From assembly GCA_045657665.1 (NCBI GenBank), contig JAZOTN010000030.1:38364-102363 (forward strand): a stretch of 64,000 bases of DNA. Direction: 5' to 3'. Both the position numbers and the translations under genes were made by a program. Numbering within the stretch: position 1 is the stretch's first letter; each line of letters begins with the position of its first letter. The notes below the pieces were generated by a model that was not told the origin of the DNA, made no database searches, and saw nothing but the letters and a program-made list of their open reading frames with translations. Below are positions 1 through 64,000 of the stretch, one piece after another. The DNA is from Lachnospiraceae bacterium (lineage in GTDB: Bacteria; Bacillota; Clostridia; Lachnospirales; Lachnospiraceae).

Positions 1-282
1 ATACAGGATAAGATCGGTGACAGCTCTCTGATGCTGCGGATGAATTATCAGAAGGATGCGATGGGATGGATGCGGCAGATCGATCTTTTCGAGAGACCCG
101 TGAAGTTTCCGGAATCGAAGATGATGTCCGGTGTGATGGGGTTGTCTTTTCTTGACAGCACCAGGTCGGATAAGATTCAGCTTTTTCTGCGATACGCATC
201 CGGCTGTTATCAGAAAGAGAGTATGGAACGGTATTTAAGCCTGTTTGACGAAGCGATCCAATATCTTGAAAAACCGGAGTGA
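1..282 (+). CDS. C-terminal end of an A-T-C NRPS-like paralogue (partial; gene starts upstream of the window)
   Basis: Frame 1 is open from base 1. IQDKIGDSSLMLRMNYQKD...ERYLSLFDEAIQYLE aligns with the C-terminal ~90 aa of the next two proteins (DDRIGDSSMMLRFNYQKD..., QDVGDSSDMLRYIYQKD...). Confidence 0.8.
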   Translation: MQDKIGDSSLMLRMNYQKDAMGWMRQIDLFERPVKFPESKMMSGVMGLSFLDSTRSDKIQLFLRYASGCYQKESMERYLSLFDEAIQYLEKPE

Positions 283-304
283 ATGATCCGGAGGAGATCA
301 GGCC

Positions 305-3193
305 ATGTTATATTTTGAACATCTCAATGAAATCATCAAAACGAAACCAGATAAACCCGCCTTTACTGCGGATGGCAAGAGCATCACATTTTCCGAGCTG
401 GATCTTGAGGCGGCGAGGATTTACCGGTTTCTGAAAGAGAAGGGGATCGGTGCAGAGCAGATCGTTCAGATCCTGATGCCGAAGGAACTGCATTTTTTCA
501 GCTGTATGCTGGGCGTGTGGCGCGCAGGCGCGGCTTTTGTGCTTGTGCAGGACGATTACCCGCAGGAGCGGATCGACTTTATCCGAAACGACGCAAGCTG
601 TGTCCTCGTTTTGGATCAAGGTCTGTTTGATGAGATCATAAAAAACGAGACTCCGCTGGAAGGGTACGAAGAGACAGATCCGCATCAGCTGGCCTATGTC
701 GTCTATACGTCCGGCTCCACCGGGACGCCGAAGGGAATCCTGCATGAGTACGGGAACGTGGACAAATGTGTGTCCAGCGTGCCGGCGAAGGAGGACCGGG
801 AGGATATCCCGGAGGAAAAACCGCTGGCGGGACCGCTTTCCTTCGTGCATACCATTTTAAACCTCGTTTACAATACGATGGACGGGATCACAACACTTCT
901 CGAGCCCGAAGAGAAGCTCAGAGATTTTAATTACTTCCGGAATTTTATCTTCGAAAAGAAACTGACTTCATTTTATCTGCCGCCGTCCTATATCCGCTTA
1001 TATAAGGAACCGAGTCCCTATCTGAAAGTGATCGGGACAGGATCGGAACCTGCCAATGGGCTTTACTATCCGGGCGGCGTGCCTGCCATTAAGAATACCT
1101 ACAGCTGTTCGGAAGCTGGGTTTGCCGTGATGAGCTGTATCCTTGATAAGGCCTATGACGTGGCGCCCATCGGTCGCCCGCTCCCGGGGGTGGAAGCGGT
1201 ATTGATGGATGAGGATGATCACATTGTAGAGGGCGCCGGAGAAGGTGAGCTCTGTATCAAAAACGATTATTTCCGCGGCTACTTAAACCAGCCGGAGCTC
1301 ACGGCACATGCGAAGCGCGGCGGTTATTTCCACACGGCGGACGTCTGCAGAAGGGATGCGGACGGGCTTTATTATATCGTCGGCCGTGCGGATGACATGA
1401 TGAAGATCAATGGCAACCGGATCGAACCGGCGGAGATCGAGGCGGCCGTGGAACAGATCACCGGCCTGGACGAAGTCATGGCAAAAGGCATTTCGCAGGA
1501 TGGGAGAAATTTTGTCGCGGTCTATTACATCAGAGAACAGGCGGAGCGTTATGGGATCCTTGAAGGGAAAAAACTTTGCATAGACGAGGAAGCCCTTCGT
1601 CAACGGCTTCCGCAGTATATGATTCCCGCGGTCTATGTGCCGCTTGATGCCTTTCCGCTTACCACAAGCGGGAAAAAGAGCCGCAAAGAACTGCCAGCGC
1701 CGGATGCGGATGCGCTGGTATCGGATTATGTAGCGCCGGAGAGCAGGATGGAGACCTATCTTTGTGAGAAGATGGCAGAGGTTCTTGGGCGTGAGAGAGT
1801 CGGCGCGGAGGATGATTTCCTCCTGTACGGCGACTCCATGAAGTGTATCGAACTTGTCAGTACATGTGATGAGATCGCGCTCAGTTCCAAGCTGATCTTT
1901 CAGTATAAAACTCCAAGGGAGATTGCGAAACACATACAGGAGAAGCGAACACCGGAAGAACTGGAAATGGAAAACCGCAGGGCGCAGGAGCAGGCATGGC
2001 CCCTGCTGCCGGGACAGCTTCAAAACATCTATTTTCAGGGTTATATGCCGGAATCCGACTTCCTGAATATCCCGGTTGCCGTCCGAATGAAAAAGGAAGT
2101 AGATGCCGAACGGCTTTGCCGCGCCGCAAATGAGGTTCTGCGGCATCATCCGGGGCTTCACGTCCGGATCGAAAAGGCTGATGCGACCGGTGGCTACCGC
2201 CAGAAGTATGAGGAAGATCTTTTTACGCCTGTTGTAACAGAGGAAATGACAGAACAGGATTTCCGGACAAGGCTCCCATCCCTCAAGGCACGCTTCGAGA
2301 TAGAGGGTGGGAAACTCTACCGCTGCGGTGTGATCAGCACCGAAGAGGCGCTTTACTTCTATCTGATCATCCATCATGTGATCTCGGACGGGGCTTCCGT
2401 GGATCTGCTTCGTAGAGAGATTCTGCAGAGTTATCAACAGGAGCAGTACGCCGGTGAGCCGGATTATTATTTCGGGATCCTGAAGCACACAGAGGAAGCA
2501 AAGGAGACAGAATCCTATCGAAATGCAGCAGCATATTTCGGGAGCCGTTTTAACGACCGTATCAGATCGGGTATCCCGATCGGACTTCGGCCGGACCATG
2601 ACAGCAGAGAAAGACATGCTGCGCTCCTTGCCTTCAAGGATGCTTTCGAAAGAAAACCGAACCGGGACGTGAACTTTTATATGACCGCGGCACTTCTTGC
2701 GGAAGCCTGGTACAATCATGAAGATTTTGCATTCCTGCTGACGATCTATTCCGACCGGGACGACCCGGTGAGGCTCGCTTCGGCGGGGTATCTGGCAGCG
2801 TTCCTCGCATTGGGACTTGATACGACAAAACCGTCAGTGGAGTTGTTACGGGAAATGAAGGAGCAGAACGAATATGCGATCACACATACGGAATACTCCT
2901 ATGTGGATGACCGGATCGGAGATTCTTCCATGATGCTTCGCTTCAATTATCAGAAGGATGAGAACGGCGGACAGGATACAACGGACCTTGTGGAGGAAAA
3001 ACTCAAACTCCCGAATGCGATGATCATGCCGGGTGTCTTCAGCGTGACCTTCTTTGATCACGGAACCTACGAAAAGATCGGATTTGCGATCACTTATGTA
3101 AAAGACTGTTACGAGAAGGAGAGCGTGGAGCGATACGCAGAGCTTTTCTTTAAAGCAGTCGACCATTTGGAGGAAAAAGATGCTGTACTTTGA
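305..3193 (+). CDS. NRPS-like stand-alone module, adenylation-thiolation-condensation (A-T-C), 962 aa
   Basis: A-domain cores: YVVYTSGSTGTPKG (A3), NTYSCSEAG (A5), GELCIKNDYFRGY (A6), GRADDMMKINGNRIEPAEIE (A8), LPQYMIP (A9), SGKKSRKEL (A10). Carrier-protein serine motif YGDSMKCIELV. Condensation motif HHVISDGAS (HHxxxDG). Confidence 0.85.
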   Translation: MLYFEHLNEIIKTKPDKPAFTADGKSITFSELDLEAARIYRFLKEKGIGAEQIVQILMPKELHFFSCMLGVWRAGAAFVLVQDDYPQERIDFIRNDASCVLVLDQGLFDEIIKNETPLEGYEETDPHQLAYVVYTSGSTGTPKGILHEYGNVDKCVSSVPAKEDREDIPEEKPLAGPLSFVHTILNLVYNTMDGITTLLEPEEKLRDFNYFRNFIFEKKLTSFYLPPSYIRLYKEPSPYLKVIGTGSEPANGLYYPGGVPAIKNTYSCSEAGFAVMSCILDKAYDVAPIGRPLPGVEAVLMDEDDHIVEGAGEGELCIKNDYFRGYLNQPELTAHAKRGGYFHTADVCRRDADGLYYIVGRADDMMKINGNRIEPAEIEAAVEQITGLDEVMAKGISQDGRNFVAVYYIREQAERYGILEGKKLCIDEEALRQRLPQYMIPAVYVPLDAFPLTTSGKKSRKELPAPDADALVSDYVAPESRMETYLCEKMAEVLGRERVGAEDDFLLYGDSMKCIELVSTCDEIALSSKLIFQYKTPREIAKHIQEKRTPEELEMENRRAQEQAWPLLPGQLQNIYFQGYMPESDFLNIPVAVRMKKEVDAERLCRAANEVLRHHPGLHVRIEKADATGGYRQKYEEDLFTPVVTEEMTEQDFRTRLPSLKARFEIEGGKLYRCGVISTEEALYFYLIIHHVISDGASVDLLRREILQSYQQEQYAGEPDYYFGILKHTEEAKETESYRNAAAYFGSRFNDRIRSGIPIGLRPDHDSRERHAALLAFKDAFERKPNRDVNFYMTAALLAEAWYNHEDFAFLLTIYSDRDDPVRLASAGYLAAFLALGLDTTKPSVELLREMKEQNEYAITHTEYSYVDDRIGDSSMMLRFNYQKDENGGQDTTDLVEEKLKLPNAMIMPGVFSVTFFDHGTYEKIGFAITYVKDCYEKESVERYAELFFKAVDHLEEKDAVL

Positions 3194-6065
3194 TCTGTTG
3201 GAGGAAACCATTCGGGAAAAACCGGACAAAAATGCTTTTGTATGGAACGGAGAAAGCCTTACCTTTGCACAGCTGGATACCGAGGCCGCAAAAGTATACG
3301 GGTTCCTGAAAAAACAGAATATCGGAGCGGAAAATATCGTTATGGTTCTGATGCCGAAGGCACTTCATTTCTTCAGCTGTATGCTGGGTGTTTGGAGAGC
3401 CGGAGCTGCGTTTGTACTGGTTCAGGATAACTATCCAAAGGATCGGATCGATTTTATCCGGGAGGAAACGGAATGTGTTCTGGCGCTGGATCAGAAGCTT
3501 TTTGATGAAATCATGACAAGTACGGAGCCGCTTCCGGGCCATGAAGAATCTGATCCTCATCAGCTTGCATACGTGGTCTATACCTCCGGTTCCACGGGTA
3601 CGCCAAAAGGTATTATGCATGAATACGGAAATGTGGATCGCTGTGTCTCCAGTGTTCCGGAGGGACGCAAAAAAAACCTTCCGGACGGGAAACCGCTGAT
3701 GGGGCCGCTTTCCTTTGTGCATACTATTTTGGAGCTTGTTTACAACACCATGGATGGTCTCACGACTTACCTGGAGCCGGAAGAAAAGCTTCGCGATTTC
3801 AATTATTTCAAGGAATACATTCTTGAGAAAAAAATGGAATCCATCTATCTCCCGCCTTCCTATATCAGGATCTACAAAGAGCCGAGTCCTTATCTCAAGG
3901 TGATCGGAACCGGTTCCGAACCGGCCAACGGTCTTTATTATCCGGACGGAAAGCCGTCTATCCTGAATACCTACAGCTGCTCCGAGGCAGGATTTGCGGT
4001 TATGAACTTCCTGTTGGACAAGCCCTATGATGTGGCTCCGATCGGAAGGCCTCTTCCCGGCGTGGAGGTGGCTTTGATGGATGATGACGGAAATATCGTA
4101 GAGGGAGAGGGGGAAGGTGAACTCTGCATCAGGAGTGATTATTTCCGTGGCTACATCAACCGCCCGGAGCAGACCGAAAAAGCAAAGCGCGGAGGATACC
4201 TCCATACAGCCGATATCTGCCGGAGAGACGCGGAAGGTCTTTATTACGTGATTGGCCGGGCAGATGACATGATCAAGATCAACGGCAACCGCATCGAGCC
4301 TGCGGAGATCGAGGCAGCTGTCGCAAAATGCACCGGACTTGAAAAAGTGGTTGCAAAGGGATTTTCCGAAAGAGGACGTTCTTATGTGGCGGTTTATTTC
4401 CTTCGCGGCGAAGCGGAAAAGCTCGGTAAAATGGATGGCGATCACCTTGACGTTGACCGGGACAAGCTGGAGGAAATTCTTCCCAGATACATGATCCCGA
4501 CTTATTATATACCCCTTGCTGCTTTCCCCTTAAATGCCAGCGGCAAGATCAACAAGAAGGCTCTGAAAGCACCTGAAACAAAGCATGAAGCCGGTTCCTT
4601 AAAAGAGCCTGCAAATGAAACCGAACGGTATCTCTGTGAAAACATGGCAAAGATTCTCGGCGTTGATCAAGTCGGAGCCGATGAAGATTTTTTTGAAGCC
4701 GGCGGTGATTCCGTCCGCTGCATACAGTTCGTCAGCCTTTGCGAGGATTTGGACATCAGTGCCGCAAAGGTGTTTAAGTACAGAACGCCCATCGCGCTCG
4801 CAAAGAACTGCCGGATGAAACGATCGGAGGAAGAACTTGCAAAAGAGAATGAAGAAGCCATGAAGGAAACCTTCCCGCTTCTTCCGGGGCAGCTCGAAAA
4901 CATTTACTGTCAGAACTACGCGAAAGAAAGCGGCTTCTTAAATCAGTGTCTGTACTGGAAATTGAGCAGTCTTGTGGACGCGGAAACTTTCGCGGAAGTA
5001 GTAAACAAGGTTCTTCTGGCGCATCCCGGACTTCATATGCGTATTTTTAAAGATTCTGACGGAAATTACAGGCAATGTCATGATCCAAAACTCTACAAAA
5101 AAGTGGAGATTGAGGATATCGGGGAAGAAGAACGCGACGGTCTCCTTGCCGAATTCGGCGCTCCGATTCCGATCGAAAACGGCAGGCTTTATCGCTGCAG
5201 GATCCTCAGAACGGAGAAAGGACTCTATTTCTATGTCGCGGTGCATCATGTTATCACGGATGGATCGGCCATGAGGCTTTTCAGCGGAGACATCATGAAA
5301 ACGCTCGCGAAAAAAGACTATGTGATCGAAAAGGATTATTATTACGCCGTCTTAAAAAGGATTCTGAGAGCAAAGGGCGGCGAGGATTATCAGGAAGCAG
5401 AGCGGTTTTTCAGAGAACGATTTCAGAGAATCCGGTCAGAGGGCACACCGCTCGGACTGAAAAAGGACAGGGAGTCTAATGAACGGAACGCGGATCTCAT
5501 CCGGATGGACCGGCAGTTTGAGAGAAAGGAAAACCGGGACAGCAATTTTTATCTCACTGCCTGTGCGCTTGCGGAGGCCTGGTACAACGAAGCGGAGCAT
5601 GCATTCATCACGATGATCTACGGCTGCCGGGATGATCACGACCGCGTTTCTGCTTTCGGTCTTCTTGTAAACAACATGACCATGTGTCTTGACGCAGGAG
5701 AGGACGCCGATCCCGGGGAAATGCTCAGCTCCATGGAAGAGCAGGTGCAAAAGGGAATCGCCTGCCCCGAATACTCTTATATCGAACAGGACGTCGGCGA
5801 CAGCTCTGATATGCTTCGATATATCTACCAGAAGGATGTATATCGAAAAGGAAAACCTAACCCGCTCATCGATGAGAACATCGAGCTTGTGGACCGGAGC
5901 AAGATGCCCGGCTCCGTCAGTATCAGCATCATTGACAATACAGGAGAAGAGCAGATTCGTATTTCCATCCGGTATTCAACAAGCAATTATGACAGGGAAA
6001 GCATCGAGCGCTATATCGGACTGATTTCAAAAGCAGTGGATTATCTGGAAGCACGGAAGGAATAG
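3180..6065 (+). CDS. NRPS-like stand-alone module, A-T-C paralogue, 961 aa
   Basis: Same motif series as the previous gene: YVVYTSGSTGTPKG, NTYSCSEAG, GRADDMIKINGNRIEPAEIE, GGDSVRCIQFV, HHVITDGSA. The ATG lies 14 nt inside the end of the previous gene, so the two are translationally coupled. Confidence 0.85.
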   Translation: MLYFDLLEETIREKPDKNAFVWNGESLTFAQLDTEAAKVYGFLKKQNIGAENIVMVLMPKALHFFSCMLGVWRAGAAFVLVQDNYPKDRIDFIREETECVLALDQKLFDEIMTSTEPLPGHEESDPHQLAYVVYTSGSTGTPKGIMHEYGNVDRCVSSVPEGRKKNLPDGKPLMGPLSFVHTILELVYNTMDGLTTYLEPEEKLRDFNYFKEYILEKKMESIYLPPSYIRIYKEPSPYLKVIGTGSEPANGLYYPDGKPSILNTYSCSEAGFAVMNFLLDKPYDVAPIGRPLPGVEVALMDDDGNIVEGEGEGELCIRSDYFRGYINRPEQTEKAKRGGYLHTADICRRDAEGLYYVIGRADDMIKINGNRIEPAEIEAAVAKCTGLEKVVAKGFSERGRSYVAVYFLRGEAEKLGKMDGDHLDVDRDKLEEILPRYMIPTYYIPLAAFPLNASGKINKKALKAPETKHEAGSLKEPANETERYLCENMAKILGVDQVGADEDFFEAGGDSVRCIQFVSLCEDLDISAAKVFKYRTPIALAKNCRMKRSEEELAKENEEAMKETFPLLPGQLENIYCQNYAKESGFLNQCLYWKLSSLVDAETFAEVVNKVLLAHPGLHMRIFKDSDGNYRQCHDPKLYKKVEIEDIGEEERDGLLAEFGAPIPIENGRLYRCRILRTEKGLYFYVAVHHVITDGSAMRLFSGDIMKTLAKKDYVIEKDYYYAVLKRILRAKGGEDYQEAERFFRERFQRIRSEGTPLGLKKDRESNERNADLIRMDRQFERKENRDSNFYLTACALAEAWYNEAEHAFITMIYGCRDDHDRVSAFGLLVNNMTMCLDAGEDADPGEMLSSMEEQVQKGIACPEYSYIEQDVGDSSDMLRYIYQKDVYRKGKPNPLIDENIELVDRSKMPGSVSISIIDNTGEEQIRISIRYSTSNYDRESIERYIGLISKAVDYLEARKE

Positions 6066-6115
6066 TGATATAGTCGGATCACAAAAGAAAAGCAATGTAG
6101 AAAGAGGTATATAAA

Positions 6116-7315
6116 ATGGAACAGACAGATTACAGAATAATATTTCCGGAGCGTCTGGATGCGACAAATACGACGGAGTATCTGGAGAATTACATTAAGG
6201 AGCTGGATGAGGTGCCACCGGACATGATCGTGACAGGAGACCTGGAGCAGACCACGTATCTTTCCAGTTCGGGCTTAAGGCTTGTTCTGACAATGGCAAA
6301 AAAACGCCCTGATTTCCGCCTTATCAATGTTTCGCCTGAAGTGTATGAAGTGCTTGATATGACCGGCCTCTCAAAAAAAATGAGTATTGAGAGACAGATC
6401 CTTAAGATTCCTCCGATCACGAGCGAACCCATTGCAAGGGGATCGAACGGTCAGGTGTATGCCATTGAAAAAGATACCATCGTCAAGATGTTTACGGAGA
6501 AAACGACGACGGATGAGATCCGCGAGGAATGGCAGAATGCGAAGATTGCACTGACACTCGGTGTCCCGACCGCAATCTGTTATTCCGTGGTGACGGATGG
6601 GGAACGCCTCGGGATCATGTTTGAGAGGATGGAAACGACCAGTCTCGCAAGCCTTATCTATGCGGATTATGAGCATTTCGATTCGTATGCGGAAAGGTTT
6701 GCTGAGCTTCTTAAGGAGATGCACGGTGTCCAGGACGAGGGGCATGAACTCGGAAGGGTCAGGGATGCGTTCTCCGCACTGATCGACTATGCAGACTATC
6801 TCTCCGCGGAGGATAAGGAGAAAATGACTGCTTTTCTGGAAGCGGTCCCGGAACGTGACAATGTGGTTCATGGAGACTTCCATCCCAATAACATCGGGGA
6901 GGTGTTCGGGGAGCTGATCCTCCTTGATATGGCGGAGATTGGCTACGGAAACCCCGTTTTTGATTTCATTGCGTCCTACTATGATCTCATCCTTTCCGGC
7001 CAGACCGTCGGGAAGGAGCATCCCGAGGTCACAAAGAAATACTTTGGTCTTGAGGTGGAAGAGCTCGCAAAGCTCTGGGATATTTTGCTGGAGAACTATT
7101 TCCCGGGTATTGACGCCGAAAAGAAGGCGTTCTTTAACGAGACGATCAACATGATGCTTGGGTTTAAACTCCTTCTTTTTCCTGTACTGCATCCGAACCA
7201 TCCGAAGGAGAAACACGAAGCATGGATACAGTGCGGGAGAGAGCGGTTTATTGATCATTTTGATGAGGTCATGCAAAGGATCGTTCAGATCGACGAGATG
7301 ATCAGCGGAGATTGA
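6116..7315 (+). CDS. STAS (SpoIIAA-like) domain fused to an aminoglycoside/choline-kinase-like phosphotransferase
   Basis: The N-terminal ~95 aa carry the STAS signature (YLSSSGLRLVLTM...EVYEVLDMTGL). The C-terminal region has the APH-type catalytic loop HGDFHPNN and the metal-binding segment DMAEIGYGNPVFD. Confidence 0.7.
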   Translation: MEQTDYRIIFPERLDATNTTEYLENYIKELDEVPPDMIVTGDLEQTTYLSSSGLRLVLTMAKKRPDFRLINVSPEVYEVLDMTGLSKKMSIERQILKIPPITSEPIARGSNGQVYAIEKDTIVKMFTEKTTTDEIREEWQNAKIALTLGVPTAICYSVVTDGERLGIMFERMETTSLASLIYADYEHFDSYAERFAELLKEMHGVQDEGHELGRVRDAFSALIDYADYLSAEDKEKMTAFLEAVPERDNVVHGDFHPNNIGEVFGELILLDMAEIGYGNPVFDFIASYYDLILSGQTVGKEHPEVTKKYFGLEVEELAKLWDILLENYFPGIDAEKKAFFNETINMMLGFKLLLFPVLHPNHPKEKHEAWIQCGRERFIDHFDEVMQRIVQIDEMISGD

Positions 7316-7392
7316 TGACTATAGGAAAACTGTGTAATAGCGGCATGGTGTGCTGCGCAGGAGAATTGTAAAAAACGGGGAGGTAAGAGCAG

Positions 7393-8883
7393 ATGATCAG
7401 GGTGCTGAAGCTTTCAGAAGGTGCGGCGTTTATCAAAAAGAAGATACCGGAAAGCGATCACGTGTTTCTGGACGCGCGGGATTTTTACTATGCGCATCCG
7501 GACATGGAGGAGGATCCGGTTACCGTTACAGACGGAGACGGGAAGCCGGTATACCAGCTGTCCTTTGAGAAGAACAAAGGAGGCGGGGAGATCGCGATGA
7601 AAGCGAAGATGTCGCCCAGCAGTGACTTTCGTTCTTACACATACGATGGCGTGGGACTCGATTACACGATGATCGGGAGAGCGGACGCCTTTATCTTTGC
7701 GGAGATGGAGGAATATAGCTATGCGGTCGCAAGGATCATCGCAGGGAAATTCCCTGAAAAGGAGCTGATCTTCACGGATGAAAAGGCGCGGCATTTTTAT
7801 GGATCGGACAGCAAGGTCAGGATCATGTCAGAGGAGGAAGCAGACAGGATCCGAAGTGAACGCCCGGGCAAGGTGATGTCGGTAGTGACCGAACATGATT
7901 TCCTCATCAGCCGCGAGAGTATCGAGTCCATGACGTACAATTCCATCCAGATGATGAATGGACTTTTCTGGCTGACTGAGACGGTAAGCTATGGAGAGGA
8001 AAATCCGGACAAAAAGCTGGTACTGATCAAGTCCCACCTGGGTCATGAGGGACTGGCCGGGGTTCTCCGCTATGTGCTGAATAAACTCGAGGTAATCAAT
8101 AAAACCGGTGAGGAACTGTATCCGGTCGTGGATCTCGGCATCTACGGTGAGGTAAACCAGTTCTGCAACGGAAACGGGGCGAATGTCTGGGATATGTATT
8201 TCGAGCCGATGTCGGAATTCTCCGTTACGGATGCCTATAACAGCAGGAACGTACTGACCGCTTATGACGGGATGAAGACCAAGAATCCGTATCTGTATGA
8301 ACAGGACATTCTGGCGGATTATCCGGAGCTCATCAAAAAATATCTGCGGGTAAAGGAAGACGTTCTTGATTTCTGCAAAAAGCAATATGAAAAGATTGTA
8401 CCGGAGGGCATGAAGAAATACATCGGTGTGGTCGGAAGAGGATCGGATTACAATATGCAGCTGACCGGGAACCTTGCAAATTATCTGATGAGACCGCTTT
8501 CCGGCGAAGAGATCCTTGAGAAAACAAGAGAACTTTTTGCAAAAGGCGGCTATGATGGCATTTTTCTGGCAACCGAAGACGATCAGGTCTTTGATATTTT
8601 CATGAAATCGGATCTTAAGGACAGGATCTTTTATGTGGAGCAGGAGCGGATCACCTATGATCCGACGGATACTTCGAAGCGGTTCCTTGCGGACATTTAC
8701 AAAGAAGAAAAAGAACGCGACGGATATGCCGAGAACCTGCGTTATATCAGCATCATTTATATCCTTTCAAAAGCGACGGCGCTTCTTGCCACGACGCTTT
8801 GCGGCGCGGCAAAGATGGCTTGGGGCTTTAGTGAGAGCGGCTTTGAGTATATGGATGTTCCGGGGATTTCCAATGATAAATGA
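7393..8883 (+). CDS. Hypothetical protein, 496 aa; weak resemblance to fucosyltransferase-superfamily glycosyltransferases in the C-terminal half
   Basis: Long ORF with RBS GGGGAGG 9 nt upstream of the ATG and protein-like composition. The only motif hint is YIGVVGRGSDY, which resembles the HxRRGD-type motif of GT11/GT23-like enzymes. I recognise no confident family. Confidence 0.55.
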   Translation: MIRVLKLSEGAAFIKKKIPESDHVFLDARDFYYAHPDMEEDPVTVTDGDGKPVYQLSFEKNKGGGEIAMKAKMSPSSDFRSYTYDGVGLDYTMIGRADAFIFAEMEEYSYAVARIIAGKFPEKELIFTDEKARHFYGSDSKVRIMSEEEADRIRSERPGKVMSVVTEHDFLISRESIESMTYNSIQMMNGLFWLTETVSYGEENPDKKLVLIKSHLGHEGLAGVLRYVLNKLEVINKTGEELYPVVDLGIYGEVNQFCNGNGANVWDMYFEPMSEFSVTDAYNSRNVLTAYDGMKTKNPYLYEQDILADYPELIKKYLRVKEDVLDFCKKQYEKIVPEGMKKYIGVVGRGSDYNMQLTGNLANYLMRPLSGEEILEKTRELFAKGGYDGIFLATEDDQVFDIFMKSDLKDRIFYVEQERITYDPTDTSKRFLADIYKEEKERDGYAENLRYISIIYILSKATALLATTLCGAAKMAWGFSESGFEYMDVPGISNDK

Positions 8884-9012
8884 AAGAAACGTTTTTTTTT
8901 ACTTGATTTAAATTTAAAAATGACTATCATAAATAGTATAGGAAAAAAAATCACGGTTTCATTTTTCTGACAAGAAAAGGCATAATAATAATTGCGAAAG
9001 GGGATTAGATTT

Positions 9013-10740
9013 ATGAAAAGGAACCAGAAACTTGTTGTCAAGCTGATGGGTATCGCTCTGATCTCAGTCGTTATCACGGCAGTGGTTCTGACAGTGCTCG
9101 GTGCGTTCGAGATCAACAATGCTTATCAGGAGACCATCGAAGAGCTCCTCGACGGACAGGCTCATTCTCTGGCCGATACGTATGACACGGCTTTTGAAGG
9201 TGACTGGATTGAGGATGCAGACGGCAATATCACCAAGGAAGGCGTTCTCATCAACGGCAATCATGAACTGATTGATGAGATGAAAGAGCACACAGGACTT
9301 GATTATACGTTGATCTGGGGAGATACCCGTATCGCGACGACTCTTCTTAAAGAGGGAACGAATGAGCGGAATGAGGGATCGCAAATCTCCGCAGAAGTCT
9401 GGGGAAAGGTCCAAAAAGGTGAGACCGTACATGCGAATAATCTTGTGATCGGCGGGACCAAGTACAATGCATGCTATACGCCTCTTTACCAGTCAGACGG
9501 AAAGACGATCGTCGGTTGTGCGTTTGCGGCAAGACCGTCGGCAGACGTTACCGCACATATCCGTAAAGCGATTCTGATCATGGTGATCGTTGCGGCTGCT
9601 ATCGTTCTTGTGATCACGATCATCGGCATCAAGATGGCAAGGGATGCGAACCGCGCGATGATGGCGATCGTGAGTGCTCTGGATAAGCTTTCCGGCGGTA
9701 ATCTTGCAGTCACGGTGGATGATGACCTTCTCCGCAGGAGAGATGAACTTGGAACGATTGCGGAGAGCACCAAGAACATGGACGAAAAGCTGAAAACAGT
9801 CATCATGGCAACGTTGGATCTTTCCGGCAGTGTCAGCCAGTCGGGTGAAACGCTTTCCGATTCTGCCGAGCAGGCAACACAGGCATCCGGCCAGGTTACC
9901 GAGGCGGTCGACGACATCAGCAAAGGTGCGGTCAGCCAGGCTGAGAGCATTCAGGTTTCCGCGAATAATACAAACGACATCGGCAGCGATATTGAGGGTA
10001 TTACCGCAAATATCGATGAGCTGACCGAATACGCGAACCGCATGAAAGAAGCGTGCGACAGTGCCATGAATGCACTGAACCAGCTCTTGAAGCAGAATGA
10101 GGGTGTGGTACAGTCCATGCAGGTCATTGATACACAGATCCGTGCAACCAACGATGCTGTTAAGGACATCAGCCAGGCATCCGAGATCATCACTGATATT
10201 TCCAGCCAGACGAACCTTCTGTCGCTGAATGCTTCCATCGAAGCAGCGAGAGCAGGTGAGGCAGGAAAGGGCTTTGCGGTTGTTGCTACCGAGATCGGTT
10301 CTCTTGCGACCCAGTCCGGAGAAGCTGCGGTCAAGATCAATGACGTCGTCAAGAACCTTGTTGCGGAATCCGAGAAGAGTGTGAAGACGATCGAAGCGTT
10401 GAATCAGGAATTTGCAGAGCAGTCACAGCAGCTCGACCAGACCAGATCCGATATGACGAGCATGGCGGACGGTGTGCAGAACGTAACCGACAGTTCCATC
10501 ATGATCGCGGACAAGGTACAGAATCTGGGACGTGCAAAGAACAGCCTGATGGAGATCATCGAGGATCTCTCCGCGATTTCCGAAGAGAACGCGGCTTCCA
10601 CACAGGAGACCAATGCTTCCATGGAAGAGCTGAACGCAACCTTCGAGCTGATCAATACTTCCGCAAGGGATCTGAAGGATCTTGCGGTCAGACTCAATCA
10701 GGAGATGAGCTTCTTCAAACTCGACGATATCGAAGAATAA
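9013..10740 (+). CDS. Methyl-accepting chemotaxis protein (TM - Cache-like sensor - TM - HAMP - MA signalling domain)
   Basis: Highly conserved MCP hairpin tip [32 protein letters not shown]. Two TM segments flank a ~150-aa periplasmic domain ([14 protein letters not shown] is Cache-like). I prefer the ATG at 9013 with RBS AAAGGGGA over the upstream TTG at 8992. Confidence 0.9.
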
Positions 10741-10759
10741 GATCTGATATGGTTCATGA

Positions 10760-10790
10760 CAGCCGGGGCTTAAGGCCTCGGCTGTTTTTT
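10760..10790 (+). terminator. Intrinsic terminator downstream of the MCP gene
   Basis: 10-bp GC-rich stem CAGCCGGGGC/GCCTCGGCTG (one G-U pair) with a short loop, followed by TTTTTT. Confidence 0.75.
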
Positions 10791-10808
10791 GTTAACTTGT
10801 ACAGTTTT

Positions 10809-10859
10809 TTGGAATATATGGTATAAAGTGCTTGCATTAAACACCAGATATAGTATAAT
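10809..10859 (+). promoter_or_regulatory. Putative sigma-A promoter of nrdDG overlapped by candidate NrdR boxes
   Basis: TTGCAT (10832-10837), a 16-nt spacer, then TATAAT (10854-10859). ACACCAGATATAGTAT (10841-10856) matches the NrdR-box consensus acaCwAnAtnTwGtgt at about 13 of 16 positions. A weaker box, TTGGAATATATGGTAT (10809-10824), lies 32 bp upstream, which is the usual tandem spacing. Confidence 0.4.
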
Positions 10860-10908
10860 GGTCTATGCAAAAACACATTCGAACTTTTATCATAAACAGG
10901 AGAGAACC

Positions 10909-13107
10909 ATGAAGATCATTAAGAGAAGCGGAAGCGAGGATGATTTTGACATCAGCAAGATTCTGACAGCGGTGACCAAGGCAAACCGTGAAGTGGAGGA
11001 GACTGACCGGCTGAGTGCGCAGCAGATCCGGGACATCGGAAACCACATCGAACAGCAGTGCAAGGAAAGCAAACGCGCGCTTTCCGTCGAGGAGATCCAG
11101 GATCTTGTCGAGGAACAGATCATGGACAAGAAAGCCTTTAAGGTGGCACGTACCTATATCACATACCGTTATCGCCGCGCGCTGGTACGCCGCTCCAATT
11201 CTACGGATCAGCAGATCCTTTCCCTCATTGAATGCAACAATGAAGAGGTCAAGCAGGAGAATTCCAACAAAAATTCCACGGTAAATTCCGTCCAGCGTGA
11301 TTATATGGCCGGCGAGGTCAGCAAGGATATCACCAAACGTTTCCTTCTGCCGGAGGACATCGTCCGCGCGCACGAAGAGGGTATCATCCATTTCCATGAC
11401 GCGGATTATTTTGCACAGCACATGCATAACTGCGACCTTGTAAATCTTGAGGATATGCTTCAGAACGGCACCGTGATCAGTGGGACGAGAGTCGAGAAAC
11501 CCCACAGCTTTTCCACAGCCTGCAATGTGGCGACCCAGATCGTTGCGCAGGTAGCTTCCAGCCAGTACGGGGGACAGAGCATCAGTCTGACGCACCTTGC
11601 TCCTTTTGTGGATGTGAGCCGCAGGGCAATCCGTGCCGAGATCCTTTCCACACTCGAGGAGACCGGCGTTTCCATGACGGATGAACAGATCCATTATGCG
11701 GTGGAAAAGCGTGTTCTCAGCGAGATCCAGAAGGGTGTGCAGACCATCCAGTATCAGGTTGTGACACTCATGACAACAAACGGACAATCACCGTTTGTCA
11801 CGGTCTTCATGTATCTGGATGAGGCGAAAAACGAGCAGGAAAAGGCGGATCTGGCGCTCATTATCGAGGAAGCGTTAAAGCAGCGGATCCAGGGTGTCAA
11901 AAATGAGGCGGGAGTATGGATCACTCCGGCTTTCCCGAAGCTGATCTATGTGCTGGATGAAGACAATATCCACGAGGATTCCAAATATTACTACCTCACG
12001 GAACTGGCAGCGAAGTGCACCGCAAAGAGGATGGTGCCGGATTATATATCGGCGAAGGTGATGCGCCAGCTCAAAGAGGGCGATATCTATACCTGCATGG
12101 GATGCCGTTCGTTCCTTACCGTCGATCGTTGCTCACCGGTTAAGGGCAATATCGCAAATGCCGGTAACTACGAGGAAGGAAAGCATAAATACTATGGACG
12201 TTTCAACCAGGGTGTGGTGACGCTGAATCTGGTGGACATTGCACTGAGCTCAGGCGGAGATTTTGAATCCTTCTGGAAGATATTTGACGAGAGACTGGAG
12301 CTTTGCTACCGCGCGCTGATGATCCGCCATAACCGTCTCAAGGGGACCGTTTCTGACGTGGCGCCGATCCTCTGGCAGTACGGAGCACTTGCACGCCTGA
12401 AAAAAGGAGAGACCATCGACAAGCTTCTTTACGGAGGCTATTCCACAATCTCACTCGGCTATGCTGGACTTCACGAATGCTGCTACTATATGACCGGGAA
12501 ACCGCATACGGATCCTTCCGCGACACCGTTTGCACTGGAAGTGATGCAGCATATGAACGACGCATGCAAGGCATGGAAAGCAAAGGAAGACATTGATTTC
12601 TCCGTGTATGGGACGCCGCTTGAGTCTACGACCTATAAGTTCGCGAAATGCCTTCAGAAGCGTTTCGGAAAGGTGGAGGGCGTTACGGATAAGAACTATA
12701 TCACAAACAGCTATCATGTCCATGTAACGGAGGAGATCGACGCATTCCACAAGCTTACGTTTGAAAGCCAGTTCCAGAAGCTGTCTCCGGGCGGTGCCAT
12801 CAGTTACGTTGAGGTGCCGAACATGCAGAGCAATATCCCTGCGGTCATGACGGTCATCCGGCATATCTATGAAAATATCATGTATGCCGAGCTGAATACG
12901 AAATCAGACTACTGCCAGTGCTGCGGTTTTGACGGCGAGATCAGCATTGTCGAAGATGACGGCAAGCTGGTATGGGAGTGCCCGAATTGCGGCAACCGCG
13001 ATCAGAACAAGCTCAACGTGGCAAGGCGTACCTGCGGCTACATCGGCTCCCAGTTCTGGAACCAGGGCCGCACGCAGGAGATCAAGGAGAGGGTGCTGCA
13101 TCTATAA
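10909..13107 (+). CDS. nrdD: Anaerobic ribonucleoside-triphosphate reductase (class III RNR)
   Basis: ATP-cone-like N-terminus (MKIIKRSGSEDDFD), C-terminal Zn site CQCC...CPNCG and the glycyl-radical motif RRTCGYIG. The start is set at ATG 10909 with RBS AGGAGAG; the ORF-track extension back to 10789 lies in the promoter region. Confidence 0.93.
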   Translation: MKIIKRSGSEDDFDISKILTAVTKANREVEETDRLSAQQIRDIGNHIEQQCKESKRALSVEEIQDLVEEQIMDKKAFKVARTYITYRYRRALVRRSNSTDQQILSLIECNNEEVKQENSNKNSTVNSVQRDYMAGEVSKDITKRFLLPEDIVRAHEEGIIHFHDADYFAQHMHNCDLVNLEDMLQNGTVISGTRVEKPHSFSTACNVATQIVAQVASSQYGGQSISLTHLAPFVDVSRRAIRAEILSTLEETGVSMTDEQIHYAVEKRVLSEIQKGVQTIQYQVVTLMTTNGQSPFVTVFMYLDEAKNEQEKADLALIIEEALKQRIQGVKNEAGVWITPAFPKLIYVLDEDNIHEDSKYYYLTELAAKCTAKRMVPDYISAKVMRQLKEGDIYTCMGCRSFLTVDRCSPVKGNIANAGNYEEGKHKYYGRFNQGVVTLNLVDIALSSGGDFESFWKIFDERLELCYRALMIRHNRLKGTVSDVAPILWQYGALARLKKGETIDKLLYGGYSTISLGYAGLHECCYYMTGKPHTDPSATPFALEVMQHMNDACKAWKAKEDIDFSVYGTPLESTTYKFAKCLQKRFGKVEGVTDKNYITNSYHVHVTEEIDAFHKLTFESQFQKLSPGGAISYVEVPNMQSNIPAVMTVIRHIYENIMYAELNTKSDYCQCCGFDGEISIVEDDGKLVWECPNCGNRDQNKLNVARRTCGYIGSQFWNQGRTQEIKERVLHL

Positions 13108-13113
13108 CAGGTT

Positions 13114-13671
13114 ATGTACTACGGAAATATCAAAAAATATGATATCGCAGATGGGGAGGGCGTCCGAGTGACGCTCTTCGTTTCGGGCTGTACACATCAC
13201 TGTAAAGGGTGCTTTCAGCCGGAAACCTGGGACTTTACATTCGGCCGGGAATTCACGAAAGAAACGGAAAAAGAGCTCCTTGAAGCACTGGAAGATGATT
13301 ATATTGCAGGCTTGACACTGCTCGGCGGAGAACCGTTTGAGCCGGAGAACCAGCGCGTTCTCCTTCCGTTTCTTCGCAAGGTAAAGGAACGGTTTCCGAG
13401 GAAAACAATCTGGAGCTACAGCGGGTACCTTTATGAAGAACTAAAAGGAGAGCAGGAGCCGCCGAAGGGGAAAAGTCCTCATTGCGAAGTGACGGATGAA
13501 ATGCTTTCGCTGATTGATGTACTCGTGGATGGTAAATTTGTAGAGGAAAAGAGAGATCTGATGCTCCAGTTCAGGGGGTCATCGAATCAGAGGCTGATCG
13601 ATGTGAAGGAAACGGGGCGCCGGGGGGCGATCATACCATACGAACTGAAAAACGGGGGAGGGGAGAGCTGA
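13114..13671 (+). CDS. nrdG: Anaerobic RNR activating protein (radical SAM)
   Basis: CxxxCxxC cluster motif GCTHHCKGC near the N-terminus. The size and the position right after nrdD fit. Confidence 0.9.
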   Translation: MYYGNIKKYDIADGEGVRVTLFVSGCTHHCKGCFQPETWDFTFGREFTKETEKELLEALEDDYIAGLTLLGGEPFEPENQRVLLPFLRKVKERFPRKTIWSYSGYLYEELKGEQEPPKGKSPHCEVTDEMLSLIDVLVDGKFVEEKRDLMLQFRGSSNQRLIDVKETGRRGAIIPYELKNGGGES

Positions 13672-14987
13672 TGAAGGACAAGACAATTCGTTTAAAAAAT
13701 GCGTCACTCATCACAGAAGAAGGAGATGTTCTTTCCGGAAGAGATGTTCTGATCAAATCCGGACGGATTGAGAAGATTGCCGCACTTCCGGATCACACGC
13801 AGGAAACAGCGGAGGACGTGATTGACTGCAGCGGGCTTTGTGTGTCGCCCGGGATCCCGAATCTTCATGTGCATACGGCGATGAACATTTTCAAGGGCAT
13901 TGCGGAGGATGTCAATTCCGACCAGTGGTTCAATGAGATGATCTTTCCCTATGAAAGCAAAATGACGGAGTGGGATGTGTATCTCGGGACGAAACTCGGG
14001 ATCGCGGAGATGATCTCAAACGGCGTAACGGTCTTTGCCGACCATTATTTTATGGAGGGGAAAGTGCTTCGGGCAGTCCTGGATACCGGGATCCGCGCGG
14101 ATCTTGCCCCGACGGTATTCGGGATGGCTCCGGATGTAAAAGACCGGCTTTCCGAAGTGAAGAACTTTATCCGTCAGCATAAAAATGATTCCGACCGGAT
14201 CGCGTTTCATATGGGGCCGCATGCGGATTACACCTGTCCGCCACAGGCGATGGGGGAGATTGTGGATGCGGCAAAGGACATGGATCTTCCACTGCATCTT
14301 CATATCGCAGAGGAAGAGGCGCAGCTGAAGCTATCCGAGGAGACCTATGGAGAGTCGCCGTTTGCCTATATGGACCGGTTCGGAGCCTATGATCTCAAGA
14401 TCCTGTTTGCACACGGACTATGGATCACGGAGGAGGATCTGAAGTACCTTCGGGATGATACGATGTTTGCCTTTTGTCCCAAAACCTATATGAAGCTCGG
14501 GAGCGGAAAGGGCGGCTTTTTTGATGTGCATGAACGCCTTTCCTTCGGATTCGGCACGGACGGGGCGGCAAGCTCCAATACACTGTCGCCGGTAGAGCAG
14601 GCCAGGCTCTTTGCATTGCTCGGGAAATTCCAGAGCAGGGATGGCCGGGAATATGAAACAAAGACGATCTGGAAGCGTCTCATGGAAGGGCACAAGGCGT
14701 TTCCGTTCGGTACAGGACATATGAAAGAGGGAGCTCCTGCGGATCTTGTGATCTGGGATCTTGGGACTCCGGACACGTTCCCGGTCTATCATCCCGTCAC
14801 CTCGATCCTCTATAGCTCAAATTCATCCAATGTCCGCGATGTGATAGTGGGCGGGGAGTTCCTGAAGCGTGATGGGAAACTATGCCTTGATGAAAAGAAG
14901 CTCCTCAAAGAGGTGCGGGAAGCACAACAGAGTCTGCTCGGAAGAGGAAAGGGAACGGCGGCGGTAACATATCTGAGAAAAGACTGA
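13671..14987 (+). CDS. Amidohydrolase-superfamily nucleoside deaminase (MTA/SAH/5'-deoxyadenosine deaminase-like)
   Basis: Metal-ligand motifs HVHTAMN, HLHIAEEE, FAHG and GTDGAASSN are typical of the MtaD/DadD/chlorohydrolase subgroup. The ATG overlaps the nrdG stop codon by 1 nt. Confidence 0.75.
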   Translation: MKDKTIRLKNASLITEEGDVLSGRDVLIKSGRIEKIAALPDHTQETAEDVIDCSGLCVSPGIPNLHVHTAMNIFKGIAEDVNSDQWFNEMIFPYESKMTEWDVYLGTKLGIAEMISNGVTVFADHYFMEGKVLRAVLDTGIRADLAPTVFGMAPDVKDRLSEVKNFIRQHKNDSDRIAFHMGPHADYTCPPQAMGEIVDAAKDMDLPLHLHIAEEEAQLKLSEETYGESPFAYMDRFGAYDLKILFAHGLWITEEDLKYLRDDTMFAFCPKTYMKLGSGKGGFFDVHERLSFGFGTDGAASSNTLSPVEQARLFALLGKFQSRDGREYETKTIWKRLMEGHKAFPFGTGHMKEGAPADLVIWDLGTPDTFPVYHPVTSILYSSNSSNVRDVIVGGEFLKRDGKLCLDEKKLLKEVREAQQSLLGRGKGTAAVTYLRKD

Positions 14988-15017
14988 TTTGTCCGTGTTT
15001 CCGCGGATCTGCCGAAG

Positions 15018-15046
15018 TTGACATTTATGTGGATAAATCCTACAAT
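15018..15046 (+). promoter_or_regulatory. Near-consensus sigma-A promoter for the nucleoside ABC operon
   Basis: TTGACA (15018-15023), a 17-nt spacer, then TACAAT (15041-15046), about 60 nt upstream of the BMP lipoprotein start. Confidence 0.65.
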
Positions 15047-15108
15047 AAAAAAGGTTGTTTTAAAGGTTTTTTAAACAAAACATACAAACGCATAAGGAGG
15101 GAATTGTT

Positions 15109-16338
15109 ATGAAAAAGAAACTACTCACAGCTGTGCTTGCAGGCGTTCTTGCGCTCAGCATGACTGCTTGCGGCGGCGCTCCGGCGACTACGGATGCGGC
15201 TCCGGCAGCGGATGCTGCTGCGGCGGAAGCACCGGCAGCAGAGGAAGCACCTGCCGCGGAAGAAGCTCCGGCAGCAGAGGAGACTGCAGAAGCTCCGGCG
15301 GATGATGCAGGGGGAGAGGGCAAGGTATATAATGTTGCGTATCTTGTAAACGGAAACCTCGGTGACAAATCGTTCTTCGATTCTGCAAAGGCAGGACTTG
15401 ATGAGCTCGAAGCTGCAGGCCGGATTACCTGTACGACGATCGAGATGGGTGGCACTGATGAGGATCAGCCGCGCTGGGCATCCACACTCGATGAGGTTTC
15501 CGCGGACGGCTCTTATGATCTTATCATCTGCGGTACCTATCAGATGCCGGATTACCTAAAGGAAGCAGCAACCAACTATCCGGATCAGAAGTACGCGATC
15601 TTTGATGACACCACCTATGTAGGGGAAAATGACAACGTTGTGAACCTTTCCTATCGTCAGAATGATATGGGTTATCTGGTAGGTGTGTTTGCTGCCTGCA
15701 TGACGACGGACACTTCAGTGGAAAACATCAATGAAGACGCGGTCGTCGGTTTTGTCGGCGGTGTGGATTCCCCGGTCATCAATGACTTCCTGCTCGGCTT
15801 TATCGAGGGGGCACAGTCCATCAATCCCGACATCAAAGTAGATGTCCGTTACACGAATGACTATGTGGATACCGCAATCGCAAAAGAGTATGGCAACTCC
15901 ATGATCAACGACAACAAGTGCGACATTATCTGGGGTGTTGCGGGTAATGCAGGAAACGGTGCTGCAGAAGCTGCTCTTGAAACCGGAAAGGCATGGTTCA
16001 TCGGTGTAGATTCCGATCAGGAGCTGACGCTTTCCTCGGATCTTGCGGCACTGACACTTACCTCCGGACTTAAGAACATCGGAAATTCTCTGATCTGGCT
16101 TTTTGATGAGTGGGATGCAGGCAACACCTACTTCGGACAGGAAGTGAATCTCGGTATCGCGGAAGGCGGTGTCGGCATCGTTACCGACAAGAACTTTGCT
16201 AAGTATGCAAGTGAAGATACCAAGAAGGCAGTTTCGACGGCCGAAGAAGATATCCTTTCCGGAAAGATCAAGGTTGACAGCGCTATCGGCGATACCTCCG
16301 GAAAAGTAGAGGAACTGAGAAAAGCGGTACAGCCGTAA
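15109..16338 (+). CDS. BMP-family (PnrA/Med-like) ABC transporter substrate-binding lipoprotein, probably nucleoside-binding
   Basis: Signal peptide plus lipobox (LALSMTAC), an Ala/Glu/Pro-rich linker, and a BMP-type body (FVGGVDSPVINDF, GVAGNAGNGA, FIGVDSDQ). A two-domain ATPase and two permeases of the same transporter family follow. Confidence 0.85.
   Translation: MKKKLLTAVLAGVLALSMTACGGAPATTDAAPAADAAAAEAPAAEEAPAAEEAPAAEETAEAPADDAGGEGKVYNVAYLVNGNLGDKSFFDSAKAGLDELEAAGRITCTTIEMGGTDEDQPRWASTLDEVSADGSYDLIICGTYQMPDYLKEAATNYPDQKYAIFDDTTYVGENDNVVNLSYRQNDMGYLVGVFAACMTTDTSVENINEDAVVGFVGGVDSPVINDFLLGFIEGAQSINPDIKVDVRYTNDYVDTAIAKEYGNSMINDNKCDIIWGVAGNAGNGAAEAALETGKAWFIGVDSDQELTLSSDLAALTLTSGLKNIGNSLIWLFDEWDAGNTYFGQEVNLGIAEGGVGIVTDKNFAKYASEDTKKAVSTAEEDILSGKIKVDSAIGDTSGKVEELRKAVQP
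15226..15300 (+). repeat. In-frame tandem 18-nt repeat encoding (APAAEE)n linker
   Basis: GAAGCACCGGCAGCAGAG-like unit repeated about three times, encoding AEAPAAEEAPAAEEAPAAEETAEAPA. Confidence 0.7.
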
Positions 16339-16355
16339 TTATCTTTTGAATTTTT

Positions 16356-16390
16356 GAAAAGGGAGAGAGAGATTTCCTCTCTCCCTTTTC
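16356..16390 (+). terminator. Hairpin (partial or bidirectional terminator) after the binding-protein gene
   Basis: GAAAAGGGAGAGAG-loop-CTCTCTCCCTTTTC forms a 14-bp stem. The U-tract is embedded in the stem end, so it may act as an attenuating intra-operon terminator. Confidence 0.6.
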
Positions 16391-16412
16391 ATGTAGAAAT
16401 CTGTATTACCAG

Positions 16413-16550
16413 ATCATGGCGAACTGTTTAAATAAGCGAACATTTGCAGTCGCTCGATGTCCGGTGGACATCGGTTCAGCGACGACCGGAGCGGAGCGGA
16501 GACCGCGTATGCGGCGAAACGTGAGCGTTTTAAACAGTATGCTATGATCG
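16413..16550. repeat. Conserved imperfect-palindrome intergenic element, long copy
   Basis: Outer stem ACTGTTTAAA (16423-16432) pairs with TTTAAACAGT (16529-16538). Cores TAAGCGAACATTTGCAG and GCGGCGAAACGTGAGCGTTTT are shared with the copy at 21210-21294. Relative to that copy, a 53-nt insertion after the left core (16450-16502) contains an extra internal hairpin, GTCGCTCGATGTCC-GGTG-GGACATCGGTTCAGCGAC (16449-16483). Confidence 0.7.
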
Positions 16551-16572
16551 TACGTTTAATAATGGGGGAAAG

Positions 16573-18129
16573 ATGGAAGAAACATATGTCGTTCAAATGA
16601 AAAAGATCGATAAAGTCTATTCGAACGGCGTGGCTGCGAATCAGGCCGTAGACTTCAATCTGAAGCGCGGCGAGATCCATGCTCTGATGGGGGAAAACGG
16701 TGCAGGAAAATCCACGCTGATGAAGATGCTTTTCGGTATGGAACAACCTACCTCAGGGGAGATCGTGATCAACGGCGAAACGGTTACACTCAGCTCTCCG
16801 TCTGTTGCGATCGCAAAAGGGATCGGCATGGTCCACCAGCATTTCATGCTGGTACCGTCGCTTTCCGTTGCGGAGAACATGGTGCTCGGGATGGTTCCGC
16901 GGAAAGGTATTTTTATTGATAAGGCAAAGGCGATCGCGATTACAAAGGAATATGCGGAGAAATACAATTTACATGTGGAACCGGAGATGAGAGTTGCGGA
17001 TATCCCGGTCGGCATGAAACAGAAGGTTGAGATCCTGAAGGCGCTCGTACGCGGTGCAAAGATCCTGATCCTCGATGAGCCGACGGCCGTTCTGACCGCA
17101 CAGGAAACGGAAGAACTGTTCCGCGAGCTGACAAATCTCAAGAATCAGGGCTATACGATTGTTTTTATTTCACACAAACTGAATGAGATCAAGGAGATCA
17201 CGGACCGGATCACCATCATGCGTAACGGACGGAGCATGGGCGTCTATGAGACAAAGGATGTTTCGAAAGAAGACATTTCGCGTCTTATGGTCGGGAGAGA
17301 TGTGGTGCTGAAGCTTGAGAAGGATGAGGCACAGCCGACCGACACGGTTCTTAAAGTGCGTGACCTCCAGTATGTCAATGAATGGAATAAAAAGATGCTG
17401 GATGGCATCTCTTTCGATGTGAGAAAGGGAGAAATCCTCGGGATCGCCGGTGTGGAAGGAAACGGTCAGAAGGAACTGATCGATATGCTCTTCTCGTTTG
17501 ATAAGCCGGATTCCGGAACCGCAGAGGTGAGCGGCAAGTCCATTATCGGCCTTTCCCAGCAGAAGATCCGGGAGCTTGGTGTTTCTCTGGTACCGGAGGA
17601 TCGTATGCTGTACGGAATTGCAGGGTCGGCAAGTATTGAAGAAAATGTGATCTCGGACCGTTCGGGAAGAAAAGCATTGAATAAGGGTCCTCTCTTTAAC
17701 ATGAAGGCGATCCATGAGTTTTCGGATCGGCTGATCAGGGATTATACGGTTCTTTGCAAATCGAGGAAGCAGCAGGTCGGAATGCTCTCGGGAGGAAATA
17801 TTCAGAAGGTCGTGGTGGCGCGTGAATTCAGTAACGATCCGGTTCTGATCCTGGCAGATCAACCGACGCGAGGGATTGATGTCGGAGCGACCGAATTCAT
17901 CCGCAGAAAGCTGGTGGAACTATCCCGTTCCGGGATCGCTGTTCTGCTGGTTTCAGCAGATCTTGCGGAGGTCATGGAACTTTCGGACTCGCTGATTGTC
18001 ATGCATGACGGCAAGATCGCCGCCTACTTTGAAGATACAAAGTCGCTGACGGACGAAGCAATGGGAGAATACATGCTGGGTCTTAAGAGCCAGACCCCGG
18101 AGGAGATAAGGAGGGTTTGCCATGACTAA
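16573..18129 (+). CDS. ABC transporter ATP-binding protein, duplicated ATPase (nucleoside/sugar type)
   Basis: Walker A GENGAGKST, a second P-loop GVEGNGQKEL, signature LSGGNIQKV and Walker B ILILDEPT. The 518-aa two-cassette architecture is typical of BMP/CUT2 systems. Confidence 0.9.
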   Translation: MEETYVVQMKKIDKVYSNGVAANQAVDFNLKRGEIHALMGENGAGKSTLMKMLFGMEQPTSGEIVINGETVTLSSPSVAIAKGIGMVHQHFMLVPSLSVAENMVLGMVPRKGIFIDKAKAIAITKEYAEKYNLHVEPEMRVADIPVGMKQKVEILKALVRGAKILILDEPTAVLTAQETEELFRELTNLKNQGYTIVFISHKLNEIKEITDRITIMRNGRSMGVYETKDVSKEDISRLMVGRDVVLKLEKDEAQPTDTVLKVRDLQYVNEWNKKMLDGISFDVRKGEILGIAGVEGNGQKELIDMLFSFDKPDSGTAEVSGKSIIGLSQQKIRELGVSLVPEDRMLYGIAGSASIEENVISDRSGRKALNKGPLFNMKAIHEFSDRLIRDYTVLCKSRKQQVGMLSGGNIQKVVVAREFSNDPVLILADQPTRGIDVGATEFIRRKLVELSRSGIAVLLVSADLAEVMELSDSLIVMHDGKIAAYFEDTKSLTDEAMGEYMLGLKSQTPEEIRRVCHD

Positions 18130-19288
18130 GAAAAGACAGCTGATGTTTACGCTGATCCGCGGCGGGCTTGCGATCCTCATTGCACTTGTTGTAGCGATGA
18201 TCCTGATCTTTATCAGTGCGGATGGTGATACGGTGGCAGAAAAATTCGCCGCCATGGGAGAAGCACTAAAGCAGCTTCTCATAGGACCTCTGTTCCGTGT
18301 CAATGCAAACGGAGTTGCATTCGAAGCGAAACGTCTTGCGGATATTCTGGCAGCCATGATTCCGACAACCTTTACAGGACTTGCGGTCTGCATCATGTTT
18401 GCGGCGAATCAGTTCAATATGGGAGCTGAGGGTGGTATCATGCTCGGAGCCTTTGTGTCGGGTATTGTGGCGATCTACGTTCCGATGCCGGCCGGACTTC
18501 ACGCAGTTGTCAGTGTTCTGATCGGCGGACTCTCCGTCGGCGTGGTTATGCTGATTCCCGCGATCTTAAAAGTGAAGCTAAAGGTCAGTGAGATGGTGTG
18601 CTCGCTGATGCTGAACTATATCATCATGTATATCATCAAGTATCTGATGAACACGGCTTATGCGGACAAGACAAAGGGGCAGATCCAGACCTATCCGTTC
18701 TTAAGTTCCGCGAAGATTGCGCCGCTTGCGGACAATCCCGTGTTTTCTTCCGCGAAGCTGACCTGGGGATTTGTCATCGCGATGGCTGCCGTGGTCGCAT
18801 GCGGACTGTTTATGTATCGATCCAGGTGGGGCTATCAGATCCGTATGATCGGTATCAATCAGGACTTTGCAAAGTATTCCGGAATAAAGGTAGGATTTAT
18901 CATTATCCTGTCACAGGTCATCGGCGGATTTCTCGCCGGCGCGGGCGGCGGGATCGAAGTGCTCGGCAGATATCCGACGTTTTCCTGGAGTGCGCTTCCG
19001 GGGTACGGGTGGACCGGTATTACGATCGCGATCCTGGCCGCGAACAATCCCTGTTTTGTTCCGCTGGCAGCGTTCTTCATGGCTTATCTCCAGAAGGGCT
19101 GTGATATGATGGCAACCTATGCGAATGTGCCGGCACAGCTGATCGATATTGTACAGGGCGTGATCTTCCTGTTCTTTGCGGCGGAACATTTCCTGTCGAA
19201 GTACCGCCAGAAACTGGTGGTCCGGACGGCGCAGGAAGAGATTGCCGCGAAGTCCGCTGTTTTCCAGGGAGGAGGTGAGTCGAAATGA
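18122..19288 (+). CDS. ABC transporter permease (BMP/CUT2 family)
   Basis: Polytopic hydrophobic protein. It overlaps the ATPase stop by 8 nt and sits inside the transporter operon. Confidence 0.85.
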   Translation: MTKKRQLMFTLIRGGLAILIALVVAMILIFISADGDTVAEKFAAMGEALKQLLIGPLFRVNANGVAFEAKRLADILAAMIPTTFTGLAVCIMFAANQFNMGAEGGIMLGAFVSGIVAIYVPMPAGLHAVVSVLIGGLSVGVVMLIPAILKVKLKVSEMVCSLMLNYIIMYIIKYLMNTAYADKTKGQIQTYPFLSSAKIAPLADNPVFSSAKLTWGFVIAMAAVVACGLFMYRSRWGYQIRMIGINQDFAKYSGIKVGFIIILSQVIGGFLAGAGGGIEVLGRYPTFSWSALPGYGWTGITIAILAANNPCFVPLAAFFMAYLQKGCDMMATYANVPAQLIDIVQGVIFLFFAAEHFLSKYRQKLVVRTAQEEIAAKSAVFQGGGESK

Positions 19289-20235
19289 GTAATCTTGTCA
19301 CAAATATGCTTACGCCGGAATTCTTTTACTCCATTTTCCGAATCTCGGCTCCGATCCTGTACGCAACACTTGGTGCGATCGTTGTGGAAAAGGCCGGCTT
19401 TGCCAATATCGGTCTCGAAGGTCTGATGATGTTCTCGGCCCTGTTCGGATCGCTTGCCAGCTACTATTCCGGAAGCTGGGTAGTCGGTTTCTTTGTGGCA
19501 CTTATCGTAGGCGTCGGAATGTCGTTGGTGATGGGGTTCTTTGCTTTTCAGCTGAAGACGGATATCATTCTCGTCGGTATCGCCATCAATATGATGGGAG
19601 CCGGGGGAACGCTGTTCCTTTGCAAGGTGATCACCGGTATCACCGAAGGAAAGGATATGGCGAGCACAACAGGACTGATTACATCCAATCTTTGTATTCC
19701 GAACATCGATATCCCGCTGATCAAGGATATTCCGTTCATCGGAGGCATCCTTTCGGGGCACAGCCTTTTGACTTATCTGGCATTTATCTTTGTGGCACTG
19801 ACTTCGATCATGCTGTATAAAACAAGTCTCGGCCTCAATATACGTGCGGTTGGGGAAAACCCGAACGCGGCAGCGTCCGTCGGCGTTTCCGTGCTGAAGA
19901 TCAAGTACATCGCCATGGCGTTTTCCGGACTGATGAGCGGATTCGGCGGAGCCTTCATGTCGATGAGTTATGCGCAGGGCTGGTCGCAGGATATGGTGGC
20001 AGGACGCGGATTTATCGCTCTTGCAGCACAGGCTATGGGTGGCGGTGAGTGTCTCGGCGGTATGCTGAGCTCTCTCGTGTTCGGTTTCGCACAGGCGCTT
20101 GGCATCAAGTTCTCGTCAGTCGGTCTTGACTCGAATCTGGCATCGCCGATCCCGTATGCGATCACCATTATCGGACTTGCCATCTTCGGTATCGTAAGAC
20201 TCCGGCAGTCAAAGAAACCGCGCTCGGCGGCATAG
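19285..20235 (+). CDS. ABC transporter permease (BMP/CUT2 family), second subunit
   Basis: Polytopic hydrophobic protein with a 4-nt start/stop overlap with the previous permease. Confidence 0.85.
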   Translation: MSNLVTNMLTPEFFYSIFRISAPILYATLGAIVVEKAGFANIGLEGLMMFSALFGSLASYYSGSWVVGFFVALIVGVGMSLVMGFFAFQLKTDIILVGIAINMMGAGGTLFLCKVITGITEGKDMASTTGLITSNLCIPNIDIPLIKDIPFIGGILSGHSLLTYLAFIFVALTSIMLYKTSLGLNIRAVGENPNAAASVGVSVLKIKYIAMAFSGLMSGFGGAFMSMSYAQGWSQDMVAGRGFIALAAQAMGGGECLGGMLSSLVFGFAQALGIKFSSVGLDSNLASPIPYAITIIGLAIFGIVRLRQSKKPRSAA

Positions 20236-20243
20236 GAGGGTAC

Positions 20244-21200
20244 ATGTCATATACGGTTAAAACCATTCCGGTGATCCTGGACGGAGATCCGGGACATGAC
20301 GATGCCATGGCGTGGCTTCTGGCGGGTGCGTCCATGCGGACGGACCGGAAACTGAGGATCGCAGGTGTAACCACAGTCGGCGGAAATGTCACGCTGGATA
20401 AAACGACCTATAATGCGCAGCGTGTGCTGACACTCCTTGGGCTTACGGATGTGCGCCTTGCAAAAGGCGCGGAGCATCCGCTCACGGCGGAGCTTATGAA
20501 CGCGCCGTCCGTGCACGGGGAGTCGGGGCTTGACGGTCCAGCGCTTCCGGAACCTAAGATCGAGCCGCTTTCGATCTCTGCCGTGGAGCTGATGGCAAAG
20601 ATCCTTCGGGAAGAGGAGGGAAAGGTGACTGTCGTGTCGACGGGTCCTCTTACCAACACGGCATCGCTCCTTCTGGCGCACCCGGAGCTTAAGGAAAAAA
20701 TAGAACGGATCAGCCTGATGGGAGGCGGGATCGGATTCGGCAACTGGACGCCGGCGGCGGAGTTTAATATTCTCGTGGATCCGGAAGCGGCGGATATCGT
20801 ATTTCGTTCCGGGATCCCGATTCTGATGGCACCGCTTAACGTGACGGAACGGGCGCTCATGGAGCCGGAGGATTTTGACCGAATTGAGGAGATCCATAAT
20901 CCGGTCAGTGACATCGTGGCGGAGTGGCTCCGGTTCTTCTATGAATTTCACCGGAAGCTCGGCTATGCAGGTGCTCCGATGCACGATCCCTGCGCGGTGA
21001 TGGGACTTTTGCACCCGGAGATCTTTACGCTGAAGGATTATTACGTCGAGATCGAAACGAAAGGCGATTACTGCCGCGGAACCACCGTCGGCGATGTTCG
21101 CGGGAAATCCGGAAAAGCTCAGAACGCGACTGTCATGATGAATCTCGACCGCGACCGCTTCGCAGATTATCTGATCGACGCCGTGGCAACTTACGGTTGA
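20244..21200 (+). CDS. Nucleoside hydrolase (IUNH family)
   Basis: N-terminal Ca-binding fingerprint DGDPGHDDAMA (DxDxxxDD), plus TGPLTN and HDP motifs. Confidence 0.88.
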   Translation: MSYTVKTIPVILDGDPGHDDAMAWLLAGASMRTDRKLRIAGVTTVGGNVTLDKTTYNAQRVLTLLGLTDVRLAKGAEHPLTAELMNAPSVHGESGLDGPALPEPKIEPLSISAVELMAKILREEEGKVTVVSTGPLTNTASLLLAHPELKEKIERISLMGGGIGFGNWTPAAEFNILVDPEAADIVFRSGIPILMAPLNVTERALMEPEDFDRIEEIHNPVSDIVAEWLRFFYEFHRKLGYAGAPMHDPCAVMGLLHPEIFTLKDYYVEIETKGDYCRGTTVGDVRGKSGKAQNATVMMNLDRDRFADYLIDAVATYG

Positions 21201-21209
21201 TCAAAGGAA

Positions 21210-21294
21210 GCATGGGGTGCTATACAAAAATAAGTGAACATTTGCAGCCGCGAAGCGGCGAAACGTGAACGTTTTTTCGTATAGCACACCATGC
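21210..21294. repeat. Conserved imperfect-palindrome intergenic element, short copy
   Basis: Outer stem GGTGCTATACAAAAA (21216-21230) pairs with TTTTTCGTATAGCACACC (21273-21290). Cores TAAGTGAACATTTGCAG and GCGGCGAAACGTGAACGTTTT surround an apical CCGC-GAA-GCGG hairpin. The cores match the copy at 16413-16550 but the outer stem sequence differs. Confidence 0.7.
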
Positions 21295-21316
21295 GTATGT
21301 ATTCAAGGAGAAAACC

Positions 21317-22258
21317 ATGAGCAGCAAAACAATTCCGGTCTGGATGGACGTTGATACAGGTACCGACGATGCAGTGGCACTGATGCTTTTGCATGCGCTT
21401 CCGGAAACAACCATCGTCGGTCTTTCGGCAGTGAGCGGCAATTCCCCGGTCGAGAATACCTGGCGCAACACGCGTTGTATCAACACCATATTGAAGACAT
21501 CCTACCCGGTCTACCGCGGCGCGGAAAAACCGATCCTCCGTGAAACGTTCCACGCACTCGGCGTGCACGGTGATAACGGTCTCGGGAATGTTGATGTGCC
21601 GCTTCCTGCGGATGAAAAGATCTATGAAGAAGCTGCATGGGATGCACTCCGGCGCGCGGCAGAAGAACATGAAGGATCCCTTCGTCTGGTTGCGACCGGC
21701 CCGCTTACCAATCTGGCGATTGCATTTTCCAAGTATCCGGAACTTCCATCCATGCTGCATTCAATTCTGATCATGGGAGGTGCAACGAGAGAGGGAAATG
21801 TGACAAGCGCCGCGGAGTTCAATATTTATGCGGATCCGGATGCGGCGGAGATCGTTTTAAAATGCGGTGCGCCGATCGTGCTGTTTCCTCTTGATGTGAC
21901 CGAAACCGTCTGTATGACACCGGAGGATATGGAAGAGCTCTTATCGGCAGGAAATGAGGCCGGGAAATTTGTATATGATGTTGTCCAGTATCCCTGGATC
22001 AATTTTCACAAAAAATGGGGAAATCCGGGAGTGCAGATGCATGACAGCTGTCCGGTGATGTACCTTGCCCATCCGGAACTTTTTGACGGGGAAGAGGCGG
22101 GGGTTGTTGTGGAAACAAAGGGAACGGTAACTCTCGGGAAGACCGTTACGGATCTCTACAGCGACAAACAGTTTGAATTTAAGAATGCCCTCGTAATCCT
22201 TGAGGCGGATACGAAGGCATTCATGGAAAAACTGAAGGATATGATAAAATCGATATAA
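21317..22258 (+). CDS. Nucleoside hydrolase (IUNH family), second paralogue
   Basis: DVDTGTDDAVAL fingerprint, plus TGPLTN and HDS motifs. Confidence 0.88.
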   Translation: MSSKTIPVWMDVDTGTDDAVALMLLHALPETTIVGLSAVSGNSPVENTWRNTRCINTILKTSYPVYRGAEKPILRETFHALGVHGDNGLGNVDVPLPADEKIYEEAAWDALRRAAEEHEGSLRLVATGPLTNLAIAFSKYPELPSMLHSILIMGGATREGNVTSAAEFNIYADPDAAEIVLKCGAPIVLFPLDVTETVCMTPEDMEELLSAGNEAGKFVYDVVQYPWINFHKKWGNPGVQMHDSCPVMYLAHPELFDGEEAGVVVETKGTVTLGKTVTDLYSDKQFEFKNALVILEADTKAFMEKLKDMIKSI

Positions 22259-22282
22259 AGACCTGCTTGTCTCAGCGCTTTT

Positions 22283-22990
22283 CTAAACCTCTGTTGCGAC
22301 CTTCAGCGCGATTTCCATCATTTCGCGGAAGCTGGTCTGGCGTTCCTCCGGAGACATTGCTTCGCTCTTGAACAGGTGATCCGAGATCGTCAGGATCGCA
22401 AGTGCGTGTTTGCCGGCTCTTGCAGCGTTGCAGTAGAGTGCGGTGGATTCCATCTCAACGCACAGGATTCCCATTTTTTTCATATTGTCATTGACATTAT
22501 CGTCATGATAGAAGGTGTCACTGGAACTGATATTTCCCACGTGGAAGGTGGCTCCGATCTCGCGTGCTGCGGCAACGGCTTTCTCGAGAAGCCCGAAGTC
22601 CGCTGTGGGAGCGAAGTGCCCAGGGAGACCGAACTGCTCTGCATAGTTGGAATCCGTGCTTGCTGCCATGGCAATGACGATATCCTTCATGTTGACGTTG
22701 TCCTGAATACCGCCGGCACTTCCGATACGGATGATATTGTCCACATCATAGAAATTGAAGAGTTCATAAGTGTAGATCGCAATGGACGGAATGCCCATGC
22801 CGTGGCCCATAACGGAAACTTCTTTTCCCTTGTAGGTACCGGTAAAACCGAGCATGCCGCGCACTTCGTTAAAGCACTTCACATTCTCGAGATAGTTTTC
22901 CGCGATGAATTTTGCACGGAGCGGATCTCCCGGCATCAATACGGTTTTTGCAATGTCGCCTTTTTCGGCACTGTTATGCGGTGTAGCCAT
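22283..22990 (-). CDS. deoD: Purine nucleoside phosphorylase
   Basis: MATPHNSAEKGDIAKTVLMPGDPLRAKFIAENYLE...GMLGFTGTYKGKEVSVMGHGMGIPS is nearly colinear with the enterobacterial DeoD N-terminus. Confidence 0.93.
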   Translation of the reverse strand: MATPHNSAEKGDIAKTVLMPGDPLRAKFIAENYLENVKCFNEVRGMLGFTGTYKGKEVSVMGHGMGIPSIAIYTYELFNFYDVDNIIRIGSAGGIQDNVNMKDIVIAMAASTDSNYAEQFGLPGHFAPTADFGLLEKAVAAAREIGATFHVGNISSSDTFYHDDNVNDNMKKMGILCVEMESTALYCNAARAGKHALAILTISDHLFKSEAMSPEERQTSFREMMEIALKVATEV

Positions 22991-23072
22991 AGCTCAAATC
23001 CCCCTTTGTTTGTTTTGTACAGTTGCTTCTTTCAGAATACTCTCACGCGACGTCGATGTCAATTTCACTATT

Positions 23073-23101
23073 TTTGACGGCCGGAAGTAAGTATGGTAAA
23101 G
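23073..23101 (+). promoter_or_regulatory. Putative sigma-A promoter for the 23.1-30.2 kb operon
   Basis: TTGACG (23073-23078), a 17-nt spacer, then TAAAGT (23096-23101), just upstream of the 23109 start. Confidence 0.4.
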
Positions 23102-23108
23102 TGATTAC

Positions 23109-23729
23109 ATGGATAAGCGGGCAAAAAACACGGTAGAGATCGACGGGTTCCTGTTCTCGGATCCGGCAGAGATCACGCAGGCACAAAAAGAAATCGAAGG
23201 CATCCGGTATCTCCGGTCAAAACTCGACCGTGACAATCCGGATCAGGTTTTGCTTGTTTACAACCAGGCAGTGGATCAGCAGCTTTTCACGACGCCGGTC
23301 GGCTATTACTTTCTGAAAGAGCTCCAGGATTATCTCATCACTATGCCGTTCATCAAAGACGAGGACATCCATCGCATCGTGATCAGTGAGCGGATGACCG
23401 AGGAGTTTGAAAAGTCCCGGAAACGGACGGAGAAAGAAGAAAAAAAGCAGGCCGTCCGCCGTTATGAAGATGAAAAAAAGCTGCGTGAAAAAAAGGTGCA
23501 GGCAAGAAATACGGACTATAAAAAGAAGTTCGGAACGGCGCTGTTTTTCTGTATCGTTCTTCTGGCACTCGTCATCGGCATGTTCGTGGTCAGCTTTCTC
23601 AGCAAGGACAATGTGACGATCCTCAACTATGAAAATGCGCTGATCAACCGCTACGAGGACTGGGAGGAAGAACTGACTGCCCGTGAAAAAGCTGTGGAAG
23701 AAAAGGAGAGGGAACTGAGTGGCTACTAA
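23109..23729 (+). CDS. Hypothetical membrane-anchored protein (K/E-rich coiled segment, one TM)
   Basis: ORF with a charged helix (EKSRKRTEKEEKKQAVRRYEDEKKLREKK) followed by TM FFCIVLLALVIGMFVVSFL. It overlaps the next gene by 11 nt. Confidence 0.6.
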   Translation: MDKRAKNTVEIDGFLFSDPAEITQAQKEIEGIRYLRSKLDRDNPDQVLLVYNQAVDQQLFTTPVGYYFLKELQDYLITMPFIKDEDIHRIVISERMTEEFEKSRKRTEKEEKKQAVRRYEDEKKLREKKVQARNTDYKKKFGTALFFCIVLLALVIGMFVVSFLSKDNVTILNYENALINRYEDWEEELTAREKAVEEKERELSGY

Positions 23730-24393
23730 GATTCTGGTGGTGGATGATGAAGAACGGATGCGTAAGCTCGTCCGGGATTTTCTGACGCGGAAAAACTATG
23801 TGGTTCTGGAGGCCGGGAACGGAGAGGATGCACTGGATCTCTTCTACAGTGAGAAGGATCTGTCCCTCATCATTCTGGATGTCATGATGCCGAAGCTGAA
23901 TGGTTATGAAGTGTTGAAGGAGATCCGCGAGACCTCCAAAATTCCCGTGATCATGCTGACCGCAAAAACAGATGAATCGGATGAATTGCAGGGGTTTCAG
24001 CTGGGTGTGGATGAATACATCGCAAAGCCTTTCAGTCCGAAGATCCTTGTCGCGAGGGTAGAAGCAATCCTCCGTCGGGCTCTTCCGGAGGAAGAGGAAG
24101 AAAAGGTGCTGACCGCCGGCGCGATCACAATGGACAAGGCTGCGCATATCGTTTCTATTGATGGCAAGTCTGTGGAGCTTTCCTTTAAGGAATTTGAACT
24201 CCTTTCGTTTTTTATGGAACATCAGGGTATGGCGCTTTCACGTGAAAAGATCCTGAGTTCCGTCTGGGAATACGATTATTTCGGCGATGCGAGGACCATT
24301 GATACCCATGTCAAAAAACTCCGTAGCAAAATGGGTGCATACGGAGAATACATCAAGACGATCTGGGGCATGGGATACAAGTTCGAGGTATGA
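23719..24393 (+). CDS. OmpR-family response regulator
   Basis: Receiver domain (ILVVDDEE...ILDVMMPKLNG...MLTAK) plus a winged-helix output domain ending GMGYKFEV. Confidence 0.92.
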   Translation: MATKILVVDDEERMRKLVRDFLTRKNYVVLEAGNGEDALDLFYSEKDLSLIILDVMMPKLNGYEVLKEIRETSKIPVIMLTAKTDESDELQGFQLGVDEYIAKPFSPKILVARVEAILRRALPEEEEEKVLTAGAITMDKAAHIVSIDGKSVELSFKEFELLSFFMEHQGMALSREKILSSVWEYDYFGDARTIDTHVKKLRSKMGAYGEYIKTIWGMGYKFEV

Positions 24394-24408
24394 CTTGGAG
24401 GAAATAAC

Positions 24409-25881
24409 ATGAAACATTCGATCAGAACAAAGTTTGGTCTGCTGCTTTTGTTTACGACCCTGATCCTTGGGTTTGCGCTGACATTGATCAGCAGTCTGAT
24501 CTTAAGAAGGGCGATCGATGATCTTTATAAGTCCAGAGCCGAAGAAACCGCAAGTGTTCTTGCGGCTGTTCTGGATCCAGGAGAGGTAGAGACCCTGACG
24601 GCGGACGTGATGGATATTTATTACGACAGTGATAAAAAGGTCACCAGTTCGGAATGGGGCTCCGATGATTTTAATGCATACGTGGAGCAGTTTTCTCCGG
24701 TTTACGATACGCCGGAATACGCCGCGGTTCTGGAGGATATGAAGAAGGTTCAGGACAACAGTGATGTGGACTGCGTGTATCTTTTTGAAACGGATTTCAC
24801 CGAGAGCCGTTCCAATTATATTTATGTGATAGATGCTGCAGAGGAGGATGCCTGTCCCGTCGGGTGCATTGACAGTTATGAGTGGGGAGTGGAGCAGGCG
24901 CAGGTCATGTCAGAACATCCGGAGCAGGGATACGGCCCTTACATCACGCGTACCGATGAGTACGGGTGGCTGGTTTCCACGATGGTGCCGGTTTTCGGAG
25001 AGGATGGAGGGGTGCTTCTTTATTCCTGCGTGGATATTTCCATGAATACGGTAAGGGATTCCCAGAATTCCTTTACCATGCTGCTGATCGGGGTCTCCGC
25101 GGCCATCCTTGTTGTGATCATTTTAATCGGTGTCAGGATTGTCAACAGCAACATTGTCATTCCGGTGAAGACGCTTTCCAGTACTGCGGAGAACTATTGG
25201 GCATCAGGAGAATCGGGTGTACGGAACGACTTTAAGAATCTTGATATCGCTACGAATGATGAGATTGAGATCCTGTCGGAATCAATGAAAAAGATGGAGT
25301 CCGATATCAATGAATACTTCCTGAAGCTGGATGCGGCAAAGCAGGAGCTCACCACTGCAAAAGAGGAATCCGAGGCGATGAAGGAGCTTGCCCAGAGAGA
25401 TGCTCTTACGGGGATCCGGAATAAAACCGCTTATGACAAGGAGATCGAGGAAGTGGACCTTGCTTTTCAAAGCGGGGATCTGGACAGCTACGGGATTGCC
25501 ATGGTCGATCTTAACTATCTGAAGAGGATCAACGATACCTACGGGCATGACAAGGGCAATATTGCGATCAAAAAGGTTTGCAGTCTGGTTTGCGAGGTGT
25601 TTGCACATTCTCCGGTATTCCGTATCGGCGGAGACGAGTTTGTGGTCGTTCTGAAGAATAAAGATCTTGAAAATATCGAGGCGCTTCTCGCGGAGTTCAG
25701 AAAGCGGATCAATAGAGAGAAGAATAATGAGAATCTGGATGCGTGGGAGAGGATATCAGCCGCGATCGGATATGCCATATATGACCCGGCTTCGGATCAG
25801 GCGCCGGTAGATGTCTTTAAGCGGGCAGATGAAAATATGTATAAGGATAAACAGCGGCAGAAAGCCGAGAGAAAGGATTGA
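24409..25881 (+). CDS. Membrane sensor diguanylate cyclase (GGDEF)
   Basis: Two TM segments flank a ~200-aa extracytoplasmic domain. The C-terminal GGDEF domain has an intact active site (RIGGDEFVV) and RNKTAYD/LNYLKRINDTYGH. Confidence 0.88.
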   Translation: MKHSIRTKFGLLLLFTTLILGFALTLISSLILRRAIDDLYKSRAEETASVLAAVLDPGEVETLTADVMDIYYDSDKKVTSSEWGSDDFNAYVEQFSPVYDTPEYAAVLEDMKKVQDNSDVDCVYLFETDFTESRSNYIYVIDAAEEDACPVGCIDSYEWGVEQAQVMSEHPEQGYGPYITRTDEYGWLVSTMVPVFGEDGGVLLYSCVDISMNTVRDSQNSFTMLLIGVSAAILVVIILIGVRIVNSNIVIPVKTLSSTAENYWASGESGVRNDFKNLDIATNDEIEILSESMKKMESDINEYFLKLDAAKQELTTAKEESEAMKELAQRDALTGIRNKTAYDKEIEEVDLAFQSGDLDSYGIAMVDLNYLKRINDTYGHDKGNIAIKKVCSLVCEVFAHSPVFRIGGDEFVVVLKNKDLENIEALLAEFRKRINREKNNENLDAWERISAAIGYAIYDPASDQAPVDVFKRADENMYKDKQRQKAERKD

Positions 25882-25884
25882 CGC

Positions 25885-26721
25885 ATGGAGGGCATGGGGG
25901 AGAATCTGTCAGAGGATCTTAATGAAAAGCTGGAAAGACTGAAAGGTCTGATCCGGGAAGCAGGAAGCCTTGCGGTCGGTTTTTCCGGCGGTGTCGATTC
26001 TTCCTTTTTGCTGGCCACAGCGCATGAGGTTTTGGGAGAAAAGGCGATCGCCGTGACAGCGATGGATCATTCCGTTCCGGAAAGAGAGCTGAAAGAGGCG
26101 GAAGCATTCTGCAAAGAGCGCGGTATCCGTCAGATCGTCACCCGTTTCGATCCTTTGAAGATCGATGGATACCGGAATAACACTCCGGACCGCTGCTATT
26201 TCTGTAAGAAAGAGATCTTTTCCGAAATTCAGAAGATTGCTGCGGAAAACGGGATTGCTTATGCGGCGGAGGGCTCCAACACGGATGACCTCGGGGATTA
26301 CCGGCCCGGGCTTAAGGCGATCGAAGAGCTGGGTGTCAAAAGTCCCCTCAGGGAAGCGGGACTTTCAAAATCAGATATCCGTATGCTCTCGAAAGCGATG
26401 GGACTTCCCACATGGAGCAAGCCGGCGTATGCCTGCCTTGCGTCACGTTTTGTATACGGCGAGGAGATCACGGAGGAAAAACTTCGTATGATTGACCGTG
26501 CAGAGCAATTTCTGATCGAACAGGGATTTCTTTCGGAACGGGTAAGGTTGCATGGGAAAATGGCAAGGATCGAAGTCCCTGCTGACGACATTCCCCGCCT
26601 TGCTTCGGAGGAAATGCGGGAGGCAGTATGCACAAAGTTCCGGGAAATCGGGTTTCTCTTTGTGACGCTTGATCTGCAGGGATACCGAACCGGAAGCATG
26701 AATGCTCTGATAGGGAAATAG
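25885..26721 (+). CDS. LarE-like PP-loop ATP pyrophosphatase (ATP-dependent sulfur transferase family)
   Basis: PP-loop VGFSGGVDSS and the conserved Cys region ACLASRF. The size (~278 aa) fits. Confidence 0.7.
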   Translation: MEGMGENLSEDLNEKLERLKGLIREAGSLAVGFSGGVDSSFLLATAHEVLGEKAIAVTAMDHSVPERELKEAEAFCKERGIRQIVTRFDPLKIDGYRNNTPDRCYFCKKEIFSEIQKIAAENGIAYAAEGSNTDDLGDYRPGLKAIEELGVKSPLREAGLSKSDIRMLSKAMGLPTWSKPAYACLASRFVYGEEITEEKLRMIDRAEQFLIEQGFLSERVRLHGKMARIEVPADDIPRLASEEMREAVCTKFREIGFLFVTLDLQGYRTGSMNALIGK

Positions 26722-26749
26722 AAATTATATCCGCTTGAAGGTGAAGATA

Positions 26750-27937
26750 ATGGCTACAAGAAAGCTCTATGATGAGAAGCCTTATGAAACAGAATTCGAA
26801 GGGCGTATCGAGGAGATCAGAAGATCGGAAAAAGGAACACTTCTGGTCGCACTCGATGCGACTCTTTTTTTTCCGGAAGAGGGCGGCCAGTCCTCAGACA
26901 TCGGGATCCTTGGAGGATATCCTGTTCTGCACGTCTCCATTGAGGGGGGCATCGTGACCCATGAAGTGTCCTGTGAAGACAGTGCCCTTGCAGCCGGCAG
27001 CATGGTGAAAGGGAAGATCGACTGGGATCACCGTTTTTCGAATATGCAGAACCATACTGCCGAGCATATTCTTTCTGGACTTCTTCATCAAAAACATCAA
27101 TCCGAAAATAAGGGGTTTCATCTTTCGGATCATATCGTGACACTGGATACTTCAAAGGAACTGTCAGACAGGGAACTGAGGGCCCTGGAAGAGGAAGCGA
27201 ACGAGGTGATCTACCGAAACCTTCCGGTGACGTGCCGTTACTATACGCCTTCAGAGATTGAGGGTACAGAATACCGCAGCAAGAAGGAGATCGAAGGGGA
27301 GATCCGCCTCGTTACCATTCCGGGCATTGATGTCTGTGCCTGTTGTGCTCCTCATGTGGCTTTTACCGGAGAGATCGGAGTGATACGGATCGTGAAGGCA
27401 CAGCGCCATCGTGGCGGCATGCGGCTTGAGATCCTGGCAGGAAGACGGGCACATCGGTATCTTGCGCATGTGGCAGATCTGGCGGAGGGACTGGCGGAGA
27501 ACCTCTCTGTCGGCACGGACAGGCTGAAGGAAGCGGTTACAAAGCTTATGGCGGATCATGAAGCGCTCGGCATCCGAATCAAAAACGAAGCGGCGACGCG
27601 GCTTACGCAGCAGATGGAAAAGCTCTCACCGGAGGATAGAGACGCGGTTCTTTTTACGGGTGCGGTAGATACGATCGTGCAGAGAAATGCGGTGAATACC
27701 CTCTCGGAGCGCGGGAGCGGTATCTGCGCGGTTTTTGCTTCAGACGGCAATGAGGGATATAACTATATCCTTTCTTTTCCGGGAGACGATGCAAGAAAGA
27801 TCGCACGCCTCCTTAAAGAGAAGCTTGGTGCCAGAGGGGGCGGCTCGGATATGATGGTGCAGGGGAATGTAAAGGCGTCAGAGGATATGATCAGGAAATG
27901 CATCTCGGAGAGAACGCCGGAAAGTGAAACAGTATGA
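26750..27937 (+). CDS. AlaX-L-type alanyl-tRNA editing protein (tRNA_SAD + DHHA1-like C-terminus)
   Basis: Zn-binding editing motifs HTAEHIL and CCAPHV. I prefer the ATG at 26750 (MATRKLYD) over the TTG at 26735. Confidence 0.75.
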   Translation: MATRKLYDEKPYETEFEGRIEEIRRSEKGTLLVALDATLFFPEEGGQSSDIGILGGYPVLHVSIEGGIVTHEVSCEDSALAAGSMVKGKIDWDHRFSNMQNHTAEHILSGLLHQKHQSENKGFHLSDHIVTLDTSKELSDRELRALEEEANEVIYRNLPVTCRYYTPSEIEGTEYRSKKEIEGEIRLVTIPGIDVCACCAPHVAFTGEIGVIRIVKAQRHRGGMRLEILAGRRAHRYLAHVADLAEGLAENLSVGTDRLKEAVTKLMADHEALGIRIKNEAATRLTQQMEKLSPEDRDAVLFTGAVDTIVQRNAVNTLSERGSGICAVFASDGNEGYNYILSFPGDDARKIARLLKEKLGARGGGSDMMVQGNVKASEDMIRKCISERTPESETV

Positions 27938-29421
27938 AAAGATCCGGAACGTTTGCGGGAAAACTTATTCTTGCCATGACACTGCTCCTTGGCGGCACGA
28001 TCCTTTTTACCGTGCTGATGAATACGTTTTTCCTGGATGATTATTATCAGAAAAAAAGAGAGAATGATCTGAAGGAAACGTATCTTTTGATCGATAATGC
28101 CGTAAAACTCGGTATCAGCGGGACGGACAGCTTTTCCGTGCAGCTGCAGATTGCCACAGACCGCGGAAACATTGACGCGATCCTGATCGCACCCGATGGT
28201 ACCGTACTCCGGTCCACGGCGAATAATTATGACCAGCTCCGTGAACAGTTTATGATGCTGCTCCGGATCTCCGACAGCCCGGAGAAGACCATCGAGAAAA
28301 CGGATGATTACCTGATCTTAAAGCAGGAGGATGAAAGACTTCAGAGGGAGTATCTGGTGCTTTGGGGGACGCTTTACGACGGCAATTTCGTGATGCTGAG
28401 GAGCGCGCTGGAAAGTATCCACGATACAGCTGCACTTTCAAACCGCTTTTTGCTTGGTACGGGTCTTCTGTCAGCGGCGGTGGGTATTCTTATCATGCTG
28501 CTGCTTACACGACGGATGACAAGACCGCTCGTGCAGCTTTCCGGGATTTCAAAACGTATGGCGGAGCTTGATTTTGACGCGAAATATGAGGGGCATTTTT
28601 CGCAGGAGGTGGATGAGCTCGGAGAGAACATGAACCTGCTTTCTTCAAATCTCGAGAGAACCATTTCGGAGCTGAAGAGTGCGAATAATACCCTGCAGCT
28701 TGACAACGAAAGAAAGACCGAGATCGATGAGATGCGGAAAGAATTTCTTTCCAACGTTTCCCATGAACTGAAAACACCGCTTGCATTGATCCGCGGTTAT
28801 GCGGAGGGACTTTCCGACGGGATCGCGGATGAAGACGCGGAGAGCAGGAAGTTTTATTGCGAGGTCATCACGGACGAAGCGGACAAGATGAGCAGGATGG
28901 TCGGCAAGCTCCTTTCCCTGAACCAGCTGGAGTTCGGCGGAAATGAAGTGACCATGGAGCGGTTTGATGTGGCGGAGATGATCCGGGGTGTACTTTCGAC
29001 CAGTTCACTTCTTTTTGAGCAGGAGGGGATCGAAACCTCGTTTGAGGAGGAGACACCGGTATTTGTCTGGGCGGACGAGAGTCTGACCGAAGGGGTACTG
29101 ACCAATTATGTGAGTAACGCCATTCACCACTGCCTGCCCGGAAAAGACGGGAAAAAGAGGATCCGTATCACGGTTGAACGCGAAGAAAAACAGGTACGGA
29201 TCAGTGTGTTCAATACCGGAAGCCCCATTCCGGAGGACGAGCTTTCCAAGATCTGGATCAAGTTTTATAAAGTCGATAAGGCAAGGACAAGGGAATATGG
29301 CGGCAGCGGCATCGGCCTTTCCATTGTGAAGGCGAGTATGGATCTGATGCACAGAGAGTGCGGCGCCATCAACCATCCGGACGGCGTGGAATTTTGGATG
29401 GAACTTGATACGGGAACCTGA
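27934..29421 (+). CDS. Sensor histidine kinase (TM-sensor-TM-HAMP-HisKA-HATPase)
   Basis: H-box SHELKTPL, N-box NYVSNAIHH and G-box GGSGIGLSIV. The ATGA overlaps the previous gene. Confidence 0.92.
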   Translation: MKRSGTFAGKLILAMTLLLGGTILFTVLMNTFFLDDYYQKKRENDLKETYLLIDNAVKLGISGTDSFSVQLQIATDRGNIDAILIAPDGTVLRSTANNYDQLREQFMMLLRISDSPEKTIEKTDDYLILKQEDERLQREYLVLWGTLYDGNFVMLRSALESIHDTAALSNRFLLGTGLLSAAVGILIMLLLTRRMTRPLVQLSGISKRMAELDFDAKYEGHFSQEVDELGENMNLLSSNLERTISELKSANNTLQLDNERKTEIDEMRKEFLSNVSHELKTPLALIRGYAEGLSDGIADEDAESRKFYCEVITDEADKMSRMVGKLLSLNQLEFGGNEVTMERFDVAEMIRGVLSTSSLLFEQEGIETSFEEETPVFVWADESLTEGVLTNYVSNAIHHCLPGKDGKKRIRITVEREEKQVRISVFNTGSPIPEDELSKIWIKFYKVDKARTREYGGSGIGLSIVKASMDLMHRECGAINHPDGVEFWMELDTGT

Positions 29422-29440
29422 AACGGATATAATGATTAGT

Positions 29441-30241
29441 ATGAAAAACAAAGACAGAATGCGTAAAAAAATATGTGTGAGGATTATGCCCCTCATCCTG
29501 GCGGGCGCAATGCTGTTTTTTGCAGGATGCGGAGAAGCACTTGTTGACATGACGCCGGAAGAAGAGGCTAAGGTTACGACCTATGCCGCTCATATTATCG
29601 CAAAATACAACAAGAAGCAGCCGGACGGACTGAGACGTGTTTTCCTTCCGGAAGAGGAAGAGGCAGAAACCGCGGAGCGCCCGGCGGAAGAAATCCCTGC
29701 GCCGGAAGAGAGCACGGAGATGAGCACCGAGGGATTTTATGATCCGGAGGAATATGCGGACGTACCGACGACAACCGGGACCAATATGGACGCGGTCGAA
29801 CTCAGGGAGGATACCGGTGCGGTTCCGATGTCACTTACGGACGTGATCGGGATCCCGGGCTTTGATATGAAATGGACCGGCACAGAGATCGCAGATGATT
29901 ATATGGACCCGTCCGGGGCCACCCTTGCGACCCCGAATGCTGGGAAACGCTATGTGATCCTCACGGTGACGGTTACGAATCTCACTGATTCGGAGCAGCT
30001 CTGCAATGTCGCCGAGCTGGTACCGGACTTTAAGCTGTATCCGAACGGAGAAAGCGGAATTACCGCAAGTCAGATGCTGATCTCGACTGATTTCCCCACG
30101 ATGAATGAGGTCGTCCCCGCGGGAGAAAGCGTCGAAAGAAAGATATTTTTCCAGCGGAAAGCATCGGATATATCCGATACGGACACATATGAACTGGAAG
30201 TGACGCTCAACGGGGTCGTCGGAGCGATTTCACAGGAATAG
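29441..30241 (+). CDS. Lipoprotein with a DUF4352-like beta-sandwich domain
   Basis: Signal peptide plus lipobox (MLFFAGC), an acidic linker, and C-terminal RYVILTVTVTNLTDSEQ typical of DUF4352-type domains. The start is set at MKNKDRM. Confidence 0.65.
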   Translation: MKNKDRMRKKICVRIMPLILAGAMLFFAGCGEALVDMTPEEEAKVTTYAAHIIAKYNKKQPDGLRRVFLPEEEEAETAERPAEEIPAPEESTEMSTEGFYDPEEYADVPTTTGTNMDAVELREDTGAVPMSLTDVIGIPGFDMKWTGTEIADDYMDPSGATLATPNAGKRYVILTVTVTNLTDSEQLCNVAELVPDFKLYPNGESGITASQMLISTDFPTMNEVVPAGESVERKIFFQRKASDISDTDTYELEVTLNGVVGAISQE

Positions 30242-30414
30242 CCGGCTTGAGCGAAACCAAAAAACGGATACCTGACAAGATTTATAATGGAATGCTATAT
30301 TTCGTTTAAATTTTTATAATTTTTTACAATAATTTGATTTTTTTTTGAAATTAGTTGTGCTATAATACTCTGTGTGTGACAAACACTTGATAAAGTTTGG
30401 AGGATAAGCATTCT

Positions 30415-31326
30415 ATGGAAACTAATATCTTGCTGGAAAACGGTACGAATGAGCTGGAGGTCTTGGAGTTCACACTGAACGAGAATCATTACGGTATCAA
30501 TGTCGCGAAGATTCGTGAAATCCTTTCCTATCAGCCGGTAACGCCGGTACCGAATGCGAACCCGAATGTCGAGGGGATTTTCATGCCGCGTGATCAGATG
30601 ATCTCAGTGATCAGTCTGAAACGGTGTTTGGGACTTCCGGAAGATGAAAACGAAGGACTTTTCATTATTACGAATTTCAACAGCTTGCATGTGGCGTTTC
30701 ATGTCGACGCCGTGATCGGTATCCACAGACTTTCCTGGACCGACATCATCACTCCGAACGCTACGATGAACACTGAGGAAGCCGGTGTTTCCACCGGTGT
30801 TGTTCGGATCAACGGCAAGCTTGTCGTGATTCTTGACTTCGAGAAGATCGTTACCGATATCAGCCCGGAGACCGGCCTCAAGGTATCTGAGATTGAGCAG
30901 TTCACTGAGCGTGACCGTTCGGATTCTCCGATCATGATCGCAGAGGATTCGGCGCTTCTTTCCAAGATGATCACAGAATGCCTAAAGAAATCCGGATATA
31001 CTTCGCTCATCGTCAATCCGAACGGACAGGAAGCATGGGACAAGCTTTGTGAATACAAGAAAGAGGGCACGGTTCATTCCAAGGTACACTGCATTATTAC
31101 CGATATCGAGATGCCGCTGATGGATGGACATCGTCTTACCAAACTTGTCAAGGAAGATGATGATTTAAAGAGCATACCGGTCGTTATTTTCTCCTCGCTT
31201 GTTAACGACGAGATGAGACGGAAAGGTGAAGCACTCGGCGCAGACGCTCAGCTCACCAAACCGGAGATTGGAAAGCTTGTAGCGGCAGTGGATGAACTGA
31301 TCGACAACAATCCTGCCGCACGATAA
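30415..31326 (+). CDS. cheV: Chemotaxis protein CheV (CheW-like domain + receiver domain)
   Basis: N-terminal CheW-like domain (ELEVLEFTLNENHYGINVAKIREI) and C-terminal REC domain (IMIAEDS...ITDIEMPLMDG...VIFSS). ATG 30415 is preceded by GGAGGA. Confidence 0.88.
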   Translation: METNILLENGTNELEVLEFTLNENHYGINVAKIREILSYQPVTPVPNANPNVEGIFMPRDQMISVISLKRCLGLPEDENEGLFIITNFNSLHVAFHVDAVIGIHRLSWTDIITPNATMNTEEAGVSTGVVRINGKLVVILDFEKIVTDISPETGLKVSEIEQFTERDRSDSPIMIAEDSALLSKMITECLKKSGYTSLIVNPNGQEAWDKLCEYKKEGTVHSKVHCIITDIEMPLMDGHRLTKLVKEDDDLKSIPVVIFSSLVNDEMRRKGEALGADAQLTKPEIGKLVAAVDELIDNNPAAR

Positions 31327-31344
31327 AGATAACGCAACGACGCG

Positions 31345-31384
31345 AGGGATGTGGTGACAGGTCATCGCATCCCTTATCTTATTT
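31345..31384 (+). terminator. Intrinsic terminator after cheV
   Basis: Long imperfect hairpin AGGGATGTGGTGAC-loop-GTCATCGCATCCCT followed by a T-rich tail TATCTTATTT. Confidence 0.65.
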
Positions 31385-31432
31385 CATAGGAGATTGCTCC
31401 GCAAATTCTATGAAATATAACAGGAGGTTTTT

Positions 31433-33271
31433 TTGAGCTCATCGGAAGACTATCTGGATCAACTTTTAAATGGAATGATCACGGAAGAAAAAGACAATAT
31501 CACTTCCCCTGGCTCCGGACAGATCGGAGAAGGGGCTTTTTCGGATGATATTTTCGGAAATGATGATATTTTCGGCACTTCGGATGAGGACTTCCTGAAA
31601 GAATTCGAGAGCGGACTTGATAACGATGACGACGGATTCTTTCAGGAACTTGATAAGGAATTGCAGAATGACGGGGATGAGGATCCGCTGAAACTCGATT
31701 CCGGTGAAGACAGTCTCTTTTTTCAGAATCTGGACGATCTCGTGAGCAAATCGCGTGCGGAGGCGGATGAATCCATAGATTCGATGACGCCCACCTCTCA
31801 GAGAGCTTCCGATGAGAATTTTAATCTGACGGAAGGCGCGGCCAACAATGGGAATGAGATCCCGGATTCCATTCCGGAAGATATCCGGAACCTACTTGAA
31901 CCGACAGGCGATCAGGCAAAGACGCCGCAAGATGAGGAGATGCCTTCGGAAGAATCGACATCTGAGATCGATCCGGATCAGCCCACGCTCAATGAGTTCG
32001 CGGAAATCATGGATACTGACGGGGGAGATGCTATCGGAGAAGCAGCATCTGACGCAGGAGATGTTTCCCAGGCGGATGAGACGCCGGCCGGAGAAGAGGA
32101 CAGGGAGATCGAGGTCCCGGATATGGCTTCCATTGCCGCTGCAGCTGCTGCAGATTCCGGTATCGTAGATGAAGACTCTGTGGCGGAAAGCGAAGATGAT
32201 TCGGATGACCTTCTGAATCTTCTGGATGGGATGCAGGAAGGCGATGCCAGTGATATCAGCGCACTGCTCAGCCAGGATGCTTCCGGAGTACAGGAACTCT
32301 CCGAGGAGGAGATCGAATCGCTTCAGAGTGAGCTCGGCGGCGGATCTGCGTCCGGCGGAGAAGAAAGTGAAGAGGCAGAAGAGAGCGGAGGAAAGCGTCG
32401 CCGGAAAAAAGGGAAAAAAGAAAAGAAAGCCGGGAAAGAAAAGGGCCCGGGATTCTTTGCTAAGCTCGCTGCACTCCTTTTCGGCAGCGACGATGATATC
32501 AGCGAGTCCAATATGGTTCAGGCGCCTCCGGATGAATCGGCAGGCCCGGTAGATGAAAATCTTGCCATCCTTCAGGAACTGGATGCCGCGGGTGAAGGCG
32601 AACCCGGGGTACCTGCAAAGGGAAAGAAAAAGAAGGAAAAGAAAGAAAAGAAACCGAAGAAGGAAAAGAAGCCAAAGGAACCGAAACCCAAGAAAGAAAA
32701 GAAGCCCAAGAAAGAAAAGAAGCCGAAGGAGAAGGATACTTCTCCGCCGCTTCCGAAAAAAGGCGTTGTGGTTATCGTACTCTTTGCGATCTCCATCCTT
32801 GTGTTCATCATCCTGCTGACAAAGCTGTTCGGATCCGAGAACAAGCTGGAAGAAGCGAGAAAGGCATATGAGAACGGGGATTATATCAGCGCCTATAAGG
32901 ACCTGACCGGGATGAAACTGTCCGAGAATGATCAGGAGCTTCAGGACAAAGCACAGATCCTTGCCTCCATCCAAAAGCCTTGTGAAGACGCGGATATCCT
33001 GTACAAAATGGGCAAATATGACATGGCGCTTGACAGCCTTATCAGATCCATCGGACGCTGCTATAACTATGAGGAGATTGCCAAGGACTATGGTATCACG
33101 GATACGATCCTGCAGCTCAGGGAGGCATCCGTACAAAAGCTTGGCACGTTGTTCGGCCTTTCTGAAGAGGAAGCGAGAGATATCTATTCGGAGAATGATC
33201 GTGAAGACTATTCGATCCGGATCCTTACCATCATAAAGAATCTCGGCCTTGCAGAAGAGGAATCGAAATGA
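31433..33271 (+). CDS. Highly charged single-pass membrane protein (acidic N-terminal half, poly-Lys/Glu/Pro tract, TM, TPR-like C-terminus)
   Basis: TTG start after AGGAGG. D/E-rich low-complexity region, KKKKEKKEKKPKKEKKPKEPKPKKEKKPKKEKKPKEK, TM VVVIVLFAISILVFIILLT, then a helical-repeat C-terminus. Confidence 0.6.
   Translation: MSSSEDYLDQLLNGMITEEKDNITSPGSGQIGEGAFSDDIFGNDDIFGTSDEDFLKEFESGLDNDDDGFFQELDKELQNDGDEDPLKLDSGEDSLFFQNLDDLVSKSRAEADESIDSMTPTSQRASDENFNLTEGAANNGNEIPDSIPEDIRNLLEPTGDQAKTPQDEEMPSEESTSEIDPDQPTLNEFAEIMDTDGGDAIGEAASDAGDVSQADETPAGEEDREIEVPDMASIAAAAAADSGIVDEDSVAESEDDSDDLLNLLDGMQEGDASDISALLSQDASGVQELSEEEIESLQSELGGGSASGGEESEEAEESGGKRRRKKGKKEKKAGKEKGPGFFAKLAALLFGSDDDISESNMVQAPPDESAGPVDENLAILQELDAAGEGEPGVPAKGKKKKEKKEKKPKKEKKPKEPKPKKEKKPKKEKKPKEKDTSPPLPKKGVVVIVLFAISILVFIILLTKLFGSENKLEEARKAYENGDYISAYKDLTGMKLSENDQELQDKAQILASIQKPCEDADILYKMGKYDMALDSLIRSIGRCYNYEEIAKDYGITDTILQLREASVQKLGTLFGLSEEEARDIYSENDREDYSIRILTIIKNLGLAEEESK
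32617..32735 (+). repeat. Purine-rich low-complexity coding repeat (AAG/GAA/CCN)n
   Basis: About 120 nt made almost entirely of AAA/AAG/GAA/CCG codons, encoding (KKEKKP)n. Confidence 0.8.
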
Positions 33272-33891
33272 TCGCGGTAATTGATTATGATGCGGGCAAT
33301 ATCAGAAGCGTAGAAAAGGCGCTGGCATTTCTCGGTGAGGAGGTATGCATATCGGCGGATCCGAAAGAGATCCTGTCTGCTGATGCAGCAATCCTTCCGG
33401 GAGTCGGCGCCTTTGGCGTTGCTATGGAGCATCTTGCGGAAAGGAAACTGGATGGGGTGATCCGGGAATTTGTCTGTTCTGAGAAGAAGCCGTTTCTCGG
33501 GATCTGCCTGGGACTGCAGCTTCTGTTTGAAAGGAGCGATGAGAACCCGGAGGCGAAGGGGTTGTCCCTCCTTAACGGAAAGATTCTGAGGATCCCGTCG
33601 GAGGGCGGCAGGAAGGTTCCGGAGATCGGATGGAATTCTCTCTCCTTCCCAAATGAGAGCAGATTGTTCCGAGGGATTCCGGAAGGCGCGTATGTGTATT
33701 TCGTTCACTCCTATTATCTGGCGGCGCAGGACAGTCGGGTTGTTGCCGCGGAAACAGAATACGGTGTGACGATCCATGCCGCGGTGGAATCGGGGAATCT
33801 CTTTGCCTGTCAGTTCCATCCGGAAAAGAGCGGTGCGGTAGGGCTGAAGATTCTTCAGAATTTTATCGGAGTGGTAAAAGAGAGATGCTGA
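33268..33891 (+). CDS. hisH: Imidazole glycerol phosphate synthase, glutamine amidotransferase subunit
   Basis: [15 protein letters not shown], catalytic GICLGLQLL, and HSY...QFHPEKS. Confidence 0.9.
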
Positions 33892-34646
33892 CGAAACGGA
33901 TAATCCCGTGTCTGGATATTCATGCGGGACGGGTGGTAAAAGGTATTAATTTTGTCAATTTAAGAGACGCCGGTGATCCGGTTTCCGTGGCGGCTGCTTA
34001 TGATGCCGCGGGAGCGGATGAACTGGTCTTTCTTGATATAACGGCTTCTTCCGATGCACGGGATACGGTTGTGGAAACCGTTCGTCAGGTGGCGGAAAAG
34101 GTGTTTATTCCGTTTACGGTAGGCGGCGGGATCCGAACGATCGATGATTTTCGTGCGATCCTCAGGGAGGGGGCGGACAAGATCTCGGTCAATTCCGCTG
34201 CAATTGACCGCCCGGCGCTGATCTCCGAAGCTGCGGACAAGTTCGGCAGCCAGTGTGTAGTGGTTGCGATCGATGCAAAGCGGAGAGAGGACGGGAGCGG
34301 ATGGAATATCTATAAGCATGGAGGACGGCTGGACTGCGGGATCGATGCAATCTGGTGGGCAGCCGAGGCAGAGCGGCTCGGAGCCGGAGAGATCCTGCTT
34401 ACAAGCATGGATGCCGACGGAACAAAAGAAGGTTATGATATGGAGCTGACAAAGGCTGTGACCGATACGGTTTCGATCCCGGTGATCGCTTCCGGCGGAG
34501 CGGGGGAAAAGAGGCATTTCGCGGATGTCCTTCGATCGGGCGGAGCAGATGCGGCGCTGGCAGCCTCCCTTTTTCATTACAAGGAGCTTGAGATCGCTGA
34601 TCTTAAGGACTATCTTGCAGCGGAAGGGATTCCGGTGCGAAGGTGA
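33885..34646 (+). CDS. hisF: Imidazole glycerol phosphate synthase, cyclase subunit
   Basis: [36 protein letters not shown] and IASGGAG. Confidence 0.92.
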
Positions 34647-34652
34647 GGGATT

Positions 34653-35342
34653 ATGGCGGCAATCGACAATGACTGGCTGGAGCCGCTTTCCGCGGAGTTT
34701 AAGAAGCCGTACTACAAAGAACTGTATACATTTGTCCGAAAGGAATATTCCGCCGCCGCTGTGTATCCGCCGGCGGATGAGATTTTTACTGCCTTTCACC
34801 TGACACCTCTTTCAAAGGTTCGGGTCGTGATCCTTGGACAGGATCCATACCATGAACCGGGTCAGGCACACGGGCTTTCTTTTTCCGTAAAGCCCGAGGT
34901 GACGATCCCTCCGTCTCTTGAGAATATCTATAAAGAACTGCAGAGTGATTTAGGCTGCTATATCCCGGATAACGGATATCTTGTCAAATGGGCCAGGCAG
35001 GGCGTGCTGATGCTGAATACGATCCTGACGGTCAGAGCCCACCAAGCATTCTCCCACAAGGGAAGAGGCTGGGAACAGTTCACGGACGCGGCTATTGAAG
35101 CGGTGAATGCCCTTGACCGGCCGGTAGCGTTCCTCCTTTGGGGAAAGCCGGCGCAGAGTAAACGGGAGAAACTGACGAATTCAAGGCACCTGATCCTGAC
35201 GGCGCCGCACCCGAGTCCGCTTTCGGCGTACCGCGGTTTTTTCGGATGCAGACATTTCAGCCGGACAAACGCATTTCTGAAGGAAAACGGTTATGATCCT
35301 ATCGACTGGCAGATCGAAAACGCAGGCGGGATCAGAGGTTAA
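34653..35342 (+). CDS. ung: Uracil-DNA glycosylase (family 1)
   Basis: Catalytic water-activating loop GQDPYH, GVLMLNT, and the leucine-loop region HPSPLSA. Confidence 0.92.
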   Translation: MAAIDNDWLEPLSAEFKKPYYKELYTFVRKEYSAAAVYPPADEIFTAFHLTPLSKVRVVILGQDPYHEPGQAHGLSFSVKPEVTIPPSLENIYKELQSDLGCYIPDNGYLVKWARQGVLMLNTILTVRAHQAFSHKGRGWEQFTDAAIEAVNALDRPVAFLLWGKPAQSKREKLTNSRHLILTAPHPSPLSAYRGFFGCRHFSRTNAFLKENGYDPIDWQIENAGGIRG

Positions 35343-35461
35343 TCGTTTTAGTAATATTGTATAAAAAAAGTTAACGCCAAGTTCATATTTTGTTCATAAT
35401 CACCTGTTATAGTATGAAACAAGCAGAAAGAGACCTATACTGATAAAATTTTTTCATAATA

Positions 35462-35535
35462 GCCCCGGTTGCCGCGTAAGCTTCCGGGGCACTCCTCTTT
35501 TTATGGCGTTTCGTGATCGAAACGCTGTTTTATTT
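35462..35535 (+). terminator. Two tandem intrinsic terminators
   Basis: GCCCCGG-loop-CCGGGGC followed by CTCTTTTT (35462-35502), then GCGTTTCG-TGAT-CGAAACGC followed by TGTTTTATTT (35506-35535). Confidence 0.7.
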
Positions 35536-35597
35536 GGCGGAAATATGATATAATACCCGACGATAATCGTTGATATGAATCATGTGGAGAGTATGGA

Positions 35598-37295
35598 ATG
35601 AGTAAAGCAGGGAAAACCGTGCTGGGAATCGTGATAGGAGTGCTTGCAGGCCTCGGCATCTTTTTTGTCGTTCTCATGGCAATACCGGATGATACGGAGC
35701 ATACGGAAAGAGCGGCAGAGACAAGGGAAACAAGTGAAGTGGCAGAGGTGAAAGAGGCCGTATATGAAGCGGAAAAGGAAGAGACGGGGATCCCGGTTGA
35801 CAGTGAACCCACGGTATCGGTGGGGACAAAGGCAGAGGATGCAACGATCCTTGTTTTCATGAACGGATCGGATCTGGAAACGAACTACGGCGAAGCAACG
35901 GAGGATATTTCCGAAATGCTGCAGTCCGGGATCGGGAACAATGTCAACCTGATCTTTCTGACCCTGGGGACCAAGGAATGGCATGGTCACGGGATATCCT
36001 CAGATACGGCACAGATCTACCGTGCAAAGGACGGAGAACTGGAGCTTCTCGAGGATAACCTCGGAGATCTGAACCTGGCATCCGCAAAAACACTGTCTGA
36101 TTTTATTACATACGGAACAACGAATTTCCCGGCAGACCGCTATATGATGCTGTTCTGGGATCACGGCGGCGGCCCTGTATATGGCGTGGGCTATGATGAC
36201 AAGAGAGGAAGCGACGAGGCGCTGACTTTGGACACGATGACAAAGGCGTTTTCGGAGCACCCTGATATCAAGTTTGATCTGGTCGGGATGGACTGCTGTA
36301 TCATGGCAAATATGGAAACTGGGATGGCGCTGGCGCCATACTGCAGGTATGCTGTTCTTTCCGAGGACTTTGAATCCGGACTCGGCTGGAATTATACGCA
36401 ATGGATGAGTGACTTTGAGGAGAATCCAGGTATGTCCACGCCGCTCCTCGGGAAGAGGATCATTGACAGCATGATAGAAGCCAATGAGAATGACCGGGAA
36501 GAAGGTGATGACTCTTCCATGACGCTTGTCAATGTGTCCGCAGTGGATACTTTGTTTGCCGCATGGCTGGATTATGCCTATGAAAATCAGGACGCCCTTC
36601 TCGGTACAAATTACAGTACCATGCATAAGGCTCGCGGACGTTCTTTTATCGAGGATGTCTGGGGAGGGGACTACAGCGATGTGACCCTGGAGGAATACTA
36701 TATCAGCGATATGCTGGCGATCGTAGAAAGTGTTGGTGCAGAAACGGATAAAACGAAAGCTCTTCGTGCCGCGCTCAAAGCCGCCATTGCGTATTATGCG
36801 CATTCAGGGGGAGCAGACGAGCTGACCGGGCTTTCGGTATCGCTGCCTTACGGAGATGACTATTTTTATGAGTCTCTGGTGAAGGTGTATACCAACCTGG
36901 GATTTGACAGCAATTACATCGACTGGCTCGGACAGTTTGTGGATGCGAGCGGTGTAAGCGACCACTACGATTACAGTTCCTTCTGCGATTCCTGGGGCGG
37001 CTGGGGCGATTATGAAGAAGAGTACGGCTGCAGCCTTTCCGGATGCGGAACAGGAAGCGGCGGATCGGATTATTGCGGGAGTTATTACAGCGACTCCGAT
37101 GATGAATATATCGGATTTGACTCGGATGACTGGACATATGATTACGAGGATGAGCTCTGGTATTATTATGATGACGGGTTGTATCTCTATGATGATGAGA
37201 GCGATGAATACATGTATTATGACGAATATGATGACCTCTTTTACGTCTATGACGATGCCAGCGAAGATTGGTATGCGATCGAAGACTGGGGGTAA
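35598..37295 (+). CDS. Membrane-anchored clostripain-family (C11) cysteine peptidase with an Asp/Tyr-rich C-terminal tail
   Basis: N-terminal TM. His/Cys dyad contexts LFWDHGGGP and LVGMDCCIMANME are typical of peptidase C11. The last ~90 aa are D/Y/E low complexity. Confidence 0.75.
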   Translation: MSKAGKTVLGIVIGVLAGLGIFFVVLMAIPDDTEHTERAAETRETSEVAEVKEAVYEAEKEETGIPVDSEPTVSVGTKAEDATILVFMNGSDLETNYGEATEDISEMLQSGIGNNVNLIFLTLGTKEWHGHGISSDTAQIYRAKDGELELLEDNLGDLNLASAKTLSDFITYGTTNFPADRYMMLFWDHGGGPVYGVGYDDKRGSDEALTLDTMTKAFSEHPDIKFDLVGMDCCIMANMETGMALAPYCRYAVLSEDFESGLGWNYTQWMSDFEENPGMSTPLLGKRIIDSMIEANENDREEGDDSSMTLVNVSAVDTLFAAWLDYAYENQDALLGTNYSTMHKARGRSFIEDVWGGDYSDVTLEEYYISDMLAIVESVGAETDKTKALRAALKAAIAYYAHSGGADELTGLSVSLPYGDDYFYESLVKVYTNLGFDSNYIDWLGQFVDASGVSDHYDYSSFCDSWGGWGDYEEEYGCSLSGCGTGSGGSDYCGSYYSDSDDEYIGFDSDDWTYDYEDELWYYYDDGLYLYDDESDEYMYYDEYDDLFYVYDDASEDWYAIEDWG

Positions 37296-37313
37296 CCGGG
37301 GGGAGAAAAGAGT

Positions 37314-38048
37314 ATGTGGAAAAAGATCGGATTTGTGATATTGATCGCGCTTGCGACGCTGGGAGTGCTTTTCATCATCCTGATGGTGATCCCGGATGAT
37401 TCGGATGAGGGAGGACAGGAAGTAGAAGAGATCATGGAAAAGCAAGCGGAAGAGGAAGTGATCACGCAGCTGGGGGATCTTCTCGACGAGACGGAGGGTG
37501 CCTCGGATGAGGAAGAATACGAAGAAGAGGAGGAAGAGGAAGAACCGGAGGAGAATCTGAGCGCATCGGGATCTGCTGATGCGGTTGCCGTGAACATCCC
37601 GGAATCAGCTCTTTCGAAAGGAGTACTCAGCTTTCAGACCACAACCCTTGACGGCAAGGTGGTCACGGAAGATATCTTTTCGGATGCGGATATTACGATC
37701 GTTTCGATCTGGGGAACCTACTGTCCCAACTGCATTGAGGAGATGCCGGATTATGCGAAGCTTTATCAGGCGCTGCCGGGCAATATCAATCTCATCGGAC
37801 TTCTTAACGATGTTTATGACGGGATCGACTCGAATGTCAGCGAGGCGAAAGAGATCCTTTCCGATGCCGGCGCGGATTTCATGAATCTTCGCACCAGCGA
37901 TGATCTTTATGATATTGTAAGCAGTCTGCAGTATGTGCCGTCTTCTTTCCTGGTGGACAGTGAGGGTCATATCATCGGCGGTGTGATGGATCCGTCGGAT
38001 TATACGAACACGGTGAAGGAGCTAAGCAAATACGTGGAGTTGGAATAA
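37314..38048 (+). CDS. Membrane-anchored TlpA/ResA-like thiol-disulfide oxidoreductase
   Basis: N-terminal TM, an acidic linker (EEEYEEEEEEEEPEE), and a thioredoxin fold with WGTYCPNC (CxxC). Confidence 0.8.
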   Translation: MWKKIGFVILIALATLGVLFIILMVIPDDSDEGGQEVEEIMEKQAEEEVITQLGDLLDETEGASDEEEYEEEEEEEEPEENLSASGSADAVAVNIPESALSKGVLSFQTTTLDGKVVTEDIFSDADITIVSIWGTYCPNCIEEMPDYAKLYQALPGNINLIGLLNDVYDGIDSNVSEAKEILSDAGADFMNLRTSDDLYDIVSSLQYVPSSFLVDSEGHIIGGVMDPSDYTNTVKELSKYVELE

Positions 38049-38162
38049 AAAGATTTAAAAAACGCTTGTAAAAAAAGCAAGAACGGTGTATGCTAACAGT
38101 AGATAACTATCGTTGTCGCTGCCGACAGGGACGTCGGTGAGAGAGTCAAAGGAGTGATGCAC

Positions 38163-38930
38163 ATGAACGTAAACAACAATTTCAACAACAGCATGTACAG
38201 CGCGATCTTCGGCACCAATAACAACTCAAATAACGGTATGTTCGGAGTCGATTTCACGCAGTACGCGTCGATCAGAAACGGAAGCTACCGCAGCGCCTTA
38301 AAGGCCTATTATGCATCCGAAGTGTCCAAGAAGAATACCAAGACGGATGAGAATGGCAACTCGACCATCTCCGGAAAGGATTCCACGCAGGCGCTGACCA
38401 GGATGCAGACCGCTACCAAGGAGCTTACGGAAAGCGCGAACAAGCTTCTTACCAAGGGCAGCAAGTCCGTGTTTGCAACCAGCAAAAAGACGGACAGCAC
38501 CGGCAAGGAGTACGATGCGTACGACTATGACACAGACAAGATCTACAAGGCGGTCAAGGGATTTGTGGATTCCTACAATTCCATGATCGACAACACGGTT
38601 TCCACGAACACCAGTAATATCGCCAGCGCGACCGCAGGCATGATCAACCTGACCGATGAGAACAAAGGGCTTCTCGCGTCCATCGGTATTTCCGTCAGCT
38701 CCGAGGACTATAAACTGACACTCTCGGAGGAGGACTTTAAGAAAGCAGATATGGGTACGGTGAAATCGATGTTCAATTCCACCGGCTCCTACGGGTATCA
38801 GGTGGCATCCCGTGCATCCATGGTGAATTACTACGCAGGAAATGAGATCACCAAAGCAAGCAACTATACAGGCTCCGGAAGCTACAGCTACTACAACGTA
38901 AACGGATCGATGTTCAATTCCTTTACCTGA
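38163..38930 (+). CDS. Hypothetical Asn/Ser/Thr-rich protein with FliD (flagellar cap) C-terminal-domain-like motifs
   Basis: KGFVDSYNSMID and LASIGISVSSEDYKLTLSEEDFKKADMGTVKSMF resemble the FV.aYN and L..iGI....G.L.lD..kl..al....v..lF motifs of FliD_C. I prefer the start at ATG 38163 (RBS AAAGGAG 8 nt upstream); 38154 and 38157 are alternatives. Confidence 0.4.
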   Translation: MNVNNNFNNSMYSAIFGTNNNSNNGMFGVDFTQYASIRNGSYRSALKAYYASEVSKKNTKTDENGNSTISGKDSTQALTRMQTATKELTESANKLLTKGSKSVFATSKKTDSTGKEYDAYDYDTDKIYKAVKGFVDSYNSMIDNTVSTNTSNIASATAGMINLTDENKGLLASIGISVSSEDYKLTLSEEDFKKADMGTVKSMFNSTGSYGYQVASRASMVNYYAGNEITKASNYTGSGSYSYYNVNGSMFNSFT

Positions 38931-38957
38931 TGCTTTGGGGATTACAAAGAGAAATGA

Positions 38958-38988
38958 GACCCCCGTCGCTGACGCGGCGGGGTTTTTC
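38958..38988 (+). terminator. Intrinsic terminator
   Basis: CCCCGTCGC-TGAC-GCGGCGGGG hairpin (one G-U pair) followed by TTTTT. Confidence 0.8.
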
Positions 38989-39017
38989 ATGTAAAATTTT
39001 TTTGGAAAGGGAATTTC

Positions 39018-40163
39018 ATGAAGAATGTGTATGAACTGAAAAAAACCGACGGGCGGGCAAAAAGAGGGACCCTTCATACGGTACACGGCGATATCGAAAC
39101 GCCGGTCTTTATGAATGTGGGAACCGTTGCGGCGATCAAGGGCGCGGTCTCGACGGATGACTTAAAGTTGATCGGAACGCAGGTGGAGCTTAGCAATACC
39201 TATCATCTCCATGTCCGGACGGGAGATGCTCTGATCAAAGAGCTCGGAGGCCTTCACAAATTCATGAAATGGGATCGCCCGATCTTAACCGACTCCGGCG
39301 GATTTCAGGTGTTTTCTCTTGCTTCGCTCCGTGCGATCAAAGAAGAGGGCGTGACGTTCCGTTCGCATATCGACGGCAGACGGATCTTTATGGGGCCGGA
39401 GGAGAGTATGCGGATCCAGTCCAACCTTGCCTCCACGATCGCGATGGCATTTGACGAATGTCCACCGGCACTGGCAGAGCGGAAATATGTAGAGGATTCC
39501 GTGGCGAGGACCACGCGGTGGCTTTACCGGTGCAAAGATGAAATGAGCCGGCTGAACAGTCTTTCCGATACCATCAATCCGGATCAGATGCTGTTCGGTA
39601 TCAATCAGGGCGCGATCTATGAGGATATCCGGATCGATCACGCCAAGCGGATATCGGAGCTCGACCTTCCGGGCTACGCCGTCGGAGGGCTTGCCGTGGG
39701 TGAGACTCATGAGCAGATGTATCACATTCTGGATGTTACTGTGCCGTATCTCCCGAAAGAGAAGCCGGTGTATCTGATGGGGGTCGGAACACCGGAAAAC
39801 ATTCTCGAAGCGGTGGACCGGGGAGTGGACTTTTTTGACTGCGTCTATCCTTCCCGAAACGGCCGCCACGGACATGTCTACACGAATGAAGGAAAGAAAA
39901 ACCTTTTCAATCAAAAATATGAAAAGGATCAAAGCCCGATCGATGAGACCTGCGGCTGCCCGGCTTGCAAAGGGGGATATTCAAGAGCCTATATCCGGCA
40001 TCTCCTGAAGGCAAAGGAAATGCTGGGGATGCGGTTTTGCGTGCTGCACAACCTTTATTTTTATAATCACCTTATGGAAGAGATCCGGGGAGCGATCGAG
40101 GAAGGGCGGTATGCGGAGTATAGAAAAGAGAAAATCGCGAAAATGAAGAATGAAAATTCGTAA
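39018..40163 (+). CDS. tgt: Queuine tRNA-ribosyltransferase (tRNA-guanine transglycosylase)
   Basis: TDSGGFQVFSL, GLAVGE and Zn site CGCPACK...H. The length (381 aa) fits. Confidence 0.93.
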   Translation: MKNVYELKKTDGRAKRGTLHTVHGDIETPVFMNVGTVAAIKGAVSTDDLKLIGTQVELSNTYHLHVRTGDALIKELGGLHKFMKWDRPILTDSGGFQVFSLASLRAIKEEGVTFRSHIDGRRIFMGPEESMRIQSNLASTIAMAFDECPPALAERKYVEDSVARTTRWLYRCKDEMSRLNSLSDTINPDQMLFGINQGAIYEDIRIDHAKRISELDLPGYAVGGLAVGETHEQMYHILDVTVPYLPKEKPVYLMGVGTPENILEAVDRGVDFFDCVYPSRNGRHGHVYTNEGKKNLFNQKYEKDQSPIDETCGCPACKGGYSRAYIRHLLKAKEMLGMRFCVLHNLYFYNHLMEEIRGAIEEGRYAEYRKEKIAKMKNENS

Positions 40164-40232
40164 TATATATCTTAAAACCTTGCGTAATATTTCGCTTATT
40201 GGTGTAATTAATGAAGAAAGAGAGGTGAAATT

Positions 40233-40538
40233 ATGGCAGTGATCAGTCCCGTTTCGGGTTTAAGAAACTATAATACAGTGTTAGACAAAGTGGAATACGG
40301 TTCCCCTGTCTATCTGACTGTGAATGGACGCGGCAGATACGCCATTCGGGATTTAGATACCGTTTTTTCGGATGTACCTAAGGCATCAAGTGACATAGAA
40401 CTCACACATCAATACCTTGATGATTTGCAGGATAAAGTAGAGGAAGTGGCAAAACGCCCTGAGGCGCGACTATATGAGGATTTTGTTTCTCATAGAGGGG
40501 GATTAAAACTATTTCTTGTGATACTTTCCGGATTATGA
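40233..40538 (+). CDS. Phd/YefM-family type II antitoxin-like protein (no adjacent toxin gene)
   Basis: N-terminus ISPVSGLRNYNTVLDKVEYGSPVYLTVNGRGRYAIRDLD matches the Phd/YefM fold signature. The hydrophobic tail LKLFLVILSGL is atypical. Confidence 0.6.
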   Translation: MAVISPVSGLRNYNTVLDKVEYGSPVYLTVNGRGRYAIRDLDTVFSDVPKASSDIELTHQYLDDLQDKVEEVAKRPEARLYEDFVSHRGGLKLFLVILSGL

Positions 40539-40578
40539 TAGACTAATAACTGGAATCCAAGGGAATAAACGGTGTACC

Positions 40579-40730
40579 GCCGGGCTGAGATTGCCGTCTC
40601 GCCCGGCAGGGATGGTTGAATACAGCAACCACACGATACAGACAGGGTCTGCGGCACACGCAAACGTATTGTAGCATATTTTATATGCGTTTACAAAGTG
40701 TTTGAGTAGCCGCAGCACGTTGTTTTTTGT
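40579..40730 (+). other. Structured non-coding region (three hairpins, the last terminator-like)
   Basis: Hairpin 1: GCCGGGC-T-GAGA-TTGCCG-TCTC-GCCCGGC (40579-40607). Hairpin 2: GGTTG-AATACAG-CAACC (40614-40630). Hairpin 3: CTGCGGC (40649-40655) pairs with GCCGCAG (40709-40715), with inner CAAAC/GTTTG pairing, followed by TTGTTTTTT. No credible ORF. Confidence 0.4.
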
Positions 40731-40857
40731 GTCCGACTTTAAGGAGCGGGTACAGGTGTGGAAACATGCTTGTACCCGCTCTTCTTGGATTCTTCTAAAA
40801 GTGTGAATTGAATAGTGTCAGATACAGGATTACAACGTGGCGGAAGGAGGAACTGTG

Positions 40858-43800
40858 ATGAAGAAGATGTGGAAAAGATTTTTGACGGCGGCAATTTGTT
40901 GTGCATTTTTTGGGGCGCAACTCGGATCAGAGCGGATTCTGGCAACGGAGAATGAAAGTGAAACTGTAACCGAAGACGACTCATTGCAGGATGATGGGCT
41001 TGCCGTAGAGGAGACAGAAGATAATGAGAATAATAGCGTGGGTGAGGCGCAAGCGCAGGAAGAAAGCGGGCATGAGGATGACTTAGAAGAGATTCAGGTG
41101 GATTCCGTAGGACGTGGCTCGGTAAGCATGTCAGAGTCGGAATATAACAGCAAAATGAATGCATTTATTTCGGACGGGAGATGGTGTAATGGAAGAGCTT
41201 GGGGCTATTATAAAGAGCCGGAGATGGTGTCGAGGGAGCGCAGCGGTATAGGGTGCTTTGCATATGCATGTGATTTCAGTAAATATATGTACGGTATTGA
41301 TAACTATACGGATGGTGAAGCTTATACAGATATAAATGCTATTCGAACAGGTGATGTGATTCGTGCTCCGGGACATACGTTTGTTGTGCTGTCAAGGAAT
41401 GGGAATAATCTATATACAGCAGAGGGAAATTATGGTCTTACCAATCCATCGGTTTCAATCAGAAACCCAGGATACCAGATCATTGGAGAGTCTTTTTACA
41501 ATCCAAATTCCAGGGAATATTCGACACTGGAAATGGGTTACCATTTTGTAAACGTCACTCAAAACAATTTCAAATACAGCGTTGACAAAGTCGAAGGAGG
41601 ACGTGGTACCGTACATCTCGTCGGGTGGGTTTTTGATGATGTGAATATTTCAAAATCAATACAGATCCATGCATATATCGATGGGGGACCGGGTTCCGGG
41701 GCAGCAGGGTACGCGATTGATGCAAATGTGGCACGGACGGATGTGGATGCTGCCTACCATTGCGGTGCGTTTCACGGGTTTGATTATGTGATTCAGGGGA
41801 TAAGCAGTGGAAATCATGTAGTGCAGCTGTTTGCGAATGATCAATATAATGGTACAAGCAAGAAAATAGGGGAGTATTCGGTGAGCGTTGCCACACCGAA
41901 TGTTTTTAAATATGGCGTAGAGAAGGTTGAGGGAGGACGTTGCTCGATACGACTTGCCGGGTGGGTTTTTGATGATGCAAATATCTCAAGGTCAATACAG
42001 GTCCATGCCTATATAGACGGAGGACCGGGCTCCGGGGCGGAAGGGTACGCAATTGATGCAAATGTAGCGCGGACAGATGTGGATGCTTCCTATCATTGCG
42101 GTGCGTTTCACGGGTTTGATTATGTGATTCAGGGGATAAGCAGTGGAAATCATGTAGTGCAGCTGTTTGCGAACGATCAATATAATAGTACGAACAAAAA
42201 AATAGGAGACTTTTCAGTAAGCGTTGTCGCGCCTCCTGTAATGCGGGATGGAGAAGGTGCCGGGCAGACTGTTCCCGATGGCGACTATCAGATCCAGCTT
42301 GCTGCGTACAATGGAGAATGGACACTTGATGTGCCGGGCGATACAGCGGCAATCAGAAATGGGACAAATGCAGCTATATGCAAAGGTTTCAACAGAAAGT
42401 ATGATGTATTCACTGTGAAATATCTGGGAAATGGCTATTACAATATTCTTCATAAGGGTTCCGGAAAATGCCTCGACATGGGGAGCAGCCTGAAAAACGG
42501 TGGGAATGTATACTTTTATGATAATGGCGGAATAGGACATCTGAATCAACAATGGTCTATATCAAAGGATTCGGACGGATGGTTTCGGATTCGGTCACGA
42601 TGGAGCGGGTTATATCTTGATGGCGGTGGAGATAATTATAATGTGCACCAATGGGAAGGGAAGGAAAGCATTGCAAATCAGAAGTGGAAGTTCCTTTGCA
42701 GTGTAAAATCGGTATCCCTGAATCAGTCAGCAATTTCCTTGAATGTGGGGGAAACGCAGGCTCTGACAGCCACAGTTCTGCCGGATGACGCTTCAAATAA
42801 GAGGGTTTCGTGGATTAGTGCAAATCCAGCAATTGCGACGGTAGACAGTATGGGAAAGGTGGTTGCAGTCAAAAAGGGGAAGACTACTATCACAGTAAAA
42901 ACCGAGGACGGCGGCTATACCGGGACCTGCGCGGTGACAGTTACAGAGAAGCAAAGCGGCATGCCGAATCCGACGACAAATGAAAAAGTAACGGAAATTG
43001 CGCTAAGTCAGGCGGCGGTTTCGATCTACACGAACGAAAATGAACAGAATGCAGTAACACTGACTGCGTCTGTGCTTCCGGAAAACGCATCCAATAAAAC
43101 GCTTGCATGGACATGTGCAAATCCTCAAATTGCATCGCTCTCTGTGGACGAATCAACCGGGAAAGCAACAATCACAGCGGTTTCGAATGGGAAAACGAAA
43201 GTGACGGTAAAAGCAACAGACGGAAGTGCGAAGACAGCCGTTTGTGATGTCACGGTGTCCACAAAAACAGAGGGGATTTCCCTATATTGGGCATCCGGAA
43301 AAACCTTGACAGAAATAGGGGCAGTATCGCTGGCAGAGGGGAAAACCGGGACTCTGAAAGTTGTTCAAAATCCGCTTGGATCGTCAACTGTTCGGATGAT
43401 CTGGTTTTCTTCCGATGCTTCGGTTGCAACAGTTTCGCAATCAGGGTTGGTTTCGGCTAAATCGAACGGAGTCGCTACAATCGAAGCTGTCAGCGAAGAT
43501 GGAGAATATAGTGCGACATGTACCGTAACGGTCTATGAACCGGTCACATCCATTAAGCTCGGAAAAACTGCCTTGAAGATTGGCGAAGGGGATAGCGCGT
43601 TAATCCCTGTAACTGCGGTATTACCGGAAACGGCAACAAATCAGGAAATTGTATGGAGCAGCAGCAACGAAGACGTTGCAACGGTAAGCTCGGAGGGAAT
43701 GGTTACGGCAAAACAGCTTCCAACGGGGAAGCAGACTGCAACGGCAACTGTTACGGCATTGGCAGCGGATGGAAGTGGGAAAAGCGCAAAATGCACGGTG

Positions 43801-45432
43801 ACGGTTGGAAAAGCGGTTTCATCACTTGTGATTGCACCCAAATCGGGAGGCAATCAGCTTGCAAAAGGGAAAACAATGTCCTTGGTAGCGACATTTCAAC
43901 CGACAAATCCCTTAAATAAAACTCTTACATGGGCGAGCAGTGATGAGAATGTTGCGGTGGTCAGTAAAGCAGGCGTCGTGAAGGGCATTGGAGCAGGTAC
44001 GGCAACAATTCGTGCCGTCAGTGAGGCGGGAGAAAAAGGTGCTTCCTATACTGTGCGGGTATATGTTCCGGCAACGGGAATCAAGTTGAATCAGAGCAAC
44101 ATCATTCTTGGCGCCGGGAAAAGCTTTTCTCTTCAGGCGACAACCTCACCCGCGGATGCGTCCGGCTCGTCGATTACGTGGACAAGCAGTGACGAGTCGC
44201 TGGTAACAGTGGATGGAAACGGAAGGGTGACAGCAAATGCGATTCCGCAGGGAAAAAAGAGCGCATCGGCAAAAATCACGGCAACACTTCTTTCTGACGG
44301 CGGAATCAAAAAAGCAGCCACCTGTTCTGTTACAGTAAAGCCGGAGATTGGCGTTACGGCAGTAAAACTGAATAAAACCAGCCTGAAGTTGGGGGAGGGG
44401 AGCGTTTACACGCTTTCTACGTCAGTGTTGCCGGTTACCGCGGATAATACTGCTATTATCTGGAGTACAAGTGACGAAAGCGTTGCGAGGGTGAGTCAGG
44501 ACGGAGTGGTTACGGCGGGGACGGTTCCGCAGGGAAAGAAAACCGCAACGGCAAAAATAACCGCGACGGCAGCAGACGGAAGCAAAAAGGCGGCGTCCTG
44601 CACCGTTACTGTGGGAAACGCGGTTACGGCGCTTGCGATTACAAACGGAAACGTAAGACTTGCCGAGAAAAAGACACTTACACTGAAAACCGTTTACAAC
44701 AGCGGAGACAAAAATACGCCGGTAAACACAGGGCTGATCTGGACAAGTAGTAATGAAAATATAGCAAAAGTCAGCGCAAAAGGAGTGGTAACGGCAGTCG
44801 GAAACGGTACAGCAACAATCACTGCGACATCTGAGGAGAGCCTGGCAACCGGAAGCCAAAAGAGCGCTTCTTGCATGATTACATCTTATGTTCCGGTTTC
44901 AAAAGTGGCACTGAATCGAACCAGTGTGTCTATAGGAAAAGGGAAGACGATTACACTGCAGGCATCTTCTATTCTTCCGGCAAATGCGGCGGATAAGACA
45001 TTAGTGTGGAGTAGCAGCAATTCAAGCATCGCATCGGTAGACAATGCAGGAAAAGTGACGGCGAATGGGGTCGGCACGGCACGTATTACTGTAACAGCAG
45101 CGGATGGAAGCAAAAAAAGCGCTTCCTGTACTGTGAAGGTGCTTGGACGTGTCAGTGAAATTTCTATTGCGGAGACCCGGGGTGGAATTACAAAGAAAGC
45201 AGACGGTTCCTATACCTTAAGCATCAAGAAAGGAAGGACGATGACAGCAAAAGCCGTGGTGTCACCATCCAACGCAGTGGATAAAACGGTTTCCTATCGA
45301 AGCAGCAATCCCTCTATCGCAACTGTCAGCGCTTCGGGACAAATTAAAGCGGTCGGCAATGGAACGGCTGTGATTACCGTGACATCCTCTGACGGGGGAT
45401 ATAAAGCTAAATGCACAGTAACGGTGGAATGA
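40858..45432 (+). CDS. Very large secreted surface protein: signal peptide, Cys/His hydrolase-like domain, 2 x 112-aa repeat, ricin-type lectin, about ten Big_2 Ig-like domains
   Basis: Signal peptide MKKMWKRFLTAAICCAFFGAQLG. GIGCFAYACD...APGHTFVVL is a papain-fold-like Cys/His pair. QxW motifs NQQWSI and NQKWKF indicate a ricin B domain. Repeated ~85-90-aa units (ATVLPxxAxNKxxxWxSSNxxxATVxxxGxVTAxxxGxAxIT) indicate Big_2 domains. I see no LPXTG motif or choline/SLH anchor. Confidence 0.8.
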   Translation: MKKMWKRFLTAAICCAFFGAQLGSERILATENESETVTEDDSLQDDGLAVEETEDNENNSVGEAQAQEESGHEDDLEEIQVDSVGRGSVSMSESEYNSKMNAFISDGRWCNGRAWGYYKEPEMVSRERSGIGCFAYACDFSKYMYGIDNYTDGEAYTDINAIRTGDVIRAPGHTFVVLSRNGNNLYTAEGNYGLTNPSVSIRNPGYQIIGESFYNPNSREYSTLEMGYHFVNVTQNNFKYSVDKVEGGRGTVHLVGWVFDDVNISKSIQIHAYIDGGPGSGAAGYAIDANVARTDVDAAYHCGAFHGFDYVIQGISSGNHVVQLFANDQYNGTSKKIGEYSVSVATPNVFKYGVEKVEGGRCSIRLAGWVFDDANISRSIQVHAYIDGGPGSGAEGYAIDANVARTDVDASYHCGAFHGFDYVIQGISSGNHVVQLFANDQYNSTNKKIGDFSVSVVAPPVMRDGEGAGQTVPDGDYQIQLAAYNGEWTLDVPGDTAAIRNGTNAAICKGFNRKYDVFTVKYLGNGYYNILHKGSGKCLDMGSSLKNGGNVYFYDNGGIGHLNQQWSISKDSDGWFRIRSRWSGLYLDGGGDNYNVHQWEGKESIANQKWKFLCSVKSVSLNQSAISLNVGETQALTATVLPDDASNKRVSWISANPAIATVDSMGKVVAVKKGKTTITVKTEDGGYTGTCAVTVTEKQSGMPNPTTNEKVTEIALSQAAVSIYTNENEQNAVTLTASVLPENASNKTLAWTCANPQIASLSVDESTGKATITAVSNGKTKVTVKATDGSAKTAVCDVTVSTKTEGISLYWASGKTLTEIGAVSLAEGKTGTLKVVQNPLGSSTVRMIWFSSDASVATVSQSGLVSAKSNGVATIEAVSEDGEYSATCTVTVYEPVTSIKLGKTALKIGEGDSALIPVTAVLPETATNQEIVWSSSNEDVATVSSEGMVTAKQLPTGKQTATATVTALAADGSGKSAKCTVTVGKAVSSLVIAPKSGGNQLAKGKTMSLVATFQPTNPLNKTLTWASSDENVAVVSKAGVVKGIGAGTATIRAVSEAGEKGASYTVRVYVPATGIKLNQSNIILGAGKSFSLQATTSPADASGSSITWTSSDESLVTVDGNGRVTANAIPQGKKSASAKITATLLSDGGIKKAATCSVTVKPEIGVTAVKLNKTSLKLGEGSVYTLSTSVLPVTADNTAIIWSTSDESVARVSQDGVVTAGTVPQGKKTATAKITATAADGSKKAASCTVTVGNAVTALAITNGNVRLAEKKTLTLKTVYNSGDKNTPVNTGLIWTSSNENIAKVSAKGVVTAVGNGTATITATSEESLATGSQKSASCMITSYVPVSKVALNRTSVSIGKGKTITLQASSILPANAADKTLVWSSSNSSIASVDNAGKVTANGVGTARITVTAADGSKKSASCTVKVLGRVSEISIAETRGGITKKADGSYTLSIKKGRTMTAKAVVSPSNAVDKTVSYRSSNPSIATVSASGQIKAVGNGTAVITVTSSDGGYKAKCTVTVE
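41566..42237 (+). repeat. Direct tandem duplication, 2 x 336 bp, inside the surface-protein gene
   Basis: The period is exactly 336 nt. An 80-nt tract is identical between copies (41758-41837 and 42094-42173), while the flanks have diverged. Confidence 0.9.
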
Positions 45433-45489
45433 GAAAAAAACATTTGTACCCGTTTTTTGGATTCCGTAATTAACAAGGAGAGAAAGCAG

Positions 45490-47022
45490 ATGAAAAGAAA
45501 TATTTGTCCAGTTGTTCTGAGTGGGATTTTAGCACTTACATTTTCGGCATGTGGCAGTACGATAACGCAGACTGAGTCTCAGATTTCTACCGAGACGGAA
45601 AAGGCAGCGACGACAGAAAATGATGAAACAATTACGAATACTGAATCAGAGAAATCTGAATCAGAAGAACCGGAATCAGAGGATGCTGACGATCAGAATG
45701 CAGATGTAAGGAAAGAAGTAGAAGAGTTACTTGATTTGAATATTGATGAATATGAAAGCACAGGGCATGTGTGCGGAGGGGTGATTCCTGTTTATAATGA
45801 ATCGAAATGGGGGGCACTAAACTATAACGGGGTAGAGATCATTCCTTGTGAATATGATGGATATATTTGTGGACCTAATAAAGATGGGTATATTGTGATG
45901 TTCAAAGGTGATGAAAATGCGGAATATACACTTTTTGACAATACTGGGAAAACGATATATCAAGGACCGGAGCATATTGTGGCAAGTAATGGATTTTACA
46001 TTATTGCACGTGGAGACGAAGAGAATGGTCAGACCAATACGTTCATAGATTATTATCACTATGATGGAACGCTCGTTACATCTGTCGACACGCAATCGCC
46101 GGGGGATTGGGGTGTTAGTTGGGAACCGCACGGTTTCTATGATGGATTGTCGCTGGTGGAAAGGAATATGGGAAGTGTAGTTTATTCCAGAAGCGATCAG
46201 ACAGCAGTTATGCCATTTGATGTGGGATTTGTGAATGAGGGAGGCAGTGTAGATTGGCATGACGGAGATGGATTCGACGAGACAGATTATTCTGAAGTTA
46301 TGGGGTATGAGGAATATACCAGTCAAGCTACCGCGGCAAACAGTACGAACAGTAATACCGGTCAAGCGTATGGGGCGATGAGTGTTGCAAACGAGTCCAT
46401 ACCGATGAATTCGCTGAATAATGGATATTACCTGGCATATTATGAGTTTTCGGGAGAACGCGTGCTGCGAGATAAGGATCATATCGTCGCGGCTGTTATG
46501 ATGGATATGATTACGTTGCAGGATGATGCGCTCATATATGGTAAGGATAGCGTTTCGGCAGCGGGTAATAGTTTCCCGATATATGGCAGCGACTCTGAAA
46601 CGTACTACGATGAGAATCGCATCCTCGCATACCCGTCGGACGGTGATTGGTATTATAATTATGGATCAAAAATACTGATGTATATCAATGGCAAATATGT
46701 ATTAATGGATCTCCTGTCATCTGAAGAATTAAAATATAATGTTTTTGATTATTGTGAGATGAGCGATGAGAATTATTGGCTTGTACAAAGTGGGGATCGG
46801 TGGGGATATATTGATCACGAAGGAGAAATAAAAGCACTTTTCGAGGACGCCGGAGCCTTTCATAATGGAGTCGCTCCGATAGTTGAAGGTAAGATGGCAT
46901 ATTTGATAGACGAGAATTTTGAGAAGGTTCAGGAACTCGGGGAGGCGGACAGTGTATATTGCGCGGGGGAAATCTTTGTGATTAACAAGGACGGAAATAA
47001 AAGGCTGTTTGCATTGAAATAG
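45490..47022 (+). CDS. WG-repeat (KWG-like) lipoprotein
   Basis: Lipobox LALTFSAC, an acidic linker, and WG-repeat units (KWGALNYNGVEIIPCEYD; RWGYIDHEGEIKALFEDAGAFHNGVAPI). ATG 45490 is preceded by AAGGAGAG. Confidence 0.75.
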   Translation: MKRNICPVVLSGILALTFSACGSTITQTESQISTETEKAATTENDETITNTESEKSESEEPESEDADDQNADVRKEVEELLDLNIDEYESTGHVCGGVIPVYNESKWGALNYNGVEIIPCEYDGYICGPNKDGYIVMFKGDENAEYTLFDNTGKTIYQGPEHIVASNGFYIIARGDEENGQTNTFIDYYHYDGTLVTSVDTQSPGDWGVSWEPHGFYDGLSLVERNMGSVVYSRSDQTAVMPFDVGFVNEGGSVDWHDGDGFDETDYSEVMGYEEYTSQATAANSTNSNTGQAYGAMSVANESIPMNSLNNGYYLAYYEFSGERVLRDKDHIVAAVMMDMITLQDDALIYGKDSVSAAGNSFPIYGSDSETYYDENRILAYPSDGDWYYNYGSKILMYINGKYVLMDLLSSEELKYNVFDYCEMSDENYWLVQSGDRWGYIDHEGEIKALFEDAGAFHNGVAPIVEGKMAYLIDENFEKVQELGEADSVYCAGEIFVINKDGNKRLFALK

Positions 47023-47209
47023 GGATGCAAATATGCTTTCATAGAGCGCCTTGAAAAATACGGAGTTACAGCGAAGAAGCATCACCGCGCTGCATATAAG
47101 AAATCTTTACAGATTCGCTGTGGCAACAACGACATACGACCTATATTAAGAAAAAACTGCTTCTTTCGACACGGGAGGAGCGGCTCGTCGAAAACAGGAT
47201 TTTATATGG

Positions 47210-47551
47210 ATGCATGGCGTGTCCATGTACCTTGGAAAAGAATTGACCATCAAGGCGCTGCTTTGTGCGTATGCATTGCTGAAAAATGGCGGTTATATGA
47301 AGTATGATTATCTGATTATGACGGAATCCATGCGTCGTGTGTTGGCAACGCAAGGGTGGCCGAAGGGTCGCGGGGAGATGGATATTTTTCCGAATGCGCA
47401 GGAGGCGATAGAACGTGCGCGGGAAGTGACGTCGGTTGTGAATGACACCCTGAAAGGGAATGGTTTTTTTGACATTGATGACATTCAGACGACATTGGTC
47501 GAGCCATGGGGCGCAACCAGTGTCAGAGTGACGATGCGGAAGTACGTCTGA
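47210..47551 (+). CDS. Hypothetical small protein (113 aa)
   Basis: ORF with balanced protein-like composition but no recognisable motif. The start is uncertain. Confidence 0.35.
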   Translation: MHGVSMYLGKELTIKALLCAYALLKNGGYMKYDYLIMTESMRRVLATQGWPKGRGEMDIFPNAQEAIERAREVTSVVNDTLKGNGFFDIDDIQTTLVEPWGATSVRVTMRKYV

Positions 47552-47694
47552 GTTCAGGTTTAACCGAATGTCCCAATCATTGATCCAACTGGAAACAGGC
47601 ACATTGAAAACTTCATATTGGAAGGCGCAGAATGTCTTGTCGGAAGACGAGAAACATGGTATCTTATAAGCATATAACATCGAAAGGAGCAGTG

Positions 47695-47988
47695 ATGGAT
47701 CATATAGCCCTTGCAAAACTTTCTTTTAAGAAGAATCGTGAAATGATTACACACTCTGAAATTATCGAATCGGACGGTACGGCAAGGATCAAAGTTTATT
47801 TTGAGAAAATCAACGATGCTGGAGATGATTTCGATTGTATGACGGTTCTATATCCTGACATCAAAGTAATTGAAAACAATGGATATTCTGAGCAGGAGAT
47901 TTCTCAAAGAATAGATGAGTTTCGGAGATGGGGAGAGCTTGCTATGGCTGCAGAAATGGAGCGGATTGAAGAACGATGCCCAGCATAG
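47695..47988 (+). CDS. Hypothetical small protein (97 aa), upstream partner of the DUF4160 gene
   Basis: ATG 47695 has RBS AAAGGAG 5 nt upstream. The 3' end overlaps the DUF4160 start by 13 nt. Confidence 0.45.
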   Translation: MDHIALAKLSFKKNREMITHSEIIESDGTARIKVYFEKINDAGDDFDCMTVLYPDIKVIENNGYSEQEISQRIDEFRRWGELAMAAEMERIEERCPA

Positions 47989-48257
47989 GTGAAATATTCG
48001 GGTATAAGATTTATTTTTACAGCAATGAGAATGATCCACTCGAACCGGTGCATGTTCATATGGGAAAAAACATGTATGATCAGGCTGCAAAAGTGTGGAT
48101 TTGCTCTGACGGCAGTATTGAGATCGCTTATAACCATTCCATTCCGGAACGGCAGATGGAAAAGATTGTAGACGCATTATCAATCATTTCTGAAGACATT
48201 TGCAATACATGGTTCCAATATTTTGACGATATTTCTTACTTTGACAGAACAAAATAA
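47976..48257 (+). CDS. DUF4160-family small protein
   Basis: IFGYKIYFYSNENDPLEPVHVHM is the characteristic DUF4160 N-terminal motif (f.i.iy..dH.PPHfH-like). Confidence 0.65.
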   Translation: MPSIGEIFGYKIYFYSNENDPLEPVHVHMGKNMYDQAAKVWICSDGSIEIAYNHSIPERQMEKIVDALSIISEDICNTWFQYFDDISYFDRTK

Positions 48258-48286
48258 GAGTTAGCAAGTATCAGGATTCAGAGAAG

Positions 48287-48315
48287 GCGCTTTCCATATG
48301 GAGGGCGCTTTTTTG
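48287..48315 (+). terminator. Intrinsic terminator after the small-ORF cassette
   Basis: GCGCTTTCC-ATAT-GGAGGGCGC (two G-U pairs) followed by TTTTTT. Confidence 0.7.
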
Positions 48316-48356
48316 TGTGTTGTTTTGACTCGAAGTGTTGATGGAGGAATAAGGAA

Positions 48357-50057
48357 ATGTTTTGCGGAAAATGCGGGAATCAATTACCGGATGATGCTTT
48401 ATTCTGTACGAAGTGTGGGATAAAGATTAATATCGGGGATCAACAAAATAGAAACACTTCCAACATGAACGGTATGCCTGGAAGAAAGCAGGATCAGAAA
48501 GCAAAGCTATCTCGAATTCTGATTGGTGTTGGGATCGGGGCCGTCGCTGCCGTGGTATTGATCGTGGGGATTGTTGTCGCTGGTGATTTGTTGGGGGCTA
48601 GGGCATCTGACCGTGGAACAGAAGCAAATGGAGCAGCAGACAATAAATTCGTTTCGATTTTCGACAAATCAGGGATAGGCGAGGAACCTTACAACCATGA
48701 GACAAGCAATTTCCGAACTGTGGGAACGCCGATATCAATGTTGAGTTGGGGTTATACTAATTATCCATATCCGAGCGAACCGGGGAGTATAGCTTATTAT
48801 AACGGGTTCACTTATTATGTCGAAGAATTAGTAGACGTGAATGATACTTTGGAAGAGAATCCATCATTGAAAGGATCGAAGATCATGAGGGTTTCCGATG
48901 ATAACACAGAACCGGAGTTGGTGGCAGTTAACGAAGGAGAAGAAGTGCTGGGGTATCTGACGTTTTTTGGGGATCAGCTTTATGCGCTAGGAACGGATGA
49001 TGTATATAATATGTATTCCTCATTGGAGATGTCGCCCTCCGAGGAATCCACATATGAAACAACAAAGGATTATTCGGTATATAAAATCGACACAAAAGGC
49101 GGAAAAATAAACTACCTGACTACGATTGATCATGTTGGAGGAAGCGGGATTGTGTCGGAAGATGAGGAGGGTTATTATTTCCAAACGTCACAACCGGAGG
49201 GGAATGATCGACAGAGAAATGAACTTGTGATTTTTCATGCATCGGACGCTGACGTGGAAAGGGTTGATCTGGGAAGCTGGCGAGACTGGCGTGGCTCGGA
49301 CGTTTCCGAATCAGATGAGGCATATTTTCCCTTGGGAATATATATGGGACGCGCATATTATGCAAGACAGGATGGCGGACAAAAGAATTCGATCATTTCC
49401 TATAATCTTTCCGGAGAAGATGAAAAAACTGTTTTCCATATTGAAGGGATAGACAATTTTTTGTATAACTTTTGCAATTTCCAGTGGCATTTTAGTCAAA
49501 TGTATCCGGGAATGTATGACAAATCGATTGGAGCAAACTGTATTTTTGCAAATGATGGATTATATATTTACACAGAGGGGACTACAACTGGTTCGGGTTA
49601 CATAGAGAATCCCAGTATTGAACGAATAGATCTGAATACAGGGGAGATTACAAAGGCGTGGGAATTAGATACGTCAGATATAACGTCAGATACAGGTTTA
49701 ACGGGGACAAATGGAATGGATGTTTGGAGGAAAACAATCAGCATAGCGGTTGATGGTACGCTTTCCGACAATGATCAGGAGATATACACGATACTCAACA
49801 AGCTTTCTGATGATTCTGATACAGAATCGGGAGAGATAAAACTTCCGAATTATAACGCCGAAATGATCGGATATGGCGGGAATTGGATTTATACGGTTGG
49901 TTTTGATCGGACTTATACGGTTTTTGCTGAAACGCCGCTTGCAGACTTTATAACTGAAGTAAAAAGACAGGAAGATGTCGGTATAGGGTTTTATCGCATC
50001 AACAAAGATACTGGAGAGGCAGACTTTATTCCGATGTACGAAGAACTGACAGATTAA
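48357..50057 (+). CDS. Zinc-ribbon / single-pass membrane protein with a large extracytoplasmic domain (566 aa)
   Basis: N-terminal MFCGKCGNQLPDDALFCTKCG (two CxxC pairs), TM ILIGVGIGAVAAVVLIVGIVVAG, and a ~470-aa Tyr/Gly/Asp-rich ectodomain that may be beta-propeller-like. Confidence 0.75.
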   Translation: MFCGKCGNQLPDDALFCTKCGIKINIGDQQNRNTSNMNGMPGRKQDQKAKLSRILIGVGIGAVAAVVLIVGIVVAGDLLGARASDRGTEANGAADNKFVSIFDKSGIGEEPYNHETSNFRTVGTPISMLSWGYTNYPYPSEPGSIAYYNGFTYYVEELVDVNDTLEENPSLKGSKIMRVSDDNTEPELVAVNEGEEVLGYLTFFGDQLYALGTDDVYNMYSSLEMSPSEESTYETTKDYSVYKIDTKGGKINYLTTIDHVGGSGIVSEDEEGYYFQTSQPEGNDRQRNELVIFHASDADVERVDLGSWRDWRGSDVSESDEAYFPLGIYMGRAYYARQDGGQKNSIISYNLSGEDEKTVFHIEGIDNFLYNFCNFQWHFSQMYPGMYDKSIGANCIFANDGLYIYTEGTTTGSGYIENPSIERIDLNTGEITKAWELDTSDITSDTGLTGTNGMDVWRKTISIAVDGTLSDNDQEIYTILNKLSDDSDTESGEIKLPNYNAEMIGYGGNWIYTVGFDRTYTVFAETPLADFITEVKRQEDVGIGFYRINKDTGEADFIPMYEELTD

Positions 50058-50080
50058 GGGCAGGAGGTATACTAAAGCGG

Positions 50081-50586
50081 ATGTTTTGCGGAAAATGCGG
50101 AAATCAATTACCGGAAGGAGCTCAGTTTTGCACAAAATGCGGGGCAAGGCGACTGAGCGAAAATGTTGACAGCAACCAAATTGAAGAAAAGCATGCGGGC
50201 GGTACTGTGATTGGAACACCAATATGGAAAACAGTAATGATTGGCGTAGCAGAGGGGCTTGCAATTTGTGCCATAATATTACTGATTGTGGTTTTGTTAT
50301 TTACTGGTGTTTGAATTCGCTTTGGTATAAACGGTTCATGGGTTGCACAGATTCTGCATGGACAGATAAGGAGGGAGAGGTTGTTTATTTTGATGATCTG
50401 GTTACGAATTTCTGGTGGAGCCTGATGGATTCCTGTTCTTTAAAGAAAGAAAATGGCACGTATAAACTGTATGTTACACCATTCAACGGCTCGACAATGA
50501 TTTTTGATGTGATGGTTACGGATAAGGATCATGTTTTACTAAAATACGAAGATGGCAATGAAATACATATGGAAAGTGTGAAATGA
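50081..50586 (+). pseudogene. Zinc-ribbon / TM protein gene interrupted by a frameshift near 50300-50315
   Basis: The 50081 frame encodes MFCGKCGNQLPEGAQFCTKCG plus a TM and stops at 50314. A protein-like continuation (NSLWYKRFMGCTDSAWTDKEGEVVYFDD...HMESVK) runs in another frame to 50586. Confidence 0.5.
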
Positions 50587-50598
50587 AAGGAGAGGTTC

Positions 50599-51141
50599 AT
50601 GATGGAGGAAAGGAAAAGCAGAACGAGAATTGGAGTATCCGTAAATTTTCTGGCAATGATTGCCTGGCTAAGTGTAATCGGCGGAGAGTGGATACCGTTC
50701 TTGGTGGCAGGTGCAATATTAGTGTTGGAAAAGGATGGATGGCTGAAAAAGCAGATGATAAAGGTACTTGTTCTGGCAGTGGCTGTCCGAGTCGGTAATT
50801 ATCTTTTGTTCACACATTTGATTGATCTGATTTTCCCACAATGGTATTTGAACGCGGGTGTTTTAATATTAAAGATCATCGTGTATCTTGCGGAGGATGC
50901 ATTGTGGATTGTACTTGCTTTAAGAGCATGGAAGAGGACGCCAAGTTATACTTCGTTGGATCATTTTGCGGAAGGCTGCCTGGAAACAGAATATATCTCG
51001 GGGACCTCGACGGATACAGAGATGACTGGTAGTAAGACCCCGACTGTATCAGTGGCATCTGCAAACGTATGTCCGAATTGCGGAAAACTAATCAGCGATG
51101 AAATGGATTTCTGTGTAAATTGCGGAACAAAGGTAAGATAA
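50599..51141 (+). CDS. Polytopic membrane protein with a C-terminal zinc ribbon (180 aa)
   Basis: About four TM helices, then CPNCGKLISDEMDFCVNCG at the C-terminus. RBS AAAGGAGAGG. Confidence 0.7.
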   Translation: MMEERKSRTRIGVSVNFLAMIAWLSVIGGEWIPFLVAGAILVLEKDGWLKKQMIKVLVLAVAVRVGNYLLFTHLIDLIFPQWYLNAGVLILKIIVYLAEDALWIVLALRAWKRTPSYTSLDHFAEGCLETEYISGTSTDTEMTGSKTPTVSVASANVCPNCGKLISDEMDFCVNCGTKVR

Positions 51142-51198
51142 AAAAATATGCGCACGGAACTGCGGATACCAAAAAGATATTGAGTGAGGGACAAAGGT

Positions 51199-52845
51199 AT
51201 GTTCTGTCATAAATGTGGAAATCAAATCCCGGAGGATGCCCTTTTTTGCCCGAAATGTGGGACAGAGATACTTCGAGTAAGGGGGGACAAGATCGGACAT
51301 CCAAAACAAACGGAATCTGTGTTAGGAGAAACCGAGGATAGAAACGGTGGAAAAGCGTTTTTTTCCATGCCGAGGAAATTGAGAAGACATGAATGGATTC
51401 TTTTAGTAGGGTGTCTGTCTGCGGTAGTTGTTTTTATTATTCTTATAGGGATTGGCATCGACATTATGAAGCAAAGAAGCGGCACTGATGAATCTTTGGT
51501 AGATTCAATGTCTGCATATACGGATTCTGAAGAATTAAACGGCGTGCTGCCACCACTGGCAATGCCCGAAACAAATACACTGGTAGATCCGCAGACAGAA
51601 ACGATTCTACAAGATTCTAAAGATACAATAAGGTCAGAGGAAGAGAATCTTACAGAAAAGACTGCATTTACTATGTACGATCTGAGCTATGTAGAAGATT
51701 TTTCAGAAAAACATGCATGGGTACGATATTGGGATGTTGATAAGCTTTATTGTGCTTTGATGAATGAATCTGGAGAAGCTATTTTTAGCGAATGGGCAGG
51801 ATATGATTGGAGAAGGATGGGGACAATGAAAAATGGGATAACTTGGTATACCTATGATGATGGAACAGATGATCCCCCTTTTGTAATCATAAACTCGCAA
51901 GGGGAAATACTGTTTGATAGTGAGAGAAATGAAGAAGCGGGGGAAGAACTATATCTTGTTGGAGTATCCAATGGGAGATTTGTCGTAGAGAAAAACAAGC
52001 GTAACTTTTCGGAGAATGTAACAACCATTTTTACGATGGATGAAAAAGGAAATGTTATAAATCCTGAAACAAAGATTGAAAATTATGCTTGGGAATGCAG
52101 TGGAACACCGGTTGGAAATGGCCATTTAATTTATATTTATGGCACTGGGGTTTATATCGTATACAATATAGATACGAATGAGCTTATATATATGCCACGA
52201 GATTTTTTTAATAGTATGGCATATGATGAAGGTTTTTTTATATCAAATTTTGGAAAAGTAACATCAGAAGCTGTTTTTGCAAGTCAAGAAACATATGATG
52301 CTTTACTATTTGCGGATGGATACGCATGGGACTTGGGAGAAGCAAATGTGTGGCAGAATAATAACACTGTAGGGGAGGGCTTGTATTATTTTGGTGGAAA
52401 TGGTAATGTCCCGTCGGGCTATTATGATCTGACAGGAAAATGGCAATTTGCACCGATAATCCCAAATGGTGGGAAAATAGTGGAAACATTTGCGTTTTCG
52501 GGAGAATATGCGCCGATTGAGTTAGAAGGAATGGATGGAGAAAAATATATTTCCATTATTGATAAAACAGGAAATTTACAATATGAACCAGTGAAGCAAA
52601 ACGATGTAGATGGACATTGGCATGGATATGTACTTGTCAGTAATAACGGTAAACACAATATCGTATTAACTCCAGATGGCGAATCAAAACAGATAGGATT
52701 AGCAGATCTTTCAGAAATGGGTGACGAAGCATATATTGAAGGGTATTTGAGTGGTGGTTTTTTTATGGATACATACGAGCACGTATATCGTAGTATTGAC
52801 GGGAAAAATACTATACATGAAATAAAAGTGGGACAGATGTACTAA
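51199..52845 (+). CDS. Zinc-ribbon / single-pass membrane protein with a WG-repeat-like ectodomain
   Basis: MFCHKCGNQIPEDALFCPKCG, TM WILLVGCLSAVVVFIILIGIGI, and WG-repeat-like units (FSEKHAWVRYWD..., FSGEYAPIELEG...KYISIIDKTGNLQYEPV). Confidence 0.72.
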   Translation: MFCHKCGNQIPEDALFCPKCGTEILRVRGDKIGHPKQTESVLGETEDRNGGKAFFSMPRKLRRHEWILLVGCLSAVVVFIILIGIGIDIMKQRSGTDESLVDSMSAYTDSEELNGVLPPLAMPETNTLVDPQTETILQDSKDTIRSEEENLTEKTAFTMYDLSYVEDFSEKHAWVRYWDVDKLYCALMNESGEAIFSEWAGYDWRRMGTMKNGITWYTYDDGTDDPPFVIINSQGEILFDSERNEEAGEELYLVGVSNGRFVVEKNKRNFSENVTTIFTMDEKGNVINPETKIENYAWECSGTPVGNGHLIYIYGTGVYIVYNIDTNELIYMPRDFFNSMAYDEGFFISNFGKVTSEAVFASQETYDALLFADGYAWDLGEANVWQNNNTVGEGLYYFGGNGNVPSGYYDLTGKWQFAPIIPNGGKIVETFAFSGEYAPIELEGMDGEKYISIIDKTGNLQYEPVKQNDVDGHWHGYVLVSNNGKHNIVLTPDGESKQIGLADLSEMGDEAYIEGYLSGGFFMDTYEHVYRSIDGKNTIHEIKVGQMY

Positions 52846-52902
52846 AGAACAAGCACCCTTTCTAAATGATGAAAATGCTTTTTTTGATGGAGAAATATAG
52901 AA

Positions 52903-54006
52903 ATGTTCTGCCGTAAATGCGGAAATGAAATCCCGGAAGGCGCTATATTTTGCGTGAAATGTGGGACAAGAATAAATGATGACAACATAGAATCCTATCG
53001 GAAATCCAACATGGGAGTTTGGATTGCGCTGACGGCTTGCATTACTGCGGCGGTGGTTCTTTTGATCGTAATTGCAGCCATTATTATCCGAGGAAATCAA
53101 AGGGAGGATTATGAAATCGTTCATGAATTGGTGGAAATCCCTGAAACGAGAGAGGAAGAGGAGGCTATTAAAGGCGAGACCGAGGAAGCAAGTGAGGCAG
53201 ATCAACCGGAGATTACTTCAGATGAAGAGACTGCTCAAAATGAAAAAATGGATACATCGGAACGCCCGGGGTTTATTCCGCTAAATACCCACTCGAAGAT
53301 TACGGATGTGGAAAAGGTCGTGAATGATATTGATATGGTCTGTGGTCTTGTGGATTCGGGGAAGTATGATGGAATCGGACCGAACAACTATTATAGGGTA
53401 TGGCAAGAGGATGGTGGATATATAGATCGGCTGATAAAGACCGGCCTCGGGACAGGAAATGATTCGGAACTGGATTCTTTGATGGAGAAATACGGGTATA
53501 TCGTCTATCAGATATTGTTCTATTATGATAATGAAGCGAGCGGAATGGATGCAATCTCGGATGGCCCAATAAAAATAGTGGCTGATATAGATGGGAGAAA
53601 CTACCAGTATTATTTCTTTTTCAATAATTTGATCCGAAGAGTGGCGCCGGAGGCGACAACCGATAATCCGGAAACGAATGAGTTCTTGCAGGAGCTGTAC
53701 CGGATTGGTTTTGAAAAACGTTGGGATTATAATGATTCGAATCGCGTAAGCACGGATAATAATACGGAGAATAACACTGAAACGAACACGGCTCTATATA
53801 AGATTGTTGTTTCGGCCTATGATAATTTTGTGAATTTAAGAACCGGACCCGATACGGCTTTTGAGATCTTGACCCCAATCTATAATGGAGTGGTGTTGGA
53901 GATCCAAGACGCTGTGGAGACAGAAAAGGGGTGGTGGATGAAAACTACATTTCAGGGCAAAACAGGATGGATTGCAGCATCACAGGTCACCATACTGCAG
54001 GAATAA
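52903..54006 (+). CDS. Zinc-ribbon / single-pass membrane protein with a C-terminal bacterial SH3 domain
   Basis: MFCRKCGNEIPEGAIFCVKCG, a TM and an acidic linker. The C-terminus VNLRTGPDTAFEILTPIYNGVVLEI...GWWMKTTFQGKTGWIAASQV is SH3_3-like. Confidence 0.72.
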   Translation: MFCRKCGNEIPEGAIFCVKCGTRINDDNIESYRKSNMGVWIALTACITAAVVLLIVIAAIIIRGNQREDYEIVHELVEIPETREEEEAIKGETEEASEADQPEITSDEETAQNEKMDTSERPGFIPLNTHSKITDVEKVVNDIDMVCGLVDSGKYDGIGPNNYYRVWQEDGGYIDRLIKTGLGTGNDSELDSLMEKYGYIVYQILFYYDNEASGMDAISDGPIKIVADIDGRNYQYYFFFNNLIRRVAPEATTDNPETNEFLQELYRIGFEKRWDYNDSNRVSTDNNTENNTETNTALYKIVVSAYDNFVNLRTGPDTAFEILTPIYNGVVLEIQDAVETEKGWWMKTTFQGKTGWIAASQVTILQE

Positions 54007-54164
54007 TATGTTTTTTCACAGAAATCATGGTACATGGGAACAATAAAACCGGATGATTTTAATGAGGATGCTTTTTTAACCAATATGAAAAGGCAAATCG
54101 TGATCTGGTTGTCCGGTATGTAAAGGGAAATTACTAAAAAAAGAAAATGGGAGGAACTCAAAAA

Positions 54165-54689
54165 ATGGATAATGAAAAAGTTGTTGACATTCGTCCAGAA
54201 GGTGGAATACGTTTTAATGGGTTTGCTGCTACACTGCAAATCATTGGCGGAGTATTATGGTTAGGAGGATTAATCCTCGGCATCGTGACGGGGTTAGGTC
54301 TTGGCAATGTGTTTAACTACTTTGGAGGGTCTTCTTTTTCATGGGGATCAGCTCTTACGATATGGGTTGCTGCATTCGTAGCAGGGCTGGTTCCATTTTG
54401 CTTTGCGGAAATTATCAGTCTTTTGCAGAAGATCGCAACACAGCATTATCGTGTGGGTGAAGAGGTACAACTACGGGAGACTGTGGCGAAGGAAGCAGAA
54501 AAAGCACAAATGCCGGAGAACACGGAAGCAAAAAAGGTACAAGTACCCACACAGCCTGTTGTAACGGAAATAACGAAGAGTGAAAAGACAAAAGAAGAAT
54601 CTCCATACCTGTTTTGCCCAAAATGCGGGAAGAAGGTGGAGCAACAGAATTCCATTTTCTGTGCTGGGTGTGGAACAAGACTGGAGTAG
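54165..54689 (+). CDS. Membrane protein (2-3 TM) with a C-terminal zinc ribbon
   Basis: TM segments, a charged linker, then FCPKCGKKVEQQNSIFCAGCG. ATG 54165 is 8 nt after GGGAGGA; 54147 is the alternative start. Confidence 0.68.
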   Translation: MDNEKVVDIRPEGGIRFNGFAATLQIIGGVLWLGGLILGIVTGLGLGNVFNYFGGSSFSWGSALTIWVAAFVAGLVPFCFAEIISLLQKIATQHYRVGEEVQLRETVAKEAEKAQMPENTEAKKVQVPTQPVVTEITKSEKTKEESPYLFCPKCGKKVEQQNSIFCAGCGTRLE

Positions 54690-54717
54690 ATGCTCCGTAA
54701 AGCAGAGGCGATAGAAG

Positions 54718-56223
54718 ATGTATTGTAAGCGATGCGGAAAAGAACTGAAAGAGGATATGCGCTTTTGCGTATATTGCGGACAGGATCAACAGGGAAAGGT
54801 TCTGCCTGATGCTCCGGACGGGGTACCGAAGCGGAAAGAGATGCGTTCGGAAAAGAAAGAAGAGATTCCGATATGGATCCCGGTGCTTCTTGCTATAATT
54901 CTGGTGGTATGCGCGCTGGTTGTGCTGGTTCTTTTTTTGCATAGCAGAAGTAAGGATAGCGACGAACCTGCTGGAGAGCTTGTGGAAACATTGGAAGAGA
55001 GGATAGAGCAGGAGACGGAACGGGAAACAGAAACGACGGAAAAGGAGAAAGAGACGAAAGAGAAACTTTCCGGAAAAGGAATAGCGGAAGCGGCATCGGG
55101 AAACGATGGGGATGCATTCTTGATCAATTCGGATACTGTCGCGGATTACTCGACCTGTCTTGACCCGAAGCAGTATCAATACTACGATTCCGGGATCGTT
55201 TTTTTTAGTTTTTATTATCCGGTAAATCTTTTTAATCGTGTGGAGGTGGACGAAGAAGACAATTCCATTGTGATTGGGAACCAAATTGCAAAAAATGAGC
55301 AGTCGGTGCAGTTTTACGCATCAGATGGAACAGAGGCGTTGTTTCAGGTCATGAACCGCATGGAGGCAGGTGGAGTGGATCCGAAGTTGGGAGAAATATA
55401 TGCAGCGGAGAACCAGCAAAGATTTCATGGTGAAGGTGTGGGTGACCTGCATTATGAGAATGGATACGGTTGTTTTTTCCTGAGTGGATATCAGAACGGA
55501 AATGTGATTTATGAATTCGTGAACATGAATAACAACCAGATCTATCGCTTTTTTTCAATTACACCACCATGGACAGATATCAATGATCGCGCAATGAAAG
55601 AGTATGTGACAACCTGCATGGAGCGTATGACAGGATTTGCATATTCCAAAGAGGTTCCGACATATGAGGAATTTCTGGAGAAAAATGCGGAGCGTTTTCG
55701 TGATTCCGAGTGGGCTTCAGAGACGAAGGGGATCATGCTGTCGCCGGATGTGGTTGATTTTGTTTACTCTACATTCGGAGAAGCAAAGTCAAAGTATACC
55801 ATGGTGGATTCGGAATTCACGCATGCGGGTCTGTATCAATCTACGGCAATAGAGCTGGGAGTTTCCGGGCAGTATGATGGTTATCACAACGATACTTGGA
55901 TCATGATGGATTCTGACGAATGTACCGAAGCGATTGGAAAAGTAAGCGCGATTTTTCCCGGCTATCAGCAGGCAATGCCGATAGAGAAGTTTGCCGCAAG
56001 TGTTTATGCAGACGGAGAAAAATCAGGCTCGGCGGTTCTTCGCTATGAGCCGGAAGGATATATGCCATATGGCGGAGAGTACTATGAAATATACATCCCG
56101 ACCAAATTGCCGAGCGGGATGGGAGTGACGATGACATTGATTGTTTCAACGAGTGACTTTTCCGGGACGCTGGATCCGTCTAAGACGGTTATTTTGGTGA
56201 GGGATTATGTCCCGTTGTCATAG
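54718..56223 (+). CDS. Zinc-ribbon / single-pass membrane protein with an unknown ectodomain (501 aa)
   Basis: MYCKRCGKELKEDMRFCVYCG, TM IWIPVLLAIILVVCALVVLVLFL, an acidic linker (ETERETETTEKEKETKEK), and a ~370-aa unassigned domain. Confidence 0.72.
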   Translation: MYCKRCGKELKEDMRFCVYCGQDQQGKVLPDAPDGVPKRKEMRSEKKEEIPIWIPVLLAIILVVCALVVLVLFLHSRSKDSDEPAGELVETLEERIEQETERETETTEKEKETKEKLSGKGIAEAASGNDGDAFLINSDTVADYSTCLDPKQYQYYDSGIVFFSFYYPVNLFNRVEVDEEDNSIVIGNQIAKNEQSVQFYASDGTEALFQVMNRMEAGGVDPKLGEIYAAENQQRFHGEGVGDLHYENGYGCFFLSGYQNGNVIYEFVNMNNNQIYRFFSITPPWTDINDRAMKEYVTTCMERMTGFAYSKEVPTYEEFLEKNAERFRDSEWASETKGIMLSPDVVDFVYSTFGEAKSKYTMVDSEFTHAGLYQSTAIELGVSGQYDGYHNDTWIMMDSDECTEAIGKVSAIFPGYQQAMPIEKFAASVYADGEKSGSAVLRYEPEGYMPYGGEYYEIYIPTKLPSGMGVTMTLIVSTSDFSGTLDPSKTVILVRDYVPLS

Positions 56224-56662
56224 CTTGTTGGCAGAGGTAAAAAAGGCGAGAGGTTTGTTGAAATATAACGATTGCAAAAAGCATGATGTAGAAAATGAAT
56301 CCTGATATGAAGTCTGGTTACTTTATTTCAGGGATTATTATGTCGGAAATTCTTTCTTTACAAGATAGTAGAACCATGCTATAGTGGCTCTATCAATTCG
56401 AAGATGGTATCAGAACGTTTCGTTCATATTTTCCACGAATTACGATAACAGAATGAAAGCAACCTAAGATCCTTTCGTAATGCACTGCATGTATCGTCTT
56501 ATGGTCTTATCATCTCGAATTGAAATTCAAAAACAAAGGAGATGATGCAAGGAGGAGGACGTGATTTGGGGTGTTGGGGCTGTTTTTGTGTAGAGACGGA
56601 AATTGCCCGTGGATGTGCTTGCATGGGGATGCAGGCGTGTTTATAATGAAAGGAGAAGTATT

Positions 56663-57577
56663 TTGAGTGGGGTTAACAATGAGTATAAGGATCGTCTGTT
56701 TGGAGCGATATTCGGACGGACGGAACACCGAAAGTGGACGCTGAGTTTGTATAATGCGATCAACGGCTCTTCGTATGAGGATCCGGAGGAGATCGTAATC
56801 AATACGATGGATGACAGCGTTTACATGGGAATGAAGAATGATGTCTCGTTTATCCTGCAGGGACGGATCAGTATTTATGAGCAACAGAGCAGTTTCAACC
56901 CGAACATGCCGTTGCGTGAATTTATGTACGCAGGAAGATTGTACGGAAAGCATGTGCGGGAGCAACAGCAGAATGTCTATGGAGAAGCGCTGATTCATCT
57001 TCCGGTTCCGAGACTGGTAGTTTTTTATAATGGATCGCGGAACAAAAAGAACCAAATTCTTAGGCTGTCAGATGCATTTCCGGATGAGATTAAAAAAGAG
57101 TCGGACATCGAAGTCAAGGTTCGGATGATCAACATCAATTACGGACATAATCGAGAGTTGATGAAAAAATGTAAGCCACTTGCGGAATATGCATGGTTTG
57201 TGGATATGATTCGAAAAAACATGGATACGATGGAGATTGAGGCCGCGGTGGATAGGACAATTGATGCCATGCCGGAGGACTATGAAATCAAGAGCTATCT
57301 GATGGGCAATAGAGAGGAGGTCAGGATGTATTTCATAACAGAATATGATGAAGAAGAACACATGAAGCTTGTGCGGCGGGACGCCAGAGAAGAAGGAAGA
57401 GAAGAAGGCATAGAACAAGGCATAGAACAAGGCATAAAAGGCTTTATTGAGGACAAACTGGAGGACGGCATCCCGATTGATAAGATTCGGGAAAAGCTGA
57501 AGAGGATCTATCAGCTGCCCCCGGAGAAGATTGAAGAATACCTGGAAAAATACGCGGCAAATATGGCTGCATCATAA
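56663..57577 (+). CDS. Rpn-family recombination-promoting nuclease / putative transposase (PD-(D/E)xK)
   Basis: NEYKDRLFGAIFGRTEHRKWTLSLYNAINGSSYEDPEEIVINTMDDSVYMGMKNDVSFIL is the characteristic N-terminus. The C-terminal EEGREEGIEQGIEQGIKG repeat is typical of Rpn/YhgA-like proteins. The TTG start at 56663 follows AAAGGAG. Confidence 0.75.
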   Translation: MSGVNNEYKDRLFGAIFGRTEHRKWTLSLYNAINGSSYEDPEEIVINTMDDSVYMGMKNDVSFILQGRISIYEQQSSFNPNMPLREFMYAGRLYGKHVREQQQNVYGEALIHLPVPRLVVFYNGSRNKKNQILRLSDAFPDEIKKESDIEVKVRMININYGHNRELMKKCKPLAEYAWFVDMIRKNMDTMEIEAAVDRTIDAMPEDYEIKSYLMGNREEVRMYFITEYDEEEHMKLVRRDAREEGREEGIEQGIEQGIKGFIEDKLEDGIPIDKIREKLKRIYQLPPEKIEEYLEKYAANMAAS

Positions 57578-57629
57578 GCGTGATCGCAGGTTTTCCGCCA
57601 AGACAGCAGCCGGTGAAGGAAAGAGGTTT

Positions 57630-58520
57630 TTACACCTCCACATTATCCGGGACGCAGGCGCGGAGCTCGACCTTGGGGATGGTGCAGAAGATGTCCACAA
57701 GCTCCTTGTCCAGTTGAGTTCCCGCGACCTCCTTCATAATCTCGATGGCTTCTTCATGTGCCCGCGGCGGCTTGTAGGAACGCCGCATGGTGATGGCGGC
57801 ATAAGTGTCGGCGACGGCTATGATCTTTGCGGGATAGGGGATCTGGTCACCCGGAATGCAGTAATAGCCGGTTCCGGTCAGGTTTTCATGGTGGTATTCA
57901 ATCCAGGGAAAGATCTCCTGAAAGGACCCTAAGGGATGCAGGATCTCCACTCCGAGACGCGGATGGTCGCGCATGATTTCCCATTCCTCGTCGGACAGAG
58001 GAGCGGGTTTATTAAGGATTTCCTCCGGAATTCCGAGCTTTCCCACATCATGCATGAGCGACGCGAAATCCAGACTGAGACGGTTGATCTGACTCTGTGT
58101 AGAAAAAGGGAGGCGGTTATAGAGCAGCATGGTCACATTACGAACGTAACGGCTGTGCCCCTTCAGATTCGGATCTCTTGCATCCACCACACTGATCAGG
58201 GTTTCCGCAACGTTCAGACAGTTTTCCTTGATAGTTCTTGTCAGGCGGAAGAGCAGCGTCAGGATGATCGAAACAAAGATGCTGCCGCCGAGCAGTACGA
58301 AACCCATGACAAGATTGGGCCTGTCATGCACGGCGATAAAAATATAACCTCCCAGGAAAAAGATCAGTAGAAACAGCGCGATTCGTTCCCAGATCCGGCT
58401 TTGCATGTCGCCGGAGGAGAGGACATCCTTTGTCTTTTTCAGGAAACGACCGTATCGAATGATGTTTGAAACCATCAAAGCGGCTCCTGTAGCGATCATC
58501 AGATAAATAATAATTTGCAT
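57630..58520 (-). CDS. Membrane-anchored HD-GYP-type phosphohydrolase (variant GYP motif)
   Basis: Two N-terminal TMs and the HD motif LMHDVGKLGIPEEIL. The second motif is HHENLTGTGYY instead of the canonical HHExxDGxGYP. Confidence 0.75.
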   Translation of the reverse strand: MQIIIYLMIATGAALMVSNIIRYGRFLKKTKDVLSSGDMQSRIWERIALFLLIFFLGGYIFIAVHDRPNLVMGFVLLGGSIFVSIILTLLFRLTRTIKENCLNVAETLISVVDARDPNLKGHSRYVRNVTMLLYNRLPFSTQSQINRLSLDFASLMHDVGKLGIPEEILNKPAPLSDEEWEIMRDHPRLGVEILHPLGSFQEIFPWIEYHHENLTGTGYYCIPGDQIPYPAKIIAVADTYAAITMRRSYKPPRAHEEAIEIMKEVAGTQLDKELVDIFCTIPKVELRACVPDNVEV

Positions 58521-58790
58521 CTTTTCTTCCCCGTAAAAATAATAAAACTGCCATGAAAAGAACCATAAAGATTATAGCACAGTTCCGGTGGTTATGTTAT
58601 GCGGATATTATCCGTTTTTTTTGGCAGCGGATTTTCTGGGATCTTTTTTTATACGGATTGGCGCAATTTCATTGCATTCGGGACAAGGTAAACGGCAATT
58701 ATTTGCGCGAAGAAATATAACTGACCATGGACAAAGAATACGAAACCGTGTAAAATGGTTTAGGATTATGAGAATTAGGAGGGACTTTAT

Positions 58791-59222
58791 ATGTCAATAT
58801 TGATGACAACCGGTGCATCCGGTGCTACAGGAGGCGGAATGGCTGGCGGTGGAGCAATGATGATCGTATGGATCGTTGTTCTGGTCGCTTTCATGTATTT
58901 CTTCATGATCCGTCCGCAACAGAAAGAAACCAAAAAGAAAAATGCAATGATGAATTCGCTGGAGGTCGGCGATACCGTCCTTACGACCAGCGGATTTTAC
59001 GGAACCGTGATTGATATGAATGAAGACACGGTGATCGTTGAGTTCGGCAGCAACCGAAATTGCCGAATCCCTATGCAGCGTGCTGCGATCTCCGCGGTAG
59101 AAAAGCCGGAGCAGGCTGTTGAGGAGAAGCCATCGAAAGAAGAGAAGAAGGATAAGGATAAAGATGGCGAAAAGAAAGGGTTTTCGTTGTTCGGCAAAAA
59201 GAAGGACGAGGAACAAAAGTGA
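58791..59222 (+). CDS. yajC: Preprotein translocase subunit YajC
   Basis: TM followed by FFMIRPQQKETKKKNAMMNSLEVGDTVLTTSGFYGTVIDMNEDTVIVEF, the YajC signature. Confidence 0.88.
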   Translation: MSILMTTGASGATGGGMAGGGAMMIVWIVVLVAFMYFFMIRPQQKETKKKNAMMNSLEVGDTVLTTSGFYGTVIDMNEDTVIVEFGSNRNCRIPMQRAAISAVEKPEQAVEEKPSKEEKKDKDKDGEKKGFSLFGKKKDEEQK

Positions 59223-60157
59223 AAACATATTGCTATGGGGTGGATGTCGGAGGAACGACTGTCAAGATCGGCCTTCTCAATGTAGACGGAGAGCTTCTTG
59301 ACAAATGGGAGATCCCGACCGACACGACAAATAATGGAGAAAAGATCCTTTCGGATATTGCTTCTTCCATCCGGGAAAATGCCACGGAAAAAAAGATCGA
59401 TTTTTCAGATGTGCTTGGTGTCGGGATCGGAGTTCCGGGCGCCGTGCTTTCTGACGGCACGGTAAACCGCTGTGTGAATCTCGGCTGGGGCGTAAAGCAG
59501 GTTGGAAAAGAGCTTTCAGAGCTCCTTGATCTCCCTGTCCGAGTCGGGAATGACGCGAATGTTGCCGCGCTCGGCGAGATGTGGCAGGGCGGCGGTAAAG
59601 GCCATCGTGACGTTCTCATGGTAACGCTCGGAACCGGAGTCGGCGGAGGTCTCATAGTAGACGGAAAGATAATTGTGGGAGCTCACGGGGCAGGCGCAGA
59701 GATCGGTCATATCTCGGTCAGCCGCGAGGAAACTGAGGCCTGTGGCTGCGGTAATTACGGGTGCCTGGAACAGTACGCGAGTGCGACCGGCATTGTCCGT
59801 ATGACGAAAAAGCTCCTTGCAAAGGAGACCGCCCCGTCATCTCTTCGCAATATTGAACTTACTTCTAAGGATATCTTTGACGCGGCGAAGGATGGAGATG
59901 AACTGGCAAAGAAGGCAGTGGCTGATTATTGCGAAACGCTTGGATTCGGACTTGCTGCTGCATGCAATACTGCCGATCCCGAGATTGTGGTTATAGGCGG
60001 CGGCGTATCAAGGGCGGGACAATCTCTCCTTGATGCCGTAAAAAAGGCCTTCCGGAAATACGCGTTCCATGCCTTGAAGGATACGGCGTTTGCCCTCGCG
60101 ACGCTCGGAAATGATGCAGGGATGTACGGCTCGGCAAGACTCCTTTTGGATGATTGA
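59219..60157 (+). CDS. glcK: ROK-family glucokinase
   Basis: GVDVGGTTVKIG, ROK Zn motif CGCGNYGCLEQYAS and VIGGGVS. The GTG start overlaps the yajC stop within the tetranucleotide GTGA. Confidence 0.88.
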   Translation: MKTYCYGVDVGGTTVKIGLLNVDGELLDKWEIPTDTTNNGEKILSDIASSIRENATEKKIDFSDVLGVGIGVPGAVLSDGTVNRCVNLGWGVKQVGKELSELLDLPVRVGNDANVAALGEMWQGGGKGHRDVLMVTLGTGVGGGLIVDGKIIVGAHGAGAEIGHISVSREETEACGCGNYGCLEQYASATGIVRMTKKLLAKETAPSSLRNIELTSKDIFDAAKDGDELAKKAVADYCETLGFGLAAACNTADPEIVVIGGGVSRAGQSLLDAVKKAFRKYAFHALKDTAFALATLGNDAGMYGSARLLLDD

Positions 60158-60160
60158 CGG

Positions 60161-60224
60161 GAGGAGACAGGGGACGGTTCTGTGTCTCTTTAAAACGAGA
60201 CACAGAACCATCCCCTGTCTCCTC
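60161..60224. terminator. Bidirectional terminator between convergent genes
   Basis: 28-bp near-perfect stem GAGGAGACAGGGGACGGTTCTGTGTCTC / GAGACACAGAACCATCCCCTGTCTCCTC around loop TTTAAAAC. Confidence 0.75.
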
Positions 60225-60234
60225 GAATAAAATA

Positions 60235-62088
60235 CTACAGGGTGATCACAGTATTGTTCATCCCGTAAGCAGCATTATAACTGACGCTCTTTGCAGCGGC
60301 GAATACAAGACGGATTCCAACATTTTGTGTGGGATCCGTTTCTGATTCTTCGGCAATCTGCTGGCGTTTGATCAGGTCGAAAGGTTTTCCGTCATCCCGG
60401 AAACGGATCGTGATCTGCGCGTCTTCTGCATTTTTCGATACAAACTTGATAAACAGCCGGACGCTAAGCTGCTGCTTTTCAGAGGTAAAGCCGTAAGTCA
60501 CCACATTGATCGCCAGTTCCTCCGTACAGAGTGCGGCAAGGAAGGCGCGGTTCTCATCAATCCCTTTTTCAAGACAAAATGTATGTACTTCCTTGGAGAT
60601 GCCGATGGCATCTTCTTTTGTATGGAAAAGCGCAAAAAGGCAATCCTCATCCGGCACACCGTAGTCGTCCGGAAGAAAGAGGATCTGTTTGATGCTTGTG
60701 ACAAGGCGCTTATTCTTGATGCAGAGAATGATATAAAGAGCCACGGTCAGTATAACCTCGCTGATACCGTAGGCGATAAAGACTCCCTTCTCGCCCATGA
60801 GCCAACCGAGCAGATAGACGAGGACCACGGTTGTGACGAGCCTGTCTACGATCATGATGGCATTCGAAATCTTCAGGTAACCAAGCGCCTGAAGATAAAA
60901 CGCACCGCATTGATTCAACGCAAGAAACGGGATTCCGATCACATACCACCGGATGGCATAGGTGGCTGTTTCAATAACCGAAGCGTCGCCGTGAACAAAG
61001 AAGGTGGCGAGAGGTCTTGCAAAGATAAAGAAAATGACAGCTGCCGCCGTACTCCAGAAAACAGCATGAAACAGCATCTTTCTGCAGGCATGTTCCATTT
61101 CCTCCCGGTCGGATTCGGCATAGAAAGTCCCGGTGAGCATCAGTACCATGGTGGATAAGGAGAGTACAAGGCACAGCGGGAAACGGGTAGCGGAGTTCAT
61201 GACAGACATGGCGGCCATGGTGCTCACGGTTCCGATATAAAGGATGAAACGGTTGGTCAGCACGGGCGCAACCAGATCACAGAGCCGTTTTAGGGCCGTC
61301 GGAATGCCTTCCCTCAGAATGTCGAGGCTCCCCCGGACACTGAAGCAGTGTTTGAGGTTGACCTTTAATCCTCTTCGTTTTACCAGGTAGAAAAACACCA
61401 GTACCAGACACCCGAATACATAGGAAATGGCACTTGCCGCGCCAAGTCCGAAGGTGCCTCCGTCGAAAACGGCGGAGGAAATGTAATCCGCAGCGAAATC
61501 CACCCCCAAAATGAATATTGAGGAAACATACATACATTTGTTTCCGCCGGCCATGTTGACCATAGGTGCGAGAAGCTGCCGGAAAATTATGAAACTCGCT
61601 CCGAGGGAAAAGCCGCGGATATAGTTGGTGACGGCAGGAAGCAGTTCCGGCTTCTGGTTCCCTCCAAAAAGGCGGGCAATGGGTTCCGCGCCGCCGACAC
61701 AGACAACGGTCAGGATCACGGAAAGGATCAGCGACCAGAAAACGGCGAGGGAAAACACTTTACTCGCTTTTTCCTGAGCGGATTTTCCGATCAGAGAGGC
61801 GCAGAGCACGGAGTTTCCGGTACTGAGGATACCTGCAGTGATGGTGAATATTGACAGAATCGGCGCGCCGATTCCGACAGCGGCAAGGCCATCCTCACCG
61901 TAAAATCTTCCCACGACGATACCATCGATGATGCTTGTCATGGAAAGACTCAGCTCTGTCGCAAACTGCGGAACCAGCGTTTTCCAGATCAGCTTTCCCA
62001 CCATGGCATCATTCTTTTGCTGGGCCGCCTCAAACGGGGGGATTATTATTTGCGTGTTGTCGTTTTTCATTGTCGTTTTCAAAATCAA
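60235..62088 (-). CDS. MATE-family efflux transporter fused to a C-terminal GHKL (SpoIIAB/anti-sigma-kinase-like) domain
   Basis: About 12 TM helices over roughly 460 aa. The ~150-aa cytoplasmic tail has an N-box-like TEELAINVVTYG, a G1-like RDDGKPFD, and C-terminal GIRLV...YNAAYGMNNTVITL. Confidence 0.7.
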   Translation of the reverse strand: MILKTTMKNDNTQIIIPPFEAAQQKNDAMVGKLIWKTLVPQFATELSLSMTSIIDGIVVGRFYGEDGLAAVGIGAPILSIFTITAGILSTGNSVLCASLIGKSAQEKASKVFSLAVFWSLILSVILTVVCVGGAEPIARLFGGNQKPELLPAVTNYIRGFSLGASFIIFRQLLAPMVNMAGGNKCMYVSSIFILGVDFAADYISSAVFDGGTFGLGAASAISYVFGCLVLVFFYLVKRRGLKVNLKHCFSVRGSLDILREGIPTALKRLCDLVAPVLTNRFILYIGTVSTMAAMSVMNSATRFPLCLVLSLSTMVLMLTGTFYAESDREEMEHACRKMLFHAVFWSTAAAVIFFIFARPLATFFVHGDASVIETATYAIRWYVIGIPFLALNQCGAFYLQALGYLKISNAIMIVDRLVTTVVLVYLLGWLMGEKGVFIAYGISEVILTVALYIILCIKNKRLVTSIKQILFLPDDYGVPDEDCLFALFHTKEDAIGISKEVHTFCLEKGIDENRAFLAALCTEELAINVVTYGFTSEKQQLSVRLFIKFVSKNAEDAQITIRFRDDGKPFDLIKRQQIAEESETDPTQNVGIRLVFAAAKSVSYNAAYGMNNTVITL

Positions 62089-63740
62089 CCCACCTCTTTA
62101 TGGTTGTAAAGCTCCATATCTATTTCTCCGACGCTTTTCGCCACGATCATGGTGACGATCATATCGCCGAGACAATTACTCATAGCAAGAAACATACCAA
62201 GCAAAGGTCCGATCCCCATGACAAGACTGATGCCTTCGTTTGGAACAGAAAGCTGCTCCAGAAGGACGGAAAGGCAGATAATAACCCCTCCCGGAATACC
62301 TGGAGCCCCCACGGAAAGGATGACGATACTGAACGCAAGCGTCAGGAGGCTTCCCGTGGATATCGGCATCCCGTACATTTTAGCAAGAGTCAGTGAAAAC
62401 ACGGCGAGCAAGATGCAGGTGCCATGCATGTTGATTGTAGAGCCAAGCGGAATGGTCAGTCCGCTGACCTTGGAGCTGACTCCCAGTTTTTTCTGGCAGA
62501 CATCCATGTTGATGGGGATTGCTGCATTTGAGGACGCCATGGAAAATACCTGCACCATGGTAGGCGCATATTTCCGAAAGAAGGTTAGGGGGTTTAACCT
62601 CCCAAGCATTAAGAGCAGAATGATATAAACGGCGATCATCGCAGCCAGCCCGAAAATGAAGGTTCCGGCCATTCCGAGAACGGAAAGGAGTGTCCTTGCG
62701 CCGGTGGTCAGGATCACCGATGCCATGGTAAAGAAAATGGCGATCGGCATGAAACGGATGATGATACCTGCGATCTTCATGAACAACTCATTGCATGCAT
62801 CAAAGAACGATTTCAAAACGATGGAATACTGTCCGATCAGTCCGGCTGCGATCCCGCAGATCAGCGCGAGGAAGATCAGCTGAGGCATGTTGTCGTTCAG
62901 GAACGGACTCAGGAAATTGGAGGGAAACATGTCGATCACGATATCCCTGAAGGAGATCCCTGTCGATGCGCTGATGGCGGAGGTCACGGCAGATCCATCT
63001 GTCATGGATACGTTGCCCGGCTGGAACAGGTAAAAAACCCCGATGCCGACGGAGACGGCAATAACCGTCGTGAACAAATACAGAAGGAGGGTTCTTCCGC
63101 CGATCTTTCCGAGTTCCCTGAGATTTGAAAAGCTTCCCACGCAGGAGACAATGGAAAAGAAGACCACAGGCGCGACGATCATGCGAAGGATATTGAGATA
63201 GATTGTTTTAACCGGGGAAAGGACGTACTCGTTCAGCCCCTCGTTAAAGGACTCCGGAGCAAAGGCGGACAGTAAGAGCGCAATACCGATCCCGGCAAAG
63301 AGTGCAAACAGGGTTTTGTAAAGAAAGGCGCGCCGGTACCGGTACAGGATCATCCGGATATAGTTGTAGCCGTCTCTGTGGCGGTACTTGATGTCTCCGG
63401 CGACGGAACGGAGCATGATGATCCGGATATCTTCAAGAGCTTCCCGGCCGATATCTTTCTCGGAATCCAGAGTGCCGGATTGGATGTGGTCCAAAAGAGG
63501 GTATTCATTTCCCGGTGCGTTCAGCTCAACCCAGGTACGGCCGAAAGACTTTTGCACGCTGACACGAAGGATGCCGTCATCGTTGCCGTGTGCGACAATG
63601 CTTCGGATGATCTCTTCGAGAACCGTGGCGGTTTTTGTTGTATCCCGTTTAGGAACAAATTCGGCAAGACAATCCCGGACAAAGCCTATGGCGTTTCCTA
63701 TTTCCTGCTCTTCCAGTTTGAACTGAGCGGACTTTCTCAT
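62085..63740 (-). CDS. Dicarboxylate/amino acid:cation symporter (DAACS/SDF family) with an N-terminal GHKL-like (degenerate) domain
   Basis: The C-terminal ~400 aa form a polytopic SDF-type core (IVAPVVFFSIV, GGVIICLSVLLEQ). The N-terminal ~140 aa (EIGNAIGFVRDCL...LEEIIRSIVAHG...VELNAPGNEY) resemble the anti-sigma-kinase fold with substituted N and G1 boxes. The ATGA overlaps the MATE gene. Confidence 0.7.
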   Translation of the reverse strand: MRKSAQFKLEEQEIGNAIGFVRDCLAEFVPKRDTTKTATVLEEIIRSIVAHGNDDGILRVSVQKSFGRTWVELNAPGNEYPLLDHIQSGTLDSEKDIGREALEDIRIIMLRSVAGDIKYRHRDGYNYIRMILYRYRRAFLYKTLFALFAGIGIALLLSAFAPESFNEGLNEYVLSPVKTIYLNILRMIVAPVVFFSIVSCVGSFSNLRELGKIGGRTLLLYLFTTVIAVSVGIGVFYLFQPGNVSMTDGSAVTSAISASTGISFRDIVIDMFPSNFLSPFLNDNMPQLIFLALICGIAAGLIGQYSIVLKSFFDACNELFMKIAGIIIRFMPIAIFFTMASVILTTGARTLLSVLGMAGTFIFGLAAMIAVYIILLLMLGRLNPLTFFRKYAPTMVQVFSMASSNAAIPINMDVCQKKLGVSSKVSGLTIPLGSTINMHGTCILLAVFSLTLAKMYGMPISTGSLLTLAFSIVILSVGAPGIPGGVIICLSVLLEQLSVPNEGISLVMGIGPLLGMFLAMSNCLGDMIVTMIVAKSVGEIDMELYNHKEVG

Positions 63741-63846
63741 AACTGATTACTCCCTTGCGCCCTGTTTATAACTATCTAAACAGGACAACTCATTATAACA
63801 CATGAACCGAATGCCTGTCTTAAGGTTTTTCACAAAATTCAGGCGT

Positions 63847-63874
63847 TTGAAATCTGGTTTTTATGTGATATAAT
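63847..63874 (+). promoter_or_regulatory. Putative sigma-A promoter (extended -10) for leuB
   Basis: TTGAAA (63847-63852), a 16-nt spacer ending in TGA, then TATAAT (63869-63874). Confidence 0.5.
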
Positions 63875-63904
63875 AGAAAAGCATTTTTGTCGGAGGAAAA
63901 CAGG

Positions 63905-64000
63905 ATGGAATTTAAAGTTGGAGTGATCTCGGGTGACGGGATCGGACCGGAAATAGTAAGCGAAGCAAGAAAGGTTCTTGATGCCGTCGGAGAAAAGAGC
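63905..64000 (+). CDS. leuB: 3-isopropylmalate dehydrogenase-like (isocitrate/isopropylmalate dehydrogenase family), N-terminal fragment
   Basis: MEFKVGVISGDGIGPEIVSEARKVLDAVGEKS carries the family GDGIGPE motif. The gene runs off the window. Confidence 0.6.
   Translation, partial: MEFKVGVISGDGIGPEIVSEARKVLDAVGEKS

Follow-up and report, generated by a model that had tools for sequence, protein, structure and literature searches.

In the 64,000-nt stretch of Lachnospiraceae DNA analysed here (the window), tgt and yajC are separated by 18.6 kb, and we consider it probable (roughly 70%) that the tgt-yajC spacer is an integrase-free recombination hotspot where an 18.4-kb mosaic island has built up in this genome. 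The data support a region built in several steps rather than by a single insertion, and the island, which is real, belongs to a familiar class of element rather than a new one. A preliminary description of the window had proposed an insertion covering the entire interval, 40164-58790. The split of the gene pair stands, with tgt ending at 40163 and yajC starting at 58791, and so does the insertion, but the window-specific DNA is shorter (40193-58570) and the ends of the interval are the two halves of the old spacer. The features, in window coordinates, are as follows.

39018-40163, + strand: tgt, left flanking core gene (PF01702, E=1e-155; 88-95% amino acid identity to nearest relatives)
40164-40192: left half of the original tgt-yajC spacer (blastn homology to L094 through 40192)
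40193-58570: window-specific inserted segment, 18,378 bp, defined against L094
40233-40538, + strand: g101, Phd/YefM-type antitoxin remnant, 101 aa (residues 1-38 compared with the L020 antitoxin; GC3 0.35)
40550-40796, + strand: conserved structured leader RNA, ~245 nt (homologous copies; compensatory changes)
40837-45432, + strand: giant secreted protein, 1531 aa (signal peptide; ricin-type lectin domain and 10 Big_2 domains by Pfam)
45457-47022, + strand: WG-repeat lipoprotein (PF14903, E=1.4e-6)
47210-48257, + strand: small-gene cassette of g113, g118 and DUF4160 (DUF4160 profile, E=5e-15)
48357-50057, + strand: zr566, zinc ribbon, transmembrane segment (TM) and beta-propeller-like ectodomain, 566 aa (PF13240)
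50081-50586, + strand: zinc-ribbon pseudogene, derived from a gene for a 164-aa protein (alignment to intact L086 and L089 orthologues)
50599-51141, + strand: multi-TM protein with C-terminal zinc ribbon, 180 aa (51% identity to its L086 counterpart)
51184-52845, + strand: zinc-ribbon, TM and ectodomain protein, 553 aa (zinc-ribbon profile)
52903-54006, + strand: zinc-ribbon, TM and SH3_3 ectodomain protein, 367 aa (profile match)
54147-54689, + strand: multi-TM protein with C-terminal zinc ribbon, 180 aa (46% identity to a 300-aa L086 protein)
54718-56223, + strand: zinc-ribbon, TM and ectodomain protein, 501 aa (46% identity to a 406-aa L086 protein)
56664-57577, + strand: rpn324, putative divergent Rpn-family PD-(D/E)xK gene (sub-threshold profiles plus homologues)
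57630-58520, - strand: HD-GYP membrane protein (PF13487, E=6e-28)
58571-58790: right-hand half of the old spacer (20 nt common to L094; terminator hairpin; yajC promoter)
58791-59222, + strand: yajC, right flanking core gene (PF02699, E=5e-30), followed by a ROK kinase as in relatives

Domain matches bear out the giant secreted Ig-domain protein (10 Big_2 domains and the ricin lectin domain), the WG-repeat lipoprotein (PF14903) and the HD-GYP protein (PF13487) of the preliminary description, and its small-ORF cassette corresponds to g113, g118 and DUF4160.

Across the family the site is usually closed: yajC follows tgt within 300 nt in 75 of the 79 informative Lachnospiraceae species representatives. 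The five nearest relatives, whose core genes share 71-85% nucleotide identity with those of the window, include three with direct adjacency (L081, L082 and L084) and two with small inserts unlike that of the window. The insert of L083 is a small cassette that includes a VapB-like gene and a truncated copy of a PIN gene, and that of L094 has a response regulator; the gene order tgt-yajC-ROK is found in L081-L084. Contents differ again in other genera (L014, L053 and L080), giving at least six distinct contents of the interval (the window, L083, L094, L014, L053 and L080). Relatives carrying the same genes with uniform composition had been named in advance as the sign of an ancestral arrangement; instead, the genes are absent there and the composition is uneven.

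Alignment to relatives, as the preliminary description had suggested, revealed empty sites and placed the junctions at 40192/58571 relative to L094. L094 is the closest relative (Tgt 94.6% identity), and in it window position 40192 adjoins 20 nt identical to window 58571-58590, read on a contig of only 1.6 kb that could be chimeric, the relatives' contigs being short metagenome assemblies. Homology to L084 and L083 restarts at ~58705. In the right spacer half lie a + strand terminator hairpin at 58601-58615 plus a T-run, probably once the terminator of tgt, and at 58728-58756 the promoter of yajC; the ancestral state was tgt-terminator-promoter-yajC. Exact-match searches with the Tgt and YajC proteins of the window returned no match.

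Precisely joined spacer halves in L094 would equally fit a clean deletion, and the island's cassette promoter element, retained in L083, could be the relic of a larger island. The arrangement might then be ancestral, the relatives having deleted the genes and no insertion having taken place. We find this quite unlikely, given that adjacency is the family-wide rule, extending to three of the five nearest relatives, and that the genes would have to be gained once and then lost precisely several times independently. Island GC3 also lies 3-9 sd below that of the core, and part of the island is 91% identical in nucleotide sequence to the island of another lineage, compared with 71-85% for core genes and their counterparts in the nearest relatives.

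The island stands out in composition. GC in 500-nt windows is 0.441 inside and 0.505 outside the island (Mann-Whitney p=1e-11), and GC3 of island genes is 0.30-0.49 compared with 0.591±0.032 in 26 core genes, a downward shift of 3-9 sd that is uneven within the island. The HD-GYP gene and g113 are exceptions; otherwise the composition is foreign. These analyses of sliding-window GC and codon usage had been recommended beside hand counts of G+C in single 60-nt lines, which we reproduced exactly (13/60 at 52201, 25/60 at 53041 and 39/60 at 20281). An abrupt change of composition at the junctions, in a draft-looking source genome with Tgt on a single 314-kb contig, is also what faulty assembly or binning would leave if foreign low-GC DNA had been joined between tgt and yajC. 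Such an artefact is very improbable: homologous low-GC islands occur in surroundings of ~0.51 GC in at least three independent assemblies, the spacer halves are kept exactly at both junctions, a core-type HD-GYP gene lies inside the segment, and gene orientation and spacing are continuous through the region.

None of the island ORFs scanned with domain profiles has an integrase domain, the island yielded no tRNA gene, and repeat searches at its ends found no flanking direct or inverted repeat and no terminal repeats, in agreement with the first reading of the sequence, which had reported no integrase, tRNA or clear flanking direct repeat; comparison with L094 showed no target duplication at the junctions. 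A phage or plasmid origin is unsupported, because the ~5.8-kb module from the WG lipoprotein gene to zr180a (45440-51200) had no DNA match in phage or plasmid records, zr566 none in IMG/VR and the WG lipoprotein none in JGI metagenomes. With classical tRNA-site genomic islands and ICEs the island has in common a deviant GC, accessory surface genes and toxin-antitoxin modules, but it is without integrase, tRNA, att repeat or conjugation gene. It is like the hotspots free of mobile genetic elements described by Oliveira et al. 2017 (PMC5635113) in having accessory genes between two core genes, rapid turnover, no integrase, tRNA or mobile element, and an enrichment in surface and defence functions. 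Many hotspots lack mobile elements and diversify as the core genes on either side recombine (PMC5635113); the hallmark of this model is raised recombination in those genes, and here the species is represented in collections by one genome.

We propose that the module entered by recombination without an element-encoded recombinase, either when a relative's DNA recombined homologously with the core genes on both sides or through illegitimate joining. The giant Big_2 protein, the extra zinc-ribbon paralogues and the HD-GYP gene would be later gains, the cassette would have been exchanged behind its conserved promoter, and decay would have left the antitoxin remnant and one pseudogene.

The core of the island is a single colinear module of leader RNA, lipoprotein, small toxin-antitoxin-type cassette, zinc-ribbon array and Rpn/RpnS, which other Lachnospiraceae carry upstream of infC with two to seven array genes. 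Nucleotide identity between the window and an infC-site island is 91% over 48276-50750, and amino acid identity is a mosaic: zr566 is 96% identical to P0124 of the infC-site island and the WG lipoprotein 83% to its L086 counterpart (86% in nucleotides), with others at 46-51%. With identity spanning 46-96% along its length, the module was not transferred recently in one piece. Samples of the infC-site organisms contained no Tgt of at least 90% identity, which suggests indirectly that these organisms are not close relatives of the window's organism.

The presence of one module at two chromosomal sites, with rpn at the island border, could point to one self-contained mobile element, excised as a circle and inserted at varied sites with the Rpn nuclease as recombinase. 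In the infC-site islands only 43 nt separate the rpn 3' end (corresponding to window 57316-57621) from the leader segment downstream of it (window 40533 onwards), a junction that would be reproduced by joining both ends of the island's low-GC core. The rpn piece in L086, however, starts exactly at an internal Shine-Dalgarno sequence (SD) and ATG, as a stand-alone RpnS-like gene rather than at a breakpoint, and the rpn 5' fragment that circular permutation predicts at the other, right end of the L086 island is not present there; we rejected the permutation model on this ground. Terminal repeats and a target duplication are likewise missing, module identity ranges from 46% to 96%, g101 and the HD-GYP gene stand between the low-GC core and the true junctions, and published work saw no sign of Rpn transposition and showed the proteins to be toxic defence nucleases (PMC10400941). 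An element of this type therefore has a low probability, and stepwise recombination at the spacer remains our preferred account.

The Rpn-type nuclease of the preliminary description gains some support at family level from its relatives, 18 of 38 close homologues matching TIGR01784 (best E=1e-14) and one matching RpnA, with the candidate PD-(D/E)xK-type catalytic residues D80 and Q95 invariant and E93 kept in at least 90%. The protein's own matches are sub-threshold, at 25.3 bits to TIGR01784 over the C-terminus only (curated cut-off 52.1) and at E=0.006 and 16.5 bits to PF04754 (Transposase_31; cut-off 21). A sequence search of PDB found no match to rpn324, PADLOC gave noise only, and on the Lachnospira eligens megaplasmids rpn324 matched only a partial 'hypothetical protein'. 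The gene probably starts with TTG at 56664, and an internal SD and ATG at 57307-57319 (GGAGG-N5-ATG, codon 239) would yield a putative RpnS-like product of 86 aa, in which 4-aa repeats (REEG REEG IEQG IEQG) begin 19 residues after the internal Met. L086 has a stand-alone 79-aa ORF from the same Met, 78% identical and with fewer repeats. RpnS is made from an internal translation start and has variable 4-aa repeats 8-20 residues after Met (PMC10400941). The likeness to the RpnL/RpnS genes of Zhong et al. 2023 (PMC10400941) extends to the N-terminal D...E-x-Q, the predicted internal start, the 4-aa repeats, the stand-alone small homologue in related loci and a gene without flanking repeats, but in sequence the window's protein is no more than a distant relative of E. 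coli RpnA-E, with scores below the curated cut-offs. Rpn proteins are toxic defence nucleases with no evidence for transposition (PMC10400941), which weakens the earlier suggestion, itself unsupported here, that Rpn drove the insertion; a defence toxin is the more likely role than a recombinase.

Whether the HD-GYP gene belongs to core or island has a divided answer: it lies inside the window-specific segment, but its ancestry is core. It belongs to an orthologue family of equal length across Lachnospiraceae, has a core-like GC3 of 0.636, and its product is 89% identical to the orthologue P0130 from sample SRR32206278, in which Tgt is 88% identical. Homology to P0130 is restricted to 57632-58533, and P0130 lies among unrelated neighbours on a contig (L090) other than L083, the two contigs being linked to the same organism by the shared sample SRR32206278 only. 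Judged from sequence, the gene is core by descent and composition and has been relocated into the tgt-yajC interval; its HD_5/HD-GYP domain places the product in a predicted c-di-GMP phosphodiesterase class.

At the left end, residues 1-38 of g101 are 61% identical to the bona fide Phd/YefM antitoxin of L020 (PF02604, E=7e-9), whose partner, a ParE toxin, lies downstream of it in that genome. The 'orphan antitoxin' reported earlier thus holds for a Phd-like N-terminus without a toxin partner, but g101 itself matches no Pfam or NCBIfam profile and, because no toxin ORF follows downstream, it is a remnant only. The leader RNA precedes the first surface-protein gene and ends 3' in a terminator hairpin, and the island genes are probably transcribed behind this terminator-containing leader. 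Homologues occur in L085-L089 and L093, with compensatory changes in two stems. The leader (40550-40796) had no match in Rfam 15 (E<=0.1, region 38000-60500), and a scan of 1.4 Mb of retrieved loci with its covariance model added no copies. Of two metagenome pattern matches for the leader, one (L092) fell by chance in a flagellar locus of high GC, and Rfam miRNA-family matches at 60153-60232 reflect a terminator hairpin between convergent genes rather than RNA genes.

The giant protein gene (GC3 0.45) is absent from the homologous infC-site islands and was therefore gained or lost separately. The N-terminal region of its product contains a duplicated unit of ~112 aa, with a 300-nt internal repeat in the DNA. 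The N-terminal 460 aa gave no significant Pfam or PDB-sequence match and a single-sequence AlphaFold model that was unusable (pLDDT 30); as a guess, they might hold a papain-like Cys/His hydrolase domain.

In the small-gene cassette, g118 probably starts at 47692, a conserved promoter element lies at 47600-47674, and a terminator follows the cassette at 48281-48314. The promoter element is kept in L083, L086 and L089, always upstream of a differing cassette, which is VapBC in L086 and L089. The putative addiction or defence genes, RpnL/RpnS-like and DUF4160 cassette, may help the island to persist.

Current ideas stand. Finding surface and toxin-antitoxin genes in a hotspot island is to be expected. 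The value of the locus lies in showing cleanly, to the base, an insertion hotspot that lacks an integrase, in a gut Lachnospiraceae lineage that has been little studied, and in a low-GC surface-protein module common to different chromosomal sites and lineages. At most the leader RNA and the zinc-ribbon array are possibly new; the conserved leader, for which Rfam has no family, and the zinc-ribbon-anchored membrane proteins, whose arrays vary, are of specialist interest. It is rather unlikely that the conserved unit is an undescribed, coherently regulated system of envelope variation, with a new riboswitch-like or attenuator leader, a swappable cassette and head-mediated array exchange, that moves between core-gene spacers. 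On our preferred account the island would provide a variable set of envelope proteins, among them the lipoprotein and the giant secreted protein with its lectin and Ig-like domains.

All seven zinc-ribbon membrane proteins noted previously carry PF13240, but six genes are intact and one is disrupted: the ORFs at 50081-50314 and 50224-50586 are two halves of one 164-aa gene broken by a 12-nt insertion with TGA and a 1-nt deletion. The 553-aa gene has the lowest GC in the island (GC3 0.30) and is without counterpart in L086. The zr566 model has low confidence (pLDDT 56) yet all its top fold matches are beta-propellers, so we claim only the fold class. The array products would be type II membrane proteins that keep a small zinc ribbon in the cytoplasm and expose diverse domains (beta-propeller-like, SH3) outside the cell; characterised homologues are lacking for all of them. 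Zinc-ribbon-anchored proteins of Firmicutes such as TcaA of Staphylococcus aureus (NF053815) and YARHG-domain proteins are built on the same plan, in which a CxxC...CxxC zinc ribbon at the N-terminus is followed by one TM helix and a C-terminal domain outside the cell, but the match of TcaA to the array proteins is weak and local (E=0.003, 16 bits; cut-off 550) and the ectodomains are unrelated. Unlike these proteins, the array consists of colinear, variable paralogues with only the head in common, numbering two to seven across the module-bearing islands, and we know of no description of such a head-sharing zinc-ribbon paralogue array. Similarity among the array proteins is limited to the N-terminus, and P0127 has a head 83% identical but a different ectodomain. 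The 5' gene heads contain shared repeats of ~85 nt that cover the ribosome-binding site and the zinc-ribbon coding sequence, and recombination between these conserved heads could let the array grow and shrink.

The genes tgt (39018-40163; PF01702, E=1e-155) and yajC (58791-59222; PF02699, E=5e-30) lie 18.6 kb apart in the window, as a preliminary description had stated, and its view that the DNA between them was inserted is supported by their adjacency elsewhere. In a scan of 80 Lachnospiraceae loci (one genome per species, Tgt 75-84% identical), 79 are long enough to place yajC, and in 75 of these it starts no more than about 300 nt from tgt. Loci without this adjacency hold other accessory genes in the same spot: an FAD oxidoreductase and an AAA-ATPase/PDDEXK_9 protein (L014), a 614-aa membrane protein (L053) or a 1353-aa Big_2/DUF6273 protein (L080). 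The species of the window is rare, with only four members in its Tgt cluster at 90% identity, and its five nearest relatives are arranged as follows.

Arrangement at tgt in the nearest relatives (locus, Tgt amino acid identity, content)
L094, 94.6%: response-regulator gene after tgt
L084, 90%: tgt-yajC-ROK, spacer 40-190 nt
L083, 88%: 1.6-kb small-gene cassette after tgt, in which one gene is VapB-like and another is a truncated PIN gene
L081, 86-87%: tgt-yajC-ROK, spacer 40-190 nt
L082, 85%: tgt-yajC-ROK, spacer 40-190 nt

Because all five lack the island genes between tgt and yajC, an ancestral arrangement, in which relatives would carry the same genes at this site with uniform composition, is not what we see, and insertion is supported. 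Among the small genes of the L083 cassette there is also a GC-rich, apparently structured non-coding stretch (10900-11060 of that locus).

The exact junctions are defined by alignment to L094, a comparison with relatives that the preliminary description had proposed. Homology extends 29 nt beyond the tgt stop codon, up to 40192, and in L094 this directly adjoins 20 nt identical to 58571-58590, so that the window-specific segment is 40193-58570 (18,378 bp). L094 departs from the window 20 nt beyond the junction, so there are two independent breakpoints no more than 20 nt apart. Between 58571 and yajC, 220 nt hold a terminator-like + strand hairpin with a T-run at 58601-58615, which would fit the old tgt terminator, and the yajC promoter (TGGACA-N17-TAAAAT), at which L083 and L084 become homologous again. 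Computed repeat, tRNA and domain searches agree with the initial impression that integrase, tRNA and flanking direct repeats are absent: there is no target duplication or terminal inverted repeat at either junction, the window lacks tRNA genes, and the island ORFs scanned carry no integrase domain. Many integration hotspots are without mobile elements and diversify via recombination at flanking core genes (PMC5635113). On the best-supported account, the island would have been built stepwise by accretion at such an integrase-free hotspot.

All intervening genes are on the + strand, save the final one.

Genes between tgt and yajC in order, then two further elements with their copies elsewhere
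+ strand: 101-aa ORF (g101), first in the interval
+ strand: giant secreted protein, second, 1531 aa, with a ricin-type lectin domain and 10 Big_2 domains
+ strand: WG-repeat lipoprotein, third
+ strand: three small ORFs, one of them DUF4160
+ strand: run of zinc-ribbon (PF13240) membrane proteins
+ strand: Rpn-like ORF (rpn)
minus strand: HD-GYP gene, last
40550-40796, + strand: structured leader RNA, ~245 nt, between g101 and the giant gene (also L085/L086 6442-6688; L089 5441-5688; L093 1-201)
47600-47674: promoter-like element (also L083 10040-10153; L086/L089 ~9060-9130)

Every item of the original gene list is present, with corrections to the zinc-ribbon count, the antitoxin and Rpn. Of the seven zinc-ribbon genes proposed, six are intact and the seventh is a pseudogene: alignment to orthologues, which are intact at 164 aa in other loci, identifies a 77-aa ORF and an overlapping 120-aa ORF as halves of a single gene, which is disrupted by a 1-nt deletion and by 12 inserted nt that bring in an in-frame TGA. 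The supposed orphan antitoxin, g101, matches no antitoxin profile in profile searches, but its residues 1-38 share 61% identity with a Phd/YefM antitoxin (PF02604, E=7e-9) of another Lachnospiraceae genome, where it is followed by a ParE toxin gene. No toxin gene was found downstream of g101 in the window, and it is therefore an orphan remnant. The island products point to the cell envelope, with one lipoprotein, the giant lectin/Ig-like secreted protein and zinc-ribbon membrane proteins of apparent type II topology, their ribbon in the cytoplasm and their external domains either SH3 or, in a low-confidence model, possibly beta-propeller-like. The N-terminal part of the giant protein contains a 300-nt tandem duplication (41568-42203, copies 86% identical) encoding two copies of a ~112-aa domain without family assignment.

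The composition of the island is foreign yet heterogeneous. Three early hand counts of G+C were reproduced exactly on recount, and mean GC is 0.441 in the interval versus 0.505 in the remainder of the window (500-nt windows; Mann-Whitney p=1e-11). GC3 is more telling than overall GC in separating island from core: it is 0.591±0.032 in 26 upstream core genes and 0.30-0.46 in the island genes from g101 through the second 180-aa protein, except for the small ORF g113 (0.588, core-like). The 501-aa zinc-ribbon protein zr501 (0.49) and rpn (0.52) follow, and the HD-GYP gene is core-like (0.636).

Asked at the outset whether it belongs to core or island, the HD-GYP gene is island by position and core-type by descent. 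It falls within the window-specific segment, and no relative has it in the tgt-yajC interval; orthologues of equal length and 60-89% identity occur across Lachnospiraceae. P0130, the copy at 89%, was recovered from the sample that also yielded L083 (Tgt 88% identical) and is located on a different contig among unrelated neighbours, with nucleotide homology to the window limited to the gene (57632-58533). This points to relocation, or to import with a close relative's DNA.

The 566-aa zinc-ribbon protein zr566 has a 96% identical homologue, whose contigs (L085-L088, L089, L095) carry a colinear low-GC island (0.40-0.46) within ~0.51-GC DNA. Unlike that of the window, it is sited between a SpoIIE-phosphatase cluster and infC-rpmI-rplT.

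Order of the infC-site islands, with amino acid identity to the window
1: 79-aa ORF equivalent to the C-terminal 86 residues of the Rpn-like protein, 78%
2: leader segment
3: WG lipoprotein, 83%
4: g113-like gene
5: small two-gene cassette
6: zr566, 96%
7: 164-aa gene
8: 180-aa multi-TM zinc-ribbon protein, 51%
9: second multi-TM zinc-ribbon protein, 46%
10: YARHG zinc-ribbon protein
11: 406-aa protein, 46% to zr501

Compared with these islands, the giant Big_2 protein, two zinc-ribbon proteins of 553 and 367 aa (zr553, zr367), g118/DUF4160 (g118 being another small ORF), g101 and HD-GYP are confined to the window. Zinc-ribbon genes number 2, 5-6 or 7 in the infC-site islands, whose versions, 77-99% identical to one another in nucleotides, are themselves mosaic. 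The island of the window is likewise a mosaic with a conserved core, and mosaic surface/toxin-antitoxin islands at core-gene hotspots are of a well-known kind. Nucleotide identity between the window and the infC-site islands is as high as 91% (48276-50750) and 86% (45440-47039), compared with just 71-85% for core genes of the window and its nearest relatives, and no Tgt at least 90% identical comes from samples holding infC-site islands. Recent exchange of the 48276-50750 segment between lineages is therefore likely.

Similarity among the zinc-ribbon proteins is limited to the first 60-90 residues (ribbon, linker and TM helix), and an internal repeat search found a ~85-nt DNA head, including the ribosome-binding site, common to four of the genes. 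In the database protein P0127 the head is 83% identical and the ectodomain is different. Homologous recombination could plausibly act on these heads to add or remove genes and to exchange ectodomains. In the window, the conserved promoter-like element (TTGTCG-N17-TATCTT, with TCATTGA repeats upstream) precedes g118-DUF4160; in L086 and L089 it precedes VapBC, and in L083 another small-gene pair immediately 3' of tgt, a pattern that suggests cassette exchange behind a fixed promoter.

The Rpn-like protein scores below threshold in its own profile search, but its relatives add support to the assignment, with 18 of 38 close homologues matching the Rpn model TIGR01784 (best E=1e-14). D80 and Q95 are invariant and E93 nearly so. 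The family is a large one of 6,550 representatives. Homologue alignments begin at query residue 23-24, and the true start is probably the TTG at 56664, preceded by AAAGGAG. Codon 239 is the ATG of an in-frame GGAGG-N5-ATG (57307-57577 region, + strand), and exactly this Met opens the 79-aa ORF that stands alone in the infC-site islands; four 4-aa repeats (REEG REEG IEQG IEQG) follow 19 residues after it, with fewer in L086. RpnS, which acts as intragenic antitoxin to the toxic nuclease RpnL, has hypervariable 4-aa repeats starting 8-20 residues after its start, and no evidence of Rpn transposition was found (PMC10400941). At the sequence level the internal start and repeats of rpn match this description of RpnS, and given this match and the published result we read rpn as cargo, a putative addiction or defence module, rather than as the recombinase of the island; the earlier hint that Rpn-promoted recombination might have driven the insertion is not supported. 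A circular intermediate linking the rpn tail to the leader would make the two adjoin, as they do in the infC-site islands, but this model also requires a 5' piece of rpn at the opposite end of these islands, and none is present.

Each infC-site island retains the leader, as does one additional metagenome contig; in every case it precedes the first gene for a lipoprotein or surface protein. Its 3' end is a long terminator hairpin with a U-tract, and its 5' GGAAUCCAA is able to pair with UUGGAUUC, located after the terminator. Compensatory changes occur in stem one (GGTTG/CAACC, GGCAG/CTGCC, GGTAG/CTACC) and in a second stem, that of the terminator; this covariation, from only about three independent sequences, is suggestive. 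No Rfam family matches at E<=0.1, so the leader is a candidate new cis-regulatory RNA, and it could prove new, as could the head-sharing zinc-ribbon arrays.

A second block specific to the window relative to L083 (35503-38058) lies between the UDG gene and a 258-aa gene upstream of tgt. Its composition is core-like, and it encodes a membrane-anchored clostripain-family (Peptidase_C11) protein (35598-37295) and a membrane-anchored AhpC/redoxin-like protein (37314-38048). Downstream of ROK, relatives have a + strand MatE gene followed by isocitrate/isopropylmalate dehydrogenase. The window has two minus-strand genes there (60235-63740), a 617-aa MatE protein fused to a HATPase_c_2 domain and a sodium:dicarboxylate symporter with a ~130-aa N-terminal extension, and homology to relatives restarts at about 63863. 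The convergent ROK and MatE genes are separated by a long hairpin (60153-60232), whose sub-threshold Rfam matches to miRNA families are spurious and which is most likely a bidirectional terminator.

Follow-up and report, generated by a model that had tools for sequence, protein, structure and literature searches.

Tandem zinc-ribbon membrane proteins with dissimilar ectodomains in a genomic island of a Lachnospiraceae bacterium

Proteins that join a short zinc ribbon to transmembrane (TM) segments are already known from several described systems. TcaA of S. aureus has an intracellular zinc finger, one TM segment and its bulk outside the cell, and it affects the retention of wall teichoic acid (PMC10328498). 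The llmg_0524-0525-0526 operon of L. lactis encodes two ribbon membrane proteins, one spanning the membrane twice and the other once, and affects cell-wall integrity; the CX2CX10CX2C motif of Llmg_0524 and Llmg_0526 has been shown experimentally to bind zinc (PMC4628341). [quoted passage not shown] The ribbon-TM-YARHG proteins of Coggill and Bateman (2012) are confined to Gram-positive bacteria and carry ribbons of the Pfam families PF13240, PF12773 and PF13248 (PMC3355149). These studied relatives of the same architecture were overlooked in the original prediction for the locus analysed here, which knew of no assigned function for such arrays. What is new is the set of ectodomains, the turnover of cassettes, the conversion of one 5' end and the frequency of tandem paralogues.

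The window, a 64-kb stretch of DNA from a gut-type Lachnospiraceae bacterium, has seven ORFs on one strand between positions 48357 and 56223, each of which encodes a Cys4 ribbon together with one or more TM segments (Table 1). The ORFs lie where they had been placed and all seven pass PF13240 Zn_Ribbon_1 (25.9-37.6 bits against a Pfam gathering threshold of 25), with a ribbon spacing of CX2C-X10-11-CX2C and successive gaps, from g1 to g7, of 23, 12, 57, 57, 140 and 28 nt. Five genes (g1, g2, g4, g5 and g7) have an N-terminal ribbon, with cysteines at C3/C6/C17/C20, and behind it a single, markedly hydrophobic segment and an ectodomain. The other two are polytopic by hydropathy, and their ribbon lies within the final 25 residues (C158, C161, C172 and C175 in g3). 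In both layouts the positive-inside rule predicts a cytoplasmic ribbon, and sequence comparison detects no similarity between one ectodomain of the array and another, so that the proposal that variable modules at the surface share a conserved handle inside the cell is borne out. The DNA pattern M[FY]CxKCG-x9-CxxCG has four matches in the window, where shuffled sequence gives an expectation of 0.00, and a six-frame search of the 64 kb by regular expression and hydropathy found no further ribbon-TM ORF in the other ~56 kb. All four ribbon cysteines are invariant in alignments of the homologues of g1, g3 (five clusters) and g7, and homologues occur as arrays and not merely as scattered singletons.

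Table 1. Positions of the array genes and neighbouring features in the window.
Feature	Position	Strand	PF13240 (bits)	Description
WG_beta_rep lipoprotein	45457-47022	+		Upstream of array, accompanies array
Truncated gene	47210-47551			Remnant
Terminator-like hairpin	48281-48314	+		15-bp stem and T run; between upstream DUF4160 gene pair and g1
5' module of g1	48338-48422	+		RBS region and ribbon; 85-nt repeat family D1
D1 repeat member	50062-50146			85 nt
D1 repeat member	51180-51264			85 nt
D1 repeat member	52884-52968			85 nt
g1	48357-50057	+	32.7	566 aa; ribbon aa 3-20, TM ~aa 56-74, beta-propeller-like ectodomain (predicted)
g2	50081-50586	+	36.5	Pseudogene; 50081-50314 still open (77-aa ribbon and TM stub), remainder in another frame
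g3	50599-51141	+	31.5	180 aa; ~4 TM, cytoplasmic linker, C-terminal Cys4 ribbon
g4	51199-52845	+	37.6	548 aa from MFCHKCG; N-terminal ribbon, one TM, repeat-rich WG-like ectodomain
g5	52903-54006	+	34.7	367 aa; N-terminal ribbon, one TM, domain without assignment, C-terminal SH3b
g6	54147-54689	+	25.9	180 aa; 2 TM, cytoplasmic linker, C-terminal ribbon
g7	54718-56223	+	28.0	501 aa; N-terminal ribbon, one TM, ~190-aa conserved core, variable C-terminal region

None of the seven array proteins is an orthologue of TcaA, Llmg_0524/0526, SamG/YdjG or the ribbon-TM-YARHG proteins. TcaA resembles the single-TM members in its N-terminal intracellular Cys4 zinc finger, single TM segment and large extracellular domain, but its ectodomain is unrelated and tcaA occurs singly, within the tcaRAB locus, and not in an array; against the NCBIfam model for TcaA, NF053815, g2 and g7 score 18.6 and 16.4 bits over the ribbon and TM segment only, where the cut-off is 550. 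Llmg_0524 and Llmg_0526, compared by the ribbon only, are membrane proteins whose cytoplasmic N-terminus shows the same CX2CX10CX2C spacing, and by analogy the array ribbons would be expected to bind zinc as well. Their operon, however, has two ribbon genes instead of seven and no reported cassette variability. SamG and SamH likewise pair a ribbon membrane protein with a polytopic one, whereas the ribbon of SamG is annotated as TF_Zn_Ribbon and large diversified ectodomains are absent. The ribbon-TM-YARHG proteins have the same architecture and Pfam ribbon families, and a YARHG member is found inside two related arrays (L002 and L005), but the array in the window contains no YARHG domain and the published study treated single proteins (PMC3355149).

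The array region has a GC content of 0.40-0.44 against ~0.50 elsewhere and lies between tgt and yajC with an Rpn-like gene at one end, as befits the genomic island that had been proposed. The core of the array is chromosomal and syntenic in related contigs, where it adjoins infC-rpmI-rplT. Toxin-antitoxin-like genes are represented by the DUF4160 pair in the window and, in relatives, by a PIN toxin that occupies its place. The hairpin upstream of g1 is kept in L002 and L007, and the upstream lipoprotein shares 84% identity with the one that precedes the array in L002.

Comparison with related Lachnospiraceae contigs (L001-L007) shows how the array changes. The core array is kept while cassettes are gained and lost, and breakpoints and orphan stubs fall at the ribbon modules. 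The L002 array consists of g1, g2, g3, a g6-like gene, a YARHG gene and a g7-like gene; that of L005 has in addition a 687-aa repeat protein and orphan ribbon stubs, and L007 has a fused double-ribbon gene. The g4 and g5 cassettes are absent from L001-L007 and, among the contigs compared, are found only in the window. The g1 stretch 48447-50097 is ~98.7% identical to L002 with a dS of 0.049, whereas the adjacent WG gene has a dS of 0.48, a difference that points to recent exchange of the g1 region. In the window, g1 and g2 agree at 9/10 synonymous codons within their first 12 codons, against 1/8 for the orthologous g1/g2 pair in L002 and in L005, which shows that the first ~35 coding nt of g1 were converted to the g2 type. 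The copying of this module had been anticipated correctly, but the first 36 nt of the two genes show two differences, at positions 21 and 36, and not one.

The structure models have a mean pLDDT of only ~56 and should be read with this in mind. For g1, the propeller suggested originally is supported by an AlphaFold model of moderate confidence (pTM 0.61) and by Foldseek propeller matches at probability 1.0; full-length homologues of g1 form only 3 clusters among 5.8 billion proteins. Purifying selection is seen in g1 (dN/dS 0.33 against L002 and L005) and in the N-terminal region of g6 (0.155). g2 had been taken for a copy with a single frameshift, but its alignment with the intact L002 and L005 genes, which encode 164-aa ribbon-TM proteins with a small ectodomain, reveals two lesions: 12 nt have been inserted, with a TGA in frame, and 1 nt has been deleted. 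The WG repeats ascribed to g4 have no WG_beta_rep match by Pfam, the clear match being the upstream lipoprotein; hhalign nevertheless aligns g4 with this lipoprotein at 95% probability over 66 columns. In g5 the expected SH3 domain is confirmed (SH3_3, 36.2 bits), with weak PDB sequence matches to SH3b domains of an enterotoxin and a cell-wall hydrolase. g6 is a shortened relative of a 300-aa protein of L002 and L005, with 45-46% identity to L002_12844 and L005_15280 across 150 aa. The g7 core is weakly PsbP/DcrB/TiME-like, with E about 1e-3 to 1e-2 for the PsbP-like assignment; its model has a core pLDDT of 65-88 and PsbP-like Foldseek matches with a probability of 0.9-1.0 and TM-scores of 0.4-0.5.

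The reading that we prefer, to which we give about an even chance, is that the array is a cluster, specific to its lineage and prone to recombination, of paralogous membrane proteins that are anchored by zinc ribbons and display modules for envelope or ligand binding or sensing. The single-TM members would be oriented N-in/C-out, with a cytoplasmic Cys4 zinc knuckle of ~22 residues, a disordered basic linker of 25-45 residues, a TM helix and an extracytoplasmic domain, which would be a beta-propeller in g1, WG-like repeats in g4, a domain without assignment plus SH3b in g5 and a PsbP/DcrB-like core in g7. These modules would probably be presented at the membrane-wall interface towards envelope or ligand targets. 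g3 and g6 would have the mirror-image layout of TM bundle, cytoplasmic linker and C-terminal ribbon, and may partner the single-TM members in the membrane. The ribbon may serve to fix topology, as a stable plug or handle on the cytoplasmic side; it could also dock a shared cytoplasmic partner, which is speculative since the island encodes none. The cluster evolves by gain, loss and exchange of cassettes and by gene conversion at the common RBS-plus-ribbon 5' module.

Surface sensors, receptors or tethers had all been suggested, and the evidence leans to anchoring or display because most proteins related to the g4 ectodomain are lipoproteins. g4 shares its ectodomain family with lipoprotein-anchored WG-like repeat proteins, one of them immediately upstream, but has a ribbon and TM segment in place of the lipobox. 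Its ectodomain has 435 relatives. The anchor is interchangeable: of 115 such relatives 65 have a lipobox, a further 24 a hydrophobic N-terminus and only 5 a ribbon. Display alone leaves g3 and g6 unexplained, as both are without an ectodomain, and not every member of the array can be needed, since g2 is a pseudogene. One pointer fits sensing better than pure display: in P0019 the g7 core recurs in the order ribbon, Ser/Thr kinase, TM segment, ectodomain, with the cysteines invariant (alignment A2).

This kinase fusion also speaks for one-component transmembrane signalling, in which the array proteins would be membrane-tethered regulators, transcription-factor- or anti-sigma-like, whose ectodomain binds a ligand and whose ribbon binds nucleic acid or a component of transcription. 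Such a role has been put forward for the ribbon-TM-YARHG proteins, which are present in related arrays, and zinc ribbons are often nucleic-acid binders (PMC3355149). We consider it unlikely, though the strongest of the alternatives, as the cytoplasmic part amounts to ~22 structured residues and a poorly conserved, low-confidence linker to the TM segment (pLDDT <50 in the g1 and g7 models), the scanned ORFs of the island include no sigma factor, no response regulator and no regulator of another kind, a mostly lipoprotein-anchored g4 family needs no cytoplasmic output, and g3 and g6 lack a domain for sensing. Rather less probable is a scaffold of the SamG/SamH (YdjG/YdjH) type for envelope stress or membrane maintenance, where ribbon-TM proteins and polytopic partners recruit cytosolic remodelling or repair factors. 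The pairing of single-TM with polytopic genes (g2/g3 and g6/g7) is what such a scaffold would have, and the 2-TM and 1-TM pair of L. lactis does affect the cell wall. However, the island ORFs that were scanned include no gene of the PspA, SPFH or PspC type, unlike the pspA-samGHI operon, no relationship to SamG is detectable outside the ribbon, and one would not expect a housekeeping scaffold for stress to have large, highly variable ectodomains and a turnover of cassettes between strains.

It is improbable that the array is a phage-interaction locus, with variable surface proteins acting in superinfection exclusion or as receptor decoys or variants on a mobile island. The low GC, the toxin-antitoxin-like and Rpn-like genes, the strain-to-strain difference in gene content and weak PHROG matches are consistent with it, but these matches are confined to the ribbon segment, no PADLOC defence family matches any array protein, a search of 2.9 million viral contigs gave no relative of g7, and the syntenic chromosomal core argues against it. 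A decaying, currently functionless paralogue cluster, as the two lesions in g2, the orphan stubs of L005 and the truncated gene remnant might suggest, is very improbable given six intact ORFs out of seven, dN/dS of 0.15-0.33, and cysteines and several ectodomain positions that are invariant at 40-50% identity.

Clustering of ribbon-TM genes is not peculiar to the window and proves to be common. Among 104 metagenome contigs with a detectable ribbon-TM gene, 19 have a directly adjacent ribbon-TM paralogue on the same strand, and in 16 of the 19 scorable adjacent pairs from these metagenome seeds the ectodomains are dissimilar.

As originally predicted, seven consecutive ORFs (g1 to g7) form an array on the + strand at 48357-56223, with intergenic gaps from g1 to g7 of 23, 12, 57, 57, 140 and 28 nt. 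Each product carries a short Cys4 ribbon, and all seven were matched by the Pfam profile PF13240 (Zn_Ribbon_1) at 25.9-37.6 bits, the gathering threshold being 25 bits. In the five genes with an N-terminal ribbon the motif is M[FY]CxKCG...FCxxCG with Cys at positions 3, 6, 17 and 20, Arg replacing the Lys in g7 (MYCKRCG), and one strongly hydrophobic segment lies 30-50 residues after the ribbon. The polytopic products of g3 and g6 begin with about four and with two hydrophobic segments, respectively, and hold the ribbon within their final 25 residues. Cys spacing is CX2C-X10-CX2C in six of the seven genes and X11 in g6. Conservation of the Cys pairs was checked in the homologue families of g1, g3 and g7, where they are invariant. 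A six-frame scan of the 64 kb for a ribbon with neighbouring TM segments returned only these seven ORFs, and the DNA pattern of the N-terminal module has four matches in the window against 0.00 expected from shuffles. Promoter-like sites are not in excess (41 vs 38.1 in shuffled sequence).

Coordinates of the array, its neighbours and the conserved leader (window positions unless a related contig is named)
Feature	Position	Strand	Remark
tgt	39018-40163		bounds low-GC stretch on one side
Structured leader	40540-40830	+	upstream of the Big_2/ricin gene
Structured leader in L002	6425-6680		upstream of the WG lipoprotein gene
Structured leader in L005	5424-5690		upstream of the WG lipoprotein gene
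Giant secreted protein, 1531 aa	40837-45432	+	ten Big_2 + ricin-type lectin domains
WG_beta_rep lipoprotein gene	45457-47022		clear WG_beta_rep match
Gene remnant, 113-aa ORF	47210-47551	+	between WG lipoprotein and DUF4160 pair
DUF4160 protein overlapped by unknown 118-aa ORF	47632-48257	+	
N-terminal ribbon genes	g1 48357, g2 50081, g4 51199, g5 52903, g7 54718	+	
C-terminal ribbon genes	g3 50599, g6 54147	+	180 aa each
Rpn-family (putative transposase) gene	56603-57577		weak match
HD-GYP gene and yajC	yajC 58791-59222		bound low-GC stretch on other side

The architecture of Zn_Ribbon_1-anchored, TcaA-like membrane proteins has already been described. TcaA of S. aureus, which affects wall teichoic acid retention, has been modelled with its zinc finger inside the cell, a single TM segment and the bulk of the protein outside (PMC10328498). 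[quoted passage not shown] Apart from that of g6 (X11), the window ribbons have the same Cys spacing. Judging from computed motif positions and hydropathy, together with the positive-inside rule and the need for a reducing compartment, the products of g1, g4, g5 and g7 would share the TcaA-like layout, in which a Cys4 finger at the cytoplasmic N-terminus is followed by a single TM segment and then by a large C-terminal part on the extracytoplasmic side, with no orthology implied. No window protein is orthologous to TcaA, Llmg_0524/0526, the ribbon protein SamG of B. subtilis or the YARHG ribbon proteins. The TcaA equivalog model NF053815, which has a full-length cut-off of 550 bits and requires a homologous ectodomain, scored no higher than 18.6 bits for g2 and 16.4 bits for g7, the matches being confined to profile positions 4-71. 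For ribbon-TM-YARHG proteins, a role as transcription factors tethered to the membrane has been put forward (PMC3355149). These proteins are distinguished by a C-terminal YARHG domain (PF13308), which Pfam matched in no window protein but which is present in the arrays of five related metagenome contigs (L001-L005). Assignment to the ZAS-type anti-sigma factors was also rejected, a class marked by zf-HC2 and a gene for an ECF sigma factor alongside: no zf-HC2 (HxxxCxxC) match was obtained at E <= 0.1, and none of the neighbouring genes scanned encodes a sigma factor.

The ectodomain families of the array are very narrow, and NCBIfam has no family for any of them. Just three full-length homologue clusters of g1 were found among 5.8 billion proteins. 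The AlphaFold model of g1, built on a shallow alignment, is all-beta (pTM 0.61, mean pLDDT 56) and has 329 PDB matches at E <= 1e-3, the best being prolyl oligopeptidase, TolB and Kelch propellers at a Foldseek probability of 1.0. Judged by the repeated four-stranded blades and the structural matches expected of a propeller, this model bears out the suggestion of such a fold, and with moderate model confidence the g1 ectodomain probably has a beta-propeller fold. The families of g3 (five clusters, and a database entry, P0009, identical to it) and of g6, which corresponds to the first half of a 300-aa protein in related arrays, are likewise small. The SH3 domain predicted for g5 was found at its C-terminus (SH3_3, PF08239; residues 310-360, 36.2 bits, cut-off 27 bits); among solved structures, the nearest relatives are the SH3b domains found in an enterotoxin and in a cell-wall hydrolase. 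As to the WG repeats predicted for g4, Pfam gave no WG_beta_rep (PF14903) match for g4 at E <= 0.1, the profile was matched by two of 39 members of its family, and there is a weak profile link to the neighbouring WG lipoprotein (hhalign probability 95% over 66 columns). For g7 there are six homologue clusters, and its conserved core of about 190 residues (pLDDT 65-88) shows a weak likeness, in the model, to the PsbP, DcrB and TiME folds.

The array is of unusual size, and comparison with close relatives shows it to be dynamic. The only match among GTDB species representatives is L007, a Lachnospiraceae MAG, on which we base the placement of the window in this family; in L007 and in L001-L005 the same kind of array occurs downstream of a WG lipoprotein gene and a TA pair, and adjoins infC-rpmI-rplT. 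A shared core comprises g1, an intact g2, g3, a g6-like gene, a ribbon-YARHG gene and a g7-like gene. The window array is without the YARHG gene and has in addition g4 and g5, which are missing from all relatives. L005 has its own extra gene, for a 687-aa repeat protein, whose flanking genes are an orphan ribbon stub of 49 aa and a copy, 47 aa long, of the C-terminal ribbon of g3, while L007 has one gene with two tandem ribbons (g1-type, then g4-like) and a different ectodomain. Breakpoints cluster at the ribbon modules, and the arrays turn over fast between close relatives. Across the interior of g1 (48447-50097), identity to L002 is about 98.7% and dS 0.049, whereas the WG gene beside it has a dS of 0.48 and g2 is 63-86% identical, suggesting that lineages have recently exchanged the g1 cassette.

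The original prediction also held that the 5' module is copied or homogenised between genes, and this is upheld, although the first 36 nt of g1 and g2 differ at two positions and not at one. Over the first 12 codons, nine of ten synonymous codons are common to window g1 and g2, against one of eight in the orthologous pairs of L002 and L005; furthermore, the 5' end of window g1 matches L002 g2 at 7/10 and L002 g1 at only 2/9. Both comparisons are direct evidence for gene conversion of the g1 5' module. A bolder proposition, which we regard as rather unlikely, is that this module (RBS and ribbon coding, ~85 nt) doubles as portable recombination homology for swapping, fusing and replacing ectodomain cassettes, making such arrays a general surface-diversification system. 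Were this so, tandem ribbon arrays would be widespread in metagenomes, with a logic like that of cassette-based antigenic or receptor variation, and the polytopic ribbon proteins would be constant membrane partners.

To our knowledge, Gram-positive gut bacteria commonly encode proteins that combine a Zn_Ribbon_1 with a TM segment, and hardly any of these has been assigned a function. Our literature searches found no description of arrays of such ribbon genes. In an exact-pattern scan of metagenomes with at least 120 matches, those listed came from gut, soil and freshwater samples. Among the matches listed, a ribbon+TM gene was detectable in 104 contigs, most of them short, and 19 of these had a directly adjacent same-strand ribbon+TM paralogue, typically at gaps of 13-155 nt; 16 of the 19 scorable pairs had no BLASTP similarity between ectodomains, and no contig listed had more than three such genes. 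A shared handle with different, unrelated ectodomains in tight same-strand tandem is thus a pattern recurring across environments, of which the window holds a large example. In Lachnospiraceae such arrays may help to determine how the cell surface differs from strain to strain.

Typical binding modules of the extracytoplasmic space include SH3b, YARHG, WG-like, propeller and PsbP/DcrB-like domains. The reading we prefer, in which our confidence is evenly balanced, is that the array proteins display such modules on a common handle. The ribbon would bind zinc in the cytoplasm, by analogy with the zinc shown for the same motif in Llmg_0524/0526 (PMC4628341), and would serve as a small, stable plug or handle in N-in orientation; the ectodomains would lie where the membrane meets the wall, binding ligands of the envelope or the environment. 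The repeated pairing of a single-TM with a polytopic ribbon protein (g2/g3, g6/g7, Llmg_0524/0526, SamG/SamH) suggests membrane complexes. Anchors are interchangeable, the same ectodomains being elsewhere lipid-anchored or joined to a Ser/Thr kinase. The g4 ectodomain has 435 relatives, and among 115 ectodomain-level matches 65 have a lipoprotein signal, 24 another hydrophobic N-terminus and only five a ribbon. That most of these relatives are lipoproteins, and that the models show the short and variable ribbon-TM linkers as disordered, argues for anchoring or display over conformational signalling. A role as signalling proteins seems unlikely. A sensing role is nevertheless kept in view by P0019, a database homologue of g7 in which a ribbon, a Ser/Thr kinase, a TM segment and a g7-type core follow in that order; a ribbon can thus be retained ahead of a genuine signalling domain. 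P0019 is encoded by the first of two neighbouring Ser/Thr kinase genes at 1204-6656 of the contig L006. The earlier suggestion of surface sensors, receptors or tethering proteins accordingly stands only in part, with a leaning to display and with sensing retained through the kinase fusion.

We consider a stress scaffold of the SamG kind quite unlikely. In B. subtilis, SamG/YdjG and the polytopic SamH jointly anchor SamI, a cytosolic SPFH protein, and through it PspA (bioRxiv 10.64898/2026.02.06.704340). The SamG/SamH-PspA module has neighbouring pspA and SPFH genes, and Pfam matched neither pspA nor SPFH (band 7) among the 19 island and flanking ORFs scanned. Phage interaction is very improbable: matches in PHROGs were to the ribbons only, and no relative of g7 was found in 2.9 million viral contigs. 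As for other phage-related assignments, PADLOC matched no known defence system for g1 or g3-g7, and a reading as prophage cargo was rejected. Decay of the array can be dismissed almost entirely, for although g2, predicted to be a frameshifted copy, has two lesions relative to intact 164-aa homologues (a 12-nt insertion carrying an in-frame TGA and a 1-nt deletion) and is a genuine pseudogene in which a sequencing slip is unlikely, dN/dS values of 0.33 for g1 and 0.155 for the N-terminal region of g6 indicate purifying selection.

Should the locus prove ordinary, the practical gain would be better annotation. The public records of g4 (P0021, starting at Val41) and g7 (P0014, starting 13 residues in) are otherwise identical to the window proteins and start downstream of the ribbon, so that for two of the seven genes the ribbon is missing from existing annotation. 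In L002 and L005, truncated gene calls have likewise cost the YARHG gene and the 687-aa gene their ribbons.

The array stretch has a GC content of 0.40-0.44 vs about 0.50 elsewhere. Its ends in the window (40530 and 57620) are contiguous in L002 at 6050-6700, where a remnant of the 3' end of the Rpn-like gene (equivalent to window 57316-57621) stands directly before the leader (window 40533-40678). This joining of ends, like a circular permutation, suggests that a block of about 17 kb, which in the window sits between tgt and yajC, moved as a unit; no direct or inverted repeats of at least 14 nt were found between the two island borders. The giant Big_2/ricin protein, whose N-terminal region has no Pfam match, is absent from the L002 and L005 loci, and the leader there directly precedes the WG lipoprotein gene. 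This leader is strongly structured (MFE -120.7 kcal/mol, z = -8.1), ends in a terminator-like hairpin and has ten base pairs with compensatory changes across just three sequences. Rfam gave no match to it even at E <= 1, and it is a candidate undescribed riboswitch or attenuator. L005 and L007 carry an intact 372-aa protein of which the 113-aa ORF preserves only the C-terminal third, with 88% identity across residues 260-372. A two-gene cassette occupies a fixed site upstream of g1 in every record (about 9250-9866 in L001-L005), and its type differs, being the 118-aa ORF with DUF4160 in the window and a 75-aa ORF with a PIN-domain toxin in the relatives, as if one TA-like module had been exchanged for another. 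Between tgt and the leader there is a short ORF (40233-40500, + strand; MAVISPVSGLRNYNTVLDKVEYGSPVYLTVNGRGRYAIRDLD...) with, by eye, a likeness to Phd/YefM-type antitoxins.
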